Under the pieces are notes generated by a model. That model made no database searches and was not told where the DNA came from. It was given only the letters and a program-made list of their open reading frames with translations. From IMG/VR virus record IMGVR_UViG_3300008111_001118: a DNA stretch of 64,000 nucleotides. One strand, written 5' to 3'. This document shows positions 1-64,000 of the stretch, piece by piece. This DNA comes from a virus (taxonomy: Duplodnaviria; Heunggongvirae; Uroviricota; Caudoviricetes). The first letter of the stretch is position 1. Every line of letters starts with the position of its first letter. The position numbers and the translations under genes were made by a program.

Positions 1-356
1 ACACAGGAATCATCGACAGAATCGGAAGAGTAATATTTTTTCATTGCGATCACAACGGCAGAGCATTTGAGCATAGAGACTTGGACGCACGTAACGGTGT
101 GTTAGGCGATCATCAATATACTCCACACAACAATGAATTTATTCACATTCGTTATAGAACAAAGCGTGGATTCTATATTTGGGATCCGGATACAGAAAAC
201 AAATATTATATAAACGCTAATGCTGCATTTTGGAATGATCAAGACTGGCACGGCGGAGAAGAAAGCAAAGAAATTGAGTATGGAATGAGAATTGACTGTA
301 AGTTTAGCAATTCATTTCGCGAACAATTGGGTATTGATCATTTGGAGCACTATTGA
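1..356 (+). CDS. 2OG-Fe(II) oxygenase-like protein, 5'-truncated by window edge
   Basis: Frame is open from base 3 (TGIIDRIGRVIFFHCDHNG...). HxD (HCD), distal His (WHGG) and downstream Arg (GMRID). Confidence 0.6.
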   Translation, partial: TGIIDRIGRVIFFHCDHNGRAFEHRDLDARNGVLGDHQYTPHNNEFIHIRYRTKRGFYIWDPDTENKYYINANAAFWNDQDWHGGEESKEIEYGMRIDCKFSNSFREQLGIDHLEHY

Positions 357-847
357 TTTATCGAGGTAATTTTGCAAACTGGATCAATCCTACGTGGAGA
401 GAACTTGTCCTAAACACAGTAGGACAAGCAAGACCCAGAGATTGGCCTCCGGAAACTGCCGTTGAAAGTGCTGAATATTGCAAGGCTCGAGATGCAGGAT
501 ACGATTTAACAGCAACGCACTGGTGGGTATACGAAGAACACGATTTAAATATTAAAATAAGTCCGCCTTGGTGTACTGGAAAAACTGAATGGTGGATCAC
601 AAAGTTAATGCCTGGTCAATTTATGCCGATGCACACAGACCCATTTACACATTATGAAACTTGTAAACGATATTGGGTGCCATTACAAGACTATCAACCC
701 GGGCATTTGTTTGTATACGGAAATTTAGTATTAACAAAGTATTCTGCTGGCGACGTATATGAATACATTAACAGTCAAGATATTCATGGCGCCGCCAATA
801 TAGGACATATGCCAAGAGTAGTGTTGCAGGTCACTGAATATGAGTAA
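353..847 (+). CDS. 2OG-Fe(II) oxygenase-like protein
   Basis: PMHTD, DIHGAAN and PRVVLQ give the HxD...H...R jelly-roll signature. Confidence 0.7.
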   Translation: MIYRGNFANWINPTWRELVLNTVGQARPRDWPPETAVESAEYCKARDAGYDLTATHWWVYEEHDLNIKISPPWCTGKTEWWITKLMPGQFMPMHTDPFTHYETCKRYWVPLQDYQPGHLFVYGNLVLTKYSAGDVYEYINSQDIHGAANIGHMPRVVLQVTEYE

Positions 848-1988
848 AACATATTGTCCGTTGCCATGGGTACACTCGAGTTGGCAAAATGGAAATACTA
901 TACTTCCTTGTTGTGGATTTATGGACGGCGGAAGGTTCAATAAAACATCCGTATTTGAAAAATTGTATTTTGACAACGAAATGGATCAACTTCGGGCAGA
1001 TATGCTTGCTGGTAAAACTATCAAAGGTTGCGAACAATGCTATGATCAAGAAAACAACAATTTAGATAGTATGCGTACTAGAGCGTTAGACAAATACGGA
1101 ATTGTAACAACAATAGATTTACAAGATTTGCATATTATGTTTGATAATCTATGCAATTTAAAATGTAGAATGTGTGCAAGTTCAAACAGTCATTTATGGC
1201 ACGTAGAAGAAAAAGAGTTATACGGAGAGGCATTTTCTTCTAGCAAATATTTTCAAAATACATTTTATAAAGAAGTAAATTTAAAAAACATTAAAGAAAT
1301 TAATCTTACAGGCGGGGAACCACTTTATAGTCCTCATTTTATTCCTTTCTTAAAAAAATTAAAAGAAGATGCAGATACAAGCCAAATTTATATTGATTTT
1401 TTTACTAATGGAACAATACAGCCCACTGAAGAAATTCTTAGTATATTAAAAGAGTTTAAAAAAGTAACAATTACTATTAGCATAGATGCAATAGGAAAAT
1501 TAAACGACTTTATTAGAAAAAACAGTAATTTTGATGAAATAAAAAATAATTTAGATTTTTATTATAGATTATTGTCAGATAAAATTTCAGTAAATGTTTT
1601 GACTACAGTTGGAATTTACAATGCTATCTATGTCGAAGATATTAAAAACTATTTTAGTTTAAATTATCCAAAGTTTAATTGGGGTTACGATGTAATACAG
1701 TATCCAGAATATTTAAGTATAAGACACATGCCAACTAACTTAAAAGATATCTACAAAGAGTATATCAAGGAAGAACCGTTGATATCTTATATGTACGACA
1801 GTGGCAAAGATTTATTTAAACATTTTTTATATTCTCATTATAAACTTAATAAAATAAGAAATGAAGATTTTACTGAGAACAACATTTTGTTAAATTATAT
1901 TAAAAATAATAATACTGACATTTACGAAGAAGAAACCAAAAAGTATTACAAAAATATGATTAACGAAATTCGTGGATCAAGAGATTAA
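840..1988 (+). CDS. Radical SAM protein with N-terminal twitch/SPASM-like Cys domain
   Basis: CNLKCRMC, GGEP, TNGT, SIDA; N-terminal CPLPW..PCC..CEQC. Confidence 0.85.
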   Translation: MSKTYCPLPWVHSSWQNGNTILPCCGFMDGGRFNKTSVFEKLYFDNEMDQLRADMLAGKTIKGCEQCYDQENNNLDSMRTRALDKYGIVTTIDLQDLHIMFDNLCNLKCRMCASSNSHLWHVEEKELYGEAFSSSKYFQNTFYKEVNLKNIKEINLTGGEPLYSPHFIPFLKKLKEDADTSQIYIDFFTNGTIQPTEEILSILKEFKKVTITISIDAIGKLNDFIRKNSNFDEIKNNLDFYYRLLSDKISVNVLTTVGIYNAIYVEDIKNYFSLNYPKFNWGYDVIQYPEYLSIRHMPTNLKDIYKEYIKEEPLISYMYDSGKDLFKHFLYSHYKLNKIRNEDFTENNILLNYIKNNNTDIYEEETKKYYKNMINEIRGSRD

Positions 1989-2965
1989 TTTGTATATTTT
2001 TTTAAAACATATTCTGGTGTTTTTAAAAAACTAGTGTCTTTGTCAGAACACATGTCGCATTCTCCTATTTCGCAGTATTTTGTTTCATCAAAAAAATCAA
2101 TTTCGTCGTTGTTATAATTTTCTAAATTTATAGGTTTATAATTTAAATATTTTTGCCAATCTGGGTCGTTTAATAAATTATGATGATTTAAAAATCTATT
2201 TAATGTACCCAAAGAAGAACACTTGTATAATTTTTTATCAATCAAAAAACTACACATATCACTGGTGCAGCCGTTTTGATAAGATTCGGCAGGATTGTTT
2301 GTTTTAAAGGGTTTAGGAATATTATCAATTAATTGATAATTTTGTTTAAATGTGCTTTGCTCTCTGTAATGAACAAACGTTTTATTATAAAATACCTGTT
2401 CAGTATCTTCAATGTAATCATAAAAGTTTTGTCTTTTGTCTAACCACTCTTGATACAAGATATCGTTTTTTTTATTTTCTATATCGAATAGATTTTTATA
2501 AAAATCGGACACATTTCCACTGGGCAAATTCACAGCATCTGCTAAAAGTTTAAAATTTTGTTTAACTTTATTTGAAAGTGTTTTATCTTCAAATCCTGAA
2601 AAATGGTCACATACAAAAACACTAACATCAAACTGTTTTATTAACGCAACTAGTTCATTGAGTTTTTTATCAATAAGTGTTCCATTGGTTGGTAGTAAAA
2701 GTACAGCATCTGGATCTATGCTTTTTATAAATTTAAATATTTCTGTAATTCGATCTAAATACAGTAACGGTTCACCACCTGAAGTACCATAATAGATTAT
2801 ATCAAATTTTTCTTTGACTAATTTAATGCCTGTTAATATGTCATCCAATGTTGGATCATAGTTTTTTGTTTGCAACACATGGCTTCTTGCATCACAATGA
2901 TTGCAGGCTAAGTTACAATAAGCACCGCAGTAAATATCTAAAAATCTCAGGTATGGTTGACTCAT
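1985..2965 (-). CDS. Radical SAM protein
   Basis: CNLACNHC, GGEPLL, TNGTL, C-terminal CDMC. Start moved to ATG 2965 (MSQPY), 5 nt after a TAAATA box. Confidence 0.85.
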   Translation of the reverse strand: MSQPYLRFLDIYCGAYCNLACNHCDARSHVLQTKNYDPTLDDILTGIKLVKEKFDIIYYGTSGGEPLLYLDRITEIFKFIKSIDPDAVLLLPTNGTLIDKKLNELVALIKQFDVSVFVCDHFSGFEDKTLSNKVKQNFKLLADAVNLPSGNVSDFYKNLFDIENKKNDILYQEWLDKRQNFYDYIEDTEQVFYNKTFVHYREQSTFKQNYQLIDNIPKPFKTNNPAESYQNGCTSDMCSFLIDKKLYKCSSLGTLNRFLNHHNLLNDPDWQKYLNYKPINLENYNNDEIDFFDETKYCEIGECDMCSDKDTSFLKTPEYVLKKYTN

Positions 2966-2970
2966 TGTAA

Positions 2971-3020
2971 TATTTAGTAGTATCACAATTGAGTAACTAT
3001 GTTTTTGTTTGCAGTAAATA
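2971..3020. promoter_or_regulatory. Divergent late-promoter boxes (TAAATA at 2971-2976 on minus, 3015-3020 on plus)
   Basis: T4-like late consensus in the intergenic gap. The plus-strand gene also has an AGGAGA SD before ATG 3047. Confidence 0.5.
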
Positions 3021-3046
3021 TTAGAAATAATACCACAGGAGATAAA

Positions 3047-4117
3047 ATGAAAGTATCAAAAATTCCCGGTTTAGGTTCATATGGACATTATATTGACGAC
3101 TTAGACTTTGATAATATCACAGATGAAGAATGGGCAGAAATTGGAAAATTTCATTTAACTGATTTAGTAACTATTCTAAGAAACGTTAAAATTACTAAAG
3201 ATCAGTACTATAACAGAATTCGGCAATGGGGTCCTTTTATCGGTGCAACAATGTCTCGCAAGCACTTTCAAAAAAAATACGGTCAAGATTTTGATGGTAG
3301 AATTCAAGAACATTACAAAAAATTTAATGTATCATCAGAAGACGAACGTTATATTAAAATGAAACAGTTTTATATTGAACATACTGAACATGGTAATACA
3401 TTAACACGAGTTTGTGGCAAAAGAGATGAATACGGTAACCCAATGGGCAACTTTTCATCTGGCGAGTTATATTGGCACAGTAACGAATCGTCTGTAATTA
3501 ACTTTACTCCCGGAGTTGCATTGATGGGCGGAGAGTATATGGTAGGTAGTTCTACAGGATTTCTACAAACTGCTGATTATTATCAGTCAATCTCTGAAAG
3601 TTTTAGAAGCGAACTTAACGAAATGATTTTAGTTCACGCATACATTCCTGGAGGGATTAATGAACTCGAAAAAGATGATCCAAGTTTTGGAGAAAACATA
3701 AGAAAAGAATTTGCACCAGTTGACGGGGCTGAAGTACCCTTGGTAATTACAAGTCCGGGCGGAATCAAAGGACTGCATTATACACTTAATTCTGTTGTTG
3801 GAATTAAAGGTATGAGTAAATATGATAGCGATAAAGTTTTTGCAGAAATTGACCGAGAATTGTTAACTGAAAAATATATTTACGATCACATGTACTTACA
3901 AGACAATGAGATTTGTTTATTTGATAATTCGATAACATTACATAGAAGAAAGCATCCTGGAAATCCGAACAGACTTGCATTTAGATTGCAATATTATCCT
4001 GATAGTTTAATAAAACAATCGTGGCATCCATATCATCAACAGCATTTTTACAACTATCATCAAGATGAAATGCTAGAGTTGATGAATATCCTAGAGTTAG
4101 ATTTAAAATTTCCATAA
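3047..4117 (+). CDS. TauD/TfdA-family dioxygenase
   Basis: LYWHSNE, STGFLQT, LFDNSITLHRR, R-x3-R. ATG 3047 follows AGGAGA. Confidence 0.8.
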   Translation: MKVSKIPGLGSYGHYIDDLDFDNITDEEWAEIGKFHLTDLVTILRNVKITKDQYYNRIRQWGPFIGATMSRKHFQKKYGQDFDGRIQEHYKKFNVSSEDERYIKMKQFYIEHTEHGNTLTRVCGKRDEYGNPMGNFSSGELYWHSNESSVINFTPGVALMGGEYMVGSSTGFLQTADYYQSISESFRSELNEMILVHAYIPGGINELEKDDPSFGENIRKEFAPVDGAEVPLVITSPGGIKGLHYTLNSVVGIKGMSKYDSDKVFAEIDRELLTEKYIYDHMYLQDNEICLFDNSITLHRRKHPGNPNRLAFRLQYYPDSLIKQSWHPYHQQHFYNYHQDEMLELMNILELDLKFP

Positions 4118-4124
4118 TTTTAAA

Positions 4125-5267
4125 ATGTCTGATATAAAAACAAAGTTAATCAACATCGAATGGTTATTTGTTGATCAAGATCATTACGATTTGATAATGA
4201 TCGAAATTGATCAAGCAGTGCGAGAAAAATGCAACGTAATTATTTTTCTTGCACTGATGGACGGATTTGTGGCGTGGGATCCTAAATATTGGATCCCACT
4301 GATTGACAAACTCGACAATGCTTGTAAAAAATTAGGTATACAAGAGATAATTTTTATATCTGGTGCTGGAAAAACATATGAGTATGGTTTAAAACACACA
4401 CACTACTTTTATGACTGGAATATGAGTGTTGTAAAAAATGCATACAAAGATTATGATAATCAAATCAAAGATTATAATAACGATGCTGACAAGTTTTTAT
4501 TTTTAACAGGTCGTTCTGCTCGTCCAAATCGTATTGGACTAATGAGTAAATTTTACGACGAAAATATGTTAAAAAATAGCACTTGGTCATTTTTTCCTCC
4601 TTGGAACGAAATAGATAACAAATGGTGCCGAAACTATTTGTCAAAATATACAGATAAAGAATATAACGAGTTTTTAAAAAACTGTAATAGATCTTTAGAT
4701 AGCGATAACGAATACAACTCTTGTAAAAGTTTTTTAGGAGTTTACGAAGGCGACAACTGGCACGATATTGTAAAAGAACCCTACATACACAATCCGTCAT
4801 TTATAGATTTGCATCACTATAACGATGTAAAGTTAACAGTAATAAGTGAAGGGCCGATATACTGGGAATGGAGTAACGACCGGTATTATCTTACTGATAA
4901 AACTTATAGAGAATTATTAATGAAGAAGCCAGTAATTTTATCGGGCTATGTAGAACAATACAAAGAATTGAAAAATCTAGGATTTAAGACATTTGACGAG
5001 AATTTCTTAATCAAAGAGTACGGTTTAATCGAAGATGAAGAACAGCGTCTTGAAGCAATAGTACAAAATGTAAAATATTTTTTAAACAACAGCGATTATC
5101 AAAAAGTCAAACAAGACGTTGACTTTAATACAAAGTTATTGTATTATTATTTTAAAAAGCAAGATGAATTTTTAAAGTATTTAGAAACAAAGTACAATGC
5201 TAGTAAAGAAGAAATTGAGTTTTTCTTTAATCGTAAAGGTCTTGAGCACCTAATAAGAAAACCCTAA
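4125..5267 (+). CDS. Hypothetical protein, possibly glycosyltransferase-like
   Basis: 380 aa. RPNRIGL and TDKTYR..KKPVIL..LGFKTF resemble GT-B-like C-terminal segments common in large phages. Confidence 0.4.
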   Translation: MSDIKTKLINIEWLFVDQDHYDLIMIEIDQAVREKCNVIIFLALMDGFVAWDPKYWIPLIDKLDNACKKLGIQEIIFISGAGKTYEYGLKHTHYFYDWNMSVVKNAYKDYDNQIKDYNNDADKFLFLTGRSARPNRIGLMSKFYDENMLKNSTWSFFPPWNEIDNKWCRNYLSKYTDKEYNEFLKNCNRSLDSDNEYNSCKSFLGVYEGDNWHDIVKEPYIHNPSFIDLHHYNDVKLTVISEGPIYWEWSNDRYYLTDKTYRELLMKKPVILSGYVEQYKELKNLGFKTFDENFLIKEYGLIEDEEQRLEAIVQNVKYFLNNSDYQKVKQDVDFNTKLLYYYFKKQDEFLKYLETKYNASKEEIEFFFNRKGLEHLIRKP

Positions 5268-6364
5268 TGTTTTATCAAAAAATTACTCAACTCGAACTTG
5301 AACTTACAACAAGATGCAACGCATCTTGTCCTCAGTGTGTACGTAATTTTTACGGTGGAAAAACATGGCCAACATTGCCCATGGTCGACATTGACTTGGA
5401 ATTAATTAAAACAAAAATACCAGATTCAATTTTAAAAGACTTGATAGAAATTCGTATTTGCGGAACTTATGGTGATCCCTGTATCTATCAAGATTTGATA
5501 GAGTTAGTCAAATATTTAAATTCAAAAACTTCTGCACAACTTACTATTAATACAAACGGTAGTTTACGTACAACAAAATGGTGGAAAGATCTTGCTAACG
5601 TTTTAAAAAAAGATGATAGAGTTATTTTCGGAATAGATGGTTTAGATGACACAAACCATTTGTATAGAGTTAACACAAACTTTAAAAAAATAATCAATAA
5701 TGCAAAAGCATTTATATCTGCTGGCGGATCAGCAATATGGAGTTACATTGTTTTTAAACACAACGAACATCAAGTAGATGCTGCAAGACAATTAAGCAAC
5801 AAACTCGGATTTGATGGGTTTTCTTGTAAGTTGACAACTAGATTTATCGATAAACAACATAATCTAGTTGATAAAACTCCAGTGTTTGACAAAAATAATA
5901 ATCTTAATAGATATTTAGAAATGCCTGATGAAAAGAAATATCTAAACAATGGCTATAATAACTACGAAAAAATTATAAAAGAGTTCGGATCTTATGAAAA
6001 CTATTTGCAAAAATCTAAAATATTTTGTACTGCACAACACAGTAATTTAATTTATATTTCAGCCGAAGGGTACGTTTTGCCTTGCGGATGGCTTGCTGAT
6101 AGATTTTATGGGTTTGAAACCGAAAAGCACAAAGATAGAAAAAAATTATTTGAGTTGATTGACCTAAACGGCGGTCTAAACACTATTAGTTTGCATCATT
6201 TTTCATTGGACGAAATTGCAAACAGTAAAGTGTTTCACGCTATACAACAAAACTGGATTAGCGAAAATAGAATAGAGCGTTGTGCAAATCAATGTAGTAA
6301 ATACGGTATGCTTAAACAAAATGCTACAAAAGAATTACAACCTTATGTAAAAGGAAATGTATAA
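5267..6364 (+). CDS. Radical SAM protein with C-terminal twitch/SPASM-like domain
   Basis: CNASCPQC, GTYGDP, NTNGS, FGIDGL..TNHLYR, C-terminal C..PCG..CANQC. Confidence 0.85.
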   Translation: MFYQKITQLELELTTRCNASCPQCVRNFYGGKTWPTLPMVDIDLELIKTKIPDSILKDLIEIRICGTYGDPCIYQDLIELVKYLNSKTSAQLTINTNGSLRTTKWWKDLANVLKKDDRVIFGIDGLDDTNHLYRVNTNFKKIINNAKAFISAGGSAIWSYIVFKHNEHQVDAARQLSNKLGFDGFSCKLTTRFIDKQHNLVDKTPVFDKNNNLNRYLEMPDEKKYLNNGYNNYEKIIKEFGSYENYLQKSKIFCTAQHSNLIYISAEGYVLPCGWLADRFYGFETEKHKDRKKLFELIDLNGGLNTISLHHFSLDEIANSKVFHAIQQNWISENRIERCANQCSKYGMLKQNATKELQPYVKGNV

Positions 6365-7270
6365 ATGCACAATATTTTTAAAAATTCTTATGCTATACAA
6401 GATCCTGAAATAGTAGACTTTATAAAACACATTGATTTTTCAGAAGCATTATGGGATAATAGTGTTACTAAAAATTTTTGTAATGCTTACAAAAATTGGA
6501 TTTTAAGTTCTGCCGACAATAATTTTATAGGTTTAAATAACTTCACATATGCAATTTATAGCAACGGTGCGTCTCAAGCGTTTGATATGTTTTATATTAA
6601 AAATAAAAATAGACGTTTTAGATGTTTTAAGGGCGAATATGTTTATCACAAACTAGCCTGGAGAAATAATTGGAACGACTGGACATTTATAGAGGATTCA
6701 CCTTTAGAATTTAATGATGCAGTAGTAATTAGTTTACCGTTTAGTGACACCGGAAACAAGCATGTTGAGATGGACAGTGTTTTAGAGATATGCGATCGAT
6801 TACAGATTCCAGTGTTAATTGATTGTATATATTTTGGAATTTGTAATAATATAAATTTTGATTTATCTTTTAATTGTATTACTGATGTTGTTTTTAGTTT
6901 AAGTAAAACATTTCCTGTTGCAAATGCAAGAATTGGAATAAGATTTACAAAAACAGATGACGACGACCTTATGTTTGTATATGATAAGATGAATTACAAT
7001 AACAGACTTGGTTCTCACTTAGGATTAAATCTTTTACAAAACTTTTCACCAGATTTTGTATACAATAAATATAAAAGTAAACAACTCGAGTGTTGTAGTG
7101 TTTTAAATATTACGCCAAGTAATACAGTTTTATTTGGCGTAGACAACTTTAAAAAATACAATCAATATAACAGAGGCACTAATACCAATAGACTAAGTCT
7201 TCAAGACTTGCTAATTTTAAACAATTTACAAATGAAAGAGATATTATATGCCAATTCAAACAAACAATGA
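6365..7270 (+). CDS. Fold-type I PLP-dependent enzyme (aminotransferase-like, short)
   Basis: PVLIDCIY (PLP Asp), FSLSK (Schiff-base Lys), ARIG. Confidence 0.65.
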   Translation: MHNIFKNSYAIQDPEIVDFIKHIDFSEALWDNSVTKNFCNAYKNWILSSADNNFIGLNNFTYAIYSNGASQAFDMFYIKNKNRRFRCFKGEYVYHKLAWRNNWNDWTFIEDSPLEFNDAVVISLPFSDTGNKHVEMDSVLEICDRLQIPVLIDCIYFGICNNINFDLSFNCITDVVFSLSKTFPVANARIGIRFTKTDDDDLMFVYDKMNYNNRLGSHLGLNLLQNFSPDFVYNKYKSKQLECCSVLNITPSNTVLFGVDNFKKYNQYNRGTNTNRLSLQDLLILNNLQMKEILYANSNKQ

Positions 7271-8309
7271 TTGGGATCCTTTAGAAGAGATTGTAGTTGG
7301 TATAGCCGATCATGCAATGCTTCCAACTCTTGATAAAAGTACTCATAGTTTTTCTTATGCAGCAAACACATATGACGAAATTAAACATCTTAACGGAATT
7401 TTACACAATCAACAAGTCATTGACGAAGCAAATGAAGACTTAGATGGATTGTCAGATACTTTAAAAAGTTTAGGTGTTAATGTATTAAGACCTGATGTAA
7501 TTGATCATAGACAAAAATTTAGTACGCCCGATTGGGAAACTACAGGGTGGCATACTTATTGTCCCAGAGACTTGTTGTTACCTTTGGACAACATGATTAT
7601 CGAGTGTCCTAGTCCTATGCGGTCTCGATACTTTGAAACTCGTGCATATTACAATCATTTATATAAATGGATGAAGGAAGGTTCGCAATGGATCTGTGCT
7701 CCAAAGCCGATACTATTAGATGAAAGTTATCAACTAGATGATATAAAAGAAGCAACCTTACTAAATCACGAAATTGTATTTGATGCACCAAATATCGTTA
7801 GATTAGGAAGAGATTTACTTTGCCAAGTAAGCAACAGTGGAAATCAACTTGGGTTTGAATGGCTAAAAACTATTCTCGAACCAAAAGGATACAGATTTCA
7901 TATTGCAGAAAAGTATTATAGTTTTTCGCATTTTGACAGCACAGTAATTCCTCTTCGTCCTGGATTGGTTTTGTTCAACGGTGACAGATTAAATGAAGAC
8001 TGGTACCCGCCTATTTTTAAAAGTTGGGATAAGATTTTTTGGCCTGGCGAAAAAATTGGTAAAATACCTACAAATTTATCAAACGGTATCTCACCGTGCT
8101 CACCTTATATTGGACTAAACTTGTTAAGTGTAAATCCTGAACTCATTATTGTAGATGAAAATCAACAAGAACTGATGAAAGAATTAGACAAAACATGGGG
8201 AATTGAAAGTATTGGTTTGCCAATGAGACAAGCAAGAACATTAAGCGGTGGCTTTCATTGTGTTACATTAGATACAAAACGTAAAGGAACACTAGAGGAC
8301 TATTTTTAA
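7248..8309 (+). CDS. Amidinotransferase (AGAT/StrB1 family)
   Basis: DWDPLEEIVVG, YCPRD, FDAPN, HFDST, LSGGFHCVTLD; Asp-His-Cys triad intact. Confidence 0.9.
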   Translation: MPIQTNNDWDPLEEIVVGIADHAMLPTLDKSTHSFSYAANTYDEIKHLNGILHNQQVIDEANEDLDGLSDTLKSLGVNVLRPDVIDHRQKFSTPDWETTGWHTYCPRDLLLPLDNMIIECPSPMRSRYFETRAYYNHLYKWMKEGSQWICAPKPILLDESYQLDDIKEATLLNHEIVFDAPNIVRLGRDLLCQVSNSGNQLGFEWLKTILEPKGYRFHIAEKYYSFSHFDSTVIPLRPGLVLFNGDRLNEDWYPPIFKSWDKIFWPGEKIGKIPTNLSNGISPCSPYIGLNLLSVNPELIIVDENQQELMKELDKTWGIESIGLPMRQARTLSGGFHCVTLDTKRKGTLEDYF

Positions 8310-10156
8310 TGAAAAGTGTGTATTTGTTTCAAGTAAATTATCAAATGGGTTACGGAAACTTTTCTAGTCAAAGTTTACCATATAGTATTGCTGCGGTCTG
8401 GTCATATGCAGAACAGTTTGATATAGTAAAACAAAACTTTGATGTAAAGGATTGTTTTTTTAAACGTGAACCTGTTGATTTGGTTATCACTAAAATACAT
8501 GATCCAGAAATTTGTCTCTTTAGTAACTATATTTGGAACGAACAATACAATTTTCAATTGGCAAAAAAAATAAAAGATAAATGGCCAAACTGTTTAATTG
8601 TGTTTGGCGGCCCGCAGGTTGGCGAAAAAGCAGGACACAAACTTTTACAAAAAAAGTTTATAGATAGTATTATAATTAACGAAGGCGAAAAGTCTTTGTA
8701 TTCGTTATTAACTGACTACATTACTACTGGAATAGTTAAAGAAACATATCAATTGCATCAACGTGTTGATGTTGAAGAAATGCCAAGTCCTTATATAAAC
8801 AGCAACATTTTAAACAAGTTAGTCCAAGAAAATAAAAATGTAAAATTTTCAACAACCATAGAAACAAATAGAGGCTGTCCTTTTGCTTGTACATTCTGTG
8901 ACTGGGGTAGTCTAACTCAAAGTAAAATTAAAAAATTTAATTTAGAAAAAGTATTTGCTGAGTTAGATTGGGTTGCAAAAAATAAAATAGAATACATTTA
9001 TATTGCTGATGCTAACTTTGGTGTTTTTTATGAACGTGACAAACTTATTGTAGAATATCTAGCCAAGTTAAAAACAGAAACAGGCTATCCTCACGGAGTT
9101 ACTGCTACTTGGTATAAAAACAGTGCTGAAAAAACTATTGAATTAGTTAAAATACTGCACAGTGTAGGACTTAATAGAGGTCTTACATTAAGTGTTCAAA
9201 GTATGAATGACGATACGTTAACAAACATTAAACGTAAAAATATGGAAATATCTCAGTTATCACAGATGTACAAAGAATGTGACAAACAAGGTGTGACATA
9301 TTATACAGAGTTTATTTTGGGTATGCCATACGAAACTAAACAAAGTTGGAGAGAAGGTCTTTGCGAAGCCATACAAGCAGGATGTCATTATTTCTTAGAT
9401 GTGTTTCCCTTAGAAATACTTAAAAACAGTGAGATGGCCACTGAAGTACTTGATCACGAAATGGCAGTGGAAACATATTACACAGTGTTTAATGGTCAGT
9501 TGACTAACATTCCAGAAATTCACAACTACGTAATTGCAACAAAATACATGAACAAATCGGATTACATTGATTCTTGGTTGTGGTATTGGTTAATAATGAA
9601 CTTTCATAATTATAACTGGACGCAAGTATTGGCTAAATTTGCAAACAAACATCTTGGTATTGATTATATTGACTTTTATGAAAACTTTTTTAATAATTGT
9701 ATTTTAAAAGAAGATTTTTTTCTATCACTGTATAATAAACAAAAAACCGATTTAGAAGAATTCTTTTGGAATAAAAAAATTACAGACGTTTTTGTTAATG
9801 ACAATGTTACAGTTAATTACACTCAAATTGAATGGCATAAAAATAGAAACACGGTTCAAACTAAAATTGAACAGTGGGCTAAAAAATACTTTTCTACAGT
9901 TGACAACAATTTGTTAAACGACCTACTCAATTTTAATAAATCATACACAACAGACATTTCACGAAAACATGCTATAAGTGGTGAGTTTAATTATAATTTA
10001 AACGAGTTTTGTAATTTTAACGACAAGTTAATACAAAATAAAACAACATATAGATTTGATATATCTATACCTTGGGACACAGATATAGACTTTAAAGAAA
10101 AATTGTTCTATAAAAACAGAAGTGGTTTTAGTGTAGCAAAAATAACAAAGTTATGA
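8309..10156 (+). CDS. Cobalamin-binding radical SAM protein (class B methylase-like)
   Basis: N-terminal B12-binding Rossmann (LFSNYIWN, VFGGPQ, INEGE), ETNRGCPFACTFCDWG. Confidence 0.85.
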   Translation: MKSVYLFQVNYQMGYGNFSSQSLPYSIAAVWSYAEQFDIVKQNFDVKDCFFKREPVDLVITKIHDPEICLFSNYIWNEQYNFQLAKKIKDKWPNCLIVFGGPQVGEKAGHKLLQKKFIDSIIINEGEKSLYSLLTDYITTGIVKETYQLHQRVDVEEMPSPYINSNILNKLVQENKNVKFSTTIETNRGCPFACTFCDWGSLTQSKIKKFNLEKVFAELDWVAKNKIEYIYIADANFGVFYERDKLIVEYLAKLKTETGYPHGVTATWYKNSAEKTIELVKILHSVGLNRGLTLSVQSMNDDTLTNIKRKNMEISQLSQMYKECDKQGVTYYTEFILGMPYETKQSWREGLCEAIQAGCHYFLDVFPLEILKNSEMATEVLDHEMAVETYYTVFNGQLTNIPEIHNYVIATKYMNKSDYIDSWLWYWLIMNFHNYNWTQVLAKFANKHLGIDYIDFYENFFNNCILKEDFFLSLYNKQKTDLEEFFWNKKITDVFVNDNVTVNYTQIEWHKNRNTVQTKIEQWAKKYFSTVDNNLLNDLLNFNKSYTTDISRKHAISGEFNYNLNEFCNFNDKLIQNKTTYRFDISIPWDTDIDFKEKLFYKNRSGFSVAKITKL

Positions 10157-11596
10157 ATACAGCGGAATAAATTTTGTTATTCCGTTGACATTTACTTCCA
10201 ACCAACTGTCTGGGTTTGATGTATTAGCAGGAGATTTAGAAGTTTCTCCTACAACAGTAACATCTTTAATTACACTTTTTAAATGCCCATCTGAATTTAT
10301 AGACAATGCTTCGGTTAATTCGCCTGCATTGTTAGAAACTTTTATTGAAAAATGACCCGGTACCTTTCCTGACGAAACAATTGCATTGCTAGAAACAGAC
10401 GTTTCGATTAAAGCAACTGGTACACACGAAATACTATAATTAGTGCCACTTTGAGCACCAAATATAATACTTTGTATTCCGTCTCCGGGTTGTACAGGCT
10501 CTGGGTTAGAAATAGATCCTCTAGTTTTAATAAGAGCAAGAGTTCCTGGGAGATTACTGTCTTTTGACACACAAATAGTCAACGGGCCGTAATCGTCGTT
10601 GATGTCTTTGTCTGAAACAAATAATGCAGTACCGCTACTTCCAACATCTTTATCACCTACTTGAAAGTTATTAAATCTTTGAATATCCGATACAACGTTT
10701 CCGAAAAAATTTCCATAAAACGTATTAGTTTGATAATCGTAACTAATTCCGTTGGTTTCGGATAACAAGTTTGCTTTAATAATCTGTATATCAGTATCTA
10801 AAATAACTTCACCGAGATTGTTATAAACATTTCCTGCAAACGTTCCTACAAACTCGCCGACGATAGAATCAGTTACTACAATATCTTCAGCATTGATTTT
10901 TTTAACAACTAGTTCGTTTAACTCTGCAGAGTTAGTAAAAGAATCGTACATAAGATTCCCATTTGCATTATAAACATTGCCTTTGACATTTCCGTAGATG
11001 AGGTTATTTACTTCGAGATCATCTAACCGTAAACTGTTGCTATTTGAATCATAAACAGTATCGCCTGCGTGATCAACAATATTGCCTAAAAAATTACCAA
11101 TGAATATTTTGTTTTCCGAATCAAGTACCATGGTTCCGTTTTCGTCAGCAACATTTCCAAAAAATATTCTTTGATTTTTATCAACAATTATATTTCCAAA
11201 TTCGTCAACTACGTTTCCAACAACATTACCATGGAATAATTTTTCATTCTTGTCGACAACCAAATTTCCAATATCATCAACAATATTTCCAAGAACATTA
11301 CCGTAGAATATTTGTTGTGAGTTGTCGATGACTATATTTCCTGAGTCGTCAAGAACATTACCGGTAACATTACCGTAGAATGTTTTTTCTGAAATATTAA
11401 GAACTACATTTCCTAAGTCGTCGATTACATTTCCAACAAAATTTCCGTGGAAAGTTTTGTTTTCGTAGTCAACTATGATGTAATCGTCAACATCGACTAT
11501 GTTGGCTTTGATAATACCTCTAAAGCTATCTACTATAAGAGTACTGTCCATACCTTCAATATTAATTCTATATGACGCACCATCGTAAAGTTCCAT
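10151..11596 (-). CDS. Putative virion fibre/structural protein with internal repeats
   Basis: Gly/Asn/Val/Asp-rich with 24-aa repeats. YRINI.G.DST motif is shared with 40877..42505. AGGAG SD and upstream TAAATA. Confidence 0.65.
   Translation of the reverse strand: MELYDGASYRINIEGMDSTLIVDSFRGIIKANIVDVDDYIIVDYENKTFHGNFVGNVIDDLGNVVLNISEKTFYGNVTGNVLDDSGNIVIDNSQQIFYGNVLGNIVDDIGNLVVDKNEKLFHGNVVGNVVDEFGNIIVDKNQRIFFGNVADENGTMVLDSENKIFIGNFLGNIVDHAGDTVYDSNSNSLRLDDLEVNNLIYGNVKGNVYNANGNLMYDSFTNSAELNELVVKKINAEDIVVTDSIVGEFVGTFAGNVYNNLGEVILDTDIQIIKANLLSETNGISYDYQTNTFYGNFFGNVVSDIQRFNNFQVGDKDVGSSGTALFVSDKDINDDYGPLTICVSKDSNLPGTLALIKTRGSISNPEPVQPGDGIQSIIFGAQSGTNYSISCVPVALIETSVSSNAIVSSGKVPGHFSIKVSNNAGELTEALSINSDGHLKSVIKDVTVVGETSKSPANTSNPDSWLEVNVNGITKFIPLYS
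11039..11458 (-). repeat. Six tandem coding repeats of 24 aa / 72 bp (one is 20 aa)
   Basis: KTFHGNFVGNVIDDLGNVVLNISE, KTFYGNVTGNVLDDSGNIVIDNSQ, QIFYGNVLGNIVDDIGNLVVDKNE, KLFHGNVVGNVVDEFGNIIVDKNQ, RIFFGNVADENGTMVLDSEN, KIFIGNFLGNIVDHAGDTVYDSNS. Confidence 0.85.
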
Positions 11597-11615
11597 GTTT
11601 CTCTCCTAGACACTT

Positions 11616-11621
11616 TATTTA
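11616..11621 (-). promoter_or_regulatory. Late promoter box TAAATA for the fibre gene
   Basis: TAAATA-aagtgtct-AGGAG-agaaac-ATG on the minus strand. Confidence 0.55.
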
Positions 11622-11629
11622 TTTGATAT

Positions 11630-11658
11630 TTGACATCAATAGTTTTTTATGTTACTAT
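11630..11658 (+). promoter_or_regulatory. Sigma70-type promoter
   Basis: TTGACA (11630-35), 17 nt, TACTAT (11653-58); ATG 7 nt downstream at 11666. Confidence 0.7.
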
Positions 11659-11665
11659 ATACAAT

Positions 11666-13309
11666 ATGTTTGATATATTCTATGTACAGTCTTCTGATAA
11701 TCTTTCGAATTGGAAAAAACTAAAATCTAGATTTCCTATAGCCAAGCGTGTAACAAGTTTTGCAGATGCTAAAGAATTAGCATTAACAAAATTTTTTTGG
11801 ATAGTGTGGGATGACTTAGTTATTTCGGAACAATTTAATTTTGACTACATTCCAGATCAGTGGAGCGAAAATTATGTCCATGTATTTAAAAATGCCGAAC
11901 ATCGTGATGGAATAATTCTAGTCTCAAAGAATGTTAGTATTACCAACAACGAAATTAAACATAGATTTTTTATCAAGAAAAAAGAAATAGATTTACAAGC
12001 GTCTAGTCCTAAAAACTTTGACTATTATGAAGTTGAAACATACAGTGATTACTTAACTGCATTAGAAAAATCCACTACAGAACTGTTTTGGGTCAGTTCT
12101 CCTAACATACTAGTAGACAACAACTTAATCCACAATTTTTATATATCGCATCACGAACAAATCGATCGCAAACAAAATCATGCGTTTGTACATTTAGTTG
12201 ATGATGTAAAATACTATAATGGGTTATTTTTGTGCAGCAAATATGCCCCACTTACGCAAAAAGAAGTTGACTATAGACATGTAGTTAATAGAAAAGAATG
12301 GGATATTGTAGGAAGTGGTCCTATAAAGTACGATATTTTTAATGTTAAAAATTATGATGATTATCTAACAGCATTAAATACTTCGCATACTGAAATGTTT
12401 TGGATCGTACCAGACTATGTAAATCCAACAGAAAGATTCAAGTACGATACGTATTTTACACACGATCAAGAATTCGAACGCAAGATAAATCATACATTTT
12501 TAAACGGAAAATATCATGACGGTATTTTACTGTGCAGTAAATATGCAAAATTTAGCAAACGAGAGTTTGATTATAAGTTTATTGCAAATAAAAAAGAAAT
12601 CAACATTATTATATCAACACCTAAGCCTTATGATATTGTGTTTATCAGTTATCAAGAACCTAGTGCTGATGAATACTACCGGTATCTAGCGAATAGATTT
12701 CCACATGCAAAACGAGTTCACGGTGTAAAAGGAATTCATCAAGCACATATCGAGGCAGCAAAACTATGCGATACTGATATGTTTTGGATTGTGGACGGAG
12801 ATGCTTTGATTGACTCGAATTTTAAATTCGACTATCAAGTTGCAAGATGGGACCGCGACACAGTGCATGTATGGAGGTCGGTTAACCCTATCAATGACCT
12901 AGTATACGGATACGGTGGTGTAAAACTGTTTCCAACAGAATTGACTTTAAATATGGATACAAGCAAGCCCGACATGACAACCAGTATTAGCAGTAAGTTT
13001 AAAGCAGTACAGGAAATATCAAATGTTACCGGTTTTAATACAGATTCATTTAATACTTGGAAAAGTGCATTTAGAGAATGTGTTAAACTAAGTAGTAGAG
13101 TTATTGATCGTCAAAAGGACGACGAAACACAGACTAGATTACAGACGTGGTGTACAAAAGGTGCAGATCGTCCATTTGGCAAATATGCAATTGATGGTGC
13201 TAAGTTGGGTGCAGTATTTGGTGCAAGAAATAAAGGCAATCTCGAAATGTTAAAAAATATCAACGATTTTGATTGGTTAAAGGAACAGTTTGATGCTAGA
13301 AATATATGA
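11666..13309 (+). CDS. Glycosyltransferase-like (GT-A) protein with four tandem modules
   Basis: The last module has DIVFISY, GIHQAH, FWIVDGD (DxD) and YGYGGVKL. Three degenerate copies precede it. Confidence 0.65.
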   Translation: MFDIFYVQSSDNLSNWKKLKSRFPIAKRVTSFADAKELALTKFFWIVWDDLVISEQFNFDYIPDQWSENYVHVFKNAEHRDGIILVSKNVSITNNEIKHRFFIKKKEIDLQASSPKNFDYYEVETYSDYLTALEKSTTELFWVSSPNILVDNNLIHNFYISHHEQIDRKQNHAFVHLVDDVKYYNGLFLCSKYAPLTQKEVDYRHVVNRKEWDIVGSGPIKYDIFNVKNYDDYLTALNTSHTEMFWIVPDYVNPTERFKYDTYFTHDQEFERKINHTFLNGKYHDGILLCSKYAKFSKREFDYKFIANKKEINIIISTPKPYDIVFISYQEPSADEYYRYLANRFPHAKRVHGVKGIHQAHIEAAKLCDTDMFWIVDGDALIDSNFKFDYQVARWDRDTVHVWRSVNPINDLVYGYGGVKLFPTELTLNMDTSKPDMTTSISSKFKAVQEISNVTGFNTDSFNTWKSAFRECVKLSSRVIDRQKDDETQTRLQTWCTKGADRPFGKYAIDGAKLGAVFGARNKGNLEMLKNINDFDWLKEQFDARNI

Positions 13310-14210
13310 ATTACTAGATAGATTTGAATTACTGTATCCATATAATACAAAACTATCTGACTTACGTAGATCTTATATCGATCGTGATTTAACCAGTATT
13401 TTTAGATTATTGCCTAATACAGTATCTGGTGATATCGACGATTTACGAAAAGCAGTGTTAGAAAAAAATCTACACAGTATCTTTAGACTTGTTGATGACG
13501 AAGATTTACGTAAATTAGTTATCGAAGACAATGTATGGAAACTATGGCCTATTCTTGAAAGATATGTTGATACACAGTTTGTTGCTGCATTTAAAAACTT
13601 TTTTGTTAACAATATAAAAATTGACCCCGATTGTTTTAGTAGAGGACAACTTCAAAGTAAATTATGGTTAGTTGAACAACTAAAAAAGTGTGACGTAGAT
13701 TTAGGCACAGTATTTTTATGTGCAGGTTGGTATGGAACACTAGCAGTGATGCTATTTGAAAGCGGTATAAAAGTTGAAAAAATTCGTAGTTTTGACATAG
13801 ATACTACAACTGTTGATATAGCAGAAACATTTAACAAGCCGTGGTTCACAGATCAATGGTGTTATAAAGCCTTAATAAATAATATTCACGATATTGATTA
13901 CAAAGAGCATACATGGCAATATTGGAGTAACACTAATAATAGAATGAGTTATCCTATAACTGATACGCCAAATACTATCATTAATACTAGTTGTGAACAT
14001 ATAGAAAATTATGCAGAATGGTATAATAAAATACCTCTAGGAAAACTAGTTGTGTTACAAGGAAATAATTATTTTGAAATCTTAGAACACGTTAATTGTT
14101 CAAGTAATCTCCAAGAATTTAGTAATAAATCTCCTATGACAAAAACACTCTACGAAGGCGAATTAGAATTGCCTAAATATAAAAGGTTTATGAAAATTGG
14201 ATTTAGATAA
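13293..14210 (+). CDS. Class I SAM-dependent methyltransferase-like protein
   Basis: FLCAGWYG, IRSFDID, INTSCEH; N-terminal DLR..SIFRL repeats. Confidence 0.6.
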   Translation: MLEIYELLDRFELLYPYNTKLSDLRRSYIDRDLTSIFRLLPNTVSGDIDDLRKAVLEKNLHSIFRLVDDEDLRKLVIEDNVWKLWPILERYVDTQFVAAFKNFFVNNIKIDPDCFSRGQLQSKLWLVEQLKKCDVDLGTVFLCAGWYGTLAVMLFESGIKVEKIRSFDIDTTTVDIAETFNKPWFTDQWCYKALINNIHDIDYKEHTWQYWSNTNNRMSYPITDTPNTIINTSCEHIENYAEWYNKIPLGKLVVLQGNNYFEILEHVNCSSNLQEFSNKSPMTKTLYEGELELPKYKRFMKIGFR

Positions 14211-14421
14211 GTTAAGTTTACGAGAACTGCAAACAGAGTGTGCAAGAGCACTAAGTACAATGCAAGCAACAAATAACAATATAACTCAATTTAATAAAGT
14301 AGCACATCACGATAGTCAACGTTGGTATCGAGCAGTTATAACTTGGTATGTCGAACAATATGGCGATTTACCTAGTAAAACAGGACCTGGGAAGGACGTA
14401 ACGTTAATACACGATGTATGA
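14197..14421 (+). CDS. Small hypothetical protein
   Basis: 74-aa ORF overlapping both neighbours in operon fashion. Confidence 0.55.
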   Translation: MDLDKLSLRELQTECARALSTMQATNNNITQFNKVAHHDSQRWYRAVITWYVEQYGDLPSKTGPGKDVTLIHDV

Positions 14422-15493
14422 ATATAAAGATATAAGAACAATACACTTAGAAGTCACACAGAATTGTCAAGCAAGTTGTCCTATGTGCGATCGTAATCAA
14501 AACGGTGGCGCATTAAATCCTCACATTAATTTAGATGAACTTACAATTGGTGATGTCAAACGTATATTTACACCCGAGTTTATTGCACAGTTAAATACTA
14601 TGTATATGTGCGGCAATCTAGGAGATCCTATTGTTGCTCGAGATACTTTAGAAATCTTTACATATTTTAGAGAACACAATCCTAATATGTGGTTGAGCAT
14701 GAATACCAATGCTGGTGCAAAAACTCCTGCATGGTGGCATGCACTTGCTAAAACTCTAGGAACAAATGGTGCAGTTATATTCAGTGTTGACGGATTAAAA
14801 GATACAAATCATATATATCGTCAGGGAGTAAACTGGGACAATGTTTATCGTAGTATGAAAGCATTTATCGCTGCCGGCGGCAGAGCTCGTTGGGACTTCC
14901 TTATATTTGAGCACAATCAGCACCAAGTAGATGAGGCAAAAGAACTTTCGCAAACAATGGGGTTTGAAAAGTTTGTTGCTAAAAAAACTGGAAGATTTAT
15001 AAGTGCTAACAGCGAAAAGAAAGAAACCCATCAAGCAGTAGATCGCAAAGGCAATCAAACAACAGAACTTAAAAAGCCTGAAGAAAAATATGTTAACAGT
15101 GCTTTGAAAAAGCAAACAATGTTAGAAATAAAATACGGTAGCATGGATAATTACTATGAACAAACTCCTATTCGTTGTAAAGTTAAAGACGAAGGTAGTT
15201 TGTTTATTACTGCCGAAGGATTAGCCTTGCCTTGCTGTTGGACTGCCGGGCGTATGTACAAGTGGTGGAACAAAGATCCTAAACAAGAACAGATATGGAA
15301 ATTTATAGAGTTTGCAGGTGGCAAGGATGCTATCAATGCTAAAATTCATGGGTTAGAACGTGTATTTAAAACAGAGATATTCACTCTTATAGAAGATTCG
15401 TGGCAAGAAACTAGTTATGAATCGGGCAGACTTAAAGTATGTGCAATGAAATGTGGAATCGAGTTTGACCCATTTGCAGAACAATTTAAATAA
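14414..15493 (+). CDS. Radical SAM protein with C-terminal twitch/SPASM-like domain
   Basis: CQASCPMC, GNLGDP, FSVDGL..TNHIYR, PCC..CAMKC; paralogue of 5267. Confidence 0.85.
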   Translation: MYEYKDIRTIHLEVTQNCQASCPMCDRNQNGGALNPHINLDELTIGDVKRIFTPEFIAQLNTMYMCGNLGDPIVARDTLEIFTYFREHNPNMWLSMNTNAGAKTPAWWHALAKTLGTNGAVIFSVDGLKDTNHIYRQGVNWDNVYRSMKAFIAAGGRARWDFLIFEHNQHQVDEAKELSQTMGFEKFVAKKTGRFISANSEKKETHQAVDRKGNQTTELKKPEEKYVNSALKKQTMLEIKYGSMDNYYEQTPIRCKVKDEGSLFITAEGLALPCCWTAGRMYKWWNKDPKQEQIWKFIEFAGGKDAINAKIHGLERVFKTEIFTLIEDSWQETSYESGRLKVCAMKCGIEFDPFAEQFK

Positions 15494-15503
15494 GAGATGA
15501 TTG

Positions 15504-16523
15504 ATGACAAAATATTATGAGTATAATGATATAAATTTTATTGATATCGAAATAACAAATTTTTGTAATGCATCTTGCGGAGCATGTGACAGAAATGTCG
15601 ATGGCGGTGAAGTACGACAAAATCTTAAATTAATTCATATGACTGATGATACATGGAATTCATTGATTTCTACTGTCAATTTACATAACATTAAAAAAAT
15701 AACACTCGACGGTAATGTCGGCGATGCTAGTATGCATCCGAATTTAATTAACATGCTCAACAAACTTGCAGACGTTAAGCCGGACATGTTTTTAAAAGTA
15801 GCAACAAACGGCGGTGCAAGAAATATACAATTTTGGAAAGAACTTTCTACAGTTTTAAAAAGATTTGATGATCATCAAGTAACATTTGCAATCGATGGAC
15901 TAAAGGATACAAATCATATTTATAGAAGAAATGTAAATTGGGAAAAACTTATAGAAAATGTAACCGCTTTTAACGAAGATCCTCAGAGTATATCTGCTTG
16001 GAGATGCATTATATTTGGTCATAACAAACACCAAATAAATGATATGTTAAACTTAGCGCAAAAATTAGGATTTTCATCATTTAGAACAGAACGAAATAGA
16101 GTAACACCGATAACTCTTCAATCATACAAAAAGCTCCCTGGCGGAATTATTACATCTCCAACCCGTGATGAATTTATAAAAAGATATAAACTATACAAGC
16201 AATTTAAAAACATTTATAATAGAACAGAGATTGATGAAATATATGATAAAACATATAATTGTCCTTTTGGACAACAAAGATTAGTATCTATGGATGTTGT
16301 TGGAAATATATGGCCATGCTGCCACATATATAGTAATTATCTTAATCGATATGCGGCATTTCCATGGGACATATGGAACGATAAAAACAATATAAACACT
16401 AAAGACTTAAAACAAATTTTACAGTTTATACAACAAACGCTCTACAAAGATTGGAAAAAGAATGAAAATGCAATTTGCAATACATGCTCAAGTAGAACAA
16501 ATTCTGCTATTAGATATAATTAA
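15504..16523 (+). CDS. Radical SAM protein with C-terminal twitch/SPASM-like domain
   Basis: CNASCGAC, GNVGDA, TNGG, FAIDGL..TNHIYR, WPCC, CNTC. Confidence 0.85.
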   Translation: MTKYYEYNDINFIDIEITNFCNASCGACDRNVDGGEVRQNLKLIHMTDDTWNSLISTVNLHNIKKITLDGNVGDASMHPNLINMLNKLADVKPDMFLKVATNGGARNIQFWKELSTVLKRFDDHQVTFAIDGLKDTNHIYRRNVNWEKLIENVTAFNEDPQSISAWRCIIFGHNKHQINDMLNLAQKLGFSSFRTERNRVTPITLQSYKKLPGGIITSPTRDEFIKRYKLYKQFKNIYNRTEIDEIYDKTYNCPFGQQRLVSMDVVGNIWPCCHIYSNYLNRYAAFPWDIWNDKNNINTKDLKQILQFIQQTLYKDWKKNENAICNTCSSRTNSAIRYN

Positions 16524-16528
16524 GAATT

Positions 16529-17548
16529 ATGATAAATCTTTACAAGTTTGAAACAATAAAAAAGATTGAAATTGACTGTACTTCTTTCTGCAATGCATTT
16601 TGCGGTGCTTGTGATAGAAATATAAATGGTGGAAAAACTGTAAATAATTTAAATTTAACAAATTTATCTTTAGAAACTTGGCATAAATTAATCACCAAAG
16701 AAAATTTACAATTTGTTAACGAAATAATTTTTAATGGAAATTTTGGTGATTTTAGTATGCATCCAAAATTTATAGAAATGCTAGAACATTTAGTTGATAC
16801 TAAAAAAGATATCTATGTTAACTTACATACAAATGGAGGTGCAAGAGACAATTCTTTTTGGACTAACTTGGCAATTGTTTTACAAAAATTTTCCAAACAC
16901 GATGTTAAGTTTGGCATAGATGGATTAGAAGATACTCATGATCTATATCGTAGGGGAATTGATTGGAAAAAGCGGATTGAAAATTTAAAAACATTTAATA
17001 AACACGGCGGCAATAGTATATGGAAATGTATTGTGTTTGATTATAACATTGATCAATTAGATACTATTAGTAGTTTTGCAAACAGTATAGGATGCATGGC
17101 TTTTCAAACAAACCGTAATAGATCGATTCCGCTTGACATGGACGAATATAAAAGTTTTCCTAAGATGACACTAACTTCCCCTACTCTAAACGAATTTAAT
17201 GAAAATTATAAAAGAAAAGATGTATTTAAGAAACAAGTCAATACACCAACTACTGATGCAGAATTTGTAATTACAGAAAAAATACCATGTCCTTATGCAT
17301 CAGAAGGAATGATACAAGTTGATCCATGGGGAAATCTGTGGCCTTGTTGCTATATAAGTGGCAGACAAGTAGATAAAAAAACTAATTTTAACTATACTAA
17401 ATATATTGGAAAAAACAATATATTAACATCGAGTCTTAAAGAGATACTAGATTTCTTCAAAGACGATTTATATAATTCTTGGAGCAAACAGTCGATTGAC
17501 TTGTGTAATAATTGTTCAGGAATTAAAAAACCAACACCGGTATATTAA
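16529..17548 (+). CDS. Radical SAM protein with C-terminal twitch/SPASM-like domain
   Basis: CNAFCGAC, GNFGDF, TNGG, WPCC, CNNC; tandem paralogue of 15504. Confidence 0.85.
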   Translation: MINLYKFETIKKIEIDCTSFCNAFCGACDRNINGGKTVNNLNLTNLSLETWHKLITKENLQFVNEIIFNGNFGDFSMHPKFIEMLEHLVDTKKDIYVNLHTNGGARDNSFWTNLAIVLQKFSKHDVKFGIDGLEDTHDLYRRGIDWKKRIENLKTFNKHGGNSIWKCIVFDYNIDQLDTISSFANSIGCMAFQTNRNRSIPLDMDEYKSFPKMTLTSPTLNEFNENYKRKDVFKKQVNTPTTDAEFVITEKIPCPYASEGMIQVDPWGNLWPCCYISGRQVDKKTNFNYTKYIGKNNILTSSLKEILDFFKDDLYNSWSKQSIDLCNNCSGIKKPTPVY

Positions 17549-17550
17549 TA

Positions 17551-18675
17551 ATGAACACATATTGTAATTTAGTAAACACTGGGCTTTATGTTTCTACAAG
17601 AGGAGAAGTAGGGCACTGTTGTATACAAAAAAACAGGCACGATTTAAAATGGAACAACGATAGCGACGTAAATAAATTTTACAAAGAAGATCCGCGTTTA
17701 TCAGAAATAAGACAAGATTTAAATCATCAAAATATAAGAAATTTAGCATGTCAACAATGCTGGAATGCTGAGAATTCTGGTATTATAAGCAAAAGGCAAC
17801 GAATAAACAACGGCGAGATAATAAAAGAGCCCGAGTTACAGCACTTGGATTTAAGACTTAGTAACAAATGTAATTTACAATGTCGAATGTGTTCTGCGTC
17901 TGAAAGTAGTCAAATTGAAAAACTGGCATACGAATTAAAGGATCCTATATTGCTAAATTTTTCAAAAACTCGTTTACAAGACCATCATAACTTATCGAGT
18001 TTTTTAAATAGCTTTTTAAATGTTAAAACACTTAAAACAATCCGTTTTGCAGGCGGCGAACCTTTTATAATGGAAGAAGTTGACGAATTTTTGTCAAGAT
18101 TAATTGAAAATGATATGACACATCTTGAAATTGAATTTATAACTAATTGTACAAGTGCAAGAACAAAAGTAATCAACAAGTTAGAAAAATTTAAAAGAGT
18201 GGTGTTGGGTTGCAGTATAGATGGAATAGCCGATGAATTTGAGTATCAACGATATCCTGCAAAGTGGTCATCAGTTGAAAAAAACTTTATAAAATTTTAT
18301 AATAGTAATCTTCATGTGAACATAACCCCGTGTGTTAGTTTTCTTACATATTTAACTTTAGATAAATTTTTTAATTGGGCTAATCAATTTCCTAAATCAA
18401 AGGTTTTTTATAACGAAGTTGACAAACCGTTTATGGATTTTAGATTAATTCCGATTGAGCATAGACAAGACTTTATAAGTAGATTTAAAAATATAAAATT
18501 TAAAAATGCACAAAGCAATTGGCTACAGTTTCAAGAAACTTTGATGTACGAAGAAAAAACTTTGTCTAAAGAAGATAAACAACTTTTAAAACATTATATT
18601 GGTATTTGGGATTATCGAACAAACAAACAATTTCTAGAATCATATACATGGGCAGAAAACTTAATAAATGAGTAA
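17551..18675 (+). CDS. Radical SAM protein with N-terminal twitch-like domain
   Basis: CNLQCRMC, GGEPF, TNCT, SIDG; N-terminal HCC..CQQC. Confidence 0.85.
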   Translation: MNTYCNLVNTGLYVSTRGEVGHCCIQKNRHDLKWNNDSDVNKFYKEDPRLSEIRQDLNHQNIRNLACQQCWNAENSGIISKRQRINNGEIIKEPELQHLDLRLSNKCNLQCRMCSASESSQIEKLAYELKDPILLNFSKTRLQDHHNLSSFLNSFLNVKTLKTIRFAGGEPFIMEEVDEFLSRLIENDMTHLEIEFITNCTSARTKVINKLEKFKRVVLGCSIDGIADEFEYQRYPAKWSSVEKNFIKFYNSNLHVNITPCVSFLTYLTLDKFFNWANQFPKSKVFYNEVDKPFMDFRLIPIEHRQDFISRFKNIKFKNAQSNWLQFQETLMYEEKTLSKEDKQLLKHYIGIWDYRTNKQFLESYTWAENLINE

Positions 18676-19615
18676 ACTTTATAAGATAGAAACAGTAAAC
18701 AATATTTTAGTAGTAGACTGGATATTGTCTAATGTATGTAATTACAAGTGCAGTTATTGCGGCCCCGACAGCAACGGCGGCGATCAATATTGGCCAGATA
18801 TAGAAAATTGCGAAATAGCAATAAAAAAAATAACAGAACAGAGTAAGCACGATCATAGAATTTATACTATATTAGGAGGAGAGCCTACGGTTTGGAAAAA
18901 TTTTACTAAATTAGCACAACTAATAAAAGAAAATGATCCAAATAGCATGGTAAACATTTTAACAAATGGATCAAGGACTATGAATTGGTGGAATAAAACA
19001 AAACCTTTTCTAGATAAAGTATCGATAAGTTTTCATCATGAAAATGCAAATGTTGATCATATTATTGACGTAGTTAATAATATAAAAACTGATTGCCAAA
19101 CAAATATTCAAATATTAATGGATATAAATTATTTTGATAAATGTGTTAAAATTTTTGAAACATTTAGAGATAACACAGACGTTCCGATTCAAATAAAAAA
19201 ATTACAAATCGAGTTTGGAAAACATCAGTGGATGCTGTATACAGAAGATCAAAAAAAACTAATGATGGAATTGCACTTACAAACCTCCGGAAGACCAGCA
19301 TCAAAAAGAAACAAAACCAGCCTAGGAATTAATTGTTTCTATGACGATGGTACTGTGATAAGACAGGGTAATCACGAATTAATACAAAAAGGCTTAAATA
19401 ATTTTTATAATTGGAAATGTAACATTGGTCAGGATTTGCTTGTTATAAAGCCTAACGGAAACATAATACCGGCAAATGCTTGCAATAATAATATAATACT
19501 AGGAAATATAAAAAATGATCCGGAAAGTATTAAATTACTTACAGAAAGTGTTATTTGCAAATACAAAGAATGCACTTGTGGTAGTGACATTGAGATTACT
19601 AAAATAGCACACTGA
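18668..19615 (+). CDS. Radical SAM protein
   Basis: CNYKCSYC, GGEPT, TNGS, C-terminal Cys cluster (WKC..AC..CKYKECTC). Confidence 0.85.
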   Translation: MSKLYKIETVNNILVVDWILSNVCNYKCSYCGPDSNGGDQYWPDIENCEIAIKKITEQSKHDHRIYTILGGEPTVWKNFTKLAQLIKENDPNSMVNILTNGSRTMNWWNKTKPFLDKVSISFHHENANVDHIIDVVNNIKTDCQTNIQILMDINYFDKCVKIFETFRDNTDVPIQIKKLQIEFGKHQWMLYTEDQKKLMMELHLQTSGRPASKRNKTSLGINCFYDDGTVIRQGNHELIQKGLNNFYNWKCNIGQDLLVIKPNGNIIPANACNNNIILGNIKNDPESIKLLTESVICKYKECTCGSDIEITKIAH

Positions 19616-19647
19616 TTCAATAATAAAAAACAAAAATAACCGAGTAA

Positions 19648-19653
19648 TAAATA
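19648..19653 (+). promoter_or_regulatory. Late promoter box TAAATA
   Basis: Lies in the intergenic gap, 4 nt before ATG 19658. Confidence 0.5.
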
Positions 19654-19657
19654 TTGC

Positions 19658-21073
19658 ATGACTGATAAATTACCATCTGAAACATTCTGTATATTGCCGT
19701 GGGTTCACCTAAGCACTAGACCTGACGGATCTATGAGAGTGTGCTGTACAGCAAATGCAAGCAGTGTAGGTGCAACAAATGATAAAGAATACGGCGGCCA
19801 GGTTGGAATTTTACGAACTGAAGATGGAAAGCCTAGTAATTTAAATGTAAGTGATTTTTTATCTAGTTGGAACAGTACTTACATGAAAAATGTTCGTAAG
19901 CAAATGTTAAATGGTGAAAAACCTCCTAGTTGTCTTAAATGCTATAAAGAAGAGGCAGCAGGTCATTGTAGTAAACGTCAATGGGAAACATCTTATTGGA
20001 AACAACGTGTTGATTTAGATAAAATTTTATCTGAAACTGCGGACGACGGAAGTGTTCCGCCACAGTTGGCATACATCGATCTTAGATTTGGTACCAAATG
20101 CCAACTTGCTTGTGTAATGTGCAGTCCACACGATAGCAGTGGTTGGATTAAAGACTACAAAGCAATATTTCCTGCGGTAGAAAATGCTAGTCTTAAAGAA
20201 ATTATGCAATGGGATAATAAAGGTAGCACCAACGGAAGTAGTTATAATTGGCATAAGCAAAATCCTAAATTTTGGAAACAATTTTATGAACAAATTCCAA
20301 ATATGCAACAAATTTATTTTGCAGGCGGTGAAAGTCTTATTATCGAAGAACATTACGAAATTCTTGAAGAATGTATCAAACAGGGTTATGCAAAAAATCT
20401 AGAACTACGATATAATTCAAATGGAGTTGAATGGAGAGAAGATCTATTTGATTTATGGAAAGAATTTAAACTTGTACGTTTTCACTATAGCATAGACAGC
20501 ATAGAACAAATGAACGATTATATTCGTTATCCTAGTAAGTGGAATAGACAAGAAGAAGTATTTCACATTTTAGACAATGAAACTAGTGATAATGTAGAAA
20601 TTACTATTGCTTGTGCAGTGCAAGCACTAAATGTTTATTACTTGCCTGATTTTATACAATGGAAATTAGAAAAAGGTTTTAAAAAAATCAATATGTGGCC
20701 CTTTGGAGCAGGCGGCATAAGTCAACACTTTGTATATTGGCCTGCTCATCTAAATGTAAAAGTTTTGCCCAAATGGTTCAAAGAAGAATGCAGACGCAAA
20801 TACGAGTCATGGTATCCGTGGTGGGAAGCAAATTGGGAAAAAGGAATTCCTAGTTGGCATAACGGTAATGTAAACTTTGAGCAATGGCGCAATGCCGAAT
20901 ATGGTATTAAAAGACTAAATGGAATACTTAGCTTCATGGAAAGTGAAGACTGGAGTCAACGACTTCCTGAAATGAAAGAATTTTTAAATCTTTGTGACAA
21001 ACAAAGAAATATTAATTTTTCAAATGTATTTCCTGAAATGAAGGGCATCTTTGACAATGAACAAACGTCTTGA
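19658..21073 (+). CDS. Radical SAM protein with N-terminal twitch-like domain
   Basis: CQLACVMC, GGES, YNSNG, SIDS; N-terminal CILPW..VCC..CLKC. Confidence 0.85.
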   Translation: MTDKLPSETFCILPWVHLSTRPDGSMRVCCTANASSVGATNDKEYGGQVGILRTEDGKPSNLNVSDFLSSWNSTYMKNVRKQMLNGEKPPSCLKCYKEEAAGHCSKRQWETSYWKQRVDLDKILSETADDGSVPPQLAYIDLRFGTKCQLACVMCSPHDSSGWIKDYKAIFPAVENASLKEIMQWDNKGSTNGSSYNWHKQNPKFWKQFYEQIPNMQQIYFAGGESLIIEEHYEILEECIKQGYAKNLELRYNSNGVEWREDLFDLWKEFKLVRFHYSIDSIEQMNDYIRYPSKWNRQEEVFHILDNETSDNVEITIACAVQALNVYYLPDFIQWKLEKGFKKINMWPFGAGGISQHFVYWPAHLNVKVLPKWFKEECRRKYESWYPWWEANWEKGIPSWHNGNVNFEQWRNAEYGIKRLNGILSFMESEDWSQRLPEMKEFLNLCDKQRNINFSNVFPEMKGIFDNEQTS

Positions 21074-22520
21074 TATATTAATATGCATTGTACCTAAAAT
21101 TTTTCCAGATGCTCCAACAGTTGGTCCAGCAGTATTAAAGTCTCATATAGAATCTGCCGGATTTTCTTGCGAAGTTATAGATTTAAATATTAAATTATAT
21201 AACGAATTTAAACAACACGGAGATGAAGATCAGTTTTTTGATAAAGATAGTGCATTTAGATGTCGAGATATTGAAAAAGTCGACGAAGTGTTTGGTGAAA
21301 ATTATAAAAAATACAAATATGTTTTTGACGAATGGATCAACCTTTTCAAAGAAAAAAATCCTAAGTGGATAGGGTTAAGTTTATTAACAGTAATGAGTAG
21401 TGCAGTTGCAATAAAACTTAGTCAACTTATTAGAGAAAACTTACCAGAAACAAAGATAATATGGGGCGGCGCCGAAGTTACAAGAGGACGTACTAAAAAA
21501 TACTTTGAACACGGACTAATTGATCATTGGATCAGCGGTGACGGCGAAGTTCCGATCATTAATTTGTTAAAGGGAGAAATAGATAACGATGGCATTGATG
21601 ATAGACCTCCTTATCAATTAATCGATATAAACAGTGTACTAGTTCCAAACTATAATGACATTACTTGGAACGAATATCCATTTATTAATCAACCCGAACC
21701 AGTATATATTACCGGAAGCAGAGGGTGTGTTAAACGTTGTGATTTTTGCAATGTTTATGAAATATGGCCAAAATATGTTTTTAGAAGTGGCGAAAGTATT
21801 GCTAACGAAATTATTCAAGTTAAACAAAAGTATAACAGAACTACTTTTAAATTTACAGATAGTCTTATAAATGGTAGTATGAAAGCGTTTAGAGAAATGC
21901 TTCATATTTTAGCAGATTTTAACAATACAAGAAATACCGAAGATGAAAAAATTAGATGGCATAGTCAATGGATAGTAAGAAACTTTAGACAAAGTCCAGA
22001 AGAAGACTACTGTCTTATGAAAGAAAGTGGCTGCTATGCACTCGACGTTGGTGTTGAAAGTTTTAGTCAAGCAGTCAGGTTTGAACTAGGAAAAAAGTTT
22101 ACAGATGAAGATATGTGGTGGTGCTTTGAAATGTTGCAAAAATACGAAATACACCACACACTGTTAATGTTTGTTGGTCATCCTTTTGAAACCGACATAG
22201 ACCATCAAATAACTTTAGATACTATTAAAAAATTATATGAAAAAGGCTATTCCACAAAAAGAGTTAATGAAAAAAAACTTATGTATGTTAGTATGGCAAA
22301 TACTATGATGTTATCTGATGATACTCCAGTATGGAATAAAGTAAAAGATGAACTTGAATATTGGTACAACGACTGGAATTGGAAATTTAGAGATAATACA
22401 CTTGAAGTAAGACTCAAACGTCTTGAAGAAGCAAACGACTTTTTATCTAAATTTGCAGAGCAAGAAAAATCGTGGATGGTGCGTAAAAAAATTGAAATGA
22501 TAAAGAAAAGTTTTGGATAA
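21057..22520 (+). CDS. Cobalamin-binding radical SAM protein
   Basis: PTVGPAVLK, IGLS, IWGGA, GDGE, GSRGCVKRCDFC, VGVESFS. Confidence 0.85.
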   Translation: MNKRLDILICIVPKIFPDAPTVGPAVLKSHIESAGFSCEVIDLNIKLYNEFKQHGDEDQFFDKDSAFRCRDIEKVDEVFGENYKKYKYVFDEWINLFKEKNPKWIGLSLLTVMSSAVAIKLSQLIRENLPETKIIWGGAEVTRGRTKKYFEHGLIDHWISGDGEVPIINLLKGEIDNDGIDDRPPYQLIDINSVLVPNYNDITWNEYPFINQPEPVYITGSRGCVKRCDFCNVYEIWPKYVFRSGESIANEIIQVKQKYNRTTFKFTDSLINGSMKAFREMLHILADFNNTRNTEDEKIRWHSQWIVRNFRQSPEEDYCLMKESGCYALDVGVESFSQAVRFELGKKFTDEDMWWCFEMLQKYEIHHTLLMFVGHPFETDIDHQITLDTIKKLYEKGYSTKRVNEKKLMYVSMANTMMLSDDTPVWNKVKDELEYWYNDWNWKFRDNTLEVRLKRLEEANDFLSKFAEQEKSWMVRKKIEMIKKSFG

Positions 22521-23584
22521 TGCCATTTTGTAATGCGTTGACAAATCATATGTGTATTACAGTAGCAGCAAGTTGGCGGCCCTGTTGTCGGTTTAATAAT
22601 TTTCCTTTGGTGGATATAAACCAAGTCGATTTTAAATCATATCAAGACAGTGATTTTTATAAATCTATTAAATCAGATATGTTTTCCGGATGGTCGTCTG
22701 GTTGTAAAAAATGCAAAGAAGAAGAAGAGCGAGGACAAACAAGTTTACGAGAAGTGTTAAATAAAACTTTATCAGGTAGTTCGGATATTGAATATGTTGA
22801 GATTAGTTTAAGTAATAACTGCAATCTTGCTTGTAAGATGTGTTCTCCTACTTACAGTACTTTTTGGAATAAATTAGTAACTGACAACCAAGTATTAAAT
22901 GATTATTATACTACAACTATTCAACCAACTATTAGTGTAGAAAAAATATTTTCAACGATTGATTTGTCTAAGTTAAAAAAAATTAAATACCTAGGAGGAG
23001 AACCATTTATAACTCCAGAAATAAAAGAACTGTTTGAATTTTTAGAAATAAAAGGAATAATACAAAACATTGAATTTGAATGTAATACCAACTGTACACT
23101 TTTTCCTACAAAATGGTTACATTACTTAGATAAATTTAAAAAAGTAACAATAGAACTTAGCATCGACGGTGTTGGATTAGTTAACGATTATATTAGATAC
23201 GGAAAGATGTGGAATACTATTGAAAAAAATATTATAAAGTGGTCTAAAACAGATTACGATGTAAATGTTTATAGTACTGTACAAGCATATAACTTACATG
23301 ACATGAAAAATGTTAAAGAACTCGCAAATAGTCTATCTTTAAAACATTACAGTAGTTTGCTAGTAGTTCCTGAATTTTTAAGTGTACACACGTTACCGTT
23401 GGACTATTTAGAAATTATCAAAGATAATTACAATCAAAAATATTTTAAAAGTATTAAAAACAATAATAAATTTGCAGAATTGACTAAATTTACAAAGACG
23501 ATAGATAACATTACTGGATTGCATTTAAAAAACGTAGTGCCATTATTGTATAATTTTATGGAGAATAACAATGAGTCGAATTGA
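22520..23584 (+). CDS. Radical SAM protein with N-terminal twitch-like domain
   Basis: CNLACKMC, GGEPF, TNCT, SIDG; N-terminal PCC..CKKC. Confidence 0.85.
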   Translation: MPFCNALTNHMCITVAASWRPCCRFNNFPLVDINQVDFKSYQDSDFYKSIKSDMFSGWSSGCKKCKEEEERGQTSLREVLNKTLSGSSDIEYVEISLSNNCNLACKMCSPTYSTFWNKLVTDNQVLNDYYTTTIQPTISVEKIFSTIDLSKLKKIKYLGGEPFITPEIKELFEFLEIKGIIQNIEFECNTNCTLFPTKWLHYLDKFKKVTIELSIDGVGLVNDYIRYGKMWNTIEKNIIKWSKTDYDVNVYSTVQAYNLHDMKNVKELANSLSLKHYSSLLVVPEFLSVHTLPLDYLEIIKDNYNQKYFKSIKNNNKFAELTKFTKTIDNITGLHLKNVVPLLYNFMENNNESN

Positions 23585-24464
23585 CGAACCGGGATATTAT
23601 CAACTACCGATGGACCATCCTATTGCTATAGAAAATGTTCGTAGACATTCGAGCAAAGCCGCATGTATTGAAAATATGTGGGATGAAAAAGAACTTGATT
23701 GGCTTTGGAAAAATGCTTTTACAGCAGACTACAATGTTCCTAGATTAAACAAAAATGGGACAGTAATCATTGATGTTGATATGAGCAAAATATATCAGCG
23801 TTATAAAGAAAAGTTTGATGCAGCATTAGGCACAACTGCTGAAAAAACTCCAGTAATTGGCGGCAACTATTTTATTACTCCCCAGCAGTATGGGTTGCAC
23901 CAAGATGCAATGCGTGAAAAAGGTTATAAAAACATGCTAGAGCATGTGCCTTTAAACCATCCTCAAAGAAAATATACCACGTGGAAAAATATTATTACAC
24001 CATTATGGATAGGAACACATCTTGATACAATAGACGGCGGACAGATAGTCTTCTTCGAAGAACGTGATATAGGATGGGCTAAAGTTTACAACGGCGGTGC
24101 CGAAACTAAAAATATTGCCAGTATTTACGAAATTGTAACCGACTATAAACACCTTCAATTTTATGACAGAGATGGCAACCCTATACCGCAGTCCGACGAG
24201 CCGTTTGACAAAGATTTTTATAACAAGTATATGAATACTCCTTATCGTAGATTACAAGGTTTAAACCCTGAATCAGTATTTGATTGGACCCCGGGATCTC
24301 CGTGTATATTTGATGCTGTGCAATTACACGCAACAAACGAAGGCACCAAAGGCGGCGAACATAAAAAGACATGGAACAGTAAAATGGGTCTACTTATGAT
24401 GTTTATGATCGAATTGGATGAGGATCTATTAATAGAATGGCGCAAAGAACAAGAGAAGATGTAA
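23571..24464 (+). CDS. 2OG-Fe(II) oxygenase-like protein
   Basis: GLHQD (HxD), IFDAVQLHAT (distal His), SKMGL. Confidence 0.5.
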   Translation: MSRIDEPGYYQLPMDHPIAIENVRRHSSKAACIENMWDEKELDWLWKNAFTADYNVPRLNKNGTVIIDVDMSKIYQRYKEKFDAALGTTAEKTPVIGGNYFITPQQYGLHQDAMREKGYKNMLEHVPLNHPQRKYTTWKNIITPLWIGTHLDTIDGGQIVFFEERDIGWAKVYNGGAETKNIASIYEIVTDYKHLQFYDRDGNPIPQSDEPFDKDFYNKYMNTPYRRLQGLNPESVFDWTPGSPCIFDAVQLHATNEGTKGGEHKKTWNSKMGLLMMFMIELDEDLLIEWRKEQEKM

Positions 24465-24466
24465 AC

Positions 24467-25066
24467 ATGATAATAACAAAAGCAATGGATATACCCGGAG
24501 AAACAACCGAACTTCAACATGAGTGGTATCAAAAAATTGTTAATTGGTTTTATTATAAACCTAAAATTTTAGAAATTGGATGTGCGTGGGGTAGAGGATC
24601 GTGGGCATGGTTAGATTGTATAACTGATACCAACGACGGCTCTTTAGAAATTTTAGATAATTGGGCGTACTCAAGGAGATATAGCAAAATTAAAATTTAT
24701 GATGAAAATTATTATAATCACATAGGACAGATTTTTCCCGATTATAATCAAAAAGAAATATTGTTGTATAATTTAAAACAAAACAAAAATTTTAAAAAAT
24801 TAAAACACATTTATACAGGCAAGTATTTAGCCGCACCAAAATCTTATGATATTGTTTATTTAGATGATGATCATAGTCAAGAAAACGTATTAAACGAATT
24901 AAATTATTTTAATGGAATTCCTGTAATATGTGGAGATGACTTTGCCCAAAGTCAACCCGGAGTTCTAAAAGCAATATGTAAATTTTATTCTAAAAATTTT
25001 AATAATTATAAATTATATACAGATCCTGATGCTAGATTTTGGGTAATGAAACGAATAGACATATGA
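24467..25066 (+). CDS. Class I SAM-dependent methyltransferase
   Basis: ILEIGCAWGRGS, YDIVYLDDDH, GDD; ATG at 24467. Confidence 0.75.
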   Translation: MIITKAMDIPGETTELQHEWYQKIVNWFYYKPKILEIGCAWGRGSWAWLDCITDTNDGSLEILDNWAYSRRYSKIKIYDENYYNHIGQIFPDYNQKEILLYNLKQNKNFKKLKHIYTGKYLAAPKSYDIVYLDDDHSQENVLNELNYFNGIPVICGDDFAQSQPGVLKAICKFYSKNFNNYKLYTDPDARFWVMKRIDI

Positions 25067-25157
25067 CGATATCTATAAACAACAAGTTAAGTATGTAATT
25101 GTTTTATAGATATTGCTTAATTTTCTTAGACAATAACAAAAACGACAGGATTATATT

Positions 25158-25862
25158 ATGCTAGATCTTTCTAAAAATAAAATAAGTTACACTATAAACA
25201 AGTATAAAATTATGACAGGTAATTGTGATTTTAAAACACATCTTCTATTATTGAATTATCTAAATCCTATGTCTGTTTGGGAATTAGGAGCCGGCCGAGG
25301 GTCGTGGTGCCTTGGATTACATGAATTTTCTAATAATAACACACGTTATAATTTAGTTGAAGATTTTTCTTGGTGCAAACACGGTTACGATAAATTATTT
25401 GTTGATTATTATTGGCCAAAAAATATTAAGGATTTAGAAAGTTTTATAAAAAGTACAAACAGTAATATAAATTACAAAATATTTGATGGTGACATTTCAA
25501 ATTTTAAAGAAAGTCTTAAAAATGTAGAAGTAATTAGAATTGATTGTGATTTATTAAACACACAAGACACTATAGACACAATATTAACTAATAGTTTTGA
25601 TAATTTAGTTATTTTAATAGATGACATTAGACCCAATGGTGCCTTTAATAGACTGTTTGATGTACTAAGTTTTATAGAAAAAAATAAATTAAAAATAATT
25701 TTAACAGCAGACGAGACAGTAGTATTAGCTAAACCACAATTTGATGTTGACAATTTATATCAACACTGTCTTACATATAAAGAAAAATTTAAAAAGATTT
25801 CTTTTAGAAATGATTACAACATATATAATAAACAAGCAGAATATTTACAATTTAAAGATTAA
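25158..25862 (+). CDS. Class I SAM-dependent methyltransferase-like protein
   Basis: VWELGAGRGSW, IRIDCD, ILIDD. Confidence 0.65.
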   Translation: MLDLSKNKISYTINKYKIMTGNCDFKTHLLLLNYLNPMSVWELGAGRGSWCLGLHEFSNNNTRYNLVEDFSWCKHGYDKLFVDYYWPKNIKDLESFIKSTNSNINYKIFDGDISNFKESLKNVEVIRIDCDLLNTQDTIDTILTNSFDNLVILIDDIRPNGAFNRLFDVLSFIEKNKLKIILTADETVVLAKPQFDVDNLYQHCLTYKEKFKKISFRNDYNIYNKQAEYLQFKD

Positions 25863-25864
25863 TC

Positions 25865-27016
25865 ATGTCACACACATTTTGTAGCGAACCTTATAAACAA
25901 ATACATTTCGATAGTAGAGGAAACTTGGGACCGTGTTGTCAATATGTAGGTATTAGACCAGAAATGACAAGTTTTAATGAATACTTAAATAGTGATTGGT
26001 TAAAAAATTTAAAAAACCAGTTAAACAACAATCATAAAACAAGTGGATGCAATTTTTGTTGGAAACAAGAAAACAATGGATCTAAAAGTATGCGTGAAAA
26101 AAGAAATGCATACTATGAAAATAAACCCAACAACGGAATAGAACATATTATGATTACTTACGGCAATCAATGCAATACTGCATGTCGTATATGCAACTCG
26201 AGTAGAAGTAGTTTAATTGAAAAACAGTATAGAGAAATGAAAGATAACGTTACTGATCAAGAACTTTTGAATTTAATAAGTAAAAAACATGTATGGAATA
26301 AAACAAAGACTTGGTATCGTAATATAAACAATGATATAATTTCAATCGCAGACACTATTCGAAAAATTGAAATCAGTGGTGGCGAACCTTTTATAAATGT
26401 TCATTTTGATAAACTTATAGATGGTTTAATTGAGTCTGGTAAAAAATTGCCAGGACTTAATATAACAACTAACGGAAGTTTTACAGAGGAACAAATTGTT
26501 AAGCTAAAAGAATTCGAGCATGTACATATAAACTTTAGTATCGACGGAGTAGGAAAAGATTTTTACGAATATTTAAGATGGCCCTTAAAATGGAATGACG
26601 TCTTATCAAAAATTGATATTCTTAAAAAGTATCCGTGGATAACTTGCGAATTTGTTATAGTTCCTCATAACTTAAACGTTTTAAATTTAAGTGAAAGTAT
26701 CATTTGGTTTAAAGAATATACAAATTACGATACTAGATTTAAGATAGGATTTAGTTGGCTTAACGGAGCACCTTGGTATAGTATTGATAATACTCCGAAA
26801 CGGGCAAGAGATAAGGCTATAGCAGATATAGAAAGTACTATATTTGTAGATTACACTGACGTAGAGATAGAACAGATTAACGAATTAATTTTTATTTTAA
26901 AGAACGCAAACAACCCTAAAGAATTAAATTTATTAAAATCTCATGTTGCAATGACTGATTCTTATAGAAATTGTAACACATGGGATGTTGTTGGATGGAA
27001 ATTAGAAGAGATATGA
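25865..27016 (+). CDS. Radical SAM protein with N-terminal twitch-like domain
   Basis: CNTACRIC, GGEPF, TTNGS, SIDG; N-terminal PCC..CNFC. Confidence 0.85.
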   Translation: MSHTFCSEPYKQIHFDSRGNLGPCCQYVGIRPEMTSFNEYLNSDWLKNLKNQLNNNHKTSGCNFCWKQENNGSKSMREKRNAYYENKPNNGIEHIMITYGNQCNTACRICNSSRSSLIEKQYREMKDNVTDQELLNLISKKHVWNKTKTWYRNINNDIISIADTIRKIEISGGEPFINVHFDKLIDGLIESGKKLPGLNITTNGSFTEEQIVKLKEFEHVHINFSIDGVGKDFYEYLRWPLKWNDVLSKIDILKKYPWITCEFVIVPHNLNVLNLSESIIWFKEYTNYDTRFKIGFSWLNGAPWYSIDNTPKRARDKAIADIESTIFVDYTDVEIEQINELIFILKNANNPKELNLLKSHVAMTDSYRNCNTWDVVGWKLEEI

Positions 27017-28107
27017 ATAAACCTTTTTGCTATGCACCTTGGACAACAATCCAATACAGTGGAGTATATAGTGGCGGCGGAACGTCTCCGTGTTGTGAAT
27101 GGAGGGGAGAAAAATATAAAGGAAAAGTTAAAGATTACCAAGATAGTGAATATTTGGATAAAATAAAACTTGCAATGGAAACACACGATACAAGTTTTAT
27201 TGCTTTTAGTTGTCAAGAATGTATTAATACTGAGTCACATGGCATCTTGTCGGCTAGAAATTTTATTGATAAAAACGTAAAAAATAATAAGTATGAAATA
27301 GGAAAAATAAACAAATTAGATTATAGGCCGGATAATTTGTGTAATTTAAAATGTAGAATGTGTAGCCCGAGTAGTAGCAGCCTCATCGAAGAAGAACGAG
27401 TTTTACATAATTTGATAAAGCCTATTGAAAAAAGAGATACCAATGACGTGTTAGACTTTGATTTATCTAGTTTAAGACATCTTGCTATATTAGGTGGCGA
27501 ACCAACAGTTAACAAAAATCTCTTTCCTATTTTAGATTATTTTATAGAGACCGGTATGACAGAAACTGTTCGCTTGCAGTATACAACTAATTGTACAAGT
27601 GTTAATAACCCGTGGATGAGTCGAGTGAAACAATTTAAAGAGGTCAACATAAATTTAAGTTTAGACGGCGCTGGAAAATCTTATGAGTATATAAGAACAG
27701 GTGCAAAATGGTATAATGTTGAAAAAAACATTCATAAAATAATAAAATCTGCAAATAATTACAGTATTAACATGTGTATTCAAATGGTAAATTTTGTGCT
27801 AGTTGAAGACTGGATAGAATACTTTTTTCAGTTTGATTCTGATAAAGTACACATGAATCCTATGTTTGGAGCAGTTCCAGGAAAGGTTGACTGCATACCT
27901 GACGATATTAGAGAACAAAAAATAGAATATTTGCAATCTTTAAAACATCCTATATCGGATAAATTAGTTGATAGATTTAAAAATTACAAATTTAATATAA
28001 ATGAACTTATACGATACAAAGAATTCAACAGTTGGCATGACAACATAAGAAATACAAATTTATTAGACCTTGATCCTATTTTTTCAAAAATCTTAACAAT
28101 GGTCTAA
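27013..28107 (+). CDS. Radical SAM protein with N-terminal twitch-like domain
   Basis: CNLKCRMC, GGEPT, TTNCT, SLDG; N-terminal CYAPW..PCC..CQEC. Confidence 0.85.
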   Translation: MNKPFCYAPWTTIQYSGVYSGGGTSPCCEWRGEKYKGKVKDYQDSEYLDKIKLAMETHDTSFIAFSCQECINTESHGILSARNFIDKNVKNNKYEIGKINKLDYRPDNLCNLKCRMCSPSSSSLIEEERVLHNLIKPIEKRDTNDVLDFDLSSLRHLAILGGEPTVNKNLFPILDYFIETGMTETVRLQYTTNCTSVNNPWMSRVKQFKEVNINLSLDGAGKSYEYIRTGAKWYNVEKNIHKIIKSANNYSINMCIQMVNFVLVEDWIEYFFQFDSDKVHMNPMFGAVPGKVDCIPDDIREQKIEYLQSLKHPISDKLVDRFKNYKFNINELIRYKEFNSWHDNIRNTNLLDLDPIFSKILTMV

Positions 28108-28821
28108 TACCAACAGGTTTGCCAGCGGCAGTTTTGGCTAAATGTATAGATTTAGTCGGCAACAGTTGAAAGTCAGTTATTACTTTTTTATATTCTTCGT
28201 TATATGTTTTCCAAAAATATTCTGGGCCAAATGCACCCCTATTCTATTTCCACCTAGCCCTCCCTTGCTTAAACTAATACCAAATGTTTGAATAGCAGGG
28301 TGGTCAAAGTCGAATTCGATATCTCGAATACAACTTATCCAAGCACCATCGATGTGTACAGGTATTTTTAGTTTATAGCAAGTATTTAAAATTTCTGTCA
28401 TTTCTGGATGTACATCACCGTAGTACGGAAACGGCATTGAAATTAACAACTCTTTATTTGGATCTAATGTATCAATAGTAGTATAAGTTATATTAGGATT
28501 TAATCTATAATGATACTTATAGTCGTTTTCAAAAGTTTGTAACGAACCGCAGCGTTGATAAAGATCATCGATATATTGAGTACAGCCGTTTATAATGTCT
28601 AATCTTTTAAAAACATCTACACCTTTAAATTTACTATACTGATGATTTTTAAGCCAATTAACAAATGTTTCTTTAAAAATCGAGTCTAAATCTGCGGTAT
28701 GTACTGGATTTTCTTTATAAAAATTATCGTAAAACTCGTTAATTTTATTACTGTACATAGGTTGCGGCCTGTCAGTTTGTAACCATTCTTTAGTATACTC
28801 TCTTGTTACGTTATCTCTCAT
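28076..28821 (-). pseudogene. PLP-dependent enzyme paralogue of 6365..7270, broken by internal deletion plus frameshift near 28235
   Basis: Frame 1 has PVHIDGAW and ISLSK..NRIG. Another frame carries the homologous tail AFGPEYFWKTY...GIRPLLRFLKK (stop at 28076). About 30-35 aa present in the paralogue are absent. Confidence 0.75.
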
Positions 28822-28826
28822 GAAAA

Positions 28827-28855
28827 TATTTATATGCGTAGTTAACTACTAAATA
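28827..28855. promoter_or_regulatory. Back-to-back late promoter boxes
   Basis: Minus-strand TATAAATA (28827-34) and plus-strand TAAATA (28850-55), each 5 nt from an ATG. Confidence 0.6.
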
Positions 28856-28860
28856 ACAAT

Positions 28861-30051
28861 ATGAAACCTTGCATACTTCCTTGGATAAATTTTAGCACCA
28901 ACACATTCGGTCGTCCTCGAACTTGCGGCTATGCAGATCAGGCAGTTGTAAAAGATGCACAAGTCAAGTTAAAAGGTAGTAGTATAGAAAACGAATGGAA
29001 CAATGATTATTTTAAAAAAATACGTATAGATTTTTTAAACGGAAAATGGCCAGAGAACTGTAAGCGTTGCGAGTACGTTGAAAGTTTAAATGGTCATAGT
29101 AAACGATTAGAAGAAAACAAATACCATTACGAAACAAACAAACATCTCATCAATGAAACTAAATCCGATGGCAGTGTTCCGTATTACCCACCTAATATTG
29201 ATATTCGTGTTGGCACAATTTGTAATTTGAAGTGTATACATTGCGGCACCGGCGCTAGCAGCAAATGGAACGAAGACAAGTCCCTATTAAACAAATATCC
29301 TAATACAGAATCGTATAACATAGATAACAAGTGGATAGAACAAGATAGTTTTATATGGGATAATATAAAAGAAAATCTACATCAAACAAAAAAGTTTAAC
29401 TTTTTAGGTGGAGAGCCATTTGCTAATAAACAACACAATAAATTTATCGAAGAAATTTCAAAAACAGAACACGCAAGTAAAATAACACTTCACTATGTCA
29501 GTAACGGAACATTGTTAACTGAAAAGATACTTAATCAACTATCTAAATTTGAAAGTGTTGTAATTAGATTAAGTGTTGACGCTATTGATATTCCTGGAGA
29601 ATATTTTAGATTTCCTATTAAATGGGAAACATTTAAAAAGAAACTCGAATTAATACAACAATATGCAAAACAGTATAGTAACTTTGATGTTGGGGTACAG
29701 TGGACCTGCTCAAATATAAGTATGTTTTATCTAGTTGAGACGTATGATTACATAAAATTTAATTTTCCAGATATAAAATTTATTCTTTGTAATCATGTAG
29801 AATGGCCGATTCACATGAGTGCTCAAGTGTTACCCGTAGAATTAAAACAAATTATCAAAGAAAAAATAAATCGATACAATTTTGATGACACAGACAAAAT
29901 AGAATTTTATGTTAATCACATGTTTGAAAAAGATTTATGGAACGAATACGGAAAAACATTCATTTCTTATCTAAATGACCTAGACACCGCACGAAACATA
30001 TCATGGAAGCATAGTTTTAAAGAAATGAAAATTGAAAACTACACATATTGA
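28861..30051 (+). CDS. Radical SAM protein with N-terminal twitch-like domain
   Basis: CNLKCIHC, GGEPF, SNGT, SVDA; N-terminal CILPW..TCG..CKRC; paralogue of 19658. Confidence 0.85.
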   Translation: MKPCILPWINFSTNTFGRPRTCGYADQAVVKDAQVKLKGSSIENEWNNDYFKKIRIDFLNGKWPENCKRCEYVESLNGHSKRLEENKYHYETNKHLINETKSDGSVPYYPPNIDIRVGTICNLKCIHCGTGASSKWNEDKSLLNKYPNTESYNIDNKWIEQDSFIWDNIKENLHQTKKFNFLGGEPFANKQHNKFIEEISKTEHASKITLHYVSNGTLLTEKILNQLSKFESVVIRLSVDAIDIPGEYFRFPIKWETFKKKLELIQQYAKQYSNFDVGVQWTCSNISMFYLVETYDYIKFNFPDIKFILCNHVEWPIHMSAQVLPVELKQIIKEKINRYNFDDTDKIEFYVNHMFEKDLWNEYGKTFISYLNDLDTARNISWKHSFKEMKIENYTY

Positions 30052-30075
30052 CTATTTAAAAAAAGACGTTATAAT
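30048..30075 (+). promoter_or_regulatory. Sigma70-type promoter
   Basis: TTGACT (30048-53), 16 nt, TATAAT (30070-75); ATG 30081 lies 5 nt downstream. Confidence 0.7.
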
Positions 30076-30080
30076 AAATT

Positions 30081-31193
30081 ATGAATGAAGATTTAAAATG
30101 GAGTAATTATGATTTTACCAAGATTCCGTTTGACGACATTATACAAGTCGGCCAGCGGACACTCTTATATAGAGACTTATTTACTGTATCTTGGCTCCTT
30201 GGAAGATACTGCAACTACAGATGCTCATACTGCTGGCCCTATGCAAGATCTGACAGAAAAGATCATAGACCTACAGAGTTATGTCTCAAAACCATCGACG
30301 AAATAAAGCGTCAGGCTCGTGACAATGGATTTAATAGTTTTCACTTTTCGTTAAGTGGTGGTGAGCCTACATTTCATCCTGGATACTTAGACATACTAAA
30401 ACATCTAGCAGATGATGTTGACAATACCAATTATACTAGTGTACATATGACATCGAATTGTAGTAGACCTGTGCGCTGGTTTGAAGATTATGTAGAAAAA
30501 GTCAAGCCGTTTCACAGAGCAAGCATTACAGCAAGTTTGCACACTGAACATTTAGATACAACAGCAAAGATGCAGGATTTTGCAGACAAACTGATATTAT
30601 GTCAAGAACACGATGTTCAAGTTACTATCAACATGGTTATGGTACCCGAATGGTTTGAACGTGATTGGGACAATGCACTATTCTTCCACGAGCAGGGCAT
30701 AAACGTAACGCTAAAGCCTCAAAGCGACCCTACAGCAAGCCGAGTAGTAGATGGATACACAGATGACAATCTAAAACGTTTACACAACGGTATGCCGCAG
30801 CGTGCTTATACAGAAACAAAGCGTAAATGGAACGACCGTCCTAGACCTAATTTTGAACTACCTAAACACGCTTTAGTTAATAATGATTCAAATGTTCCTA
30901 GCCATTTTCAAGTAGAATTTTTAGATTCTACAGGAAAAAAATGGTACATGGATCAAGCCGAAAGATTTAATGCTTTTAATTTTAATAAATTTAAAGGCTG
31001 GAATTGCAATGCTGGGTATCAAGGAATTATTATCAGAGAACCTGACGGAAGTATAAAACGTAGTTACAGTTGTTCAGATGTTCCATTAGGAAACATTGAA
31101 ACAGGATTTAAATTGTTTTCTAATCCAATGCCCTGTATAACTGATAGTTGTGTTAGTTCGGCTGACAGTAAAATACCAAAAAGAAAACACTAA
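30081..31193 (+). CDS. Radical SAM protein
   Basis: CNYRCSYC, GGEPT, TSNCS, C-terminal WNC..C..PCITDSC; paralogue of 18668. Confidence 0.85.
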   Translation: MNEDLKWSNYDFTKIPFDDIIQVGQRTLLYRDLFTVSWLLGRYCNYRCSYCWPYARSDRKDHRPTELCLKTIDEIKRQARDNGFNSFHFSLSGGEPTFHPGYLDILKHLADDVDNTNYTSVHMTSNCSRPVRWFEDYVEKVKPFHRASITASLHTEHLDTTAKMQDFADKLILCQEHDVQVTINMVMVPEWFERDWDNALFFHEQGINVTLKPQSDPTASRVVDGYTDDNLKRLHNGMPQRAYTETKRKWNDRPRPNFELPKHALVNNDSNVPSHFQVEFLDSTGKKWYMDQAERFNAFNFNKFKGWNCNAGYQGIIIREPDGSIKRSYSCSDVPLGNIETGFKLFSNPMPCITDSCVSSADSKIPKRKH

Positions 31194-32239
31194 TGCCAAT
31201 CTGTAAAGCCCTTCATAATCAAGTGTGTATAGAACTCAGTGGTTTTTATAAACCATGCTGTTCGTACAAAGGTATAAGTAAAATTTCTGTAAATGATATG
31301 TCTCCGGATGACTTTTTACATTCCGAATATATAGCAAATATAAGAAAAAATATGGAGGGCAATTCATGGGATCCGGGTTGCTACAACTGTAAAAAACACA
31401 TCGAACTAGGATTACATTCTGTAAAAGATTCTTATGATTTTTATTGTAAATCTGACTTAAACACTTTTGAAATGTTAGAGTTGTCTGTTAGTAATAAATG
31501 TAATAATCAATGTAGAATGTGTGATTCTAGACATAGTAGTTTGTGGCAAAAAACTTTAGGAGGCAGCAATATACCTGTGTCTTATTATAATTTAGAAAAC
31601 GTTCTATCTAAGATAAAAAGTAAAGATATTAAAATTATAAAATATCTAGGTGGAGAACCATTAATAACTGATGAAGTGTTTCATATATTTGAGTTTATCG
31701 AAAAAAATAAAGAAAATAAAATTTCTTTTTATGTAAACACAAATTTAACAGTTCCTCCTGAAAAATATTTAAAACATTTTACAAATATAGACAGTTTTAT
31801 AATTGGATATAGTATTGACGGTACTGGATTAACAAACGAATATATTAGAGATGGAAGCAAATGGGAAACTATAAAAAGAAATCTAGATAAGTGGGAAAAC
31901 TATATTAATAAAAGAAACGATAACAGTGAAAGATATGTTCATACAGTTTTGCAAGCCTATAATTATCATGATATAGAAAATATAAACAAATTATGTCAAG
32001 ATTACGGATTATACTATAATATTTTTCCTATTACATATCCTTTGGAATTTTCGATAAATGCTTTACCTCAATGGTATATTGAAAAACATATGTGCAAAGA
32101 AACTGAAGAATTTTTAAAAAATTACAATCACGACACTGAGTTACTCTCTAAATTAATTGAAACTACGGCAAGTCAAGACAATGTGCTTCAAAAGTCAATA
32201 AATGACTTTATACCAGAATTGAGTTTTTTAAAAACTTAA
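31193..32239 (+). CDS. Radical SAM protein with N-terminal twitch-like domain
   Basis: CNNQCRMC, GGEPL, NTNLT, SIDG; N-terminal PCC..CYNC. Confidence 0.85.
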   Translation: MPICKALHNQVCIELSGFYKPCCSYKGISKISVNDMSPDDFLHSEYIANIRKNMEGNSWDPGCYNCKKHIELGLHSVKDSYDFYCKSDLNTFEMLELSVSNKCNNQCRMCDSRHSSLWQKTLGGSNIPVSYYNLENVLSKIKSKDIKIIKYLGGEPLITDEVFHIFEFIEKNKENKISFYVNTNLTVPPEKYLKHFTNIDSFIIGYSIDGTGLTNEYIRDGSKWETIKRNLDKWENYINKRNDNSERYVHTVLQAYNYHDIENINKLCQDYGLYYNIFPITYPLEFSINALPQWYIEKHMCKETEEFLKNYNHDTELLSKLIETTASQDNVLQKSINDFIPELSFLKT

Positions 32240-32241
32240 AT

Positions 32242-32895
32242 TTATTTAATGAATTTTACTTCAATAGGCTGTTTTGTCTTTGTCGGAAAAATATAAGAGT
32301 TATCAACGTGTGATATTCTTCTATTAAGACTTTGATTTTTAAAACCTATACCCATTAAAAGTAAGACATCATTTTCAAGACTAAGATACTCTTTAACTTT
32401 ATCTTGATTAAAACAAGAACAACACCCAGTTGAATAGCCTAAAATGCTAGCAGTAAGATTTAAATATCCTGCGGCTACACCTACAGCAAGATTTCTATCT
32501 CTTTCTAACGTCTTTGTGGCTTGATACGAATCAACGGAATTAGTGGTTATTGCTCTAGTTTGATCATTTCTTGTTGAATCTTTGTCATTGTTTAGATTTT
32601 CGTATTTTTCAAAAACAACTAAAAGATTTGCTAGAGTTTGTGTATTTGTAGTGTACTCGGGTGTTGGTTCTAATGTAACAACAAACCCTTTGGTATTATC
32701 ATGAATCTCTTCGATGATATTTCTGTTGGTTATAAAATGAAGTCGATAAAACGCTACATTTTGTTTGCTTGGACATTGTGTTCCAGCAGTTACTAGAAGA
32801 TTTAGATCGTCTTCGGGTATTTCTTTTGAAAGATCCCAATTACGCTGACAATGTTGACTGCGTATAATAGATTGTTTAATATCAATATGATTCAT
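32242..32895 (-). CDS. Nitroreductase-family flavoprotein
   Basis: SQHCQRNWD, CPSKQN, AVGVAAGYL..ASILGYSTG, LLMGIG; TAAATA upstream at 32916-21. Confidence 0.75.
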   Translation of the reverse strand: MNHIDIKQSIIRSQHCQRNWDLSKEIPEDDLNLLVTAGTQCPSKQNVAFYRLHFITNRNIIEEIHDNTKGFVVTLEPTPEYTTNTQTLANLLVVFEKYENLNNDKDSTRNDQTRAITTNSVDSYQATKTLERDRNLAVGVAAGYLNLTASILGYSTGCCSCFNQDKVKEYLSLENDVLLLMGIGFKNQSLNRRISHVDNSYIFPTKTKQPIEVKFIK

Positions 32896-32928
32896 AGTAT
32901 AACTCCAATATAAAATATTTATTCTATT

Positions 32929-34314
32929 TTACATTTTATTTTTGATAAGATAGTGTTTAAACTCCCAAGTTTTTTCTGTTGAACTATTTGGATACCAATC
33001 TGAATATTCTTTAACATATTTTCCTAAGTATGGTTTTGAATTTTCAATTATAAAGTTATAGGGTAAGTCATCGGGTTCTAAAATTCCGTTATGTGTATTA
33101 TCCATCATCCATAAAATTGCACTACATAATGGAGCAACAACTTGTAAACTAGTTGCATTATTGTTTTCAACTAAATTTCTAGTTTCGTCAATAGACAATT
33201 GACTACCTACCCAATAAGAGCCAAATTCTCCCATTAACAATACGCCTAATTCGTCCATTCCGCCTACTATGCTATCTGTTATAATTCTAGATTGTGCTTG
33301 ACCTTTAAGATTGTTTTGTGTAAGTTCATTTAAACTTTCAACTGCTTGGTCGCAGGGATGGTAGGCATAATGAACTGTAGGTCTGTATAAAGAATGATCG
33401 TCATTAATTGACAAAAATTCTGCTAAAGTTATAGATTCTTGGTGTGTTATTAAAAATCCTTCAAATTCTTTAGCATTTGGAGCCCAAGATTTTACTTTTG
33501 TTGCACATCCGGGATTGTTTAAAAATATAGATGCTTTACTTCCGTGTATATGAGTCACTCCGTTATCCGGAAGTTCGGGTTCGTGTGACCCCCAACCGAG
33601 TTCAGCAGGAAGGATACCTTCAGCAATAAAACCATCTACGCTCCATGTGTTTACAAATTCGTTTGGTTTTTTCTTATCTAAATCAAATTGTGAATCTCGT
33701 TCGGAAACATGTATAACTTTAAGACCTACTTTTTTAGCAAGATCTGCCCAGTCTAGTTGAGATGTTGGAGTTTCGTTGACATTAAGTTTTTTTGCAATAT
33801 CAATTAGTGCATCTTTAACTAAATGATTAACTAATCCAGGATTAGCACCGTGTGAAAGAACGGCTGTTGCTTTATTTTTTGATGTTTTTTTATTTTTTAT
33901 CATGTCTTCTCTTAGAGAGTAGTTTGTTCTATCTCTAGGATCCATATCGAAGTTATCAAAAAATCCTGGCCACGGCTGAATACAAGTGTCTATGTACATA
34001 ACATCGTTTTTTTGACATTCTTCAACTAAATCTTTTGATGATACATCTACTGTTAAATTAATAACAATATCGCCTTTTGATGTATATTTTTGTAAAATGT
34101 TTTTGTAGTTGTCAATGCTAATATTTTCAATTACTCTTTCGACATCATACTTGTTAGTTATACTCCAATTTCGACTGTCGTTGGATATAATTGTTATTTT
34201 ATTAGACTTTATATGTTTTTTTAAGAGAGGAAGCAATGCAACACAGATGCTTCCTGCACCTAAAATAGTTATATTATGATTAAATTCTTTAAAAATCGTA
34301 GTAACTTGTGTCAT
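32929..34314 (-). CDS. hss: Homospermidine synthase
   Basis: ILGAGSI Rossmann, YIDTC, HGANPGLV, NTWSVDGFIAEG, RPTVHYAYHP, NATSLQV. Confidence 0.9.
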   Translation of the reverse strand: MTQVTTIFKEFNHNITILGAGSICVALLPLLKKHIKSNKITIISNDSRNWSITNKYDVERVIENISIDNYKNILQKYTSKGDIVINLTVDVSSKDLVEECQKNDVMYIDTCIQPWPGFFDNFDMDPRDRTNYSLREDMIKNKKTSKNKATAVLSHGANPGLVNHLVKDALIDIAKKLNVNETPTSQLDWADLAKKVGLKVIHVSERDSQFDLDKKKPNEFVNTWSVDGFIAEGILPAELGWGSHEPELPDNGVTHIHGSKASIFLNNPGCATKVKSWAPNAKEFEGFLITHQESITLAEFLSINDDHSLYRPTVHYAYHPCDQAVESLNELTQNNLKGQAQSRIITDSIVGGMDELGVLLMGEFGSYWVGSQLSIDETRNLVENNNATSLQVVAPLCSAILWMMDNTHNGILEPDDLPYNFIIENSKPYLGKYVKEYSDWYPNSSTEKTWEFKHYLIKNKM

Positions 34315-35560
34315 TTTCGTCAAATCCTCTAGTTAAAAAGTCGTTTGAAGTGGTTCTAATAATTTGCCAATTGTTAAACGCTTTTTCTGTTAAAATATCT
34401 TTGATGGGATGAATATATTGTGTCATTGGTTTTAAAGTCCAGTCTATATCATCTATTGTTTGCATAGTAAGTTCATGTAGATCTTTATTAAAATACTCTT
34501 TTAAGTATTCTTTTATAAATTCGTAACCGGTTAATTTGTTATAATAATTTACATTAGGGTTTCCATATTTTTTACTAATTTTAAATTTAAAATCATAGTC
34601 AACTGTAGTGGTGTTTTTAACATCGTTAATATCGAGAAATGAATATATTTGTTCTGGGCTATACATAAAAAAATCATATATACAGGTTTTGTTTGTTATA
34701 TGAGCCCAGGTGGGTGCAGATAATCCGATAGAGTACGAGCAATCGCCTATTACTGGCTCTTTATCTTTGTTAAATTTTATCTCAACTTGGTCTGATGCCA
34801 TAACAGGAACAGCACCTATACTGTTTATGTATTCGATCATTAACTGTTGTGTATATAATCCCGGAATTAGAAAATATGTTTCATATACTCCATTAATAAA
34901 ATAATCTCTATGACGATTGTTATAAAGATCTTCGAGAATGTTTATTTCTTTTGTAATATGTTTAATATTATATTTTTTACAAAAGTTAATAGCATTAATA
35001 ACATCGTGGTGATTTAATATATGATCTTTATGTTTGTATACTAATGAAAATCCTATAAAGTCTACGTTTGCGTCAACAAATGCAAGACCCATTAATTCTG
35101 AATCGATTCCACCGCTAAAACATAAGAATATATCTCGATATTTGGATTTAATATCGATTGCACTTTTTTTACATTCTTCCCACCAAATTAAATTTTCAGT
35201 ATTGTCAGGTATAGCAAATCTTTCAATAAAGGGTAGTTTTGGTAATTTTGGTAATGCAGTTAGTCCATATCCAAAACTTAAATGATTATTTTTTGAAAAT
35301 TTACATTGATTATCTGTTTTATAATCTTTATTAATAATATAGTAATCGTGTTCTTTATGGTCAAGTAACACTTTTATATGTTTATGACTTTCAGTACTTG
35401 AGATGAATCGAGGAAATGAATTTTTATCAACAATATCATAGGGAATAATACCGGAATCAATAGATCCGCAGTTGATATAAATTGCCGGATTTGCAATCGT
35501 AGGCGCTGTTAACTTTGACTTTAAATAGCCCTCAACTTCAGAAATGCTTATAGAACTCAT
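34289..35560 (-). CDS. PP-loop (adenine nucleotide alpha-hydrolase-like) protein
   Basis: FLCFSGGIDSE PP-loop motif; 423 aa. Confidence 0.55.
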   Translation of the reverse strand: MSSISISEVEGYLKSKLTAPTIANPAIYINCGSIDSGIIPYDIVDKNSFPRFISSTESHKHIKVLLDHKEHDYYIINKDYKTDNQCKFSKNNHLSFGYGLTALPKLPKLPFIERFAIPDNTENLIWWEECKKSAIDIKSKYRDIFLCFSGGIDSELMGLAFVDANVDFIGFSLVYKHKDHILNHHDVINAINFCKKYNIKHITKEINILEDLYNNRHRDYFINGVYETYFLIPGLYTQQLMIEYINSIGAVPVMASDQVEIKFNKDKEPVIGDCSYSIGLSAPTWAHITNKTCIYDFFMYSPEQIYSFLDINDVKNTTTVDYDFKFKISKKYGNPNVNYYNKLTGYEFIKEYLKEYFNKDLHELTMQTIDDIDWTLKPMTQYIHPIKDILTEKAFNNWQIIRTTSNDFLTRGFDENDTSYYDF

Positions 35561-36417
35561 TTTACAAAAAGTTTATTTTGTACAATTTCTTTTAACGATT
35601 TTTTATAATTAGAATTAAATCTCCATTCATCGTTGGATTCATTATAATCTAACCACGGAGTAAGACCTAACACTAAATGTATTCTCGGTTCGGTATCTGT
35701 AGTTTCTTCTTTTACAGTAACTTGATGCGGAATTATTGTATTCCAAATATATGCTTTACCGACTTCGAGATGTTTTTCGATAGATAATTTATTTCCGTAC
35801 TTGTCTTTGCCTTCGGCCTTTAAAATATGATTACTGTTAGTCTTAAGTGGAATATTAACTCTTAGCAGATAAAGTGGCAACTCGTCAACATGAATACCCG
35901 AAGTATCGGGTAATTTGGTTTTATGTGGATAAAAATAACTTACTCTTGATCTAGACAATCCGCAATTAAATTTATTAAACAAATTGTTAAAGTACTTTCT
36001 TACAACCGGATGAACATGTCTAAAACCGAATGTATCATAATAGGTATTTTTTATAACACCCGGTAAACTCTTTTCTCCTCTAATTCCGTAAACTTGAGTC
36101 ATTTCTTTGGTACCCATAGTTTGATTATACAGCCCTTGATCGCCTATATAGTCTTTATTATAAGTTAACGAAAATCCTTTGTAATCATCAAATTCGAAGT
36201 TTTTAGTAGTCCAGTTGTACAATCCAACTTCTTTTTCTAATTGTAAAATATTTTCTAACATAGTCTCAGCAGACGGTAGTCCGAGTTCTTCTAGTGTAAA
36301 TTCGTAAAACAAAAAATCTTTCATGTAATCAGTATAGTCATTGTTTGTTACAAACAAACAATTATCTTCTATATGAGTTATCATTGACACATCGTTACTA
36401 TAATCATGACCTATCAT
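35557..36417 (-). CDS. 2OG-Fe(II) oxygenase (Asp/Asn beta-hydroxylase-like)
   Basis: GIHVD, RVNIPL, YIWNTIIPHQV, PRIHLV. Confidence 0.7.
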   Translation of the reverse strand: MIGHDYSNDVSMITHIEDNCLFVTNNDYTDYMKDFLFYEFTLEELGLPSAETMLENILQLEKEVGLYNWTTKNFEFDDYKGFSLTYNKDYIGDQGLYNQTMGTKEMTQVYGIRGEKSLPGVIKNTYYDTFGFRHVHPVVRKYFNNLFNKFNCGLSRSRVSYFYPHKTKLPDTSGIHVDELPLYLLRVNIPLKTNSNHILKAEGKDKYGNKLSIEKHLEVGKAYIWNTIIPHQVTVKEETTDTEPRIHLVLGLTPWLDYNESNDEWRFNSNYKKSLKEIVQNKLFVK

Positions 36418-37764
36418 TATACAAGTACTTTCTTTAAAAGTTCGTTTCTTTTTATTTTTCCGTTATAAGACATAGGAATTTTTTTTAAATTTAAATATAT
36501 CAACCTGTCTATATTATACACTAATTTCATATAGTTGTCTATCCGGTATTTATCGCTATCAGAAACACTTTTTACAAACACATAATTGTTTTCTTTGTTT
36601 TGCACTATAATAACTGTCTTGTTAATAATTTTTTGTAGTTCGTTTTCGATGTTAACTGGATTATATGCTACACTGTTATATAGGAATAGATCTTTATAAC
36701 GACCAATTAAAACCAAATCACCGTCAACAAGTTTGCCATAATCGCCAGTATTAAACCATCCGTTATCTGTGTACGGAGTAATGCTAGTATTGGATTCATA
36801 ATATCCTTGTCCTATAGTATCTCCACGAAGATATACTATTCCTTCTGTTGATGTTTGTTTGTTGTCTAACATAAATTTTAATTCTAACCCGTTGATTAGT
36901 TTTCCTACGCCTTTCATAGTTCCGTCGTTAATACTAATGGTAGCAGTAGTTTCTGTCATGCCGTAGCCGTTTACTAGTTTTAGATTGAAGAATTTTTCTA
37001 TATAGTTTTTACGTTCTTCGGTTAGTGCATCGCCTCCGTAAGAAATGTATCTTATAGATGATGCAGAAATTTGTTGTTCCTCCATTATAGAAGTGATTCT
37101 CGACAGGCTAATTGGAGTCGATGATAACATGGATATCTTATTTTTTTCAAAAGATTTTACGTGTGATCTTTTAAATTTATTAGCCACAAATACAGAACCC
37201 GAAGAGTAAAATATACCAAGTGTAAGATTTAATCCAAATACAAAAGTAGCAGGTAAAATTAAATATAAGACGTCTTGTTCAGTAACGGCTCTATTCTTTT
37301 TTGTCTTTATTGCTCCAGAAATTAAATTCTAATGATGTGTCTATGTTGAGGTTTTTTGTTTTAATATAATTAAAAGTTAACACAGTTCCTATTATTTGTT
37401 CGTCAAAAAATCTTTCTATTTTTTGACTTGCTAAAAACACAAAATTTGGATTTGATTTTTCAACAATTACTGTTAATTCTTTGTTGTTTATTGCAGTACT
37501 AATTAATATAGGAATACCTCCAAGTAATTTTATAGCAAAAAACAATACAAAAAAGTCAATAGAATTATTGCTTATCATCATAATTTTATGATATTTTTTA
37601 ACACCAATTGTTTTTAATATATCGGAAGCAGTTTGAATTTTAATAAAAAACTCGGAATTAGATAACGAAGTTGTTTCATCTAATATTGCAATTTTTGATT
37701 TATGATTAACAGCATTATGCTTTAGAAAATCTACGACAGAATTCATTCTTTTAAGGATTTCCAT
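36417..37764 (-). pseudogene. ANL-family adenylating enzyme (acyl-CoA ligase-like), broken by deletion plus frameshift at about 37328
   Basis: The N-half ends at ...NIDTSL. The other frame starts NLISGA...DVLYLILP and has GYGMTE, GWFNTGD, GRYKD and GKIKR. The TSGxTGxPKG P-loop is absent at the junction. Confidence 0.8.
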
Positions 37765-38315
37765 TCTTCTGTGCTTATAAAGTTAAATGGTATTTCGCCC
37801 TTAAACATTTTATACATTATTTTTTGATAAGCAGATTTTTTATTTGACCTTGGTACAACATGTACCATTCCGGGATGTATTATCCAGTCATTATAAAACT
37901 CAATCTTTTCTTTTGCTTTTTTAAAATATAACTCTGCTTTGTAGTGTTCTCTTGAATTAAAAACCAAACTAATTTCGTTTTTGTGAAATTCAACTTGCGA
38001 AGGTACAATAAATTGTGGATTTAAAAAATTATATACTTTGGTTCTGTATTCTGGATTGACAAAGGTTCTATTTGAACTTCTAAATATACCTTCGCCCCAT
38101 GCTGGTCTATTATAAAGTCCGCTAAAGCAAACAATCTTTTTGTTATCAACTAGTAAATCGAAAGTCATATGATTTTCAAGGTCAAGAGATCTTAATGAAT
38201 AATTTTCTTTTCTTTTATCTTCTGACAACGACAATTCTTCTAAAAGTAGTAAAAATTTTTTATAAAAATACTGATCAGTTATCTCTCCGTATTTTAAAAT
38301 ATTAACAACCTTCAT
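37743..38315 (-). CDS. Hypothetical protein, possibly GNAT-like acyltransferase
   Basis: IVCFSGLY..IFRSSNRTFVNPEYR resembles GNAT beta4/motif A. Confidence 0.4.
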   Translation of the reverse strand: MKVVNILKYGEITDQYFYKKFLLLLEELSLSEDKRKENYSLRSLDLENHMTFDLLVDNKKIVCFSGLYNRPAWGEGIFRSSNRTFVNPEYRTKVYNFLNPQFIVPSQVEFHKNEISLVFNSREHYKAELYFKKAKEKIEFYNDWIIHPGMVHVVPRSNKKSAYQKIMYKMFKGEIPFNFISTEEWKSLKE

Positions 38316-39436
38316 TTTAACACTTTCGTTTTAATAGGACTAAATCCGTTAAATCTAGTTGAATAAACACTAGTATATGATCCTGTGTTATATATTAAAA
38401 TTTTATCTCCGCTTTTAATATCCTTTGGCAGTAATGGTCGATATTTTTCGTATAAAATGTCAGCACTGTGCAATGTTGGACCAGCAACTATATATGGAAC
38501 ATTTTCGCCACTAGAGTGGGGTGCAGTTATTTTATATTTAAAAATCTCTCCATCTGTACTATAAAGTCCTCCAAATCTTCCTATGTTAAGATACAGCCAT
38601 GTATCTGTATCGTTGATATCTTTTTTACTCACTAGTATAGATTCTGCAATTACAATACCAGAATTTGCAACTAACGCTCTACCCGGTTCTGCAAAAATAT
38701 TTTCAACAGCACCAAATTTTTGTTGTATTGTGTTTTTAATTACGTTACAATATATAGGCACATTGGTGATATCTTCGTCGTACTTAGAAGGAAATCCACC
38801 CCCGATATTAAGGACTGTTAAATTATATCCTTTATTTTTTAATTTATTCCAAAGTGTTGATACTATATCTAAACTATCAAACCACATGTGTGGATGTAAT
38901 GTTTGCGATCCAACATGAAAACTAAGTCCTACTAAATTAATATTTAAATTTTTTGCTTGTTCGAATAGATGTTCTGCCATGTCGGTACTACAGCCGAATT
39001 TTTTATTCAACGGTCTTAGTGCTTCAGTGTCTCCAAGTAGTACACGAATAAACACATCGCTGCCGGGTGCATAGGTTTCTATTTTTTTTAATTCTTCGAT
39101 TGAATCCGCAGCAAACAGTGTTACACCGTTTTTGTAAGAGTATTTTATATCCTTTATACTTTTAATAGTACTACCAAAACTTAATTTTTTAGGATCGGCT
39201 CCTGCTTTAAGACATTGTTTAATTTCGTTGCCACTAGCAACATCAAAATAACTATCTAATTTTACTAACAGTTTTAATACATCGAGGTTTGGGTTAGCTT
39301 TAACAGCATAGTGTATTTTATAATCTTGAAGAGAATTTTTAAAAATATTAAAATTCTCTTCTACAATATTTAAATCAATTACAAGGGTAGGCGAAGATAC
39401 CGATGTTGCAAGACAATAGTTTTCTAGTTTATTCAT
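38312..39436 (-). CDS. Fold-type III PLP ornithine/lysine decarboxylase
   Basis: HYAVKAN, FDVAS, HVGSQ, NIGGGFP, EPGR, GSYT..FNGF. GPTLHSAD replaces the usual GPTCD. Confidence 0.9.
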   Translation of the reverse strand: MNKLENYCLATSVSSPTLVIDLNIVEENFNIFKNSLQDYKIHYAVKANPNLDVLKLLVKLDSYFDVASGNEIKQCLKAGADPKKLSFGSTIKSIKDIKYSYKNGVTLFAADSIEELKKIETYAPGSDVFIRVLLGDTEALRPLNKKFGCSTDMAEHLFEQAKNLNINLVGLSFHVGSQTLHPHMWFDSLDIVSTLWNKLKNKGYNLTVLNIGGGFPSKYDEDITNVPIYCNVIKNTIQQKFGAVENIFAEPGRALVANSGIVIAESILVSKKDINDTDTWLYLNIGRFGGLYSTDGEIFKYKITAPHSSGENVPYIVAGPTLHSADILYEKYRPLLPKDIKSGDKILIYNTGSYTSVYSTRFNGFSPIKTKVLK

Positions 39437-39452
39437 TAAAACCTCTAAAAGA

Positions 39453-39480
39453 AAGTGTGCTAACTGTAATTAGCACACTT
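39453..39480 (-). terminator. Intrinsic terminator-like hairpin
   Basis: 11-bp perfect stem aagtgtgctaa/ttagcacactt with a 6-nt loop, followed by tctttt on the minus strand. Confidence 0.65.
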
Positions 39481-39510
39481 ATTGCATAGATATATTTTTT
39501 TTGATTAAAT

Positions 39511-40877
39511 TTAGTTTTTATTTTTTAATAGTACTGTTGTTGACATTGGTCCGGTAATTCCGCCAACTGTTGCTTGGTTATACTTATTGTATAAGAAAAG
39601 ATTATTGCCACCTTCGATACTTCGGTCATTGGTGTAATCATTGCTTAACCCTGTTGTATAAACAACGTTTTGTTTACTGTCAGCAAGTATTTTTGTTTTG
39701 AGTTGTGCAGGAGTCATTTGCGGATTGATTTGCAAATAACATGCTGCAACACCAGCAACCTGTGGTGACGCCATACTAGTACCACCGATATTTGTCTGTC
39801 TATAATTACTGTCTAAATAGTAATTTTGAGATCCGCCACCCCATTCGTTGGTTGTACTAGTGCAACTCATAATATTTGTACCGGGTGCCCAAATATCTAC
39901 GCCAGGTCCACTTTCGCTACTGCTGGCTTTGTATTCGGTGGTTGCACTAAACACTGTACTATCGATGTTGCCAACCATAAACGCTTGGTCGTCTATGGGT
40001 GAACCACCTCTGTGATAATAAACATCGCCGGTACCTGTTTTAGTATAATAGTTGTTGTAGTCGAGACCGCCGGATACATCAATTTTTTGGTATGTATTTC
40101 CAGCAGCAATAAACACATGCACACCTACATCAATAAGTTCTTGTAAATCGACATCTACTGAATCTACTCTAACAACGTGTCTATAACCAGAAAGGGTATT
40201 CCAGTTCCGCTATCGCCAGCACCTTCTAAACCATTAACCTTAAGAGCATAGATTCTTGCATTTTTGGCCCACCCAAATGTTTTGCCAGCAGCAATTCCTC
40301 CAACGTGTGTACCGTGTCCGTCGTAGTCTCTATAATGGTTTACACTTTGTGTTCCTGCCAAGCCACTTTCTGTATACCAATTGATTAGTTGAACTCTACT
40401 AATACCATTTGCATCGTTGAATTCAGGATGATCAACTTGTAATCCTGAATCGTGTATAACAATGTCAACACCTGAACCATCAGCACTGTAGGAAAATAAG
40501 TTATCAATAGTAGTTCCAGATCCGTAATTATTAGTTTCAGAAATACAACGTTTTAAACCCCAGTTGATAAAACTCCCCGAGTCCGAACTTGTTTTAGTAA
40601 AATTGCCAGTTTGCACAGCATTGTGACCAATAGAAATATCATCACGTTGATTTGGCGGAATTTCTACAGAATAAATTCTAGGATCGTTGCGTAATGCTTC
40701 TGCTTCGGCATCAGTTAAATGATAATGAGTCTGTCTAGTACTTAATGGTCTACTATTGCAGATTTCACAACTTCTATTTGGAATAGTACTACTACCAGTT
40801 GACGCAGTCATCTCTGTATCGACATCTGCAATATCTATACCACGTATTGTGCTAACGATATATTCTTTGGTTTCCAT
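39511..40877 (-). pseudogene. Subtilisin-like S8 peptidase with prodomain, broken by deletion plus frameshift at about 40195
   Basis: IVIHDSG (Asp) and HGTHVGG (His) are in frame 1. AAGN and GTSMASPQVAG (Ser) are in frame 2, which is open upstream through LSGYRHVVRVDSVD. The VNMSWG-type segment is missing. Confidence 0.8.
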
Positions 40878-42505
40878 TATGCAGAAGTTCCGTCGTCTAG
40901 ATTAATCCAAGCACCGTTTTGATATGCCTGAATTCTGTTTGCAGTTGAGTTGTATATCATATCGCCATTTGCAGCAGTTAATGCATTTCGTTGAGTTGTT
41001 GTAAGATTTGCTAATCTAAATGGAGCACCTATTACTCTAACAGCGTTACCTGCTTGTAGATCGAGGTTTGTAGCACTTTCTAGTGTAGGAGTTCCTGCTC
41101 CGGTACTAATGAAACTATCGGCAGTAACACTTGCAAAACGTACATCAGATGTTTCTTCGAGTTCTTGATTTGCAAGCGGGATCCATGAACCGGATTGGAA
41201 AAATTCAAATCTGTCGCTATCTGAATTATAAACTATAGAACCGGTAATGTTTGCACTGTCAAGTCCAAAAGAATTTATAGTGGCTTGATCATATGCTCCA
41301 ATAAATAAACCTCCAGGTAACACTGTTTCAAGTGCTGTGCTTCCGGATGCTACAATATTTCTCCATTCAACACCGTCATAGAACGCTAGTGTGTTGTTAT
41401 TGATATCAACAGTTAGTTCGTAAAGTGAAGCCGGAGAGATGTCTAAAAGATTTCTTGATTCGTTGAATCTTAAACTGCCGTCTTTAATTTCAAGTTTTGT
41501 TTGCGGATCAAAAACTCCTATTCCAAAATTATTATCTGCAGAAAAAACAACGTACTCAGGTTCGTTAGAAGTAATTCCTGTTGGGTTAATAGCAAAAAAT
41601 AATCCTAGGTTATCAGCACCAACAGTTGCAGTAGTGACAAGTCCGCCAGGATCGTTTTTTACAAAATCTAATCTACCATAAACCATACTATCGTTAATTG
41701 TTGAGTTTGACTCTCTTGATATTGTTACTCTAGAAAGTTCGTCAACACTATTAACATTAAGAGTAGTTCTAACCCCAACAGTAGCGTTTTCTACTTTTAG
41801 AGCACCGCCTGTATGTTTTATACTATCAGAATATATTGTTCCGTCAATGCCGTCAATAATTATTGACGAGTTGTCTGTAAATACAGAACCAGAAAGTTCT
41901 CCAACAAACTGTCCACTTATTGTATTTGTATTAGTATCAATTATTCTAGTGCTATCGGTTCCGATAATATTGATTCGATAGTCGCCACCTGCAACTATAC
42001 CTTCGCCACCGGTTGCGGGTGCGTTAACCCAGAAGCCATCAGTGTAAGTTAGCACTTCTCCGTTGCTAGGAAATGATATAAATGCATCGTCGAGTTGGTC
42101 TAGTAAGATGTTGGTAATATTGCTACCGTCGCCTACAAACAAACCGGTTAATGTATTTGTAGCAGAATTTACAATAGTACTACTATCGTTTCCAACAATA
42201 TTAATTCTGTAATTTACACCCTCGACTACACCGCCTGCACCGATAGGTAAGTTAGTAAGTCCGCTGCCGTCGCCTACAAAGGCAGTTGCAGTAACAGTAC
42301 CACTTCCGAGAATGTTGAATCCGTCTAAGTCTAAGTTTTGTGTAAGTGCATCTGGAGATCCAACATTAGAAACTTTAATACCTCCAGGTGTTACCCCGTC
42401 TCCGGCATAAAGGTCTTTGGTGTCAGTTACATAAACTAATTCGCCTTCTTGAAAGATGACAGAACCTCTTTCTGCCTCAGTCCCGCGTCTTAATCGCAAT
42501 GCCAT
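40877..42505 (-). CDS. Putative tail-fibre/virion protein
   Basis: N-terminal MALRLRRGT..GELVYVTDT (tropism-determinant-like N-domain), YRINI.G.DS repeats, C-terminal GDMIYNST..Y.NGAW. Confidence 0.7.
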   Translation of the reverse strand: MALRLRRGTEAERGSVIFQEGELVYVTDTKDLYAGDGVTPGGIKVSNVGSPDALTQNLDLDGFNILGSGTVTATAFVGDGSGLTNLPIGAGGVVEGVNYRINIVGNDSSTIVNSATNTLTGLFVGDGSNITNILLDQLDDAFISFPSNGEVLTYTDGFWVNAPATGGEGIVAGGDYRINIIGTDSTRIIDTNTNTISGQFVGELSGSVFTDNSSIIIDGIDGTIYSDSIKHTGGALKVENATVGVRTTLNVNSVDELSRVTISRESNSTINDSMVYGRLDFVKNDPGGLVTTATVGADNLGLFFAINPTGITSNEPEYVVFSADNNFGIGVFDPQTKLEIKDGSLRFNESRNLLDISPASLYELTVDINNNTLAFYDGVEWRNIVASGSTALETVLPGGLFIGAYDQATINSFGLDSANITGSIVYNSDSDRFEFFQSGSWIPLANQELEETSDVRFASVTADSFISTGAGTPTLESATNLDLQAGNAVRVIGAPFRLANLTTTQRNALTAANGDMIYNSTANRIQAYQNGAWINLDDGTSA

Positions 42506-42510
42506 ATTGA

Positions 42511-42561
42511 AAATCTCCTAGAGTGATAATACTTTTATATATTTATCACTCTAGGAGATTT
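42511..42561 (-). promoter_or_regulatory. 19-bp perfect inverted repeat containing a late box (TAAATA, 42540-45) and the SD of the fibre gene
   Basis: aaatctcctagagtgataa (42511-29) and ttatcactctaggagattt (42543-61), 13-nt loop. Confidence 0.8.
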
Positions 42562-42562
42562 A

Positions 42563-42880
42563 TTATCTGTTTAATTTTAAGAACTTATAAACACGCTTAC
42601 TAACGTCTGTCTGAACACGTTTTAAGTCAAGTCTAAAATCAATAGATTCGATGTTGTCGTCATATTCTTCAAAAAGTTGATCTAACGAATCTTCTATTTG
42701 TTCGATAGGTTGCTTTTTTTTACTATCTTTTATATCAATGTCCCATACACTACCGTCTTGAAAAGTAATTAGTATGCGGTCAATATATTCTAGAGGAAGA
42801 TAGTCCATCTCGACAGAATCAAAAATTTCTTGCCAGTGTTCTTCTGTTTCAGGATCGGGATGAACTTTTCTTTTAGGCAC
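42563..42880 (-). CDS. Hypothetical protein
   Basis: 105-aa acidic ORF in a contiguous minus-strand operon. Confidence 0.6.
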   Translation of the reverse strand: MPKRKVHPDPETEEHWQEIFDSVEMDYLPLEYIDRILITFQDGSVWDIDIKDSKKKQPIEQIEDSLDQLFEEYDDNIESIDFRLDLKRVQTDVSKRVYKFLKLNR

Positions 42881-43496
42881 TTTTTTCTGCTTTGACTTTC
42901 TTTACAGTTGGAACAAGTGTTTCTGCAACTTCTCGCATTTTCTTTGCTTCCTTGAACATAGCATCTGCTTGACTACGCAATTGTGCTGCCATTTCTTCTG
43001 CGGTAGGCGGCATTGTAGTTACAGCATCTGTAATCTGTGAGTTAACAGTTTCAGCAGCCATTAGAGGCATTTCGTTGATAACCTGTGGGGTTTCGGCAGA
43101 TTGACCCGAAGGTTTAAGAGCCAAATCTTCTAACGAAATTCCACGTTGCTGAGCAATGGCTTCATTTAACTTGTCAAGACTGATAACAGTTTTGCTATCA
43201 GGAGTCATTTCAATTTCGTTGGTTGGAACTTTTCTTAATTTTCCAGTAGTATGAAATCCAGAAAGCATGTTACGCCCGTCAGGAAGATATGACCTAGCCA
43301 TTACTTCTGCTAACTCGTATGCATCTTGACCTGCAGGCGACTCAACTACTTTGATTAGTACATCGTGTTCATCTGACGGAAGTGATTCGGTTAGAACTAC
43401 TAAACAATTATACGGATCACCTGGCAGTGTACGATATGCAACAATTGCTCTCCGTTTATTGTTTTTGATTCTGCCTACGTGTTTAATATTAGGCAT
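42873..43496 (-). CDS. Hypothetical protein
   Basis: Probable start MPNIKHVG at 43496; C-terminal coiled coil. Confidence 0.6.
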   Translation of the reverse strand: MPNIKHVGRIKNNKRRAIVAYRTLPGDPYNCLVVLTESLPSDEHDVLIKVVESPAGQDAYELAEVMARSYLPDGRNMLSGFHTTGKLRKVPTNEIEMTPDSKTVISLDKLNEAIAQQRGISLEDLALKPSGQSAETPQVINEMPLMAAETVNSQITDAVTTMPPTAEEMAAQLRSQADAMFKEAKKMREVAETLVPTVKKVKAEKSA

Positions 43497-43728
43497 TGGT
43501 GTTTTCCTCTGTTGCAGCAGGTGTTGCAGCCTGTGCGGCTTTTGCTGCCTTTTGTTGTTCTTCAACAGTTTTTAGAAAATGTTCTAACTTTGTGTACACT
43601 GTTCCAACAGCGGCCATTTCTGCTGGTTTAAAAGCACTACGTTCGCTAGCAATGTCGATGATTTGTTTCATAATTGCTAAATCTTGAATAGTTAGATCCA
43701 TTGGGTTTGGTTGAGTTTGTTCAGACAT
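43489..43728 (-). CDS. Hypothetical protein
   Basis: 79-aa helical ORF with an AAGGAG SD. Confidence 0.6.
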   Translation of the reverse strand: MSEQTQPNPMDLTIQDLAIMKQIIDIASERSAFKPAEMAAVGTVYTKLEHFLKTVEEQQKAAKAAQAATPAATEENTNA

Positions 43729-43761
43729 AGTAATCTCCTTGTATTAATATATATTATAGAT

Positions 43762-44046
43762 TTATCTGTTGTATTTCAAAAGTGGACAAGCTATCATAAA
43801 ATAACTTAGTTCCGAGGGATTTTCAAAACCAATTTTAATTTTTTGTTTAAATGGTGTTGATTCGCCTAATTCGATAGTGTTACCAACGTAGAATCGGCTG
43901 GAACAGTTTTCGTAGATCCACTCTTCTAATGCCTTGGAAAGATTGTATGTAGGATTAATAACAATCGTTTCGAAATAAGGAGGGCAGAATTCTACCCTCC
44001 TTACCTCAAGCACGTTGAGTGGATTAATTTTATTCTTCTTAACCAC
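43762..44046 (-). CDS. Hypothetical protein
   Basis: 94-aa ORF overlapping the end of the vWA gene. Confidence 0.55.
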   Translation of the reverse strand: MVKKNKINPLNVLEVRRVEFCPPYFETIVINPTYNLSKALEEWIYENCSSRFYVGNTIELGESTPFKQKIKIGFENPSELSYFMIACPLLKYNR

Positions 44047-45328
44047 GTGACTCCTCGTAGTGGGCAGTTACGCCAAACGGTGCTTGCAAAGATTTGTTGT
44101 GGTTACTGTGGATAATAAAAATAGTATCACAGTAAGACTCGTCTCCCCAACTACCGAACGGATATCCATCAGTAAACATAACAAACTTCTTAGGCTGGAC
44201 ATCATTTGATTTCATGTATTTCCAGTTACAGTCGAAGTCTGTACCGCCGCCGCCCATGATTTCATAATCCATAAGCGATTCGCCGCCGTCTGCACTAAAG
44301 TCCTGTTCGTTGTAAACCTTAGTGTCAAAACACCACAGTTTAATACGATAGTCCTTGTATTCGTCCATAATGCCTTTGATCTCACTCAAAAAGTCACGAG
44401 CCTGATCGTTACCAATAGAACCTGACATATCGATAGCAACAGTAATATCGATAGTTTCGTCAAAGTTCATACCAGGAAGAATAGCACCAGTGTGCCAGCC
44501 TTTACGACTAGGACGAGCAAAAGTGTAATCGTTACGAATAGTGCTTTGGATTTGCTGACGCAGAAGTTCGCGCCAGTTCATCTTAGGCTCAGTTAGTTCT
44601 TTGATCATACGCTGGATCTCACCAGGAGTGTTGCCAGCACCTGCACTCTGTGCAGCATTGATCATTGCTTCTTTGATTTCGTCCTTGATTGCATCAAGTT
44701 CGGCCTTGGTCAGTCTAGGACGACCTTTGCCCGAGCCATTGCCTTCTTTGCCATCACCTTCTTCATCGCCTGCTTCCCAGTCAATGTGTTCGTCAAGCAG
44801 TTCGCCAAGAGCATCAAAGTCGATCTTATGAGCGTTCTTGAACAGATCGTCATAGACTTCTTCTGAAGTCCACTTATCATACTTGAAGTCTTGATAGCAA
44901 TCAACTACACGAGGCTTTTGACCAATCTTGTCACGAACAAGAAGGTTGTTAACAATGTAGTCTGCAGAGATGTTGTAAAGCATTGGATCACGATCTTCAC
45001 GACGAGTAAGGTGATCGTAAACACAGTGAAGGATTTCGTGTGCAATAACAAACTCAATTTCTTTATTGTTCATTGCATTAAAGAACTGAGTGTTAAAGTA
45101 AAGATGACGACCGTCTGTTGCCGCAGTCATGCACCATTCGTCGGCACTTTCAACACGCAGACGAGTAGCCATACTACCGAAAAAAGGATGCTTTAGAAGC
45201 AAGCCTACACGAGCAACAATAATGCGATCGAGGACGTCTACACGCATACGATCAAGTGCTTCGGGAGTAATGTTAGGATCTGGAGCCCAGTTCTTTTTAC
45301 GCTTGGATTGAGTCTTTTTGACAGACAT
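44039..45328 (-). CDS. HExxH metallopeptidase-like plus vWA domain protein (DUF2201-like)
   Basis: TAATDG, AHEILH, acidic linker, MIDAS-like DMSGS, CFDT, GGGTDF, FTDG. Start MSVKK follows a GAGG SD. Confidence 0.8.
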   Translation of the reverse strand: MSVKKTQSKRKKNWAPDPNITPEALDRMRVDVLDRIIVARVGLLLKHPFFGSMATRLRVESADEWCMTAATDGRHLYFNTQFFNAMNNKEIEFVIAHEILHCVYDHLTRREDRDPMLYNISADYIVNNLLVRDKIGQKPRVVDCYQDFKYDKWTSEEVYDDLFKNAHKIDFDALGELLDEHIDWEAGDEEGDGKEGNGSGKGRPRLTKAELDAIKDEIKEAMINAAQSAGAGNTPGEIQRMIKELTEPKMNWRELLRQQIQSTIRNDYTFARPSRKGWHTGAILPGMNFDETIDITVAIDMSGSIGNDQARDFLSEIKGIMDEYKDYRIKLWCFDTKVYNEQDFSADGGESLMDYEIMGGGGTDFDCNWKYMKSNDVQPKKFVMFTDGYPFGSWGDESYCDTIFIIHSNHNKSLQAPFGVTAHYEESRG

Positions 45329-45352
45329 AGTTAACCTCTTGTTTAGATAGAA

Positions 45353-45380
45353 AGAGTGGGCAGTTTGACCTGCCCACTCT
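45353..45380 (-). terminator. Stable hairpin between the AAA+ and vWA genes
   Basis: 11-bp stem agagtgggcag/ctgcccactct with a 6-nt loop and only a short U-run (ttct). Confidence 0.5.
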
Positions 45381-45392
45381 AGTGTCACCGTA

Positions 45393-46472
45393 TTAGGCCG
45401 AAGCAGCACTAATATACTTGCCATAACGAGCGTGGAACTCGTCAAAGCAATCAATTGCTTCGGGATCAATCGGAAGATTATACTGAGTCAGTGCGAGTTT
45501 AATACCCATAACAACCAATTCAGTATCGAAGTTATCCATCGAGAACCGCATGAAGTTATTGACCATAAAGTCGAACTTCTTGTCGTTCTTGTCAGATGCT
45601 TCTTTAAGTTCGTAGCAGAGCGAGACAGTCAAGGAATACATGGCACTGATTTCACGAGTCTTCATCTCTTTAACCTTACCAGCGAGGATTTCGGTTGGAT
45701 CGGGCATAGAACTTGCAATCTTACGGTGAGCCATAAACTTGACAGCAAGACCTTCGCCAACTGCACCTGCAACCAGGTCAGTAGTAGTGCCATCGTCAAG
45801 GTTATCTTCGAGCAATTCGCTAACAAACGACCACGAACGTGGAGTAGCAAACGAACGGCTAGGAGACTTAGGATCAAAGTCGTAAAGGTCCTTCTTCGAG
45901 AAGTTAAGGAAACCTACAACGTCTTTGTTGATTTTGTTGTTAACTGCCCACTGGAACCAATCGTCGAAGTCGACTTTCATTTCAAGGTGGACAAAGCGGT
46001 TAGCAAGCGGAGCAGGCATACGATAAGTAACACCTTTATCTGCTTCACGGTTACCAGCAGCAACAATCATAACGTTATCAGGCAGTCGATAAGTACCAAC
46101 CTTACGGTTAAGAATAAGTTGGTATGCAGCAGCCTGCACAGCCGGAGCAGCACTGTTCATTTCGTCGAGGAAAAGAACAACGTTCTTATGCTTGGCTGCA
46201 AACTCTGCGTCGGGCAGTTCGCCTGGAGGAGCCCAAACCATTTTGCTGGTATTGGAATCAAAGTACGGAATACCCTTAATATCAGTGGGTTCCCAAAGGC
46301 TAAGACGAACGTCGATAACAGGAGCATTAAATTGCTCTGCAATCTGGTGAACAATGTCCGACTTACCAATACCCGGGGGACCCCAGAGGAAGATCGGACG
46401 CTTTTTAAGCATTGCATGACGAATGCTTGCTTTAGCCTTGTTCGGGCTAACAGTACGAGTAAGTTCTGACAT
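45393..46472 (-). CDS. MoxR-like AAA+ ATPase
   Basis: Walker A GPPGIGKS, Walker B LFLDEMN, AAGNR, LANRF, TPRSW. Confidence 0.9.
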   Translation of the reverse strand: MSELTRTVSPNKAKASIRHAMLKKRPIFLWGPPGIGKSDIVHQIAEQFNAPVIDVRLSLWEPTDIKGIPYFDSNTSKMVWAPPGELPDAEFAAKHKNVVLFLDEMNSAAPAVQAAAYQLILNRKVGTYRLPDNVMIVAAGNREADKGVTYRMPAPLANRFVHLEMKVDFDDWFQWAVNNKINKDVVGFLNFSKKDLYDFDPKSPSRSFATPRSWSFVSELLEDNLDDGTTTDLVAGAVGEGLAVKFMAHRKIASSMPDPTEILAGKVKEMKTREISAMYSLTVSLCYELKEASDKNDKKFDFMVNNFMRFSMDNFDTELVVMGIKLALTQYNLPIDPEAIDCFDEFHARYGKYISAASA

Positions 46473-46509
46473 GGAGTATTCCTTTCTGTGTTTCAGTGCC
46501 TATGTGTTA

Positions 46510-46538
46510 GTTATACAGCACGAAACACAGAAGGTCAA
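46510..46538 (-). promoter_or_regulatory. Sigma70-type promoter overlapped by an inverted repeat
   Basis: TTGACC, 17 nt, TATAAC; 11-bp arms at 46484-94 and 46522-32. Confidence 0.7.
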
Positions 46539-47056
46539 CTACTTTTTTCCCATATGTTGAGATTTTTCATCCAAATGTAATCAGGCTTGTATAATTTGGG
46601 TATAGCGTGTTTAAAGTATTCAAGTACATCAAGAGGTGTTTCGTCCATTCTTGCAAAATGTTGAACAAATGACGGATGACGTTGATTGGTGAATCCAAAA
46701 TACATATCCACATATTCCATTCTAACATAACAAGTGTTGTTGCAAATGTATTCATTATTAAAATTATATAACATTGACTGCAACGCAGTGTGTTCGTCAT
46801 AATGGTGTCTTACGCGAAAATTTTCTAACCACTGTTTGGCATCAGCAACAGTCCAGTTTTTTATAGGTGGGATATCGTCCCACTCAAAAGAATAAAACCA
46901 ACTTACCCATCTTTCGTACGGATCTCTAACAATTTTTATAATTGTGTAATCTTCAAAAGACTCTTTAGTAACTCTTCTTCTTTCCACCCATCCTACTGTT
47001 TTTAAAACACTTCTTACATGGTTGCTTCCGCATCTTGGCAGAACACAACACACCAT
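46535..47056 (-). CDS. Sulfotransferase-like protein
   Basis: LPRCGSN (5'-PSB-like), IVRDPYERWVS (3'-PB-like). Confidence 0.6.
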   Translation of the reverse strand: MVCCVLPRCGSNHVRSVLKTVGWVERRRVTKESFEDYTIIKIVRDPYERWVSWFYSFEWDDIPPIKNWTVADAKQWLENFRVRHHYDEHTALQSMLYNFNNEYICNNTCYVRMEYVDMYFGFTNQRHPSFVQHFARMDETPLDVLEYFKHAIPKLYKPDYIWMKNLNIWEKSS

Positions 47057-47099
47057 CTTTTTTTCGTTATTTACTAATACATCCATTTGATAATTCGTT

Positions 47100-47480
47100 C
47101 TATAATGTTCTAGAACGTGTTAATGCTTTGTTTAATCCGTACTTGCGTACATCGCCACTAAACAATGCAAGTTCTACTGCTTTCTTTTCATTTGTTACAA
47201 GTATGCCATCTTTTGTTAAGTAATAAGGGCAATCAATAAATTTGTCTAAAAAAATAATTATTTGAGTTGTTAGTGGCATATCTTTTGGAAAAGGTATGTC
47301 ATAAACTTTTAAATCAATTTTTTGTATAACTTCAAATCCGTCGTCTGTTAATCTTAAACCACTGTTGTCTTTTTGACGAGTGTTTTGCCACCACAGAGGT
47401 AAATGTTCAGTTATCGAATTATCAGAAGTACTTTTTCCAAGTTCTTGTAAAAATAACTTGGTGTAGACTTTTTTATTCAT
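47100..47480 (-). CDS. Hypothetical protein
   Basis: 126-aa ORF in operon. Confidence 0.6.
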   Translation of the reverse strand: MNKKVYTKLFLQELGKSTSDNSITEHLPLWWQNTRQKDNSGLRLTDDGFEVIQKIDLKVYDIPFPKDMPLTTQIIIFLDKFIDCPYYLTKDGILVTNEKKAVELALFSGDVRKYGLNKALTRSRTL

Positions 47481-47763
47481 CTTCTACTTCTTCGCCTGTG
47501 ATTAGTTTATAAACTGCAAAATCTGCGGTCTTGAACATTGAATTTAACTTACTTGCTAAATTAAATGCATGTCCAGGATTAGAAAAACTTGTTTTTTTAT
47601 ATTTTGGACCAGGATAACTTGTTAGACTATTAGAGCTTTTGAGATTAAAAGGCTTGCCTTTATAAAAGACAGCCCATACTGCTTCAGCATCTAGAACTTG
47701 TTCACACTTGTAAGTTCTACTATTTGTATACTCTAAAAGAACATTCGGTTTAGGTCTGCTCAT
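47473..47763 (-). CDS. Hypothetical protein
   Basis: MSRPKP start follows a GGAG SD; TAAATA upstream at 47789-94. Confidence 0.6.
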   Translation of the reverse strand: MSRPKPNVLLEYTNSRTYKCEQVLDAEAVWAVFYKGKPFNLKSSNSLTSYPGPKYKKTSFSNPGHAFNLASKLNSMFKTADFAVYKLITGEEVEDE

Positions 47764-47798
47764 TGCGTACTCCAATTATATACGCATATATTTATGAC

Positions 47799-48044
47799 TT
47801 ATGACCAGTTACCGCCAGCGTCCATTGATATTGTAATAGTTTCGTCGGAGGTTTTAGTGGAATATTCTTTTACAAATTTTTCCAGATCGCCGTTCATTCT
47901 ACTCATAACAATACCCAAAGTAAATGCAAGGCTTTTTGCAACAGCAATATCTAATCGAACTTCTCTTGCATTGCTGGATTCTGCACCTTTAACCTGTTGT
48001 ATAAATTGTGTTATAGGTGTTGTGTTAATTGGTTCTGTTGACAT
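47799..48044 (-). CDS. Hypothetical protein
   Basis: 81-aa ORF in operon. Confidence 0.55.
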   Translation of the reverse strand: MSTEPINTTPITQFIQQVKGAESSNAREVRLDIAVAKSLAFTLGIVMSRMNGDLEKFVKEYSTKTSDETITISMDAGGNWS

Positions 48045-48507
48045 TGCTCAATGCAGCCTTCATTTCTAGTTCGGTCTTGAAAGGTCCGAGGTATTCGTTT
48101 CTTTCAATAGTAATCAGTTTTGGACAAAAACTTTTAAGCCAGTTAACATTAAATTTGATCAAGTAATAGCCAGCACAATAAACGCTTTTTGACTTTTCAC
48201 TTTTTGTAAAAAGAGGTAATCTATGCACAATGTCGTACATACTGTTGTACGGTATACTGCGAGTAGGATATCCGTGTACACTAGTATCAGTTTTTGAATT
48301 TTCGTTTTGTGTAATTTTGGCAGTAAGAAAGTTTTTACCAAACTGTTTTTTTAATTGCTTCTCATCTTTGTAAAAACTAATCTCACCTTTGCGTGACAGG
48401 ATAAAAGAATTTTCATCCTTTGTAAGTGTTCCTACACGCATACCTTGATCTTCGACTATCCAAAATCTATTCTCAAGAACTTCTTTTGCTGTAATTTGTT
48501 GTTTCAC
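48025..48507 (-). CDS. Hypothetical protein
   Basis: 160-aa ORF in operon. Confidence 0.6.
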   Translation of the reverse strand: MKQQITAKEVLENRFWIVEDQGMRVGTLTKDENSFILSRKGEISFYKDEKQLKKQFGKNFLTAKITQNENSKTDTSVHGYPTRSIPYNSMYDIVHRLPLFTKSEKSKSVYCAGYYLIKFNVNWLKSFCPKLITIERNEYLGPFKTELEMKAALSNVNRTN

Positions 48508-48509
48508 TT

Positions 48510-49496
48510 TTATTCCTTGGTGTATCTAGCGTTTAATGGCTCTGCATAGAGTGTGGCCTGATCTGCAATTTTTTGCATGTTCCATTTAGCACAAAACTTC
48601 ATAAGTTTCATACCGACTTGACCGATGTCCTTGGGTTCAACACTATGAATACTAGTGTTTATAACTTCTCTAATATGTGTTGGCTGTGCCGATAGATCAC
48701 AAAGTATAACGTTACGTTGATAGTCATCGATAACACGGTGTTCGACACCGTTGTGATCTACCCAACGCTGCAACATAAGATTATTCCAAGCAAAGCCTTT
48801 GCTTTTTTTATCAGCAAATGCTTCGGTAAGGCCTACTTTGTTTTTTGTACCTTTGACACGTACACCGGGATATGCGGAGAATACGTTGTCGCTGGTGTCG
48901 CCGCGCATACACTTTTCAAACAGCATCCATTCTGGGTCGGATGCAGTTTTAACAATGCCAGTCTTTTTATCTTTAATTGGCTTACCTTTGTCGTCAAAAA
49001 AGCCTTCGTGCGTGATAATCATATTTTGAACGCCATTGTACTGTTTCACTTTAGGTGAAATCAACTGTGCAAAGTCGCCATCTGTACTAATAATCACGTG
49101 ACTGTCATTGGGATGATTTTGGATCCATCCAGCAATAAGGTCGTCTGCTTCAAGCACAGGATTCTGAAGTACAGTACAGTTGGTTTTATTAGTAACAAAG
49201 TCTTTAAACTCGTCAAAGATTTCCCAAAACACTTTGTCTTCTTCTGCTTCTCTCGGACTCATAGCATTACGAGTTTCTTGACGATTACGCTTGTATGGCT
49301 GATAAAAGTCTTTGCGCCAACTACGACCTTCAAGACAAAAGACAACGTGGTCGGCTTTAAAGTCTGTCCACGCTTTCTTAATGCTGTTAAATGTAATGTG
49401 TAGAGCCATGCCTACTTTTGTATCGATGTCGCCACGAACAACGTGTCGGGCACGAAAAAAAGTGTTAGCAGTGTCTACAAGAATGTAAGTTGTCAT
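48510..49496 (-). CDS. rnh: 5'-3' exonuclease / T4 RNase H-like flap nuclease
   Basis: YILVD, EADD, STDGDFAQL, RGDTSDN. Confidence 0.85.
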   Translation of the reverse strand: MTTYILVDTANTFFRARHVVRGDIDTKVGMALHITFNSIKKAWTDFKADHVVFCLEGRSWRKDFYQPYKRNRQETRNAMSPREAEEDKVFWEIFDEFKDFVTNKTNCTVLQNPVLEADDLIAGWIQNHPNDSHVIISTDGDFAQLISPKVKQYNGVQNMIITHEGFFDDKGKPIKDKKTGIVKTASDPEWMLFEKCMRGDTSDNVFSAYPGVRVKGTKNKVGLTEAFADKKSKGFAWNNLMLQRWVDHNGVEHRVIDDYQRNVILCDLSAQPTHIREVINTSIHSVEPKDIGQVGMKLMKFCAKWNMQKIADQATLYAEPLNARYTKE

Positions 49497-49945
49497 GATA
49501 CTTCTGATTTGCCTTTTGCAATGGGTACTACATTAATATAGCCGGAACCGCGCTGTGTGTCAAGTCCTTCTGCATTCAACATTTGAAAAACAATGTCTCT
49601 AAACCAACGATCTACAATTTCTTCTTCAGGATCTGCTTCTGTACCATACCCATACAACATTAATTCTTTAATAAAGTATTCATTCCAGTCTAGTTCAAAA
49701 AACCCGTTGCGAATATTTTCTGGATTGATCTTGGTTTCAAGAACAGAAACGTAAGGCTCTTCTTTGCGAGTTGCACGATCTTTAGGAGAAAGACGTGCTA
49801 ATTCTGCTTCTTCTTCGGCTTTTATTCTTTCAACTGTAAGTCGTTGTAATTCTTCTTCTTCTTTTATTCGTTTTGTTTCTGCTTCGATAGCAGCGGCTTC
49901 AATGGCTGCAACACCTGTTATTTTTTTGAGCCAATTTTTTACCAT
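49493..49945 (-). CDS. Hypothetical protein
   Basis: N-terminal coiled coil; FFELDWN. Confidence 0.6.
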   Translation of the reverse strand: MVKNWLKKITGVAAIEAAAIEAETKRIKEEEELQRLTVERIKAEEEAELARLSPKDRATRKEEPYVSVLETKINPENIRNGFFELDWNEYFIKELMLYGYGTEADPEEEIVDRWFRDIVFQMLNAEGLDTQRGSGYINVVPIAKGKSEVS

Positions 49946-50988
49946 CCGATTTTCTCCCAAGGTTGAAAGTTAAACAAATCAAATCTATCAATAATGCCTT
50001 TTGGACTTAGATCGATTTCGTTGCGAATAAAGCGTTCAATACTACGATTATGACCATTGCTGTCAATAAGAATACTAGTTGGCTGTTTAACACCGATAGC
50101 ATAACTCAATTGAATGTTACACCAATCTGCCATTTCATCTGCTACTACGTTTTTAGCAAGCCAGCGAGCCATATATGCAGCACTGCGGTCTACTTTGGTA
50201 GGATCCTTGCCACTAAACGCACCACCACCGTGGGGAGCAAATCCACCGTAGGTATCAACAATAATCTTACGTCCAGTTACACCAGCATCGCCGTCTGGTC
50301 CACCGATAACAAAATTTCCAGTAGGATTGATGTGCCAAACAGTGCGTTCATCAATTAAATCTCCCAATACCTGTTTTACTGCATCACGAATTGGTGCCTT
50401 AACACTGTGATTAAACCCATCACGGTGCTGTTGACTAACAACAATTTGATCGATACGTTTAATGATACCTTCGCGCCTAGCACCATTATACTCAACACTT
50501 ACTTGTGATTTAGCATCGGGCAACAAGAAATTATAGCCATCTAGTCGCATTGCTTTTAGTTTTTTCAAAATTTCATGACTGTAATGAATAGGTGCTGGCA
50601 TCATGCTAGGTGTATGATTACAAGCATAACCAAACATAATGCCTTGATCACCGGCACCAAAATCGTCTGTGCCTAGAGCAATATCAGCACTTTGACTATG
50701 GATTTCATTGTAGATCTTTAGTCGATCCCAATGAAACCCATCTTGTTCATAGCCAATCTCTCGAACCTTATTGCGTACAATTTCGTTGACTTCGTCTTTG
50801 TTTAGATTAAAGTTCTTTACTTCGCCCGCCAACGTAACATGGTTGGTAGTTACAAGTGTTTCGACTGCAACACGAGTAGTAGTGTCACCTGCCTTTAACC
50901 CAGCATCAACGAGTGCGTCTGAGATTTGGTCTGCAACCTTATCCGGGTGTCCGTCGCTAACACTTTCGCTAGTAAAAATATAGTTCAT
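49939..50988 (-). CDS. metK: S-adenosylmethionine synthetase lacking the C-terminal YGHFG motif
   Basis: FTSESVSDGHPDK, GAGDQG, GGGAFSGKDPTKVDRSAAY. Ends FNFQPWEKIGW. Confidence 0.92.
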   Translation of the reverse strand: MNYIFTSESVSDGHPDKVADQISDALVDAGLKAGDTTTRVAVETLVTTNHVTLAGEVKNFNLNKDEVNEIVRNKVREIGYEQDGFHWDRLKIYNEIHSQSADIALGTDDFGAGDQGIMFGYACNHTPSMMPAPIHYSHEILKKLKAMRLDGYNFLLPDAKSQVSVEYNGARREGIIKRIDQIVVSQQHRDGFNHSVKAPIRDAVKQVLGDLIDERTVWHINPTGNFVIGGPDGDAGVTGRKIIVDTYGGFAPHGGGAFSGKDPTKVDRSAAYMARWLAKNVVADEMADWCNIQLSYAIGVKQPTSILIDSNGHNRSIERFIRNEIDLSPKGIIDRFDLFNFQPWEKIGW

Positions 50989-51782
50989 AAATCTTTCCTT
51001 AAATTATTAAATTGTTCTTCAAGCCGCGCAATCTCTTGAACGGTGAGGTTATAACCTTCTGTACGTCCGCCAACCGGCATAAGGTACACAGGGCATTCCA
51101 CCCCCTCAGCACGATACGCTTCAACTGCTCTACCGACTTCTTCAACATCCACGTGATCAGCCACGACAAACTTAAGATAAAGTTCAGTGCCAGTGATATC
51201 GTAGTACTGACGAGCAACGCTAGGCTTAATAGCATCAGACCAAGACTCTCCCGAAACGGATAACTTTGGACTGCAACTAAACGTTGTCTTAAATCTTGCA
51301 CGAGTTCCAAGGTATTCTCTAAACTCATCATGCAACCATTGTGTAGTATTTGTTTCAAATGTAACATTTTTTAGATCCGCCATCTTTGGGTGTTCAAATA
51401 GTTCGATGTATAGTCGTTGCCATGCCAGCAGTGGCTCGCCGCCTGTCATAATAAGATGAACGTCCTGACCGTTATCCATAGTCCACTTGCCTTCGGGCAG
51501 TAAACCTAGCAAATGTTCAACAACTTCATCCACAGTTTTATCCATTACAAGGTGTCTAAATTCAGGATAGATGCTTGCATATGTATCGCAACCAGTATGC
51601 ACCAACGGCAGGTCAGTAAATGTTTTAGTAGTTTCGTGAACACCGTTAGGAGTATCACGTGGCAATCCAAAATTCATGCAGCGAAAGTTACAACCAAAGG
51701 TACGTAGGAATACACTGGGTACTCCTACAAACTTGCCTTCGCCTTGTACACTGTAAAATGCTTCACTATAACGTAATTTCAT
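50985..51782 (-). CDS. queE: 7-carboxy-7-deazaguanine synthase (radical SAM)
   Basis: YSEAFYSVQGEG, VFLRTFGCNFRC..GCDT, TGGEP, FETN, SPKL. The C-terminal PRLH motif is absent. Confidence 0.85.
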   Translation of the reverse strand: MKLRYSEAFYSVQGEGKFVGVPSVFLRTFGCNFRCMNFGLPRDTPNGVHETTKTFTDLPLVHTGCDTYASIYPEFRHLVMDKTVDEVVEHLLGLLPEGKWTMDNGQDVHLIMTGGEPLLAWQRLYIELFEHPKMADLKNVTFETNTTQWLHDEFREYLGTRARFKTTFSCSPKLSVSGESWSDAIKPSVARQYYDITGTELYLKFVVADHVDVEEVGRAVEAYRAEGVECPVYLMPVGGRTEGYNLTVQEIARLEEQFNNLRKDL

Positions 51783-52060
51783 TATCGTAGTAACTCCAGG
51801 CTCACGCACTTGCTGACATATTCAACTACATCTTTATCTTTTTCAACAATGTAAATACTTCTATCACTTCTATCAGTTTTACGATCGTACTTGTTAAATT
51901 CAAGTATTTTGCCGTTCTGTGCATTATAGATACGAAAGTTAAGAATTGGTTCGTCGTCGACCCTGTTTTCAACTGATACTGCTATAAGTCCCTTTTCGCC
52001 CCTAGCAGATTCCCAATCTTCTCTAACCCATTTAATAACTAATTTTTTCAAAAAATTCAT
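51782..52060 (-). CDS. Hypothetical protein
   Basis: 92-aa ORF coupled to neighbours. Confidence 0.55.
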   Translation of the reverse strand: MNFLKKLVIKWVREDWESARGEKGLIAVSVENRVDDEPILNFRIYNAQNGKILEFNKYDRKTDRSDRSIYIVEKDKDVVEYVSKCVSLELLR

Positions 52061-52618
52061 CTTGGTGCAAATCCCTGTTGTAGTTTAATGTTGTCGAAGA
52101 ACTCTTTCTTAACACCGCTGTCTGATTTAAACACACCTTCGAGGACAGTTGTTTGTGTAAGACTGCTATGTGCCATAATGCCGCGATTTTCACAACATCC
52201 ATGAGTTGCTTGTATATACACAGCAACGTCTTTTGATCCAGTTGCTTTGCTAATTTCACGTGCAATATCCATTGCAAGTTCTTCCTGCAATGTTCCGCGT
52301 CTTGCACACCACTGTGCAATCCGAGTATAGTTCGTTTGTATGATTAGGAAATGCTGTAGCATTTGGCATCGGGTAGTATCTGCCTTGCATAAGTTCTTTA
52401 ACATACATTTTTGCAAGACGTCTGCCAGTATCCATGCTGTTAGGATCATTTTTGCGGTCAATTACTAGACTATCTAGTACGTCTTCGAACTTTTCAGTTA
52501 GTTCGTTGATCAGTTCGTCGAGTTCGCCTTCTTTGATGAATTGCGAAATATTATCGCCAGCCCAATATCTTGCACCTGCTTCGTCGATGCGTTGTTTAAT
52601 TTTTTTACTAGTTTTCAT
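52057..52618 (-). pseudogene. folE: GTP cyclohydrolase I broken by deletion plus frameshift at about 52330
   Basis: The N-part has DTGRRLAKMY..AFPN. The C-part has YTRIAQWCARR..LQEE..HGCCENRG..TQTT. The S.CSHH / GLSK zinc-ligand block is missing. Confidence 0.85.
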
Positions 52619-52657
52619 TTCTTCTCCGAGTTATAGAGGGGGTTCTCTATTAATGTA

Positions 52658-52686
52658 AGTATATGTTTTATTTAGATTTTTGTCAA
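52658..52686 (-). promoter_or_regulatory. Sigma70-type promoter for folE
   Basis: TTGACA, 17 nt, TATACT; a TAAATA box lies inside the spacer. Confidence 0.7.
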
Positions 52687-52899
52687 TCATTCTTTGAAAT
52701 ATTTGTTAATTATTTCAAGATGATCTTCGTACTCGGCCATGTGAGCAAGTTCTTTTTCGATAGCATCCATAATATCACTATGCTCGCCCACACCAACTGG
52801 ATTGCGTAGATAAACTTCTACGTTTATGCGATGCTTTTCTATATGTGCTTTAGCATGAGCCTTAACACTTTTAATCATTTCACTTCTTAGATCGGTCAC
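52687..52899 (-). CDS. Small hypothetical phage protein
   Basis: GTG start after AAAGGAG; NPVGVGEH motif. Confidence 0.55.
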   Translation of the reverse strand: MTDLRSEMIKSVKAHAKAHIEKHRINVEVYLRNPVGVGEHSDIMDAIEKELAHMAEYEDHLEIINKYFKE

Positions 52900-53471
52900 T
52901 TTGTATTCTCCTTTTTCAACCAACTGTCTCTTTCCCAAGGGTAAACAAGCCATTCGTTCTTTTCACGCTTGTCAACTTCGTGCCACCAGTAATCAGGTTG
53001 GAAACTACTACCCCAATTTTGTGTCATTGTAGCAAAGCGAACGTTTTCGTGCCAGACACTATTCCACATATCACGTTCGTTGGGAAAACAAGTGCTTTCC
53101 CAATCTTTTTTAATCCAATTAAAAGTGTTGCCTGTATCGTTGATATCATCAACAACAAGAATATTGTGGCGACGATTGATATCCCAACGGCTTTTAGTTA
53201 CTGCTCTTTGTTCCTCGAGAACATACCCAACTGCCATTTCAGGAAGCCAAAGATTACTCTCTGTATCTTCGTCGGGCATACCGTCACGCAATTGTACTTT
53301 AACTGTATGCATAGGAATGCCAATGCGGTGACTTAAAATCAATGCAAGTGGTAATCCACCACGAGTTAACCCAACAACGCATTGCGGCAACCACGGATCT
53401 TTCATCATACAAAGCATGATGCAGTCTGCCGCAGTTTCAAGATCTTGCCAGGTGTAATATGTTTTATCCAT
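52896..53471 (-). CDS. Type I phosphoribosyltransferase (purine PRT-like)
   Basis: VVGLTRGGL, PRPP loop ILVVDDINDTGNT, WLVYPWE. Confidence 0.85.
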   Translation of the reverse strand: MDKTYYTWQDLETAADCIMLCMMKDPWLPQCVVGLTRGGLPLALILSHRIGIPMHTVKVQLRDGMPDEDTESNLWLPEMAVGYVLEEQRAVTKSRWDINRRHNILVVDDINDTGNTFNWIKKDWESTCFPNERDMWNSVWHENVRFATMTQNWGSSFQPDYWWHEVDKREKNEWLVYPWERDSWLKKENTK

Positions 53472-53802
53472 GTTGAACTAATGCCTTTATTGTTTCATAA
53501 TTGTCTTTAGCAGTTTGCAATGCTGGATATTTTTTGCACAGTTCTGCTTCTTGTTGTTCATGTAACATCTTTTTTTCTGCCCACCTCATAACTTCCTCAG
53601 CACGTGGCGAAAAAGACAGGGTATGAGAATTTCCTGTGTATATTGTCCATCTTTTGTTATAACTGTCGTAGATTTCAAAATGATCACCCCGATATCTTAC
53701 CATACCGTTTGATGGATCATTGTCGTTGTCGACAATGTAAGGCGATTGATTTTGAGTTGTTCCGTATAGATAAGAATCGCCCGAATATATATTGTTAATC
53801 AT
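53464..53802 (-). CDS. Hypothetical protein (C-terminal KYPAL family)
   Basis: C-terminus KKYPALQTAKDNYETIKALV. Confidence 0.55.
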   Translation of the reverse strand: MINNIYSGDSYLYGTTQNQSPYIVDNDNDPSNGMVRYRGDHFEIYDSYNKRWTIYTGNSHTLSFSPRAEEVMRWAEKKMLHEQQEAELCKKYPALQTAKDNYETIKALVQHG

Positions 53803-53984
53803 TTTGGATTTTTCTTTGCGTCTTTTTCTGCTCGAGTGAGTTTGTTATTCCAAGTATTGTTACTAATACCTAATTCATTTGCCATGGGTTTGGTTTTGCC
53901 TTTAGTAATCTTACCACCTTTATTAAGAAACTCGTCGATCATAGATTGTTCGGTTGTTTTCTTAGGTTCAGGACCCATTGCCAT
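53799..53984 (-). CDS. Small hypothetical protein
   Basis: 61 aa, IDEFLNKGGKITKG. Confidence 0.5.
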   Translation of the reverse strand: MAMGPEPKKTTEQSMIDEFLNKGGKITKGKTKPMANELGISNNTWNNKLTRAEKDAKKNPK

Positions 53985-54571
53985 TATTTAGATTCCTTTA
54001 AGGTGTCAAATGTTTTATACTTTGCTAATGCTGCTTCGTATTGGTCTTTTAATTCTTTTAGTTTAGGGTACTTGGCTTCCATATCCACATCACGCTTTAA
54101 TAATAACAGAACATCACGCATTTCGTCAAGTTCTTTCATAACGTCTCTGCCGTTTACAATAAGTGGAACGTCAACACGCATACTACCATTAATACCGCCG
54201 TCGATGGTAATAGCACTACTAGATAAATTTGATGTTGTGATAGTAGGCGAATTAATATAACCGCTGCTTGTAAAAACTGATCCCGGCGGCGGAAATTGAC
54301 CTGTATATGATTTTCCAGAATCCCACATCGGATTTCCAGAAGTTACAGAAGAACTTAATGTATAACCTGTATCTGTACTTGTATATGTGCTCATACTTTT
54401 AATCCGATCACTGTTTTGCTCGTATTTCTTTTTTGCTTCGTTTTGTATATCACGAATTTCTTGATAGATATCTTTGCTAGGAGTATAATCAGAAAGGAGG
54501 GTCGTTTCTTTCGTTTTGCTTTCCGTTCCAGTCTTGGTTAACCAATTTGTAAATTGTTTTAAAATTTTCAT
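53984..54571 (-). CDS. Hypothetical protein (Ser/Thr-rich, KYP.L family); start uncertain
   Basis: C-terminus AKYPKLKELKDQYEAAL. The track start overlaps the upstream gene by 83 nt. Confidence 0.5.
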   Translation of the reverse strand: MKILKQFTNWLTKTGTESKTKETTLLSDYTPSKDIYQEIRDIQNEAKKKYEQNSDRIKSMSTYTSTDTGYTLSSSVTSGNPMWDSGKSYTGQFPPPGSVFTSSGYINSPTITTSNLSSSAITIDGGINGSMRVDVPLIVNGRDVMKELDEMRDVLLLLKRDVDMEAKYPKLKELKDQYEAALAKYKTFDTLKESK

Positions 54572-54845
54572 ATGCTTTCTCTAATGCCGGATATTCTTTA
54601 CACATTTCGCTAACCATTGCAAAATCTGGATAACTGTTTTCCCATTCAACAGCCCTCCAGCCCTCGTCAATTGATTCGTCAATTGCATCCCACGTAGTTC
54701 CGTTATGTATGTATAATTTGTTGTCCATTGTGTTTAATTGAATATTGCCAATTTGGCTGTGGCTTATAGTAGACACATCGATTGTAAGATTATTTTCAAT
54801 TAAACTTGATATATCAAGAGTAAAGTTATTTTCGTCGTTATCCAT
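54489..54845 (-). CDS. Hypothetical protein (KYPAL family)
   Basis: C-terminus KEYPALEKAYENFKTIYKLV. Confidence 0.55.
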   Translation of the reverse strand: MDNDENNFTLDISSLIENNLTIDVSTISHSQIGNIQLNTMDNKLYIHNGTTWDAIDESIDEGWRAVEWENSYPDFAMVSEMCKEYPALEKAYENFKTIYKLVNQDWNGKQNERNDPPF

Positions 54846-55704
54846 TTTTACCTACCTCGAGTTTATATTGATCCAAACACATGTCTTCGATGCTTTTAGT
54901 AAGTGTAACAAAGTTACTTAAATTGTCAACAACACTACTTACAGCATCACCTGCTCTACGTGGTGCTATTGTTCTATTTAATTGCTTGCCGGTTACACGT
55001 TCCATAGTATCCAATACTTCTAGTACACTGTAACCTTGATTGCTGCCTAAACATTCGTATGGAGTATTTTGTGGTCCTGCTTCTACTGCTTTTACAATGG
55101 CACTAGCAAGATCAACAACATGAATATAATCGCGAATGCAAGTACCGTCCCTAGTATCATAGTCTGTGCCAAAGATTTTAATTTCGGGCGTTTTTCCAGC
55201 AGCCACCATAGCAGCAACACGAATAAGATGAGTGGCAGCACCCAATTGACGATTAATGCCGTCAGTACCAGATACATTAAAAAATCTAAAGATTGTGTAT
55301 CCATCGGCCTTCTCCTTTATTACATCTTCTGCTGCTACTTTACTTCTAGCATACGGACTTGCCATTTCCCAAGCACTACTGGTACTTGCAAACAGCATAT
55401 GACCAGTTTCAACTCTATCCAGCATGTTTGCAGTACCCATTATATTTACTCGATAGTATTCGGTGGGTTCTCGTAAACTATCAGGTACTACACTTCTGCC
55501 AGCAAGATGTACGACAGCGTCATAACTGCCGTACACCCACTTTGTAATATCGTATGAAGTGTAGTTGTCACAGTAAGCAAGAATATCATTGTATTCGCTG
55601 TGGATATTAATATCCCAAGCATCTACATAATGTCCGTGTTCTTTTAGAATTTTACAAACATGACTACCGATGTATCCGGTTGCGCCTGTGACCAATACTT
55701 TCAA
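54838..55704 (-). CDS. galE: NDP-sugar epimerase (UDP-glucose 4-epimerase-like)
   Basis: LVTGATGYIGS, HLAG, YARSK, RFFNVSG, GTCIRDYIHV, RRAGD. Confidence 0.85.
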   Translation of the reverse strand: MKVLVTGATGYIGSHVCKILKEHGHYVDAWDINIHSEYNDILAYCDNYTSYDITKWVYGSYDAVVHLAGRSVVPDSLREPTEYYRVNIMGTANMLDRVETGHMLFASTSSAWEMASPYARSKVAAEDVIKEKADGYTIFRFFNVSGTDGINRQLGAATHLIRVAAMVAAGKTPEIKIFGTDYDTRDGTCIRDYIHVVDLASAIVKAVEAGPQNTPYECLGSNQGYSVLEVLDTMERVTGKQLNRTIAPRRAGDAVSSVVDNLSNFVTLTKSIEDMCLDQYKLEVGKNG

Positions 55705-56867
55705 TACTTCTTCTCCGCTACATGGTCTCTATAACGATTGCTGTCTCTACGCCACTGTTCGCCGTTGCCTTGCATGATGTCAATGTAACGATCAACAGTA
55801 GCATCGGTCCAGTCGCTAATTTTACCAATGTCTTTGTGAGGACCCTTCAGTAAATTTGACAACTTATGAACAGCATCTTCCTTGCTCCACGGAACATACA
55901 TTCTCGTATGATCATTTGCAAAGATCTCAGGGAAACTGCGATATGCAGGAAATAGAACGTTGCAACCCAATGCATCTGCTTCACTAACAGTGTTACTGGT
56001 CCAATCTTGTAACGCACAGTTAAACAACACACGACTATTGTTTAGAATATCGTAGTATTCGTTCTTTTTAAGATTTTCATAAATCTTTAGTTTGCCTGCT
56101 GATTCTAATGCTCTTGCACGTTCGATATAGCGAGGATTGTTTGAACGTAACGGGCCACCTTGTAAAATAGCAAATTCTGTGTCGTCTGCATGATTATAAT
56201 TTTCAATCAGATCCATAAAAAAGTCGGGTTGTTTTTCTTGATCCCAACGTGCAGCAAATACAACACGATTAGGTCTTTGATAAAACGGAGTAATAGTATC
56301 GACTCTGCTTTGTACTTCTGCTTTGCCAAATGCAAGTCCGCTAACGTTATAAAGTGGCGCACGCCAATTAGCAATTTTCATATGAGCAACCATTTCTTCG
56401 TTACTAGCAAGAACACCAGTAACAAATTCGTTGGTCATTTCTTCGTACAAACTCATCCAACGGCTCATACCCCAAACGTGTACAAAGTCGTCAGGATCAA
56501 CTGCTTGTGCTAGACAACGTACCCAAACCTTTGGACGTTGTTCTGCAGGAATCTGATCCATAATGTACGGAAGCGATTCGATACCGGGTTGAAACATGTC
56601 TTCAAAGAAAACTGCGTCTTCACCAGTTACTTCACCATTACGCATCATCTGTACTAGATTCATCATCTGACTCATACTGAAATATGAACGTCCGTGTGCA
56701 TCTAGAACTTGACCTACTTGGATAGACTTAGTGTTATCAATGGTGACACCGGGCACCGAGATATACTCAATGCCACGGCGTTCAAACACTGTACGGCTCC
56801 AGTCTTCTAACTGAAGTGTGTATCTACCCTCATAGGGCTCTAGCCCCATGTAGAATAGTTTACGCAT
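55701..56867 (-). CDS. GT-B fold glycosyltransferase
   Basis: VVFAARWDQEKQP, QDWTSNTVSEA..GCNVLFP..SFPE (GT4-like C-domain). Confidence 0.7.
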   Translation of the reverse strand: MRKLFYMGLEPYEGRYTLQLEDWSRTVFERRGIEYISVPGVTIDNTKSIQVGQVLDAHGRSYFSMSQMMNLVQMMRNGEVTGEDAVFFEDMFQPGIESLPYIMDQIPAEQRPKVWVRCLAQAVDPDDFVHVWGMSRWMSLYEEMTNEFVTGVLASNEEMVAHMKIANWRAPLYNVSGLAFGKAEVQSRVDTITPFYQRPNRVVFAARWDQEKQPDFFMDLIENYNHADDTEFAILQGGPLRSNNPRYIERARALESAGKLKIYENLKKNEYYDILNNSRVLFNCALQDWTSNTVSEADALGCNVLFPAYRSFPEIFANDHTRMYVPWSKEDAVHKLSNLLKGPHKDIGKISDWTDATVDRYIDIMQGNGEQWRRDSNRYRDHVAEKKY

Positions 56868-57078
56868 TTCTTACCTTCTTATAGTTGTTACGTGCTTTTG
56901 CTCGTTGCCAACCACGCCACTTTACAAAAGCAGTCCATACACGAGACTTTTCGTTGTATAGATTTGCTTCATTCCATTCCCAGAAATCGCCTTTGTAATC
57001 GAGTTCAGTGCGACAAAAATCGCGGAACTCTTCGAGGTCGTTGAAGACTTTATTTACTACCGGATTGGTAATAGCCAT
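56860..57078 (-). CDS. Small hypothetical protein
   Basis: 72-aa ORF coupled to the GT gene. Confidence 0.55.
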   Translation of the reverse strand: MAITNPVVNKVFNDLEEFRDFCRTELDYKGDFWEWNEANLYNEKSRVWTAFVKWRGWQRAKARNNYKKVRNA

Positions 57079-57083
57079 TTAGT

Positions 57084-57551
57084 TTAGTTTCCTTTGTTTG
57101 AGTTGTTAGGATAAAAGATTAGTGAGCCATTTTCTCCATCTTCGGAGACTTCGATTTCTACAAAGCGGCCCGGGTACCTTGCAGAAATTTCTTGATACAA
57201 GTCGTCGCTGATCATTTCGCAACTCTTGTGATTTAGTTCTAAAATATCTTCATTGTAAAGTTTTTCAAGCCAGCGTTTGAACTGGATGAATTCGATGTCT
57301 CTATCATCGTGAAACACTTCAATACGAACTTTAAAGTGGAAGATATGACGATGAGGAACACCTAGGAAACTCACATCGTCCCAGTCGCCAGTTTTAAGAC
57401 GGGGGTCTGTTGCAGCGGCAGGATAAAGATGCACGCCTTCTTTACGAAAGGTTACCCAAATACTTTTAGATGCTGATGTCATACGTTGTTCTTTTTCTTT
57501 TCTTAGGAAATAGTTGTGCAATGCTTCTTGCGTTTCGTTGTCTGTGTTCAT
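57084..57551 (-). CDS. dpdL: QueD-like T-fold protein with LxxxHRHxF motif (DpdL-type)
   Basis: FLGVPHRHIFHF and KSCEMI; lacks the canonical QueD CxxxHGH. Confidence 0.6.
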   Translation of the reverse strand: MNTDNETQEALHNYFLRKEKEQRMTSASKSIWVTFRKEGVHLYPAAATDPRLKTGDWDDVSFLGVPHRHIFHFKVRIEVFHDDRDIEFIQFKRWLEKLYNEDILELNHKSCEMISDDLYQEISARYPGRFVEIEVSEDGENGSLIFYPNNSNKGN

Positions 57552-57580
57552 AATATATAACTACTTTTATTTGTTGTCAA
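57552..57580 (-). promoter_or_regulatory. Sigma70-type promoter
   Basis: TTGACA, 17 nt, TATATT. Confidence 0.5.
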
Positions 57581-58110
57581 CGAATAATTGTGTCTTTTGT
57601 GTACTTTGACCAGTCGGTAAAAGTATCACGATTGGTTAAATCGCTTACAGAATGAACCCAAACGCCTGGGTTAGTAGAACGAAAATCACGATCGTCCAAC
57701 TTAATGCAGGCGTTATAACCAAGTTGACGAATGTACGGAAGTTTAACACTGATCATACTAATAAAGCGATCGTATTCGCTCCATCCTGCTTCAAGAACAC
57801 CTTCGTGATATTTTAAGTCATAGTCTAGTGTAACCCAATAATCTTCTTTTAGCATAAATGCAATAGGATCATGCCATGCCATATATTGATCATATTCAGG
57901 TTGAGTTTGGTCAATGCTAAAACTCATGTTAGCACCAAAGTAGATATGATCAACTTTGTTTTTCTTGGCTAGTTTTAGAATTTCTTCTGCTGGTTGTAAA
58001 CCAACAACAAACAGTGTTTTCATTCCGTGAGCCGAAGTATGTTCGACCTCAGTACCAACAAAGAAGTTTGGCTGTTCGCTTTTTACACCAGTGCTATAAT
58101 TTCGTTTCAT
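57577..58110 (-). CDS. Hypothetical protein in the deazaguanine cluster
   Basis: 177 aa; GTEVEHT, HIYFGAN, PGVWVH. Confidence 0.55.
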   Translation of the reverse strand: MKRNYSTGVKSEQPNFFVGTEVEHTSAHGMKTLFVVGLQPAEEILKLAKKNKVDHIYFGANMSFSIDQTQPEYDQYMAWHDPIAFMLKEDYWVTLDYDLKYHEGVLEAGWSEYDRFISMISVKLPYIRQLGYNACIKLDDRDFRSTNPGVWVHSVSDLTNRDTFTDWSKYTKDTIIR

Positions 58111-58280
58111 GATTTCCTGACCTGATAAATTTCATTCCACACTTGCCAACGTTTTTTGACATAATCGTTGACTTCGTTGTGTGGATAGTTGTTTTGCTTC
58201 ATACTTGCTATTATACGATCTAAATCGCATAATGCAAGATCTAATGCTTCTAATCTTAACTTTTTTTCAAGCGGATCCAT
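58107..58280 (-). CDS. 57-aa hypothetical protein missing from the ORF track
   Basis: MDPLEKKLRLEALDLALCDLDRIIASMKQNNYPHNEVNDYVKKRWQVWNEIYQVRKS fills the gap and overlaps both neighbours. Confidence 0.55.
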   Translation of the reverse strand: MDPLEKKLRLEALDLALCDLDRIIASMKQNNYPHNEVNDYVKKRWQVWNEIYQVRKS

Positions 58281-58482
58281 TTAGAGTTGCTTTCGCACTT
58301 AGTTTACTTTCGATTCTATGTATTTCGTCTTTGAGCCATAACTTCTGTGTTTTTAACTTATAAACTTCAGGGCTGACGTTTTGATTATTAAAAGTTTCCG
58401 AAATGTAAGTGTCTAGTTCTCTGTGTTTTCTTTTTAGTTCTTCAAGATGTGCATTTAGTTTTTCGTCATCGTTGTTGCTCAT
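58267..58482 (-). CDS. DUF465/YdcH-like small coiled-coil protein
   Basis: L..KHRELD..LK.QKL.LKDEI. Confidence 0.65.
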   Translation of the reverse strand: MSNNDDEKLNAHLEELKRKHRELDTYISETFNNQNVSPEVYKLKTQKLWLKDEIHRIESKLSAKATLNGSA

Positions 58483-59940
58483 TTATACTTCCTCAAAAAG
58501 ATTATTAAACATTGTACTAGCATTTACAGTTTTCTTACCAACATTAAGTCTAGTACCAATTACTTGCATCCAATATCTGCTGTACTTTTCGATTGCTTCA
58601 AGACTTTTGGTGCGATCTTTTAAACTAAAAATTTCGTCAACCACATCTCTAAAAGTTATACGATCAAATCTGTCATCTATAAGCATATATGGATATATTC
58701 CGCTATCATACATTCTATTTGCTCGTTGTGTACTTTCAATATGCATCCAAACATTGTGACCCATTTGCAGTGCATACGAAAAACTATCCCAACTAGTTCT
58801 ACCTTCTTTACCTATTTTATTTAGGTCGCCGGGCTTGTAAATACAAATATCTTTCATTTGACAATGCATGGATATTGGTGAATCCTCAAATGCATCCACA
58901 ATGCCATCCTGCACAATACCTTGACTAAACAGTCTTGTATCAGTGGAATACTTTTTATCATCAGCACTAGGACTCATCATGTAACTCCACTTGCCACGGT
59001 CTTCAATTCTTATACTATGATAAACCTGTCCATTAGCAGTTGCAAGGAAAGGACTTGCACAGTCATATGTAATCATAAAGTTTGGATTATGATACTTACG
59101 AACAGCACGTTGAATGTCAGTTAACAGCACTGCCCATTCGAGTTTGCTTGTGCCAAGGAAGTGCATAACATCGTGCATACCTGTTTCTAGCAAGCCATCG
59201 TGTATCATTGCAACAATACGACGAAGTATCAAGTGTACATCGCACATGTTCTGTCCACCCATAGCCCAACCATTAAAGTGAGTCTCTGGATATTGTTTTG
59301 GATCACAGTAGCCTTTGAATTCTTCGTACCACTCATCTGCTTCTTGATGATTGCCACCTTGAAGAACGTTTAGTACTTTGAAGTTACCGCGGCGATTTGC
59401 CATGTAATATTTTGCATTGATATGAGTTGCATCAACTGCATCTTGATATGTTTTAATACCTGATGCAGCACTGGCCTTTGGATCACGGAAAGTCCACGTT
59501 GGAATATCCAGCATCATGCCGTAGTCCATGTATTCTTCCATCCAGTTTACAACTAGTTCACGCTTCTTTTGTGCCTTAGGACAGTTTGGATCTGTCCAGT
59601 CACCTTCCCACAATCCTTTTGCAATTTGAAAACCACCCGAGTCGCCCAGCAACCAACTGTTGTTCCTATCACGGTTACGTAGCATATCTTCTTTTTCACT
59701 GAACTTATTAACGTCAAGTTCGGCATGACCTGCACTATAGAGCGCCCATTTGTAATGGAACGCTCCTTTGTTTGAGTTTAAGAAATTTAACGCTTCTACT
59801 TCACCAATACCTGCAGGAACACGATTAAGATCTACATATTCGCTGTATCGTTGTTTACCTATGAATGTAGCATAAAAGCCACTGATACTAGGCAAAAACA
59901 CTGCATAATCATTTTGTGCCTCGGTTAAATTGCTATTCAT
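58483..59940 (-). CDS. dpdA: TGT-fold guanine transglycosylase (DpdA-like)
   Basis: LGDSGGFQ, MLDIP, VLQG, GWAMGG, HFLG, YDCAS. Confidence 0.75.
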   Translation of the reverse strand: MNSNLTEAQNDYAVFLPSISGFYATFIGKQRYSEYVDLNRVPAGIGEVEALNFLNSNKGAFHYKWALYSAGHAELDVNKFSEKEDMLRNRDRNNSWLLGDSGGFQIAKGLWEGDWTDPNCPKAQKKRELVVNWMEEYMDYGMMLDIPTWTFRDPKASAASGIKTYQDAVDATHINAKYYMANRRGNFKVLNVLQGGNHQEADEWYEEFKGYCDPKQYPETHFNGWAMGGQNMCDVHLILRRIVAMIHDGLLETGMHDVMHFLGTSKLEWAVLLTDIQRAVRKYHNPNFMITYDCASPFLATANGQVYHSIRIEDRGKWSYMMSPSADDKKYSTDTRLFSQGIVQDGIVDAFEDSPISMHCQMKDICIYKPGDLNKIGKEGRTSWDSFSYALQMGHNVWMHIESTQRANRMYDSGIYPYMLIDDRFDRITFRDVVDEIFSLKDRTKSLEAIEKYSRYWMQVIGTRLNVGKKTVNASTMFNNLFEEV

Positions 59941-60326
59941 TTAAACTTTAAGTCTTTCAATAAGTCGGTTAGTTCTGTAGTGCTATACGCAGTGTTGGGC
60001 CAAGAAGTAGTGCCGCTGGTAGTACTGATGTTAGGCGAATAGACCCGGGTTGAATTTGTACCAACGTAATCTTTGTAGTGGTCTCTGTAATTGTCTTTAT
60101 ATGCACGATTGTTTTGTAGTTCTCTCATCATACTTTCAAGATTTTGTACTTTTTTAAGCAATGATTCGAACGGGCCTTCTAGTCTTTCATCTTCGTTGAG
60201 TTCTTGTGCGTGAACAATTGCAGCAACCATCATAAAGTTACGCAATGCTTTTTTTACACTTGGATTATCTGACGCAAGTGCTGCGTCAAACATTTGTGCA
60301 AATTCTTCAATATTAAACTGTTCCAT
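59937..60326 (-). CDS. Hypothetical protein
   Basis: 129-aa ORF in operon. Confidence 0.55.
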   Translation of the reverse strand: MEQFNIEEFAQMFDAALASDNPSVKKALRNFMMVAAIVHAQELNEDERLEGPFESLLKKVQNLESMMRELQNNRAYKDNYRDHYKDYVGTNSTRVYSPNISTTSGTTSWPNTAYSTTELTDLLKDLKFK

Positions 60327-60498
60327 GTTTTATTCCCCATTTAATTTTTAACCAAATTCTTTCAAACGCATAATGAACCGAAGTCAAAATAATATGTATT
60401 GCAATAGCATCTGCAATACCAGTCCACAATGCAGTAATTAATAACGCAATTAGTCTGTATAATATTGTTCTAACTAAGGTTCGTGTATGAGTTTCCAT
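60313..60498 (-). CDS. DUF2061-like small membrane protein
   Basis: ETHTRTLVRTILYRL..HYAFERIW..IKWG. Confidence 0.6.
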   Translation of the reverse strand: METHTRTLVRTILYRLIALLITALWTGIADAIAIHIILTSVHYAFERIWLKIKWGIKHGTV

Positions 60499-61226
60499 TA
60501 TTTTTGTTGTGCTGGAAGAATATACTCGTACTTGGCTAGTCCGCTGTCTACTGTAATTTTCATTGCACCTTGATCAGTGATACTTAGTTTTTTGTCGCCG
60601 TCGAGATGCAGAATTGCCAGAGTCTTGTCAATTGGCCAAGCCCACGTGTGTTTCAGTGTTCCTGTTACACTGTGCTGGAAAGTAAAACTACCAGCGTGTG
60701 TATTTAGATCACCAAAGTAGAAGTTCAAATTTCCGTTTTCAGTTTTAACTTGGAATACAGTTTCTTCGCTGTGAGCACCAGCCATCAGTTTCATACGGGC
60801 AATTGCAGCCATAGATGGTTCAATTTCGATGTCCCAAGATGATCCTTTAAATTTTACTGATTTGAGTTTTTCTTCGATAATTGCTCGGTTCATAAAGCGA
60901 TAATCATTCTGGAAGTCACCGCCAGCATTTTTAAAGTGAATCTGTGTAGGAATAGTCTCTCCATTGCGCTCTTCTTGTTTAATAACAATTGTAGCCTTTT
61001 CTTTGTATTCCGGATTCTTCAAGTGGTAAGCAAGTTTGCCAAGATCTGGCATACCAAATACGCCAGTAAACTCGGCAACTGGCTTGTGTGTTGTGCCTGT
61101 TAAAATAACAGATCTATCTTCTGCCATGGACTCAATTGTAGTAGCAGATTCTGCTGTCACTTTAAGTGTAGCAATAAAGCCTAGTGAATGTGTATGCGAT
61201 ACGATGTCTTGTAAAATGTCTTTCAT
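60498..61226 (-). CDS. DNA polymerase sliding clamp (gp45-like)
   Basis: About 240 aa; beta-rich two-domain pattern ending YEYILPA; near polB. Family assignment is from recall. Confidence 0.55.
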   Translation of the reverse strand: MKDILQDIVSHTHSLGFIATLKVTAESATTIESMAEDRSVILTGTTHKPVAEFTGVFGMPDLGKLAYHLKNPEYKEKATIVIKQEERNGETIPTQIHFKNAGGDFQNDYRFMNRAIIEEKLKSVKFKGSSWDIEIEPSMAAIARMKLMAGAHSEETVFQVKTENGNLNFYFGDLNTHAGSFTFQHSVTGTLKHTWAWPIDKTLAILHLDGDKKLSITDQGAMKITVDSGLAKYEYILPAQQK

Positions 61227-61249
61227 ATTTTTCTCCAATGATTGTTTTT

Positions 61250-61278
61250 ATTGTATAGTATAAGCCTTTGTAAGTCAA
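61250..61278 (-). promoter_or_regulatory. Sigma70-type promoter for the clamp gene
   Basis: TTGACT, 17 nt, TACAAT; GGAG SD. Confidence 0.65.
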
Positions 61279-62033
61279 CTCTTTTTTCTAATAGAATTGT
61301 TAGATTCAACTGCTGCTTCTAGTGTATTTAGATTTATGTTTGCATTTGCTGCTGTTTTTAGAAGTGCTTGAGTGTCTTTAGGTAAACACATTCCGCCCCA
61401 ACCTCTTGTCTCTTTTTCTATAAATGTATGGCTTTCACCTATACGACTGTCAACACCGACTCCCCAACGCACACAGTCATAGTTTAATCCTAGTGTTTCG
61501 CAAAAATTGTACATTTCGTTAAAGAAACTACACTTGGTAGCAAGAAATGCATTTCTAAAATACTTGATTGCAATAGCATCTTGTGGTGTACAAAGAGAAA
61601 TTTTTATTTCTGGATAGGTATAGGAATAAAAATCTCTCCAATAATCGGTGTTTCCGCCTGCTAAAAAGATGTGTTTTAGATTTCTCAAATCCTCATCTGC
61701 TGCACTAGCCCGTAAAAATTCAGGACTAAATGTAACAGAATGTTCTGGAAAATCTCTCTCGATGTCTTTCCACCCATCTAAGGATATTGTACTTTTAACT
61801 AGTATAGGAATGTGTTTAGGAAGTGTACCGATAACATGATGTACAATACTCATATCGCAACTTCCGTCATCAGTTGAAGGAGTAGGAACACAAACAATTG
61901 CAGCATGTAGATTTTTAATATCTTCGACACGAGTATTGTTAAAATTAGGATCTACTATAGTAATTTCGTGATATAAATTAAATGCATTGTAATAGGCTTT
62001 ACCTACAAAGCCGTAACCAAGTAATGCTATCAT
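61275..62033 (-). CDS. UDP-glucose/GDP-mannose dehydrogenase family protein (short)
   Basis: GYGFVG, CVPTP, KSTI, SPEFLR, KYFRNAFLA, GGMCLPKD. Confidence 0.85.
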   Translation of the reverse strand: MIALLGYGFVGKAYYNAFNLYHEITIVDPNFNNTRVEDIKNLHAAIVCVPTPSTDDGSCDMSIVHHVIGTLPKHIPILVKSTISLDGWKDIERDFPEHSVTFSPEFLRASAADEDLRNLKHIFLAGGNTDYWRDFYSYTYPEIKISLCTPQDAIAIKYFRNAFLATKCSFFNEMYNFCETLGLNYDCVRWGVGVDSRIGESHTFIEKETRGWGGMCLPKDTQALLKTAANANINLNTLEAAVESNNSIRKKS

Positions 62034-62752
62034 GCTGCTATCCTTGCTTCTTGATAAAATTGTAATGTTTCAAAAGTAAATCTCCAGTCAGTTACTTCGA
62101 TACCAACGCCTCTATTGCGTTTTTTAATCTCTTGTGCTAGTGGATAATCGTTTCCGTCTTCGGACATCTTATCTCCAAAAAAGTAAAGTCTATCCCCGCT
62201 TTTAAAATGTTCTAGTATTTGACTTTTATCTTTGCCTTTTTCGTAAATGTCAATGCCAGTTTCGCCACCAATACGTGCTTCAAGGTCTTTGAAGGTTGAA
62301 TTAAATCCATCAACTAGTTTTTTTCTTTCCTGATCTAATTCGTCAAATTCAACATATAGACGACGTTCTTTTAACGTAGCATTTCTTCCTACAACACTAA
62401 AGTTGACTGCACCACCACGTTCTTCGATATGGTTACCTGTGCGTAAAACAAACTTACTTTGTTTTAATTTGCCTTCTAACCAGTGACGTGCGAGATCTGG
62501 TAATTGCCAAGTTGATTGTTTTACAACATTGCCTTTGACTCTTACTTCATTGCCACTGCAATTAAAAATAATACTAACAGCGTTTACAATACGTTCGTTG
62601 AGTTGCTCAACGGTTTTGCTATAATCGCTACCAGTTACTAGATATACAGAATTTTGTTGACAAAACAACAAAAAGAAATCAGCAAACTCAGGATTTATCT
62701 TTCCTCTACTAGGAGTAAGGGTTCCGTCTACATCAAAGATAAATTTATTCAT
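62030..62752 (-). CDS. HAD-IIB phosphomannomutase-like enzyme
   Basis: FDVDGTLT, LVTGSD, ER.G..NFS..GRNA, GG..GIDI, FFGD..GND. Confidence 0.8.
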   Translation of the reverse strand: MNKFIFDVDGTLTPSRGKINPEFADFFLLFCQQNSVYLVTGSDYSKTVEQLNERIVNAVSIIFNCSGNEVRVKGNVVKQSTWQLPDLARHWLEGKLKQSKFVLRTGNHIEERGGAVNFSVVGRNATLKERRLYVEFDELDQERKKLVDGFNSTFKDLEARIGGETGIDIYEKGKDKSQILEHFKSGDRLYFFGDKMSEDGNDYPLAQEIKKRNRGVGIEVTDWRFTFETLQFYQEARIAA

Positions 62753-63180
62753 ATGCTTTTAGATTCCTTTTCTGCGTCAACTACTCTTCGACGTAAATCG
62801 CTACTGCTAAATCTGTGATCACGTTTGTTAAAATGTAACTCAATGCCACGTTTACGACATACGTCTTTGCCAGAAAAATCCTTTTCGCGATATTCTTCAC
62901 CTAGAAATCGTATGTCAATTTCAAACAGTTCTAGTATATCCACTACATCTTGTTCTGTTTGATATGGAACAATTTCGTCTATAAACTTAACAGCATTTAG
63001 TTGAGCATAGCGTTCTACCAATGTTTGAACTGGTTTGTTTTTTTCTGTAGGGCGGTCTATTGTGGGATCTGTTTGCAAGCCTACAATTAAATAATCGCAG
63101 TTTGCTTTGGCTTCTCGTAACATACCAATGTGTCCGGCATGTAACAGATCAAAGGTGCTAAAAGTTATTCCTACTTTCAT
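62749..63180 (-). CDS. Cytidylyltransferase (TagD-like)
   Basis: TFDLLHAGH (HxGH), ERYAQL, R.H.FSSS. Confidence 0.85.
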   Translation of the reverse strand: MKVGITFSTFDLLHAGHIGMLREAKANCDYLIVGLQTDPTIDRPTEKNKPVQTLVERYAQLNAVKFIDEIVPYQTEQDVVDILELFEIDIRFLGEEYREKDFSGKDVCRKRGIELHFNKRDHRFSSSDLRRRVVDAEKESKSI

Positions 63181-63183
63181 GTA

Positions 63184-64000
63184 TTAACTCCAATCAAAAA
63201 GTGAATTAAACGTAGTATTTTGTTTAGTGCTTTCTAAATCATAATCTAGAACGCCGATAAGATTGTCAAGTTTGTTATCAATGATAACTTCTTCCATACT
63301 GTTATCATCAAATGGCAATTCTTTAAACCACTGCGGAAGTCTTAATTCGTCTACTGGATATGCTACACTAGTATACCCAAGTGGATTTTGTCTTACCTTA
63401 CAAACAATAACTTTCATGCCGTCCACAATCTCTTGACTGTATCTGTCGCCGTTCATGCGCTTTAGTGTATTCCAGTTAATGCTTGCACGAACGTGACCTG
63501 GCATATTTGCTTTTCCAAGTTTTGCTTCTTCTCGCTGATATGCTTGAATATTATTGGCACGTTTTGGCGAGCCTTTTTCATATCCAGGACGTTCTTTAAA
63601 TGCACGTCTAAAGTTTGTAATAGCCTCGAGTATGTCACTTTCCGGTTTCTTTAACAACACCATAGTAAGCAATTCGCTGAGAAACTCTTGCATAAACACA
63701 GGAGTATCACTGCGCTTTAGATCAAGACCCATTGCTTTAATCTTACCAGGTTTGCCGTCGACGTCTTTGCGTTTGTTTTCTTCATCATATACAAGAACTG
63801 CATAACGTTTCTTGGTAATAAACAATCCAGTTTCGCCTACAATTTCACGTCCTGCTTTGATTACTTCTGCACGGTTCTTTGGGCAATGAAACGCACTGCC
63901 CATAAATTCGCCGAAGGTTTTATTTGCTTCTTCGGAAACTTGATCATACAATGTAATAACATTTTCTTTACTCCATGGTATGTGTCCGTCGTTGATGTCT
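63184..64000 (-). CDS. polB: Family B DNA polymerase, C-terminal part (runs off window)
   Basis: Frame is open to the edge; KKRYAV, IKAMGLDLKRSDTP, PGHVRAS. Confidence 0.9.
   Translation of the reverse strand, partial: DINDGHIPWSKENVITLYDQVSEEANKTFGEFMGSAFHCPKNRAEVIKAGREIVGETGLFITKKRYAVLVYDEENKRKDVDGKPGKIKAMGLDLKRSDTPVFMQEFLSELLTMVLLKKPESDILEAITNFRRAFKERPGYEKGSPKRANNIQAYQREEAKLGKANMPGHVRASINWNTLKRMNGDRYSQEIVDGMKVIVCKVRQNPLGYTSVAYPVDELRLPQWFKELPFDDNSMEEVIIDNKLDNLIGVLDYDLESTKQNTTFNSLFDWS

Follow-up and report, generated by a model that had tools for sequence, protein, structure and literature searches.

A radical-SAM-rich island in an uncultured T4-like phage and its candidate role in glycan tailoring

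The locus described here raises the question of what a phage would do with 17 radical-SAM (rSAM) genes in 31 kb. It lies in a 64,000-nucleotide stretch of DNA (the window) from the IMG/VR virus record IMGVR_UViG_3300008111_001118, and its genes are named below by their start positions (Table 1).

Seventeen rSAM genes and their accessory enzymes

An earlier note on this DNA had pointed out 17 open reading frames (ORFs) with CxxxCxxC motifs between 840 and 32239. All 17 match Pfam PF04055 and carry exactly one intact CX3CX2C motif each. The island holds about one rSAM gene per 1.8 kb, a density far beyond chance. NCBIfam and pairwise scores bore out the paralogue groups that had been proposed. 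Eight ORFs lie above the cut-off of NF033640, the N-terminal-twitch rSAM family (205-423 bits versus 170), and their four N-terminal Cys residues are invariant (alignment A1). Four others (5267, 14414, 15501 and 16529) share a C-terminal Cys domain, with pairwise scores of 225 bits between the paralogues 5267 and 14414 and 268 bits between 15501 and 16529. The motif CNY(K/R)CSYC is common to 18668 and 30081, which are distant paralogues (69 bits), 8309 and 21051 have B12-binding-like N-termini, and the minus-strand gene 1985 belongs to none of these groups. None of the 17 maps to a housekeeping role, their cluster Cys residues are intact, and they are under purifying selection (dN/dS at most about 0.3, with dS saturated).

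The accessory enzymes said to be interleaved with these genes could be verified in part, on several types of evidence. The TauD-family dioxygenase (2999) and the amidinotransferase (7248) have significant sequence matches, the latter matching 1bwd (StrB1, inosamine-phosphate amidinotransferase; E 1.6e-86) and then SxtG, HsvA and AGAT. Less firm are the glycosyltransferase 11630, assigned solely by fold, the PLP-like enzymes 6365 and 28180, assigned by profile, and the methyltransferase candidates, for which there is a sub-threshold Pfam match (24437) or motifs only (13290 and 25158). In the family of 6365, Asp153, Ser178 and Lys181 (SxSK motif) are invariant, and its profile (A3) matches the aminotransferases 3if2 (E 4.7e-5) and 7vrx (E 0.0035). 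Its paralogue 28180 turned out to be broken, a point that had been overlooked: it is 76% identical to orthologues of 280-293 aa (L043 and L063), yet stops after 213 aa, and the C-terminal part, shifted to another frame, resumes beyond an internal deletion of some 35-40 codons. As had been stated before, no NRPS or PKS is detected in the island by Pfam or NCBIfam, and neither is an RRE/PqqD domain or a nucleotide kinase.

Table 1. Features of the island and of its surroundings in the window
Position	Strand	Feature	Basis and remarks
353..847	+	164-aa protein, possible cupin/2OG oxygenase	HxD...H pattern read by eye; no match in Pfam or PHROG; translationally coupled to 840; orthologue in L001 81% identical, same position
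840..1988	+	N-terminal-twitch rSAM	NF033640 248 bits (cut-off 170); PF04055 E 2.3e-13; CNLKCRMC
1985..2986	-	Singleton rSAM	PF04055 E 3.4e-12; NCBIfam matches weak, best lysine 2,3-aminomutase (33 bits); no homologue among 81 viral loci
2999..4117	+	TauD/TfdA-family Fe(II)/2-oxoglutarate dioxygenase	PF02668 E 1.4e-14, 55 bits (cut-off 27)
4125..5267	+	380-aa protein, family unassigned	34% identical homologue in L001; no Pfam, NCBIfam, PHROG or PDB match by single sequence or profile
5267..6364	+	rSAM, C-terminal Cys (twitch/SPASM-like) domain	PF04055 E 1.6e-11; SPASM below cut-off
6365..7270	+	Divergent class I/II aminotransferase-like PLP enzyme	Profile A3 vs PDB
7248..8309	+	Arginine-dependent amidinotransferase (StrB1/AGAT family)	phmmer vs PDB
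8309..10156	+	B12-binding-type rSAM, KedN5-like, putative C-methyltransferase	PF04055 E 1.1e-12; NF033712 206 bits (under cut-off of 700)
10160..10187	.	Terminator-like hairpin	11-bp stem, 4 GC pairs; between convergent 8309 and 10151; overall count of such hairpins not above shuffles
10151..11596	-	Repeat-rich fibre-like protein	~20-aa GNVxGNVxD-type repeats
11630..13309	+	Core gene 1: three tandem GT-A-like domains	AlphaFold2 pLDDT 81; Foldseek
13290..14210	+	Core gene 2: putative methyltransferase-like protein	Rossmann-type motifs CAGWYG, SFDID invariant (alignment A8)
14197..14421	+	Core gene 3: 74-aa three-helix protein	Stop-to-stop ORF listing and DNA alignment
14414..15493	+	Core gene 4: rSAM, C-terminal Cys domain	PF04055 28 bits, slightly under cut-off; CQASCPMC
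15501..16523	+	rSAM, C-terminal Cys group, variable cassette	PF04055 E 1.5e-7
16529..17548	+	rSAM, C-terminal Cys group, variable cassette	PF04055 E 1.1e-9; SPASM 20 bits
17551..18675	+	N-terminal-twitch rSAM	NF033640 220 bits
18668..19615	+	rSAM with CNYKCSYC	PF04055 E 9.5e-13; top NCBIfam match viperin-like, 47 bits (cut-off 180)
19658..21073	+	Core gene 5: N-terminal-twitch rSAM, most conserved	NF033640 423 bits
21051..22520	+	B12-binding rSAM	PF04055 E 1.2e-15; PF02310 31.4 bits (cut-off 32.1)
22520..23584	+	N-terminal-twitch rSAM	NF033640 227 bits
23571..24464	+	297-aa conserved protein, possible oxygenase	HxD...H pattern read by eye; no match in Pfam or PHROG; 81% identity in L006/L007
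24437..25066	+	Class I methyltransferase-like protein	PF13578 Methyltransf_24 E 3.5e-4, 21.9 bits (cut-off 26.3)
25158..25862	+	Possible methyltransferase	GxGxG-type motif only (ELGAGRGSW, read by eye); no family match in Pfam or PHROG; no significant similarity to 24437
25865..27016	+	N-terminal-twitch rSAM	NF033640 215 bits
26980..28107	+	N-terminal-twitch rSAM	NF033640 217 bits; true start probably 27013, because the family N-terminus begins at an internal Met in alignment A1
28180..28821	-	Broken PLP aminotransferase-like gene, paralogue of 6365	Comparison with L043, L063
28861..30051	+	N-terminal-twitch rSAM	NF033640 294 bits; metagenomic orthologues up to 94% identity
30081..31193	+	Core gene 6: rSAM with CNYRCSYC	PF04055 E 9.8e-15
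31193..32239	+	N-terminal-twitch rSAM, last gene of the island	NF033640 205 bits
32242..32895	-	Nitroreductase-family flavoprotein, abuts island	PF00881 E 5.1e-11
49939..50988	-	Phage S-adenosylmethionine synthetase	All three MetK Pfam domains, E 2e-32 to 2e-49

A conserved core and exchangeable cassettes in related phages

That the island is phage-borne, as had been supposed, is supported by PHROG matches of its flanking genes and by its synteny with IMG/VR contigs encoding the Gp23 capsid protein; the replicon is that of an uncultured giant T4-like phage. It is neither unique nor the first of its kind. At least 210 IMG/VR contigs share its core, and the relatives sampled, all T4-like phages 182-257 kb in size, have between 7 and 19 rSAM matches each. 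T4-like phages with multiple rSAM genes had been reported before (Timms 2010; Nishimura 2017; Zaragoza-Solas 2020, PMC7029224), 11-12 such genes having been noted in earlier papers. Such islands are thus already known but uncharacterised, and the present one is a large example.

Comparison over 81 viral loci revealed a conserved order of triple GT-A, methyltransferase-like and 74-aa genes followed by rSAMs 14414, 19658 and 30081, with variable rSAM cassettes between the core genes. The multi-step radical tailoring system envisaged in the earlier note fits all findings, but not as one bespoke pathway; the locus is instead a conserved core of five to six genes with mosaic, exchangeable cassettes. 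The predicted fold of the core protein 11630 is that of a GT-A glycosyltransferase; D389-x-D391 in its last domain is invariant (alignment A2), and Foldseek matches it to the chondroitin polymerase K4CP (E 2.4e-6), RmlT, WrtF, SunS, ArnC and AFDB GT2 clusters. For 13290, atlas features indicate Methyltransf_31/PCMT clusters, there is no support from Pfam, PDB or hhalign, and a similar protein is fused to the glycosyltransferase in three loci (L017, L041 and L044). Orthologues of 14414 are 49-85% identical (at least 50% in 67 loci), 19658 shows 79-87% identity in the best 80 loci of 210 matching IMG/VR stretches, and orthologues of 30081 reach 91% (at least 50% in 50 loci, always downstream of 19658). 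Sequence searches of the PDB with the core rSAMs gave marginal matches or none. Upstream of the glycosyltransferase gene, the fibre-like gene 10151, divergent from the core operon, has homologues in the same place and orientation in five loci (L001, L005, L046, L029 and L031).

The 74-aa ORF had escaped the earlier reading. It is present in 64 of the 81 loci with a mean column identity of 81% (alignment A6), and its stop overlaps the start of rSAM 14414. AlphaFold2 predicts a compact three-helix protein (pLDDT 90.8), for which structure searches returned no fold relative. The coupling of a conserved small ORF to an rSAM could suggest that the rSAMs modify proteins, by RiPP maturation or in the manner of anSMEs. 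That is, residues of the fibre-like 10151 or of another virion component, for example, would be cross-linked, epimerised, methylated or oxidised, and the GT-A enzyme would then glycosylate the protein. SPASM/twitch rSAMs do typically act on peptides or proteins, and mycofactocin biosynthesis combines an rSAM-SPASM enzyme with a GT2 and a methyltransferase. Weak NCBIfam matches to PapB, WgkB, SkfB, MftC and PqqE point the same way, as do fold matches of 11630 to the peptide S-glycosyltransferases SunS and ThuS and to ppGalNAc transferases, an S8 subtilase at 39511-40877, and, in cells, an S9 peptidase-ABC2 fusion beside one rSAM array and an Asp/Asn hydroxylase-domain protein in the G007 island. 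We nevertheless regard protein modification as rather unlikely. An RRE/PqqD domain was detected in none of the 17 rSAMs, and the 74-aa protein is unlike a leader-core precursor, being compact by prediction and conserved over its whole length with variable last residues; no homologue of it was detected in cellular islands. Moreover, the S8 gene is frameshifted and missing from minimal islands, and the amidinotransferase and the sugar-enzyme neighbourhoods would be left unexplained.

Sugar-associated relatives and the candidate product

Outside the giant phages, the same genes are associated with sugar enzymes. In cultured phages (S-SCSM2R and the CP220 group), a homologous amidinotransferase/rSAM module is embedded among glycosyltransferases. 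The cyanophage S-SCSM2R module holds five glycosyltransferases, an AHBA_syn-type aminotransferase, an rSAM and a 2OG oxygenase; that of Campylobacter phage CP220, which adjoins baseplate genes, combines six rSAMs with two nucleotide-diphospho-sugar transferases and a PAP2 phosphatase. Bdellovibrionota and one Parcubacteria genome carry the core rSAM trio (46-49% identity for 14414, 56-60% for 19658 and 59-64% for 30081), tandem N-terminal-twitch arrays, the PLP family (in the arrays of G007 and G010, for instance) and the amidinotransferase, with the phage order kept in the Parcubacteria genome. In trees, the cellular 19658 orthologues are sister to a single phage clade, and 840 groups with the cellular copies of G007 and G009. 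Beside these homologues lie UDP-sugar dehydrogenase, GT2, GT4 and GT28-like enzymes, Aminotran_1_2, AsnB-type amidotransferases, an rSAM-GT2 fusion, and Sua5/YrdC and Kae1/TsaD parts like those of TobZ-type sugar carbamoyltransferases. Misbinning is a risk with MAG contigs, but one of these contexts is a contig of 1.27 Mb and another a complete Bdellovibrionales chromosome, in which UDP-glucose/GDP-mannose dehydrogenase, GT2 and asparagine synthase directly adjoin a 30081-like rSAM and seven tandem N-terminal-twitch rSAMs. Hundreds of aquatic phages carry the same kit, as do predatory bacteria in their sugar-polymer gene clusters.

Since the cellular homologues lie in sugar-nucleotide and glycosyltransferase neighbourhoods and the cultured-phage modules among glycosyltransferases, the earlier list of candidate substrates can be narrowed, and glycan tailoring is favoured over a free small molecule. 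There is, in our estimate, about an even chance that the island is a modular rSAM-rich locus for the synthesis and tailoring of an unusual glycan, with the virion fibre or the host envelope as its possible target; this is the best of the readings considered. Also in favour are the GT-A fold with its invariant DxD, the three glycosyltransferase/13290-like fusions, the divergent fibre-like gene, the lack of detectable RRE/PqqD, NRPS, PKS and nucleotide kinase in the island, and the pelagimyophage host-recognition cluster, which holds rSAM cassettes with glycosyltransferases and LPS-type genes (Zaragoza-Solas 2020, PMC7029224). Counting against it, the gene-neighbourhood evidence is correlative, the island enzymes have no assayed relative, and one clear glycosyltransferase stands against 17 rSAMs, with nucleotidyltransferases, sugar dehydratases, flippases and polymerases absent from the island. 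Furthermore, peptides or proteins are the more frequent targets of SPASM/twitch rSAMs, the PLP family resembles by sequence class I/II (amino-acid type) rather than the DegT sugar aminotransferase type, and the cellular S9 peptidase-ABC2 fusion could equally serve peptide export.

In the scheme that we infer, for all reactions as well as for sugar substrate and acceptor, the core proteins would put a founding sugar in place and remodel it by radical chemistry, whether still bound to a nucleotide or once attached to the acceptor, which may be 10151, a different virion protein or the envelope of the host. The exchangeable cassettes would add further edits. N-terminal-twitch rSAMs may catalyse dehydrogenation, epimerisation, deoxygenation or C-C chemistry, B12-type rSAMs C-methylation and 2OG oxygenases hydroxylation, with the methyltransferases contributing further edits. 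A separate branch could replace a hydroxyl by a guanidino group. Oxidation to a ketone by an rSAM, in the manner of BtrN, would come first, after which the PLP enzyme 6365 would form the amine and the StrB1-like 7248 would add the amidino group from arginine. This combination corresponds to the logic of aminocyclitol and amino-sugar guanidinylation, established in streptidine and butirosin biosynthesis.

The same branch would also suit a diffusible small molecule, aminoglycoside-like or guanidino, directed at competitors or the host or serving as an infection signal. The amidinotransferase is nearest StrB1, SxtG and HsvA, KedN5-like B12-rSAM, TauD and PLP enzymes are of the kind typically seen in secondary metabolism, a polyamine cluster (ornithine decarboxylase/saccharopine-dehydrogenase-type) and an adenylating enzyme adjoin the island, and the S-SCSM2R homologues were termed 'antibiotic synthesis genes' by their authors (PMC12801897). 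Such a product seems improbable, however: a lytic infection allows little time for a 30-gene pathway to a secreted compound, searches turned up neither an exporter or resistance gene nor a scaffold synthase (2-deoxy-scyllo-inosose synthase, inositol enzymes), the adjoining adenylating enzyme is a truncated one, the core begins with a glycosyltransferase, and the cellular contexts resemble polymer loci.

Genes flanking the island

The window also carries polyamine and 7-deazaguanine pathway genes, the latter including an 18th rSAM-like gene, QueE-like, at 50985-51809 downstream of the island. Together with CNYxCxYC in 18668 and 30081, a signature of the nucleotide-acting viperin and MoaA (scores sub-threshold), these genes raise the idea that the island hypermodifies phage DNA or its nucleotide precursors, sculpting base-attached sugars, amino acids or polyamines for restriction evasion. 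T-even phages do glycosylate their own DNA; T4 DNA glucosyltransferases, however, are GT-B, whereas the island enzyme is predicted to be GT-A. There is precedent in thymidine hypermodifications sculpted by rSAM and PLP enzymes (PMC8989533). We consider DNA modification very improbable, as Pfam and PHROG searches of the island found no 5-hmdU kinase, aGPT-Pplase, DpdA-type transglycosylase or nucleotide-binding enzyme, and bacteria without phage-type DNA modification carry large same-family rSAM arrays by polysaccharide-type genes.

For glycan tailoring, two flanking genes may be relevant. The phage S-adenosylmethionine synthetase likely supplies the cofactor, and the nitroreductase-family flavoprotein, with a weak PDB match to NAD(P)H-flavin oxidoreductase, is possibly a redox helper; its homologues occur in 16 viral loci, in one of them (L013) directly after the 30081 orthologue.

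Radical-SAM proteins of the island

The ORF list and Pfam scans yielded 17 Radical_SAM proteins in the island, with 15 of the 17 genes on the plus strand, tightly packed and frequently overlapping (genes are named by their start coordinates in the window). Each of the 17 carries a single CX3CX2C, the motif of the SAM-binding 4Fe-4S cluster, in agreement with the count of the earlier note, and 16 score above 29.5 bits against PF04055; the exception, 14414, reaches 28.0 bits yet has the motif CQASCPMC. Pfam score and motif together assign these proteins to the Radical SAM (rSAM) superfamily. The paralogue grouping proposed previously was recovered with NCBIfam models and all-against-all BLAST. 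That is, eight proteins (840, 17551, 19658, 22520, 25865, 26980, 28861 and 31193) score 205-423 bits against NF033640 (N_Twi_rSAM; curated cut-off of 170 bits for the whole protein), and the remaining nine, at 19-58 bits, are non-members. In the alignment of the eight, invariant Cys residues 4, 22, 67 and 70 precede C121/C125/C128 (numbering of the first sequence), an arrangement that matches the defining layout of NF033640, with a putative auxiliary-cluster Cys domain N-terminal to the rSAM core (N-twitch). Pairwise identity among these paralogues is just 20-28%. Four proteins have a C-terminal Cys domain (5267, 14414, 15501 and 16529). Two others, 18668 and 30081, have CNY(K/R)CSYC in common; neither reached membership of the viperin-like NF038283 (47 and 41 bits, respectively; cut-off 180) or the MoaA-like TIGR02666 (MoaA models, at most 44 bits). 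The N-termini of 8309 and 21051 are B12-binding-like, with 17 and 31.4 bits against PF02310 (cut-off 32.1) and, for 8309, 206 bits against NF033712 KedN5 (cut-off 700); neither reached the cut-off of a named B12-dependent rSAM methyltransferase family, and the resemblance to that class would be one of architecture. The last protein, 1985, is a singleton encoded on the minus strand. PDB sequence searches with 19658, 14414 and 30081 gave nothing useful.

Decay or relaxed selection had been named beforehand among the outcomes that would speak against a multi-step tailoring system. In every rSAM having an orthologue, dN/dS was at most about 0.3, a value of use only as an upper bound, given that dS was saturated in every pair. 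Downstream of the island the phage encodes a complete SAM synthetase and a QueE-like protein (PHROG 2076, E 3e-41). The latter is without the canonical CX3CX2C; some QueE enzymes use a variant cluster motif, and this protein may have one as well.

Coordinates of features in the window and in related loci
Feature	Locus	Coordinates	Strand	Remark
rSAM island	window	840-32239		
74-aa protein	window	14197-14421		stop overlaps start of 14414
Extra block	window	32242-42505		nitroreductase, polyamine, subtilase and Mtd-fibre genes
Nitroreductase-family flavoprotein	window	32242-32895	minus	abuts last island gene
AMP-binding enzyme	window	36417-37764	minus	broken; N-terminal (profile 2-108) and C-terminal (248-384) pieces, middle missing
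S8 subtilase	window	39511-40877	minus	split by frameshift
Mtd_N protein, 542 aa	window	40877-42505	minus	just past inserted block
MoxR-type AAA ATPase and DUF2201 metallopeptidase/VWA protein	window	44039-46472	minus	
QueE-like protein	window	50985-51809	minus	
GT-A/13290-like fusion	L017 (viral)	2056-4866		
GT-A/13290-like fusion	L044 (viral)	4436-7072		
GT-A/13290-like fusion	L041 (viral)	3913-7089		
Nitroreductase homologue	L013 (viral)	14869-15477		directly after 30081 orthologue
rSAM-GT2 fusion, 538 aa	L176 (Parcubacteria)	1002-2618		N-terminal rSAM domain; directly downstream of N-twitch array
N-twitch arrays	L170-L172 (Bdellovibrionales)	about 793-803 kb and 1069-1093 kb		

An ordered core in phages and cells

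At least 210 viral contigs contain an orthologue of 19658 (79-87% identical in the best 80 of 210 matching IMG/VR stretches), and in metagenomes 4243 proteins matched it at E <= 1e-10. Among cultured phages no close homologue of 19658, or of the trio 14414, 19658 and 30081 in general, was found. When all window proteins were mapped onto 81 viral loci to read gene order, the neighbourhood comparison that the earlier note had called for revealed a recurring ordered core with variable cassettes between its members: GT-A gene (11630), 13290-like gene, 74-aa ORF, 14414, variable genes, 19658, variable genes, 30081. Between 14414 and 30081 the island extends over 16.8 kb in the window versus 8.1 kb in the smallest versions (L051 and L058), and cassettes are patchily common to different relatives (L001, L006/L007, L043). 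In L058, homologues of window genes 42563-47775 come directly after the island, an arrangement indicating that the block between them is an extra insertion in the window phage. Among related contigs, five large ones (182-257 kb; estimated completeness 51-72%) encode the T4 capsid protein Gp23 and contain between 7 and 19 rSAM matches apiece, so that 17 is a large but not exceptional number.

Close cellular relatives of 19658 were not found by a peptide-pattern scan and, as the eight-paralogue alignment was too divergent a scanning query, the motif CNLxCRMCSP was used next. Scanning one genome per prokaryote species with this motif gave 86 loci, mostly in Bdellovibrionota. A complete 1.89-Mb Bdellovibrionales chromosome has 16 copies above the NF033640 cut-off and three further genomes have 24, 14 and 9, in tandem arrays; several copies on the complete chromosome are recent duplicates (branch lengths 0.17-0.35). 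Orthologues of the trio occur together in a Pseudobdellovibrionaceae MAG (46, 56 and 64% identity) and, in phage order, on a 1.27-Mb contig of a Parcubacteria genome (47, 56 and 59%). A Bacteriovoracaceae MAG has orthologues of 14414 and 19658 (49 and 60%) plus a GT-A homologue of 11630, and no 30081 orthologue was seen on its contig. In the tree, phage 19658 orthologues form a tight clade (100/100) sister to the cellular ones, and other paralogue groups likewise mix phage and cellular members. This indicates that the set of paralogues is ancient and has passed from cells to phages or the reverse. NF033640 is a family without assigned function; here eight of its paralogues lie on one phage beside two other rSAM groups.

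Accessory enzymes and the likely product

Residues 4-352 of amidinotransferase 7248 align with residues 5-346 of StrB1 (1bwd; E 1.6e-86), and SxtG, HsvA and AGAT were matched as well, a full-length similarity that places 7248 in the StrB1/AGAT family. Genes 6365 and 28180 are members of one divergent family in which the Asp and the SxSK Lys typical of fold-type I aminotransferases are present (D153, S178 and K181 are invariant). The 6365-type proteins are without a Pfam match and about 100 residues shorter than typical class I/II aminotransferases; their profile matched aminotransferase 3if2 at E 4.7e-5, in the cofactor region only, and also 7vrx. Compared with orthologues 76% identical to it, 28180 is broken, having an internal deletion and its C-terminal part in another frame. 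Gene 2999 encodes a TauD-family dioxygenase, and 4125 gave no useful PDB match as a single sequence or as a profile.

At the head of the core, 11630 had no Pfam match and its profile search of PDB gave nothing useful. Its predicted structure comprises three tandem GT-A-like domains (pLDDT 81), the last with a DxD in which D389 and D391 are invariant among 14 homologues. Foldseek matched K4CP chondroitin polymerase (E 2.4e-6), RmlT, WrtF, SunS and ArnC (probability 1.0), ThuS, Mimivirus R699 (9e92) and many GT2 clusters; by structure only, 11630 would thus have the GT-A fold and DxD of GT2-like glycosyltransferases. Upstream, 10151 encodes on the minus strand a fibre-like protein rich in repeats. 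Genes 13290, 24437 and 25158 have the look of class I methyltransferases from a motif, a sub-threshold Pfam match or Atlas features only, and this status is unconfirmed for 13290 and 25158 (hhalign against 24437, probability 0.6%; BLASTP E 0.11); a PDB profile search with 13290 gave nothing useful. In three related phages a GT-A protein like 11630 is fused to a 13290-like protein (product of 878-1058 aa), and this fusion supports a joint function for the putative pair.

The nitroreductase-family gene next to the island has homologues in 16 related loci, and its product may be a redox partner of the rSAMs. A BluB-like role for it was unsupported, the match being a weak one to flavin oxidoreductases only.

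The most economical reading, to which we would give an even chance, is that the island is a modular locus for making and tailoring a glycan. It is a conserved operon headed by a glycosyltransferase; its cultured-phage and cellular relatives sit among sugar-nucleotide and transferase genes, with an rSAM-GT2 fusion among them; and an rSAM oxidant, a PLP enzyme and a StrB1-like amidinotransferase fit the known route by which a cyclitol or sugar hydroxyl is converted into a guanidino group. The sugar substrate, the reactions and the acceptor are what we infer from this; the acceptor may be a virion protein, either the fibre-like 10151 or another, or else the host envelope. Around the Parcubacteria array lie genes for a class I/II aminotransferase, GT4, GT28-like, AsnB-type amidotransferase and SDR-like proteins, the rSAM-GT2 fusion, and Sua5/YrdC and Kae1/TsaD proteins, which correspond to the two halves of TobZ-type sugar carbamoyltransferases. 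In Bdellovibrionales, UDP-glucose/GDP-mannose dehydrogenase, GT2 and asparagine synthase genes lie beside one array, and an ABC-2/S9-peptidase fusion and an ABC ATPase beside another. The 6365-type PLP family and an amidinotransferase are present in cellular islands too. Polysaccharide clusters of the O-antigen or capsule type usually comprise genes for sugar-nucleotide synthesis, several glycosyltransferases, and a flippase and polymerase or ABC-2 export. Of these, UDPG dehydrogenase, GT2/GT4/GT28 and an ABC-2 pair are present in the cellular counterparts; the phage island has one glycosyltransferase, and Wzx, Wzy and Wzm were not seen in the window. Outside the island, the window also encodes an epimerase/dehydratase, a GT1 and a UDP-glucose-dehydrogenase-like protein. 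Weighing against a glycan are the correlative nature of neighbourhood evidence, the single clear glycosyltransferase inside the island and the resemblance of the PLP family to amino-acid aminotransferases.

A further argument against a glycan is that rSAMs with auxiliary clusters more commonly modify peptides or proteins. One small conserved ORF, overlooked in the ORF list, lies in the 204-nt 'spacer' between 13290 and 14414, which is conserved with third-position wobble. The 74-aa protein was found in 64 of the 81 viral loci (mean column identity 81%) and is predicted to be a three-helix bundle (pLDDT 90.8), without a relative in Atlas; fold searches gave nothing significant (Foldseek E > 1; best VIA Z 4.1). 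An acyl-carrier-like role, considered because an invariant Ser40 begins a helix, was unsupported, and a predicted complex with 14414 scored 0.01, which is uninformative either way. Since it is conserved over its full length and confidently predicted as helical, it has the look of a small accessory protein rather than of a precursor with leader and core. This compact predicted fold is the sole small conserved ORF, which accords with the previous impression that no clear RiPP precursor is visible. No island protein matched PF05402 or an RRE, although RRE-independent RiPP systems would be compatible with that. Protein or RiPP-like modification is, in our view, rather unlikely. The mycofactocin pathway (MftA peptide, MftB, rSAM-SPASM MftC, GT2 MftF and methyltransferase MftM) is a known parallel of this kind: there, too, one operon brings together a transferase of the GT2 type, a methyltransferase-like gene, an rSAM with an auxiliary cluster and a small ORF. 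However, MftC/PqqE models gave just 20-30 bits, the island is without an RRE protein, and its small protein, a predicted folded bundle, lacks a conserved C-terminal core.

Aminoglycoside and aminocyclitol tailoring employs the twitch rSAM dehydrogenase BtrN, the aminotransferases StsC/BtrS, StrB1, the B12-rSAM methylases GenK/KedN5 and the carbamoyltransferase TobZ. A twitch-type rSAM, a PLP enzyme, a StrB1-like amidinotransferase and a B12-rSAM co-occur in the island as well, and TobZ-like parts are present in the cellular island. On the other hand, the island has no scaffold-forming cyclase, its twitch domain is N-terminal and not C-terminal, its PLP enzymes are class I/II-like and not DegT-type, and no sequence-level orthology of its rSAMs to BtrN was detected. 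That the product is a diffusible small molecule seems to us quite improbable.

The island is an unusually large example of multi-rSAM phage islands, a kind already known from publications but uncharacterised. The T4-like Campylobacter phages CP220/CPt10 (Firehammervirus) have 11-12 rSAM genes and an interchangeable module of five rSAMs and an amidinotransferase (Timms 2010, PMC2853527). They resemble the window phage in their many rSAMs and in the exchangeable nature of a module; their amidinotransferase has 27-29% identity to 7248, and transferases of GT-A type are adjacent. Their rSAMs are distant (23-33% identity over parts) and include no close homologue of the trio. In cyanophage S-SCSM2R, an AHBA_syn/rSAM/amidinotransferase set was named 'antibiotic synthesis genes' (PMC12801897). 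The rSAM/amidinotransferase modules of both cultured phages sit among glycosyltransferases: in the annotated CP220 record, two transferases of GT-A type and a PAP2 phosphatase lie next to baseplate genes, and that of S-SCSM2R has five glycosyltransferases around its module. A marine T4-like genome with 12 rSAM genes (Nishimura 2017, PMC5332604) and a pelagimyophage hypervariable host-recognition cluster with rSAM cassettes, glycosyltransferases and LPS-type genes (Zaragoza-Solas 2020, PMC7029224) are likened here by their described content, as aquatic T4-like phages whose hypervariable islands mix rSAM, GT/LPS-type and fibre genes; they differ in that gene content is given without core-cassette anatomy or cellular counterparts. 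None of these four studies assigned a function. Hypermodification of DNA has a precedent (PMC8989533) and is, to our mind, a very remote prospect for the island. Chloroviruses and mimiviruses, too, carry transferases and sugar-modifying enzymes of their own that are independent of the host, but these are eukaryotic-virus systems with conventional NAD/PLP sugar chemistry, and none of them is known to use rSAM arrays.

rSAM enzymes are costly, oxygen-sensitive catalysts. Maintaining 17 of them under purifying selection, together with an own SAM synthetase, implies that the product must bring the virus an important gain. Aquatic metagenomes are rich in the core genes, and Bdellovibrionota and CPR bacteria carry the kit as well; to our knowledge, however, no reaction has been established for any member of the core families. 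Extending the glycan reading, it is conceivable, if doubtful, that the N-twitch rSAMs and the other two conserved rSAM groups are a toolbox, so far unrecognised, for editing carbohydrates by radical chemistry. Each paralogue would functionalise a distinct C-H bond of a sugar once this has been joined to a virion fibre or an envelope polymer, and phages and predatory bacteria would swap cassettes to yield hypervariable glycan coats for host recognition or evasion. If true, this would constitute a new class of enzyme chemistry and add a new level to the diversification of phage-host surfaces. Defining the product would annotate NF033640, a large curated family without function, would probably reveal new carbohydrate radical chemistry, and would account for a hypervariable region, suspected of governing interaction with the host, that abundant environmental phages carry. 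Smaller related modules in cultured carriers (Campylobacter CP220-group phages and cyanophage S-SCSM2R) make the question directly testable.

Composition and surroundings of the island

The G+C content is 0.30-0.32 over positions 1-40000 versus 0.38-0.40 over 40000-64000, with a sharp step at about 40000; in composition, the island and the polyamine block next to it thus differ from the rest of the phage. No DNA similarity to GenBank phages was found for either half of the window. The broken AMP-binding, S8 subtilase and PLP (28180) genes together suggest turnover in the accessory region. The splitting of genes is not explained by an alternative genetic code, since the table 11 ORF set is coherent and the breaks are frameshifts or deletions. 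Rfam and tRNA scans of the window were empty, and counts of sigma-70-like promoters and terminators were not above those of shuffles. The T4 late-promoter core TATAAATA is depleted (2 copies on both strands of the window versus 11.4 expected from shuffles), so that expression timing cannot be read from it; one of the two copies is found just upstream of 28180, the broken PLP gene.

The Mtd_N protein, named for the N-terminal domain of major tropism determinant, is likely a receptor-binding fibre, judging from its domain match. The MoxR-type ATPase and DUF2201 protein, a common phage pair, are conserved at 64-74% identity in L058, where they lie next to the island.

What the first reader, a model, noticed from the sequence alone, without database searches (positions are those of the whole stretch)
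3047..10156. Guanidino-building sub-cluster: TauD, rSAM, PLP enzyme, amidinotransferase, B12-rSAM
Seen: a contiguous, translationally coupled plus-strand run with an intact amidinotransferase (Asp/His/Cys). Known: amidinotransferases move the amidino group of Arg to amines (AGAT, StrB1 in streptidine, SxtG, CyrA). They often follow a PLP aminotransferase, TauD-type VioC hydroxylates Arg, and class B rSAMs methylate unactivated carbons. Inference: the phage could make a guanidinylated, C-methylated moiety such as an amidino-sugar or modified amino acid. The GT-like genes at 4125 and 11666 could attach it to a polymer.
Basis: partly seen in the sequence, partly recalled or inferred. Interest (0 to 1): 0.75.

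Follow-up and report, generated by a model that had tools for sequence, protein, structure and literature searches.

The report
Phage guanidino-group-building enzyme module
An uncultured freshwater giant phage carries a tightly packed operon whose core is a vitamin-B6 aminotransferase and an arginine-dependent amidinotransferase. The same pair, with an oxygenase, radical enzymes and a sugar-transferase-like protein, recurs in hundreds of uncultured phages, so it probably builds a guanidino-bearing sugar-like unit whose identity and target are still unknown.

Summary
3047-10156 is a six-gene plus-strand run with junctions of 7, -1, 0, -23 and -1 nt:
- TauD-family protein
- GT-B-fold protein
- radical SAM/SPASM enzyme
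- compact fold-type-I PLP enzyme
- intact StrB1-like amidinotransferase (E 1.6e-86 to PDB 1bwd)
- TokK-like cobalamin radical SAM methylase (E 1e-66)

Across 169 related loci (40 lineages after dereplication), some partners travel with the amidinotransferase:
- The PLP gene lies directly upstream, usually overlapping, in 35 of 38 lineages.
- A small Fe/2OG oxygenase (window 353-847) is nearby in 34 of 40.
- A radical SAM gene is nearby in 18 of 19 loci with long flanks.
- The GT-B protein is nearby in 13 of 19.

The TauD gene and the 5267 radical SAM gene never co-occur with it. The B12 enzyme does so once.

Three independent contexts of related amidinotransferases are sugar-handling: a GDP-sugar cluster in a bacterium, a glycosyltransferase-rich cluster in cyanophage S-SCSM2R, and Campylobacter phage CP220. 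My best reading, at about 0.45, is carbonyl formation, then transamination, then amidination of a sugar-like acceptor, then transfer. The product and target are unknown.

Clusters of radical SAM genes with an amidinotransferase were noted in Campylobacter phages in 2010. This is a new variant of a known, uncharacterised kind.

The parts
3..356 (+). 3' part of a gene of unknown function, cut by the window edge. Its 270-aa homologues precede the module in relatives L119, L123, L077 and L071.
   Evidence: BLASTP 64-80% identity to ORFs at the head of the module in those loci. No Pfam family for the full-length homologue.
353..847 (+). Small Fe(II)/2-oxoglutarate-oxygenase-like double-stranded beta-helix protein (family 'fam1'). 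It is the conserved oxygenase partner of the amidinotransferase.
   Evidence: fam1 HMM E 2e-19. Invariant H94, D96, H145 and R106. The profile matches the distal-His region of the TauD-family enzyme AtsK at E 3.6e-4. Within 6 kb of the amidinotransferase in 34 of 40 lineages.
840..1988 (+). Radical SAM enzyme of the N-terminal-domain plus twitch type (NF033640). It is the best window match to the radical SAM gene that accompanies the module in relatives.
   Evidence: NCBIfam NF033640, E 1.3e-73, above cut-off. fam3 HMM E 2.5e-71. CNLKCRMC motif.
1985..2986 (-). Radical SAM enzyme on the opposite strand. It is related to the radical SAM gene ('fam15') that directly follows the amidinotransferase in a marine lineage and sits in cyanophage S-SCSM2R.
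   Evidence: Pfam Radical_SAM E 3.4e-12. fam15 HMM E 1.1e-29. CNLACNHC motif.
3047..4117 (+). TauD/TfdA-family protein of a rare subfamily in which the iron-binding Asp is Asn (W-H-S-N). It is an addition specific to this window, not conserved with the amidinotransferase.
   Evidence: Pfam TauD E 1.4e-14. PHROG 24590 E 1.2e-83. H-x-N in 21 of 26 relatives, with invariant T170, H299 and R309. 40% identical genes in Prochlorococcus phages P-HM1 and P-HM2. No homologue near the amidinotransferase in 169 loci.
4125..5267 (+). GT-B-fold protein ('fam4'), a probable transferase for a nucleotide- or phospho-activated sugar.
   Evidence: No Pfam or PDB sequence hit. AlphaFold2 model pLDDT 77. In the VIA-align search the top rows, Z 9-12, are almost all GT-B glycosyltransferases, including T4 alpha- and beta-glucosyltransferases. 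31-36% identical genes follow the amidinotransferase in L119, L123, L077, L168 and L070.
5267..6364 (+). Radical SAM enzyme with a C-terminal Cys-rich SPASM/twitch-like region. Its only relative among the fetched loci is in the Campylobacter phage CP220 cluster.
   Evidence: Pfam Radical_SAM E 1.6e-11 and SPASM E 0.0017. CNASCPQC motif plus C254, C273, C339 and C343. 27% identity to CP220 gp083.
6365..7270 (+). Compact (301 aa) fold-type-I PLP enzyme of the class I/II aminotransferase type ('fam2'). It is the obligate upstream partner of the amidinotransferase.
   Evidence: AlphaFold2 pLDDT 95. Foldseek E 1e-11 to aspartate and histidinol-phosphate aminotransferases and to CobD. Invariant S123, P125, D153, S180, K181 and R189, matching the PLP motifs. 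Directly upstream in 35 of 38 lineages.
7248..8309 (+). L-arginine-dependent amidinotransferase of the StrB1/AGAT family with its catalytic residues intact.
   Evidence: PDB 1bwd E 1.6e-86, SxtG 3.9e-61, HsvA 3.1e-60, AGAT 1e-56. Invariant D108, H228, D230 and C338; D179 nearly invariant. 2400 relatives in the protein collection and 317 IMG/VR contigs.
8309..10156 (+). Cobalamin-dependent (class B) radical SAM C-methyltransferase of the TokK/CysS/KedN5 type.
   Evidence: PDB TokK E 1e-66 over residues 23-469, CysS 2.1e-37. NCBIfam KedN5 E 1.1e-60 but below its cut-off. CPFACTFC motif. A 48% identical gene lies four genes after the amidinotransferase in L119.
10151..11596 (-). Convergent gene that ends the operon. 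It is possibly a trimeric tail-fibre-like protein; this is a boundary marker, and its membership in the module is not shown.
   Evidence: Atlas leads only: Mtd_N, PTL_trimer and Peptidase_S74 clusters at score 0.88-0.95. Weak 26% homologues lie on the minus strand after the module in L123.

Best explanation
The run 3047-10156, together with the three genes upstream (353-2986), is this phage's enlarged copy of a widespread, mainly viral biosynthetic module.

The constant core of the module is a small Fe/2OG oxygenase, a compact PLP aminotransferase and a StrB1-type amidinotransferase. One or more radical SAM enzymes and a GT-B transferase usually accompany it.

Proposed mechanism:
1. An oxygenase and/or a radical SAM enzyme creates a carbonyl on a sugar-like acceptor, such as a nucleotide sugar, sugar phosphate or cyclitol (inferred).
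2. The PLP enzyme turns the carbonyl into a primary amine. The fold and the PLP residues are shown; the reaction is inferred.
3. The amidinotransferase moves the amidino group of L-arginine onto that amine, giving a guanidino group and releasing ornithine. The family and catalytic residues are shown; the acceptor is inferred.
4. In this phage, the TokK-like B12 enzyme adds one or more C-methyl groups, and the TauD-like and extra radical SAM enzymes add further tailoring (inferred).
5. The GT-B protein transfers the finished unit onto a macromolecule. This could be a virion protein, a host envelope glycan or DNA (unknown).
For: Gene identities.

Conserved synteny after dereplication to 40 lineages:
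- The PLP gene is directly upstream on the same strand in 35 of 38 lineages, mostly with a 14-23 nt overlap, as in the window.
- The oxygenase is nearby in 34 of 40.
- A radical SAM gene lies within 6 kb in 18 of 19 loci with at least 5 kb on both sides.
- The GT-B gene is nearby in 13 of 19.

The four-gene set of oxygenase, amidinotransferase, PLP enzyme and GT-B also stands alone among housekeeping genes in Bdellovibrionota genomes.

Sugar contexts of related amidinotransferases:
- A gammaproteobacterial homologue (57% identical) sits among GDP-mannose 4,6-dehydratase, an SDR, a DegT sugar aminotransferase and two carbamoyltransferases.
- The cyanophage S-SCSM2R homologue sits among four glycosyltransferases and a DegT-like gene.
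- The CP220 homologue is followed by two nucleotide-diphospho-sugar transferase-like genes.
- In close relatives of this phage the module lies between a GT4 glycosyltransferase with an SDR epimerase and a UDP-glucose-dehydrogenase-like gene.

The best PDB match, StrB1, acts on a phosphorylated aminocyclitol (entry title; substrate from established knowledge of streptomycin biosynthesis).
Against: No substrate was tested.
- The PLP enzyme is of the class I/II (amino-acid) type, not the DegT type that nearly all known sugar aminotransferases belong to.
- I recognised no nucleotidyltransferase or kinase in the operon.
- The GT-B assignment rests on fold only, with Z about 11-12 and a model pLDDT of 77.
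- The TauD-like protein lacks the canonical Asp ligand.
- Many neighbouring oxygenases in relatives belong to families that include protein or lipid hydroxylases, namely Asp_Arg_Hydrox and P4H-like.
- Contexts differ between lineages, so the acceptor may differ too.
Confidence: 0.45

Rival explanations
1. The module makes a free small molecule, such as an aminocyclitol- or aminoglycoside-like compound or another guanidino metabolite. The molecule would be released or act inside the infected cell as an antibiotic, signal or osmolyte, and would not be attached to a polymer.
For: The closest solved relative is StrB1 of streptomycin biosynthesis. TokK, CysS and KedN5 relatives are natural-product enzymes. 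Carbamoyltransferases accompany the amidinotransferase in several loci, as in bluensomycin-type chemistry (the bluensomycin parallel is from my own knowledge). The authors of the S-SCSM2R paper read their homologues as antibiotic genes (PMC12801897).
Against: A GT-B transferase accompanies the module in most well-flanked lineages. No cyclitol synthase, inositol dehydrogenase or export gene was recognised. A lytic giant phage has only a short window in which to benefit from a secreted product.
Confidence: 0.15
2. The module contributes to hypermodification of the phage DNA. It would make either a guanidino or amino sugar placed on a base, or a guanidino group on an aminomethyl-7-deazaguanine.
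For: In the closest relatives of this phage (flanking genes 80-94% identical), the radical SAM, oxygenase, PLP and amidinotransferase genes sit inside the 7-deazaguanine gene block. They lie between the GT4 and epimerase genes and the phosphoribosyltransferase and GTP cyclohydrolase I genes. Two other large records with the module also encode GTP cyclohydrolase I elsewhere. T4 DNA glucosyltransferases tie with the best fold matches of the 4125 protein. Campylobacter phages with the amidinotransferase cluster are reported to have deazaguanine DNA (from my own knowledge, not checked here).
Against: Only 5 of 40 dereplicated lineages show this adjacency. In the window itself the two gene sets are about 43 kb apart. 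The bacterial four-gene unit has no DNA-modification neighbours. GTP cyclohydrolase I is common in large phages.
Confidence: 0.12
3. The module modifies an amino acid, a peptide or a virion protein. Examples are lysine to homoarginine, or hydroxylated and methylated residues, in the manner of radical-SAM-rich peptide maturation systems.
For: The PLP enzyme is of the amino-acid aminotransferase class. Amidinotransferases can use lysine or glycine (established for AGAT and AmtA; my own knowledge). SPASM/twitch radical SAM enzymes and B12 methylases are typical of peptide maturation (weak hits). Neighbours in relatives include Asp/Asn-hydroxylase-like and prolyl-hydroxylase-like oxygenases and giant gp10-like baseplate proteins. 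A fibre-like gene ends the operon.
Against: No precursor peptide was seen. PLP aminotransferases do not act on proteins. The GDP-sugar, DegT and glycosyltransferase contexts of related amidinotransferases point to sugars. All matches to peptide-maturase families fall far below their cut-offs.
Confidence: 0.12
4. The amidinotransferase is a plain auxiliary metabolic gene that redirects host arginine, for example to guanidinoacetate, as 'glycine amidinotransferase' annotations imply. On this view the neighbouring genes are unrelated.
For: Database and paper annotations call such viral genes glycine amidinotransferase.
Against: The score to StrB1 (294 bits) is far above that to AGAT (195 bits). 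The overlapping, conserved PLP partner and the recurring oxygenase, radical SAM and GT-B set argue for a dedicated pathway.
Confidence: 0.05

Closest known systems
StrB1, L-arginine:inosamine-phosphate amidinotransferase of Streptomyces griseus (PDB 1bwd)
   Same: Full-length homology (E 1.6e-86, residues 4-352 against 5-346), almost the same length, and conserved Asp, His and Cys catalytic residues.
   Different: StrB1 works in an actinomycete aminoglycoside pathway with a DegT-type aminotransferase and an NAD-dependent dehydrogenase. Here the partner is a compact class I/II-type PLP enzyme, and oxygenases and radical SAM enzymes stand in for the dehydrogenase. The acceptor is unknown.
Radical-SAM-rich variable cluster with a putative amidinotransferase in Campylobacter phages CP220 and CPt10 (Timms et al. 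2010, PMC2853527)
   Same: A phage-borne block of about five radical SAM genes around an amidinotransferase, followed by sugar-transferase-like genes, described as an interchangeable module acquired en bloc. Several window radical SAM genes (5267, 14414, 15501, 16529) have their only relatives among the fetched loci there.
   Different: The amidinotransferase is only 27-29% identical. No homologue of the PLP enzyme, the small oxygenase or the GT-B protein was found in the CP220 stretch I fetched (about 17 kb around its amidinotransferase), even at E 0.05. CP220 has no B12 radical SAM there. Its function is also unknown.
Glycosyltransferase-rich cluster of cyanophage S-SCSM2R with 'inosamine amidinotransferase' (PMC12801897)
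   Same: The small oxygenase (fam1) lies directly upstream of the amidinotransferase, a fam15 radical SAM gene is present, and there are an aminotransferase-family gene and glycosyltransferases.
   Different: The amidinotransferase is 36.5% identical. The aminotransferase is a DegT/AHBA-synthase-like fragment, not fam2. The authors' reading as antibiotic synthesis is untested.
TokK/ThnK and CysS cobalamin-dependent radical SAM methyltransferases
   Same: 8309-10156 aligns with TokK over both the cobalamin and radical SAM domains (E 1e-66) and with CysS (E 2.1e-37).
   Different: Those enzymes methylate carbapenem or cystobactamid intermediates in bacteria. Here the enzyme is phage-encoded, and such genes are essentially absent from cultured phage genomes.

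Membership tests
Amidinotransferase (AGAT/StrB1 family) | Full-length sequence homology to characterised members | tested here: met
   E 1.6e-86 to StrB1; E 1e-56 to 1e-61 to SxtG, HsvA and AGAT, each covering the whole protein.
Amidinotransferase (AGAT/StrB1 family) | Catalytic Cys-His-Asp, plus the two Asp residues that hold the guanidino group | tested here: met
   C338 (FHC), H228, D230 and D108 are invariant and D179 nearly invariant in 13 relatives. They align with the StrB1 motifs YCPRD, FDA, HVD and FHC.
Amidinotransferase (AGAT/StrB1 family) | Arginine-dependent amidino transfer with release of ornithine | not testable with these tools
   Needs an enzyme assay.
Fold-type I PLP aminotransferase (class I/II) | Fold | tested here: met
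   The model (pLDDT 95) matches aspartate, tyrosine and histidinol-phosphate aminotransferases and CobD at Foldseek E 1e-11 to 1e-9.
Fold-type I PLP aminotransferase (class I/II) | Schiff-base Lys in an S-x-S-K motif, Asp to the pyridine N, and a phosphate-binding Arg | tested here: met
   K181, S180, D153 and R189 are invariant in 36 sequences and align with those motifs of 3if2 and 2gb3.
Fold-type I PLP aminotransferase (class I/II) | Pfam PF00155 at its gathering score | tested here: not met
   No Pfam hit for the window protein. Only 2 of the 120 listed relatives carry a precomputed PF00155 hit. This is a divergent, shortened subfamily.
TauD/TfdA Fe(II)/2OG dioxygenase | Pfam PF02668 above its cut-off | tested here: met
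   55.1 bits against a cut-off of 27.
TauD/TfdA Fe(II)/2OG dioxygenase | H-x-D...H iron-binding triad | tested here: not met
   The sequence is W-H-S-N: Asn replaces Asp in the window protein and in 21 of 26 relatives. The distal His299 and the 2OG-binding T170 and R309 are invariant.
Class B (cobalamin-dependent) radical SAM methyltransferase | CX3CX2C cluster motif, plus an N-terminal cobalamin domain homologous to solved members | tested here: met
   CPFACTFC at residue 190. The TokK alignment covers residues 23-469. Pfam B12-binding is only E 0.0055.
KedN5 subfamily (NCBIfam NF033712) | Score above the curated cut-off | tested here: not met
   205.6 bits against a cut-off of 700. The protein is related to this subfamily but is not a member.
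GT-B glycosyltransferase | Two-Rossmann-domain GT-B fold | tested here: met
   In the VIA-align wide search the top rows, Z 9-12, are almost all GT-B glycosyltransferases spanning residues 1-360. Foldseek is weak, with a best E of 2e-3.
GT-B glycosyltransferase | Sequence membership of a CAZy or Pfam GT family, and donor-binding residues | tested here: inconclusive
   No Pfam or PDB sequence match. Invariant R136, K259, R308 and an EK motif could bind a diphosphate, but they were not mapped.
Radical SAM, N-terminal-domain/twitch subfamily (NF033640), gene 840-1988 | Score above the cut-off and the CX3CX2C motif | tested here: met
   248.4 bits against a cut-off of 170. CNLKCRMC motif.

The most novel reading that the evidence does not exclude
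The module makes a guanidino-bearing, positively charged sugar or side chain that the phage attaches to its own DNA, together with the neighbouring 7-deazaguanine, glycosyltransferase and epimerase genes. In this phage's closest relatives the module is embedded in that gene block. This would be a DNA hypermodification of a chemical class not yet described.
Probability: 0.1. Interest if true: 0.9.

Novelty: new variant of a known kind. Interest (0 to 1): 0.6.

Why it matters
Amidinotransferase genes in viral metagenomes are routinely labelled 'glycine amidinotransferase' or 'creatine biosynthesis'. This analysis shows that they belong to a conserved oxygenase, PLP enzyme and amidinotransferase unit, usually with radical SAM and GT-B genes. 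That unit is present in at least 317 IMG/VR contigs and several hundred metagenome contigs, and it is almost absent from cultured phages and from bacterial genomes.

That gives a defined, small gene set to express and assay. A guanidino-bearing glycan, virion decoration or DNA adduct made by phages has not been demonstrated and would be new chemistry in phage-host interactions. The window phage is an extreme case: the module is fused to a TokK-like B12 methylase and sits in an island of 17 radical SAM genes. This makes it a good source of enzymes.

Tried and rejected
I therefore could not fetch the contigs of the closest amidinotransferase relatives (80-88% identical) or test whether they keep the TauD and B12 genes.
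- Megablast of the window against cultured phages found nothing.
- Single-protein scans of IMG/VR found nothing for the amidinotransferase or the B12 enzyme. The TauD scan found two contigs without an amidinotransferase.
- A polyamine link (HsvA-like activity on products of the adjacent polyamine operon, 32-39 kb) is rejected as a synteny argument. No gene from 32242-40164 has a homologue within 10 kb of the amidinotransferase in any of 169 loci.
- A deazaguanine link as a general rule is not supported. It holds in only 5 of 40 lineages.
The only Atlas lead with a Pfam family is a GT2 cluster at a chance-level score. The neighbours 13290-14210 and 23571-24464 also show no similarity to the GT-B family.
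- PDB profile searches of the GT-B family gave nothing.
- The promoter and terminator scan was at chance level.
- The T4-type late promoter motif TATAAATA does not occur anywhere in 1-15900.
- The twitch radical SAM enzyme showed no specific similarity to a solved sugar dehydrogenase. Its only PDB sequence match below E 0.01 is SkfB, at E 1e-4.

Full report
**Setting.** The window comes from an uncultured freshwater giant T4-like phage. The amidinotransferase's own protein cluster is seen on contigs of up to 297 kb. Phage hallmark genes lie at 44-50 kb, and earlier notes of this scan describe the same genome. Bases 1-32,300 are a 30% G+C island, against 37-44% for 40-64 kb. The island holds 17 radical SAM genes, all with an intact CX3CX2C motif. 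The finding is the left part of that island.

**Observation.** Six plus-strand genes run from 3047 to 10156 with stop-to-start distances of 7, -1, 0, -23 and -1 nt.
- The first gene starts at 3047, not at the upstream ATG at 2999. An AGGAG lies 6 nt before it, and every homologue starts at that methionine.
- The run is bounded by a divergent radical SAM gene (1985-2986) and a convergent gene (10151-11596).
- A consensus promoter and terminator scan was no better than chance.
- The T4 late-promoter motif TATAAATA is depleted in the window (2 found against 11.4 expected) and absent from 1-15,900.

**Gene identities.**
- 3047-4117 is a TauD/TfdA-family protein (Pfam 55 bits; PHROG 24590). It belongs to a rare subfamily: 218 representatives among 1.8 billion proteins. 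In this subfamily the iron-binding Asp of H-x-D is Asn in 21 of 26 members, including this one. The distal His and the 2-oxoglutarate-binding Thr and Arg are invariant. Its only PDB sequence matches are weak ones to phenoxypropionate dioxygenases.
- 4125-5267 has no sequence-family match. Its AlphaFold2 model (pLDDT 77) aligns with GT-B glycosyltransferases, which fill nearly all of the 50 best rows of an all-against-all structural search at Z 9-12. Rows within one Z unit are tied, so no subfamily can be named.
- 5267-6364 is a radical SAM enzyme with a Cys-rich C-terminal SPASM/twitch-like part.
- 6365-7270 gets no Pfam hit, but it folds with pLDDT 95 into the class I/II aminotransferase fold. 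Its family keeps the S-x-S-K lysine, the Asp for the pyridine nitrogen and the phosphate-binding Arg invariant. It is unusually short, at about 300 residues.
- 7248-8309 is a full-length relative of StrB1 (E 1.6e-86), SxtG, HsvA and AGAT, with all catalytic residues. Pfam misses it.
- 8309-10156 aligns with the cobalamin radical SAM methylases TokK (E 1e-66) and CysS. It scores below the cut-off of the KedN5 subfamily.

**Relatives.** The amidinotransferase has 2400 relatives in the large protein collection, many 60-88% identical. It also has more than 500 metagenome contigs and 317 IMG/VR viral contigs.
- Only seven loci turned up among 185,579 species genomes.
- Among cultured phages it occurs, distantly, in cyanophage S-SCSM2R, Campylobacter phages of the CP220 group and two Enterococcus phage records.
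- I fetched 169 loci, called ORFs, clustered them into families, built HMMs and searched both ways.
- Because many loci are near-duplicates, I collapsed them to 40 lineages at 95% amidinotransferase identity.

**What travels with the amidinotransferase.**
- The PLP gene lies directly upstream on the same strand in 35 of 38 eligible lineages, mostly overlapping by 14-23 nt, as in the window.
- A small protein family (fam1) lies within 6 kb in 34 of 40 lineages.
  - It has invariant H-x-D, a distal His and an Arg, and its profile matches the distal-His region of the TauD-family enzyme AtsK.
  - The window copy is at 353-847.
- A radical SAM gene lies within 6 kb in 18 of the 19 lineages with at least 5 kb on both sides. 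It is either of the N-terminal-domain/twitch type, like 840-1988, or of the type of 1985-2986.
- The GT-B family is nearby in 13 of those 19.
- The freshwater relatives L119, L123, L077, L071 and L168 share the window's wider layout. This runs: homologue of the gene at 3-356, radical SAM, oxygenase, PLP enzyme, amidinotransferase, oxygenase, GT-B. L119 also has a 48% identical B12 radical SAM gene four genes after the amidinotransferase.
- No homologue of the TauD gene lies near the amidinotransferase in any locus. The 5267 radical SAM gene has a homologue only in the distant CP220 cluster, at 27% identity.
- The TauD gene has 45% identical copies in two viral contigs and 40% identical copies in Prochlorococcus phages P-HM1 and P-HM2, all without an amidinotransferase.
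- The functional unit is therefore roughly 353-10156.

**Clues to the substrate.**
- Two Bdellovibrionota genomes carry just the oxygenase, amidinotransferase, PLP and GT-B genes among housekeeping genes such as uvrC. These four can therefore act as a self-contained unit.
- A gammaproteobacterial genome has a 57% identical amidinotransferase among GDP-mannose 4,6-dehydratase, an SDR, a DegT sugar aminotransferase, two carbamoyltransferases, a methyltransferase and a radical SAM/SPASM gene.
- In S-SCSM2R the oxygenase-amidinotransferase pair lies among four glycosyltransferases and a DegT-like gene.
- In CP220 the amidinotransferase sits among five radical SAM genes and is followed by two nucleotide-diphospho-sugar-transferase-like genes and a PAP2 phosphatase. 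Timms et al. (2010) already described this as an interchangeable module of unknown function.
- Carbamoyltransferases recur in marine lineages.
- These independent contexts point to a sugar or sugar-like acceptor. The amine is made by an aminotransferase and then amidinated, as in streptidine formation by StrB1 (established knowledge).
- Against this, the PLP enzyme here is of the amino-acid class, not DegT-type.

**Link to the deazaguanine genes.**
- In the closest relatives of this phage, such as L016 and L097, the flanking genes are 80-94% identical. There the radical SAM, oxygenase, PLP and amidinotransferase block lies inside the gene block found at 47-60 kb in the window.
- That places it between a GT4 glycosyltransferase with an SDR epimerase and a UDP-glucose-dehydrogenase-like gene, a phosphoribosyltransferase and GTP cyclohydrolase I.
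- Only 5 of 40 lineages show this arrangement, and in the window the two sets are 43 kb apart.
- Two other large records with the module encode GTP cyclohydrolase I elsewhere in the genome. Three fragmentary records were uninformative.
- I therefore keep a DNA-modification role as a low-probability but exciting alternative.
- No gene of the adjacent polyamine operon is ever near the amidinotransferase in relatives.

**Other neighbours.**
- In several marine lineages the module abuts a giant (1750-2717 aa) protein. The one copy I scanned (L025, 2717 aa) has a T4 gp9/gp10-like N-terminus.
- In the window the operon ends against a gene with tail-fibre-like leads only.
- Relatives carry extra oxygenases of the Asp/Asn-hydroxylase and prolyl-hydroxylase types.
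- This keeps virion-protein decoration or modification in play as the target.

**Conclusion.**
- The specific roles given to TauD (arginine hydroxylation) and to the 11666 gene are not supported.
- The TauD, 5267 radical SAM and B12 genes look like additions specific to this phage, although L119 shares the B12 gene.
- I did not find the oxygenase, PLP enzyme and amidinotransferase triad described in the papers I searched. Those papers treat the viral gene as glycine amidinotransferase or as an 'antibiotic' gene.
- The product and its target can only be settled at the bench.

Noticed in passing
window 28079-28845 (-): A second, diverged copy of the PLP gene (about 30% identical to 6365-7270) appears split over two reading frames. 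28183-28845 covers profile positions 8-197 and 28079-28243 covers positions 228-257. It may be a frameshifted pseudogene or a sequencing error. One of only two TATAAATA motifs in the window lies just upstream, at 28827-28834.
   Followed up: partly
window 49939-50988 (-): The phage encodes a complete S-adenosylmethionine synthetase; all three MetK Pfam domains match at E 1e-32 to 1e-49. This would fit the SAM demand of 17 radical SAM enzymes. In relative L115 its homologue lies two genes after the amidinotransferase.
   Followed up: partly
window 3047-4117 (+) and relatives P0242-P0379: This TauD subfamily replaces the iron-binding Asp of H-x-D with Asn in 21 of 26 representatives (Asp in 4, His in 1), while the other cofactor residues stay invariant. 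Whether these proteins still bind iron is unknown. Members occur in Prochlorococcus phages P-HM1, P-HM2 and MED4-213.
   Followed up: partly
window 1-64000: The T4-type late promoter motif TATAAATA is strongly depleted: 2 occurrences against 11.4 +/- 3.6 expected.
   Followed up: no
window 840-32239: At least eight of the 17 radical SAM genes (840, 17551, 19658, 22520, 25865, 26980, 28861, 31193) are paralogues of the same N-terminal-domain/twitch family that accompanies the amidinotransferase in other phages (HMM E 1e-40 to 1e-71). Four others (5267, 14414, 15501, 16529) resemble genes of the Campylobacter phage CP220 cluster.
   Followed up: partly
L025:4590-12742 and similar ORFs in L030, L068, L118, L136, L147, L156 and L159: Giant ORFs of 1750-2717 aa lie directly beside the amidinotransferase module in several marine viral lineages. 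In the one copy I scanned (L025), Pfam finds a T4 gp9/gp10-like N-terminus (weak: E 3.6e-5, just below the cut-off) and an E1_FCCH-like domain.
   Followed up: partly
window 61275-62033 (-): A short (252 aa) UDP-glucose/GDP-mannose dehydrogenase-like protein. Its homologues lie right next to the amidinotransferase in relatives L016, L097, L119 and L168.
   Followed up: partly

Follow-up and report, generated by a model that had tools for sequence, protein, structure and literature searches.

A GT4-like glycosyltransferase family linked to DpdL in phage deazaguanine clusters suggests a candidate sugar-bearing 7-deazaguanine in a freshwater jumbo phage

A gene cluster of an uncultured, PA5oct-like freshwater jumbo phage (IMG/VR record IMGVR_UViG_3300008111_001118; the whole stretch of 64,000 nucleotides analyzed is called the window) is best explained as a 7-deazaguanine DNA-replacement module of the DpdL/DpdA3 type, joined by a dedicated glycosyltransferase that would give rise to a sugar-bearing 7-deazaguanine. 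Judging from sequence comparisons, we give this explanation about an even chance (probability of roughly 0.5), and we prefer it because the transferase is tied to DpdL clusters, while phage phiST, whose DNA carries plain dDG, does not have it. A glycosylated 7-deazaguanine had been proposed in the initial annotation of this DNA; the underlying linkage between the transferase and deazaguanine genes now holds in six GenBank lineages, and the sugar itself is a candidate. The genes for deazaguanine exchange were already known, and what is new is the comparative link, namely a glycosyltransferase family confined to DpdL-bearing phages. The genes for QueE, FolE, a phosphoribosyltransferase (PRTase), a GalE-like protein, the GT-B transferase, a DpdL-type protein, the 177-aa protein o177 and a 485-aa protein are co-directional on the minus strand, each at the position initially annotated.

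We searched 50,697 phage records with the transferase using tblastn. All of the 14 matching records were among the 28 records that hold DpdL, with the two genes adjacent or within about 2 kb, and a profile search added homologues in Phosso and BCSR5. When five whole records were profile-searched, each gave one strong transferase match, located inside the deazaguanine cluster. Among GenBank phages, the family was found only in DpdL-bearing records, always in the deazaguanine cluster and beside DpdL or DpdA, in six lineages (PA5oct-like, ACP17, X1/BUDD, BUCT-ZZ01, Phosso and BCSR5) whose gene order differs; for example, the transferase adjoins the DpdA-superfamily gene in ACP17, X1, PA5oct and BCSR5, and DpdL intervenes in BUCT-ZZ01. 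DpdL, the transferase and QueE also occurred together on a Bacteroides MAG contig, and the pairing recurred in gut-associated contigs. The link of the transferase to the deazaguanine genes, for which co-occurrence with dpdL and dpdA had been put forward as a check, is far stronger than adjacency in one window, extending over the six GenBank lineages and the gut-associated contigs. Because the transferase travels with deazaguanine genes in many unrelated phages, their DNA may carry a sugar-bearing purine. Against the sugar-bearing reading, six further DpdL lineages, phiST among them, are without the transferase, which is therefore an accessory to the pathway, not one of its core steps.

At slightly less than even odds, we suggest that, in the six lineages and in an aquatic jumbo-phage clade of very high abundance, DNA guanine is replaced with a glycosylated 7-deazaguanine whose sugar comes from a dedicated GT4-type enzyme co-evolving with DpdL. 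If true, this base would be the first purine in any DNA to bear a sugar; no published description of such a base was found. If C7 of the decarboxylated deazaguanine were the acceptor, we would be dealing with a nucleobase C-glycosyltransferase.

The transferase (P0004; 55701..56867, minus strand) is predicted to be a GT4-like glycosyltransferase with the two-Rossmann GT-B fold (PF00534, 2e-6). In Foldseek searches, its AF2 model (pLDDT 84) matched the retaining GT4 enzymes GlgM, PglA, MshA, BshA, PimA and SenB (E about 1e-12, TM 0.6–0.7), and the T4 DNA glucosyltransferases were not among its nearest folds. R207, E211, K212, E296 and E314 were invariant in 48 sequences, and the nucleotide-sugar motif reads D288-x7-E296 here and E-x7-E in the ACP17, PA5oct and X1 homologues. 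Conservation was further compared over 80 related IMG/VR loci, which form a single syntenic clade and are therefore counted as one lineage. The transferase was the best-conserved gene of the module in these loci (72–92% identity); in the most distant of them, it retained 72–76% identity, compared with 35–46% for the DpdA-like gene and about 52% for a PolB fragment.

The transferase would be fed by the putative GalE-like NDP-hexose 4-epimerase (54838..55704, minus strand; 288 aa), in which we found the motifs GATGYIGSH (GxxGxxG), SPYARSK (catalytic S/T and YxxxK), FRFFNVSG and RDYIHVVDLA. This short protein matched TIGR01179 (1e-60) with 205 bits, which is below the curated cut-off of 262. To judge from its sequence matches, the GalE-like gene is restricted to the aquatic clade; no match was found within the stretches examined of ACP17, X1, Phosso and BCSR5, and in PA5oct all that stands in for GalE is a 172-aa half-SDR. 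The initial argument from an epimerase beside dpdL is thus right as to the presence of the gene, but applies to the aquatic clade only. Genes for an RfaE-II-like nucleotidyltransferase, a PMM-like HAD-IIB protein and a short NDP-sugar dehydrogenase (61275..63180, minus strand; Pfam and NCBIfam matches) show conserved synteny across most of the 80 loci, and we infer that they possibly supply the transferase as well.

The 485-aa protein (P0001; 58483..59940, minus strand) is a TGT-fold member of the DpdA superfamily, nearest to DpdA3, and a candidate DNA-guanine transglycosylase. When its AF2 model (pLDDT 92.4) was compared with the PDB using Foldseek, tRNA-guanine transglycosylases accounted for 50 of the top 50 matches (probability 1.0, E from 7e-8), and hhalign gave 96.7% against DpdA3 of ACP17 and 96.1% against the phage X1 protein annotated as TGT. 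D100, S101, G103, D145, P147 and D293 were invariant in 56 homologues (27–92% identity). The family-invariant motifs D100-S-G-G-F-Q, D145xP, QGG and D293 (YDCASPF), which we assign to the catalytic residues of the Z. mobilis TGT (DSGGFQ, a substrate-binding Asp and a nucleophile Asp in xDCxxP), align with those in ACP17 DpdA3, the X1 TGT and the BUCT-ZZ01 and BCSR5 proteins. Fold, motifs and hhalign all uphold the initial assignment to a TGT-fold DpdA. The protein matched no Pfam (including PF01702), PHROG, NCBIfam or PADLOC Dpd model, and the published DpdA3 was likewise detected by HHpred only (PMC10516641).

DpdL is described as a QueD paralogue in which CxxxHGH is replaced by LxxxHRHxF, and is proposed to decarboxylate 7-carboxy-7-deazaguanine (CDG) (PMC10516641); the definition given in the initial annotation agrees with this description. 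The DpdL-type protein (P0002; 57084..57551, minus strand; phrog_17812, 4e-34) holds LGVPHRHIF, the sole LxxxHRHxF motif in the window, and H67, R68, H69 and F71 are invariant across the family. It is 56% identical to ACP17 DpdL (E 9e-38) and 34% identical to phiST CGPG_00067 (E 3e-8). The hhalign match to seven phage QueDs was weak (E 5e-4, probability 32%), with HRH aligned onto HG[HY]; for phiST DpdL, an HHpred value of 99.9% was reported for T-fold/QueD (PMC10516641). Atlas feature neighbours of the protein include clusters with PTPS in 10% of members. The genomic context also fits DpdL, comprising DpdA-like, FolE and QueE genes and QueD in a related 251-kb contig, with QueC not found. As initially annotated, there is no canonical QueD in the window by CxxxHG[HY] motif, QueD HMM or tblastn; one lies ~49 kb off in the 251-kb contig, and PA5oct and ACP17 also encode QueD. 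No true QueC was present in five related records, and the cluster ORFs scanned against Pfam/NCBIfam gave no QueC match.

The folE gene (GTP cyclohydrolase I; 52057..52618, minus strand) is divided into two overlapping frames (52057-52461 and 52256-52618). Alignment with three relatives confirmed the initial annotation of a broken gene and traced the break to a 125-nt internal deletion at 52329/52330, with which the CSHHH catalytic segment is lost. The gene for the QueE-like protein, a putative radical-SAM CDG synthase (50985..51809, minus strand), is without 39 nt internally at 51646 (13 residues) and ~106 nt at the 3′ end (about 51020), and its conserved C-terminus is gone. If these deletions were real, the record's copy would be unable to make CDG unaided. 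They are probably assembly faults, because near-identical DNA on contigs from public sequencing runs supplies the letters absent from both genes; the contigs of runs X2 and X4 have 125 extra letters exactly at the folE deletion site. The earlier claim that the host must supply the FolE step is not supported, in view of these contigs and of the intact folE in relatives. Although QueE matched phrog_2076 (3e-41), every NCBIfam QueE model scored far under its cut-off, and its cysteine spacing is CxxxC, a long insert and a third Cys, compared with the usual CxxxCxxC. Directly downstream of queE is metK (SAM synthetase; 49939..50988, minus strand), with three Pfam domains and a TIGR01034 match above cut-off (7e-118).

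Each step of the proposed pathway is assigned from family membership. FolE, QueE and a QueD from another part of the genome would convert GTP to CDG, with SAM provided by MetK, and the DpdL paralogue would convert CDG to the base to be inserted, which in phiST is 7-deazaguanine. The 485-aa enzyme would exchange genomic guanine for this product, and the released guanine would probably be salvaged to the GTP pool by the type I, XGPRT-like PRTase (52896..53471, minus strand; PF00156, 2e-9; phrog_8995; PRPP motif VVDDINDTGNT). Using a donor from the epimerase and perhaps from the sugar-nucleotide genes upstream, the GT4-like transferase would place a sugar on the deazapurine, either as the free base before insertion or in DNA afterwards, and the product would protect the DNA against restriction. 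Sugar addition is the least certain step. Since 7-deazaguanine has no obvious hydroxyl, attachment would be needed at N2, O6 or C7/C8, or else at a carboxyl or another substituent should DpdL catalyse a reaction other than decarboxylation, which counts against the sugar. The usual substrates of GT4 enzymes, namely small molecules, lipids or glycans, count against it as well.

The T4 alpha- and beta-glucosyltransferases are phage GT-B enzymes that add sugar to hydroxymethylcytosine DNA as an anti-restriction layer. The proposed functional analogy is the glycosylation of a DNA base that has been modified beforehand; however, the T4 enzymes belong to another family than GT4, and their acceptor is a pyrimidine hydroxymethyl, which is absent from plain 7-deazaguanine. 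To our knowledge, galactosyl- and mannosyl-queuosine of eukaryotic tRNA are the only sugar-bearing 7-deazaguanines; there, RNA is modified, with the sugar attached to the queuosine cyclopentenediol, a group that the phage pathway cannot make because it is without QueC, QueF and QueA. No sequence relation between that system and the phage system was found.

It is unlikely, though well worth weighing, that the DNA contains plain dDG (or dCDG) and that the transferase is co-regulated and glycosylates a protein of the virion or host, a glycan of the host envelope or another DNA base. The precedent is phiST, a phage of Cellulophaga and the only one with DpdL in which plain dDG has been measured, which reaches full replacement without such a transferase (Cui, Hutinet et al., NAR 2023, PMC10516641). 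phiST resembles the present phage in having FolE, QueE, an LxxxHRHxF QueD paralogue and a very divergent TGT-fold DpdA beside polymerase genes, with no QueC. Furthermore, the GT4 fold neighbours use small molecules and glycans, and jumbo phages are rich in auxiliary sugar genes, such as the PMM-like, nucleotidyltransferase and dehydrogenase genes nearby. In contrast, phiST has no o177, GalE-like or PRTase gene and, in its whole genome, no transferase of the GT4-like family; its DpdL is 34% identical, and its DpdA3 has 259 aa, compared with 485 aa here (hhalign only 69%). Plain dDG fails to explain why the transferase is confined to DpdL records, lies within the cluster in six lineages of differing gene order, and surpasses both the DpdA-like gene and the PolB fragment in conservation.

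We regard it as improbable that the DpdL-like protein of the transferase-bearing clade is not a CDG decarboxylase and, as a T-fold QueD variant, would make with the unusual QueE another 7-substituted deazaguanine (e.g. with a hydroxyl side chain) that is then glycosylated, by analogy with the passage from hmC to glucosyl-hmC in T4. Such an acceptor would be chemically ordinary, and the divergence from phiST DpdL (34% identity) and the cysteine spacing of QueE point in the same direction. Expression of dpdL and dpdA of Acidovorax phage ACP17 in E. coli yielded no dDG, and the authors considered that other enzymes are perhaps required (PMC10516641). In ACP17, a T4-like phage of 156 kb, genes for FolE, an o177 homologue, DpdA3, the transferase (24% identical), DpdL and QueE are contiguous and partly overlapping, with QueD inside the cluster and no GalE or PRTase match within the 24.8-kb stretch examined; its transferase and o177 homologue lie between and beside the two genes expressed, so that the failed dDG formation also speaks for the sugar-bearing reading. 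Nevertheless, LxxxHRHxF and other conserved residues are common to phiST DpdL, and phiST makes dDG; in addition, related genomes encode a canonical QueD, which leaves the normal route to CDG open.

The sugar-bearing 7-deazaguanine reading also draws support from Pseudomonas phage PA5oct (Wroclawvirus), which shares the replication-block synteny and has, in the same gene order, homologues of the 485-aa protein (34%) and transferase (23%; profile E 8e-104), followed by DpdL (56%), PRTase, QueE and RNase H, but the stretch of it that was examined is without folE. Its DNA is resistant to five restriction enzymes, as would be expected of modified G (PMC12191111), and the phage is restricted by END nucleases that target hypermodified DNA (PMC12191111, preprint); the modified G is known from restriction resistance only (PMC12191111). 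It is very improbable that the module instead yields a free nucleoside or nucleotide analogue acting on host metabolism or tRNA, with N9 bearing a sugar from the PRTase or transferase, as the PRTase in the cluster of three lineages and the small acceptors of MshA, BshA and SenB might suggest, given that a TGT-fold transglycosylase is always there, PA5oct DNA itself is resistant at G-containing restriction sites (PMC12191111), the module sits in the DNA replication block with PolB on one side and RNase H on the other, and the PRTase is equally explicable by salvage of released guanine.

Three of the points above, metK, the queE deletions and the upstream sugar-nucleotide genes, were absent from the initial annotation. 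PRTases adjoin queE in BUCT-ZZ01 and PA5oct as well. Four ORFs on the minus strand at 53464..54845 (118, 195, 61 and 112 aa) had no family matches, and are variable among relatives and patchy in the 80 loci. The conserved o177 (P0003; 57577..58110, minus strand) had no match in Pfam, PHROG, NCBIfam, PADLOC or PDB profiles; it is present in 70 of the 80 loci, and its ACP17 homologue (35% identity) lies directly upstream of DpdA3. The remaining minus-strand genes are a basic 72-aa ORF between the transferase and dpdL (56860..57078; pI 9.5; 53 of 80 loci), a 57-aa ORF kept in close relatives only (58107..58280; tblastn matches in 37 of 80) and a 71-aa DUF465 protein (58267..58482; PF04325, 2e-7), which is found in 41 of the 80 related loci.

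We examined the minus strand around the deazaguanine cluster by family scans and motif searches. Family scans identified a QueE-like gene (50985-51809), a FolE gene in two frames (52057-52618), a GalE-like SDR retaining GxxGxxG and YxxxK (54838-55704), a glycosyltransferase with a PF00534 match (P0004, hereafter the transferase; 55701-56867) and a MetK gene directly downstream of queE (49939-50988). A type I PRTase whose PRPP loop is intact (52896-53471) was found by family scan and motif, and the 155-aa DpdL-type protein P0002 (57084-57551) by its motif LGVPHRHIF, the single occurrence of LxxxHRHxF across the window. The scans and motifs thus confirmed that the cluster genes named in the initial annotation exist. 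The motif search found no CxxxHG[HY] QueD in the window, and QueC was matched neither among the scanned cluster ORFs nor in related records; in a related 251-kb contig, a canonical QueD lies ~49 kb from the transferase, and QueD is also encoded by phages PA5oct and ACP17. Five related records contained neither a true QueC nor a PF01702 TGT. Two further proteins, the 177-aa o177 (57577-58110) and the 485-aa P0001 (58483-59940), had no curated-family match, a PADLOC search gave no Dpd match, and PDB sequence and profile searches with P0001, P0002 and o177 returned nothing useful. The Atlas model of o177 was poor (pLDDT 0.49, structural neighbours below TM 0.5), and homology to the Phosso "glycosylase" at the equivalent position was not detectable.

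P0001 is nevertheless indicated to be a DpdA relative by residue conservation and its predicted structure. An exhaustive search gathered 981 cluster representatives. Across 56 homologues, down to 27% identity, D100-S-G-G-F-Q, D145xP147, H260/G263 and D293 in YDCASPF were invariant and QGG nearly so; we take these to be the catalytic and substrate motifs of TGT. The AlphaFold model was confident (pLDDT 92.4), and its best 50 PDB matches were all tRNA-guanine transglycosylases. In profile comparisons, the P0001 family scored 96.7% against DpdA3 of ACP17, 96.1% against the protein annotated as TGT in Xanthomonas phage X1, 94.4% against BCSR5 QRE00062 and 93.6% against BUCT-ZZ01 UTS52034, with a weak match (69%) to the short DpdA3 of phiST.

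DpdL was described by Cui, Hutinet et al. (PMC10516641) as a QueD paralogue in which CxxxHGH is changed to LxxxHRHxF, and was proposed to be the decarboxylase of 7-carboxy-7-deazaguanine (CDG); the definition given in the initial annotation agrees with this source. P0002 is 56% identical to the DpdL of ACP17 and 34% identical to that of phiST, and a profile test against QueD gave a weak match (E 5e-4) with HRH aligned onto HG[HY]. In two phages lacking the transferase, DpdL is the C-terminal portion of a larger protein, namely gp176 of Vibrio phage Bakedbeans (383 aa, L097:7215-8366) and a 293-aa protein of Chryseobacterium phage MA9V-3 (L099:7431-8312), the N-terminal parts of which had no Pfam match.

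The transferase model adopts a GT-B fold (pLDDT 84), and its nearest folds are the retaining GT4 enzymes GlgM, PglA, MshA, BshA, PimA and SenB. Its profile matched only GT4 entries in the PDB, weakly. R207, E211, K212, E296, E314 and the D/E-x7-E motif are retained in homologues with identity as low as 20%. Fold and conserved residues together indicate that the glycosyltransferase is real. Since even the DpdA-like protein, which must bind DNA, is acidic, as is every other module protein, pI is uninformative about DNA binding by the transferase.

We ran tblastn with the transferase against 50,697 GenBank phage records. All 14 matched records were among the 28 with a DpdL match, and in each of the 14 the two genes were adjoining or close (within ~2 kb). 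A profile search added Phosso and BCSR5, giving six lineages (PA5oct-like, ACP17, X1/BUDD, BUCT-ZZ01, Phosso and BCSR5), among which the gene order of the cluster varies: FolE, o177 homologue, DpdA3, transferase, DpdL and QueE in ACP17; transferase, TGT, DpdL and QueE in phage X1; DpdA-like, transferase, DpdL, one small ORF, half-SDR, PRTase and QueE in PA5oct; DpdA, DpdL and transferase in BUCT-ZZ01; and transferase and DpdA in BCSR5. The transferase is ASD50404 in ACP17 and EST35_0317 in PA5oct. When five whole records were searched with the profile, each gave one strong match, within its deazaguanine cluster, with an additional weak second match in BUCT-ZZ01. The transferase was absent from the records of six DpdL lineages (phiST, RHph_I1_18, Ahp1, Bakedbeans, D479 and MA9V-3), and phiST is the one DpdL phage in which plain 2'-deoxy-7-deazaguanosine (dDG) has been measured (PMC10516641).

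BUCT-ZZ01 is a T4-like cyanophage whose DpdA differs from that of the window; its identity to the window is 72% for the transferase, 43% for DpdL and 39% for QueE. It also encodes a second, unrelated GT1-type glycosyltransferase of 447 aa directly upstream of its DpdA gene (UTS52035, L002:9010-10353), which may point to a di-saccharide or to a different decoration. In PA5oct, the place occupied by GalE in the window is instead taken by EST35_0320 (L001:13416-13934), a 172-aa protein limited to the N-terminal Rossmann half of an epimerase/dehydratase.

In the metagenomes, the whole block was syntenic in 80 IMG/VR loci, which form one clade and are accordingly counted as a single lineage. Their order is PolB, nucleotidyltransferase, PMM, dehydrogenase, o246, DpdA-like, DUF465, o57, o177, DpdL, o72, transferase, GalE, a variable stretch, PRTase, o88, FolE, QueE, MetK (in some), o155 and RNase H. 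Transferase identity across the 80 loci was 72-92%; the most distant ones still had 72-76%, compared with 35-46% for the DpdA-like protein and ~52% for a PolB fragment. DpdL also adjoined the transferase in seven of nine MAG contigs, including a Bacteroides contig with QueE. Six of the nine resemble the jumbo-phage clade of the window, apparently assigned to MAGs by binning, and for these six we rejected the reading as bacterial islands.

The initial annotation regarded folE as broken, so that the host would have to supply this step. Compared with three relatives, the window folE indeed lacks 125 nt at 52329/52330, which removes the CSHHH segment and shifts the frame. Comparison with relatives and public-run contigs showed that queE is likewise incomplete, with 39 nt (13 codons) missing at 51646 and ~106 nt at ~51020, the latter with loss of the conserved C-terminus, and all three deletions fall within 1.6 kb (50985-52630). 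We compared the region with contigs of four public runs, each from a different study (X1, X2, X4 and X16); three of these runs are possibly the source of the window DNA. The 39 nt were present in contigs of all four runs, and runs X2 and X4 carried 125 extra letters exactly at 52329/52330. At 51020, the match ended in contigs of runs X1, X2 and X16, and run X4 had loose ends; no contig of the four runs bridged the deleted-form junction. We interpret the deletions as errors of assembly or as a minor variant, and the phage population as having intact folE and queE; the deletion in folE stands for the window, whereas the need for host supply is not supported, given the 125 nt in runs X2 and X4. 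The window record may contain further such faults, a possible example being an S8 peptidase split into two ORFs (39511-40122 and 40164-40877).

The window-type QueE, shared with PA5oct, BUCT-ZZ01 and three further records (L005, L009 and L010), has CxxxC, an insert of 30-45 residues and a third Cys (TGCD), unlike the QueE of ACP17 and MA9V-3, which retain CxxxCxxC. A Cx14CxxC variant is known; the spacing seen here is not among the variants known to us.

Judging from these families, FolE, QueD and QueE would convert GTP to CDG, DpdL would convert CDG, and the TGT-fold enzyme would exchange G in DNA, while the PRTase may recycle the released guanine and MetK may support the radical-SAM step. 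The glycosylated 7-deazaguanine proposed in the initial annotation is partly supported. The sugar step is inferred only from the co-occurrence of transferase and DpdL: the transferase may decorate the deazapurine before or after insertion. Plain 7-deazaguanine has no hydroxyl; the sugar could be accepted by N2, O6 or the electron-rich C7, or by a group that remains on the base if DpdL does something other than decarboxylate. A dedicated donor supply would be in keeping with the GalE-like gene and the sugar-nucleotide genes upstream, which appear specific to the aquatic clade. The latter genes, between PolB and the module (61275-63180, minus strand), encode an RfaE-domain-II-like nucleotidyltransferase (143 aa), a eukaryote-type PMM-like HAD-IIB protein and an NDP-sugar dehydrogenase; this dehydrogenase has 252 aa and lacks the first ~67 model positions and the C-terminal domain, and relatives show matching spacing.

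All DNA glycosylation known to us is on hydroxymethyl-pyrimidines, and our literature search found no description of glycosylated deazaguanine in DNA, nor of a sugar-bearing purine. If the proposal is true, a purine analogue bearing a sugar would constitute a new class of natural DNA chemistry, would add a new layer to the restriction/anti-restriction arms race and would account for the failed published reconstitution with dpdA and dpdL. PA5oct, a phage studied for therapy, has the module in common with the window and is restricted by END nucleases targeting hypermodified DNA, with no mass spectrometry reported (PMC12191111); the proposal would then also give a chemical identity to its G modification. 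Metagenomes, in which the family has thousands of members, could then also be screened for such genomes with the transferase as a conserved marker. The gene set occurs in several cultured phages, which makes the prediction directly testable.

The window covers 64 kb of an uncultured freshwater jumbo phage. Contigs as long as 263 kb contained the exact P0001 protein, and the region was found in 20 public runs from lake, freshwater and estuary; a megablast search of GenBank phages with the region gave no match. The cluster lies inside a minus-strand replication block bounded by PolB (from 63184 to the end of the window) and a 5'-3' exonuclease/RNase H gene (48510-49496). GC content changes from ~30% to ~38% near 40 kb, and the low-GC part (840-39436, ~30%) contains many radical-SAM/SPASM genes, followed by a polyamine operon with ornithine-decarboxylase and saccharopine-dehydrogenase-like genes. 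Another minus-strand feature, at 44039-46472, is the known pairing of a MoxR-type AAA ATPase with an overlapping DUF2201 metallopeptidase-like/VWA protein.
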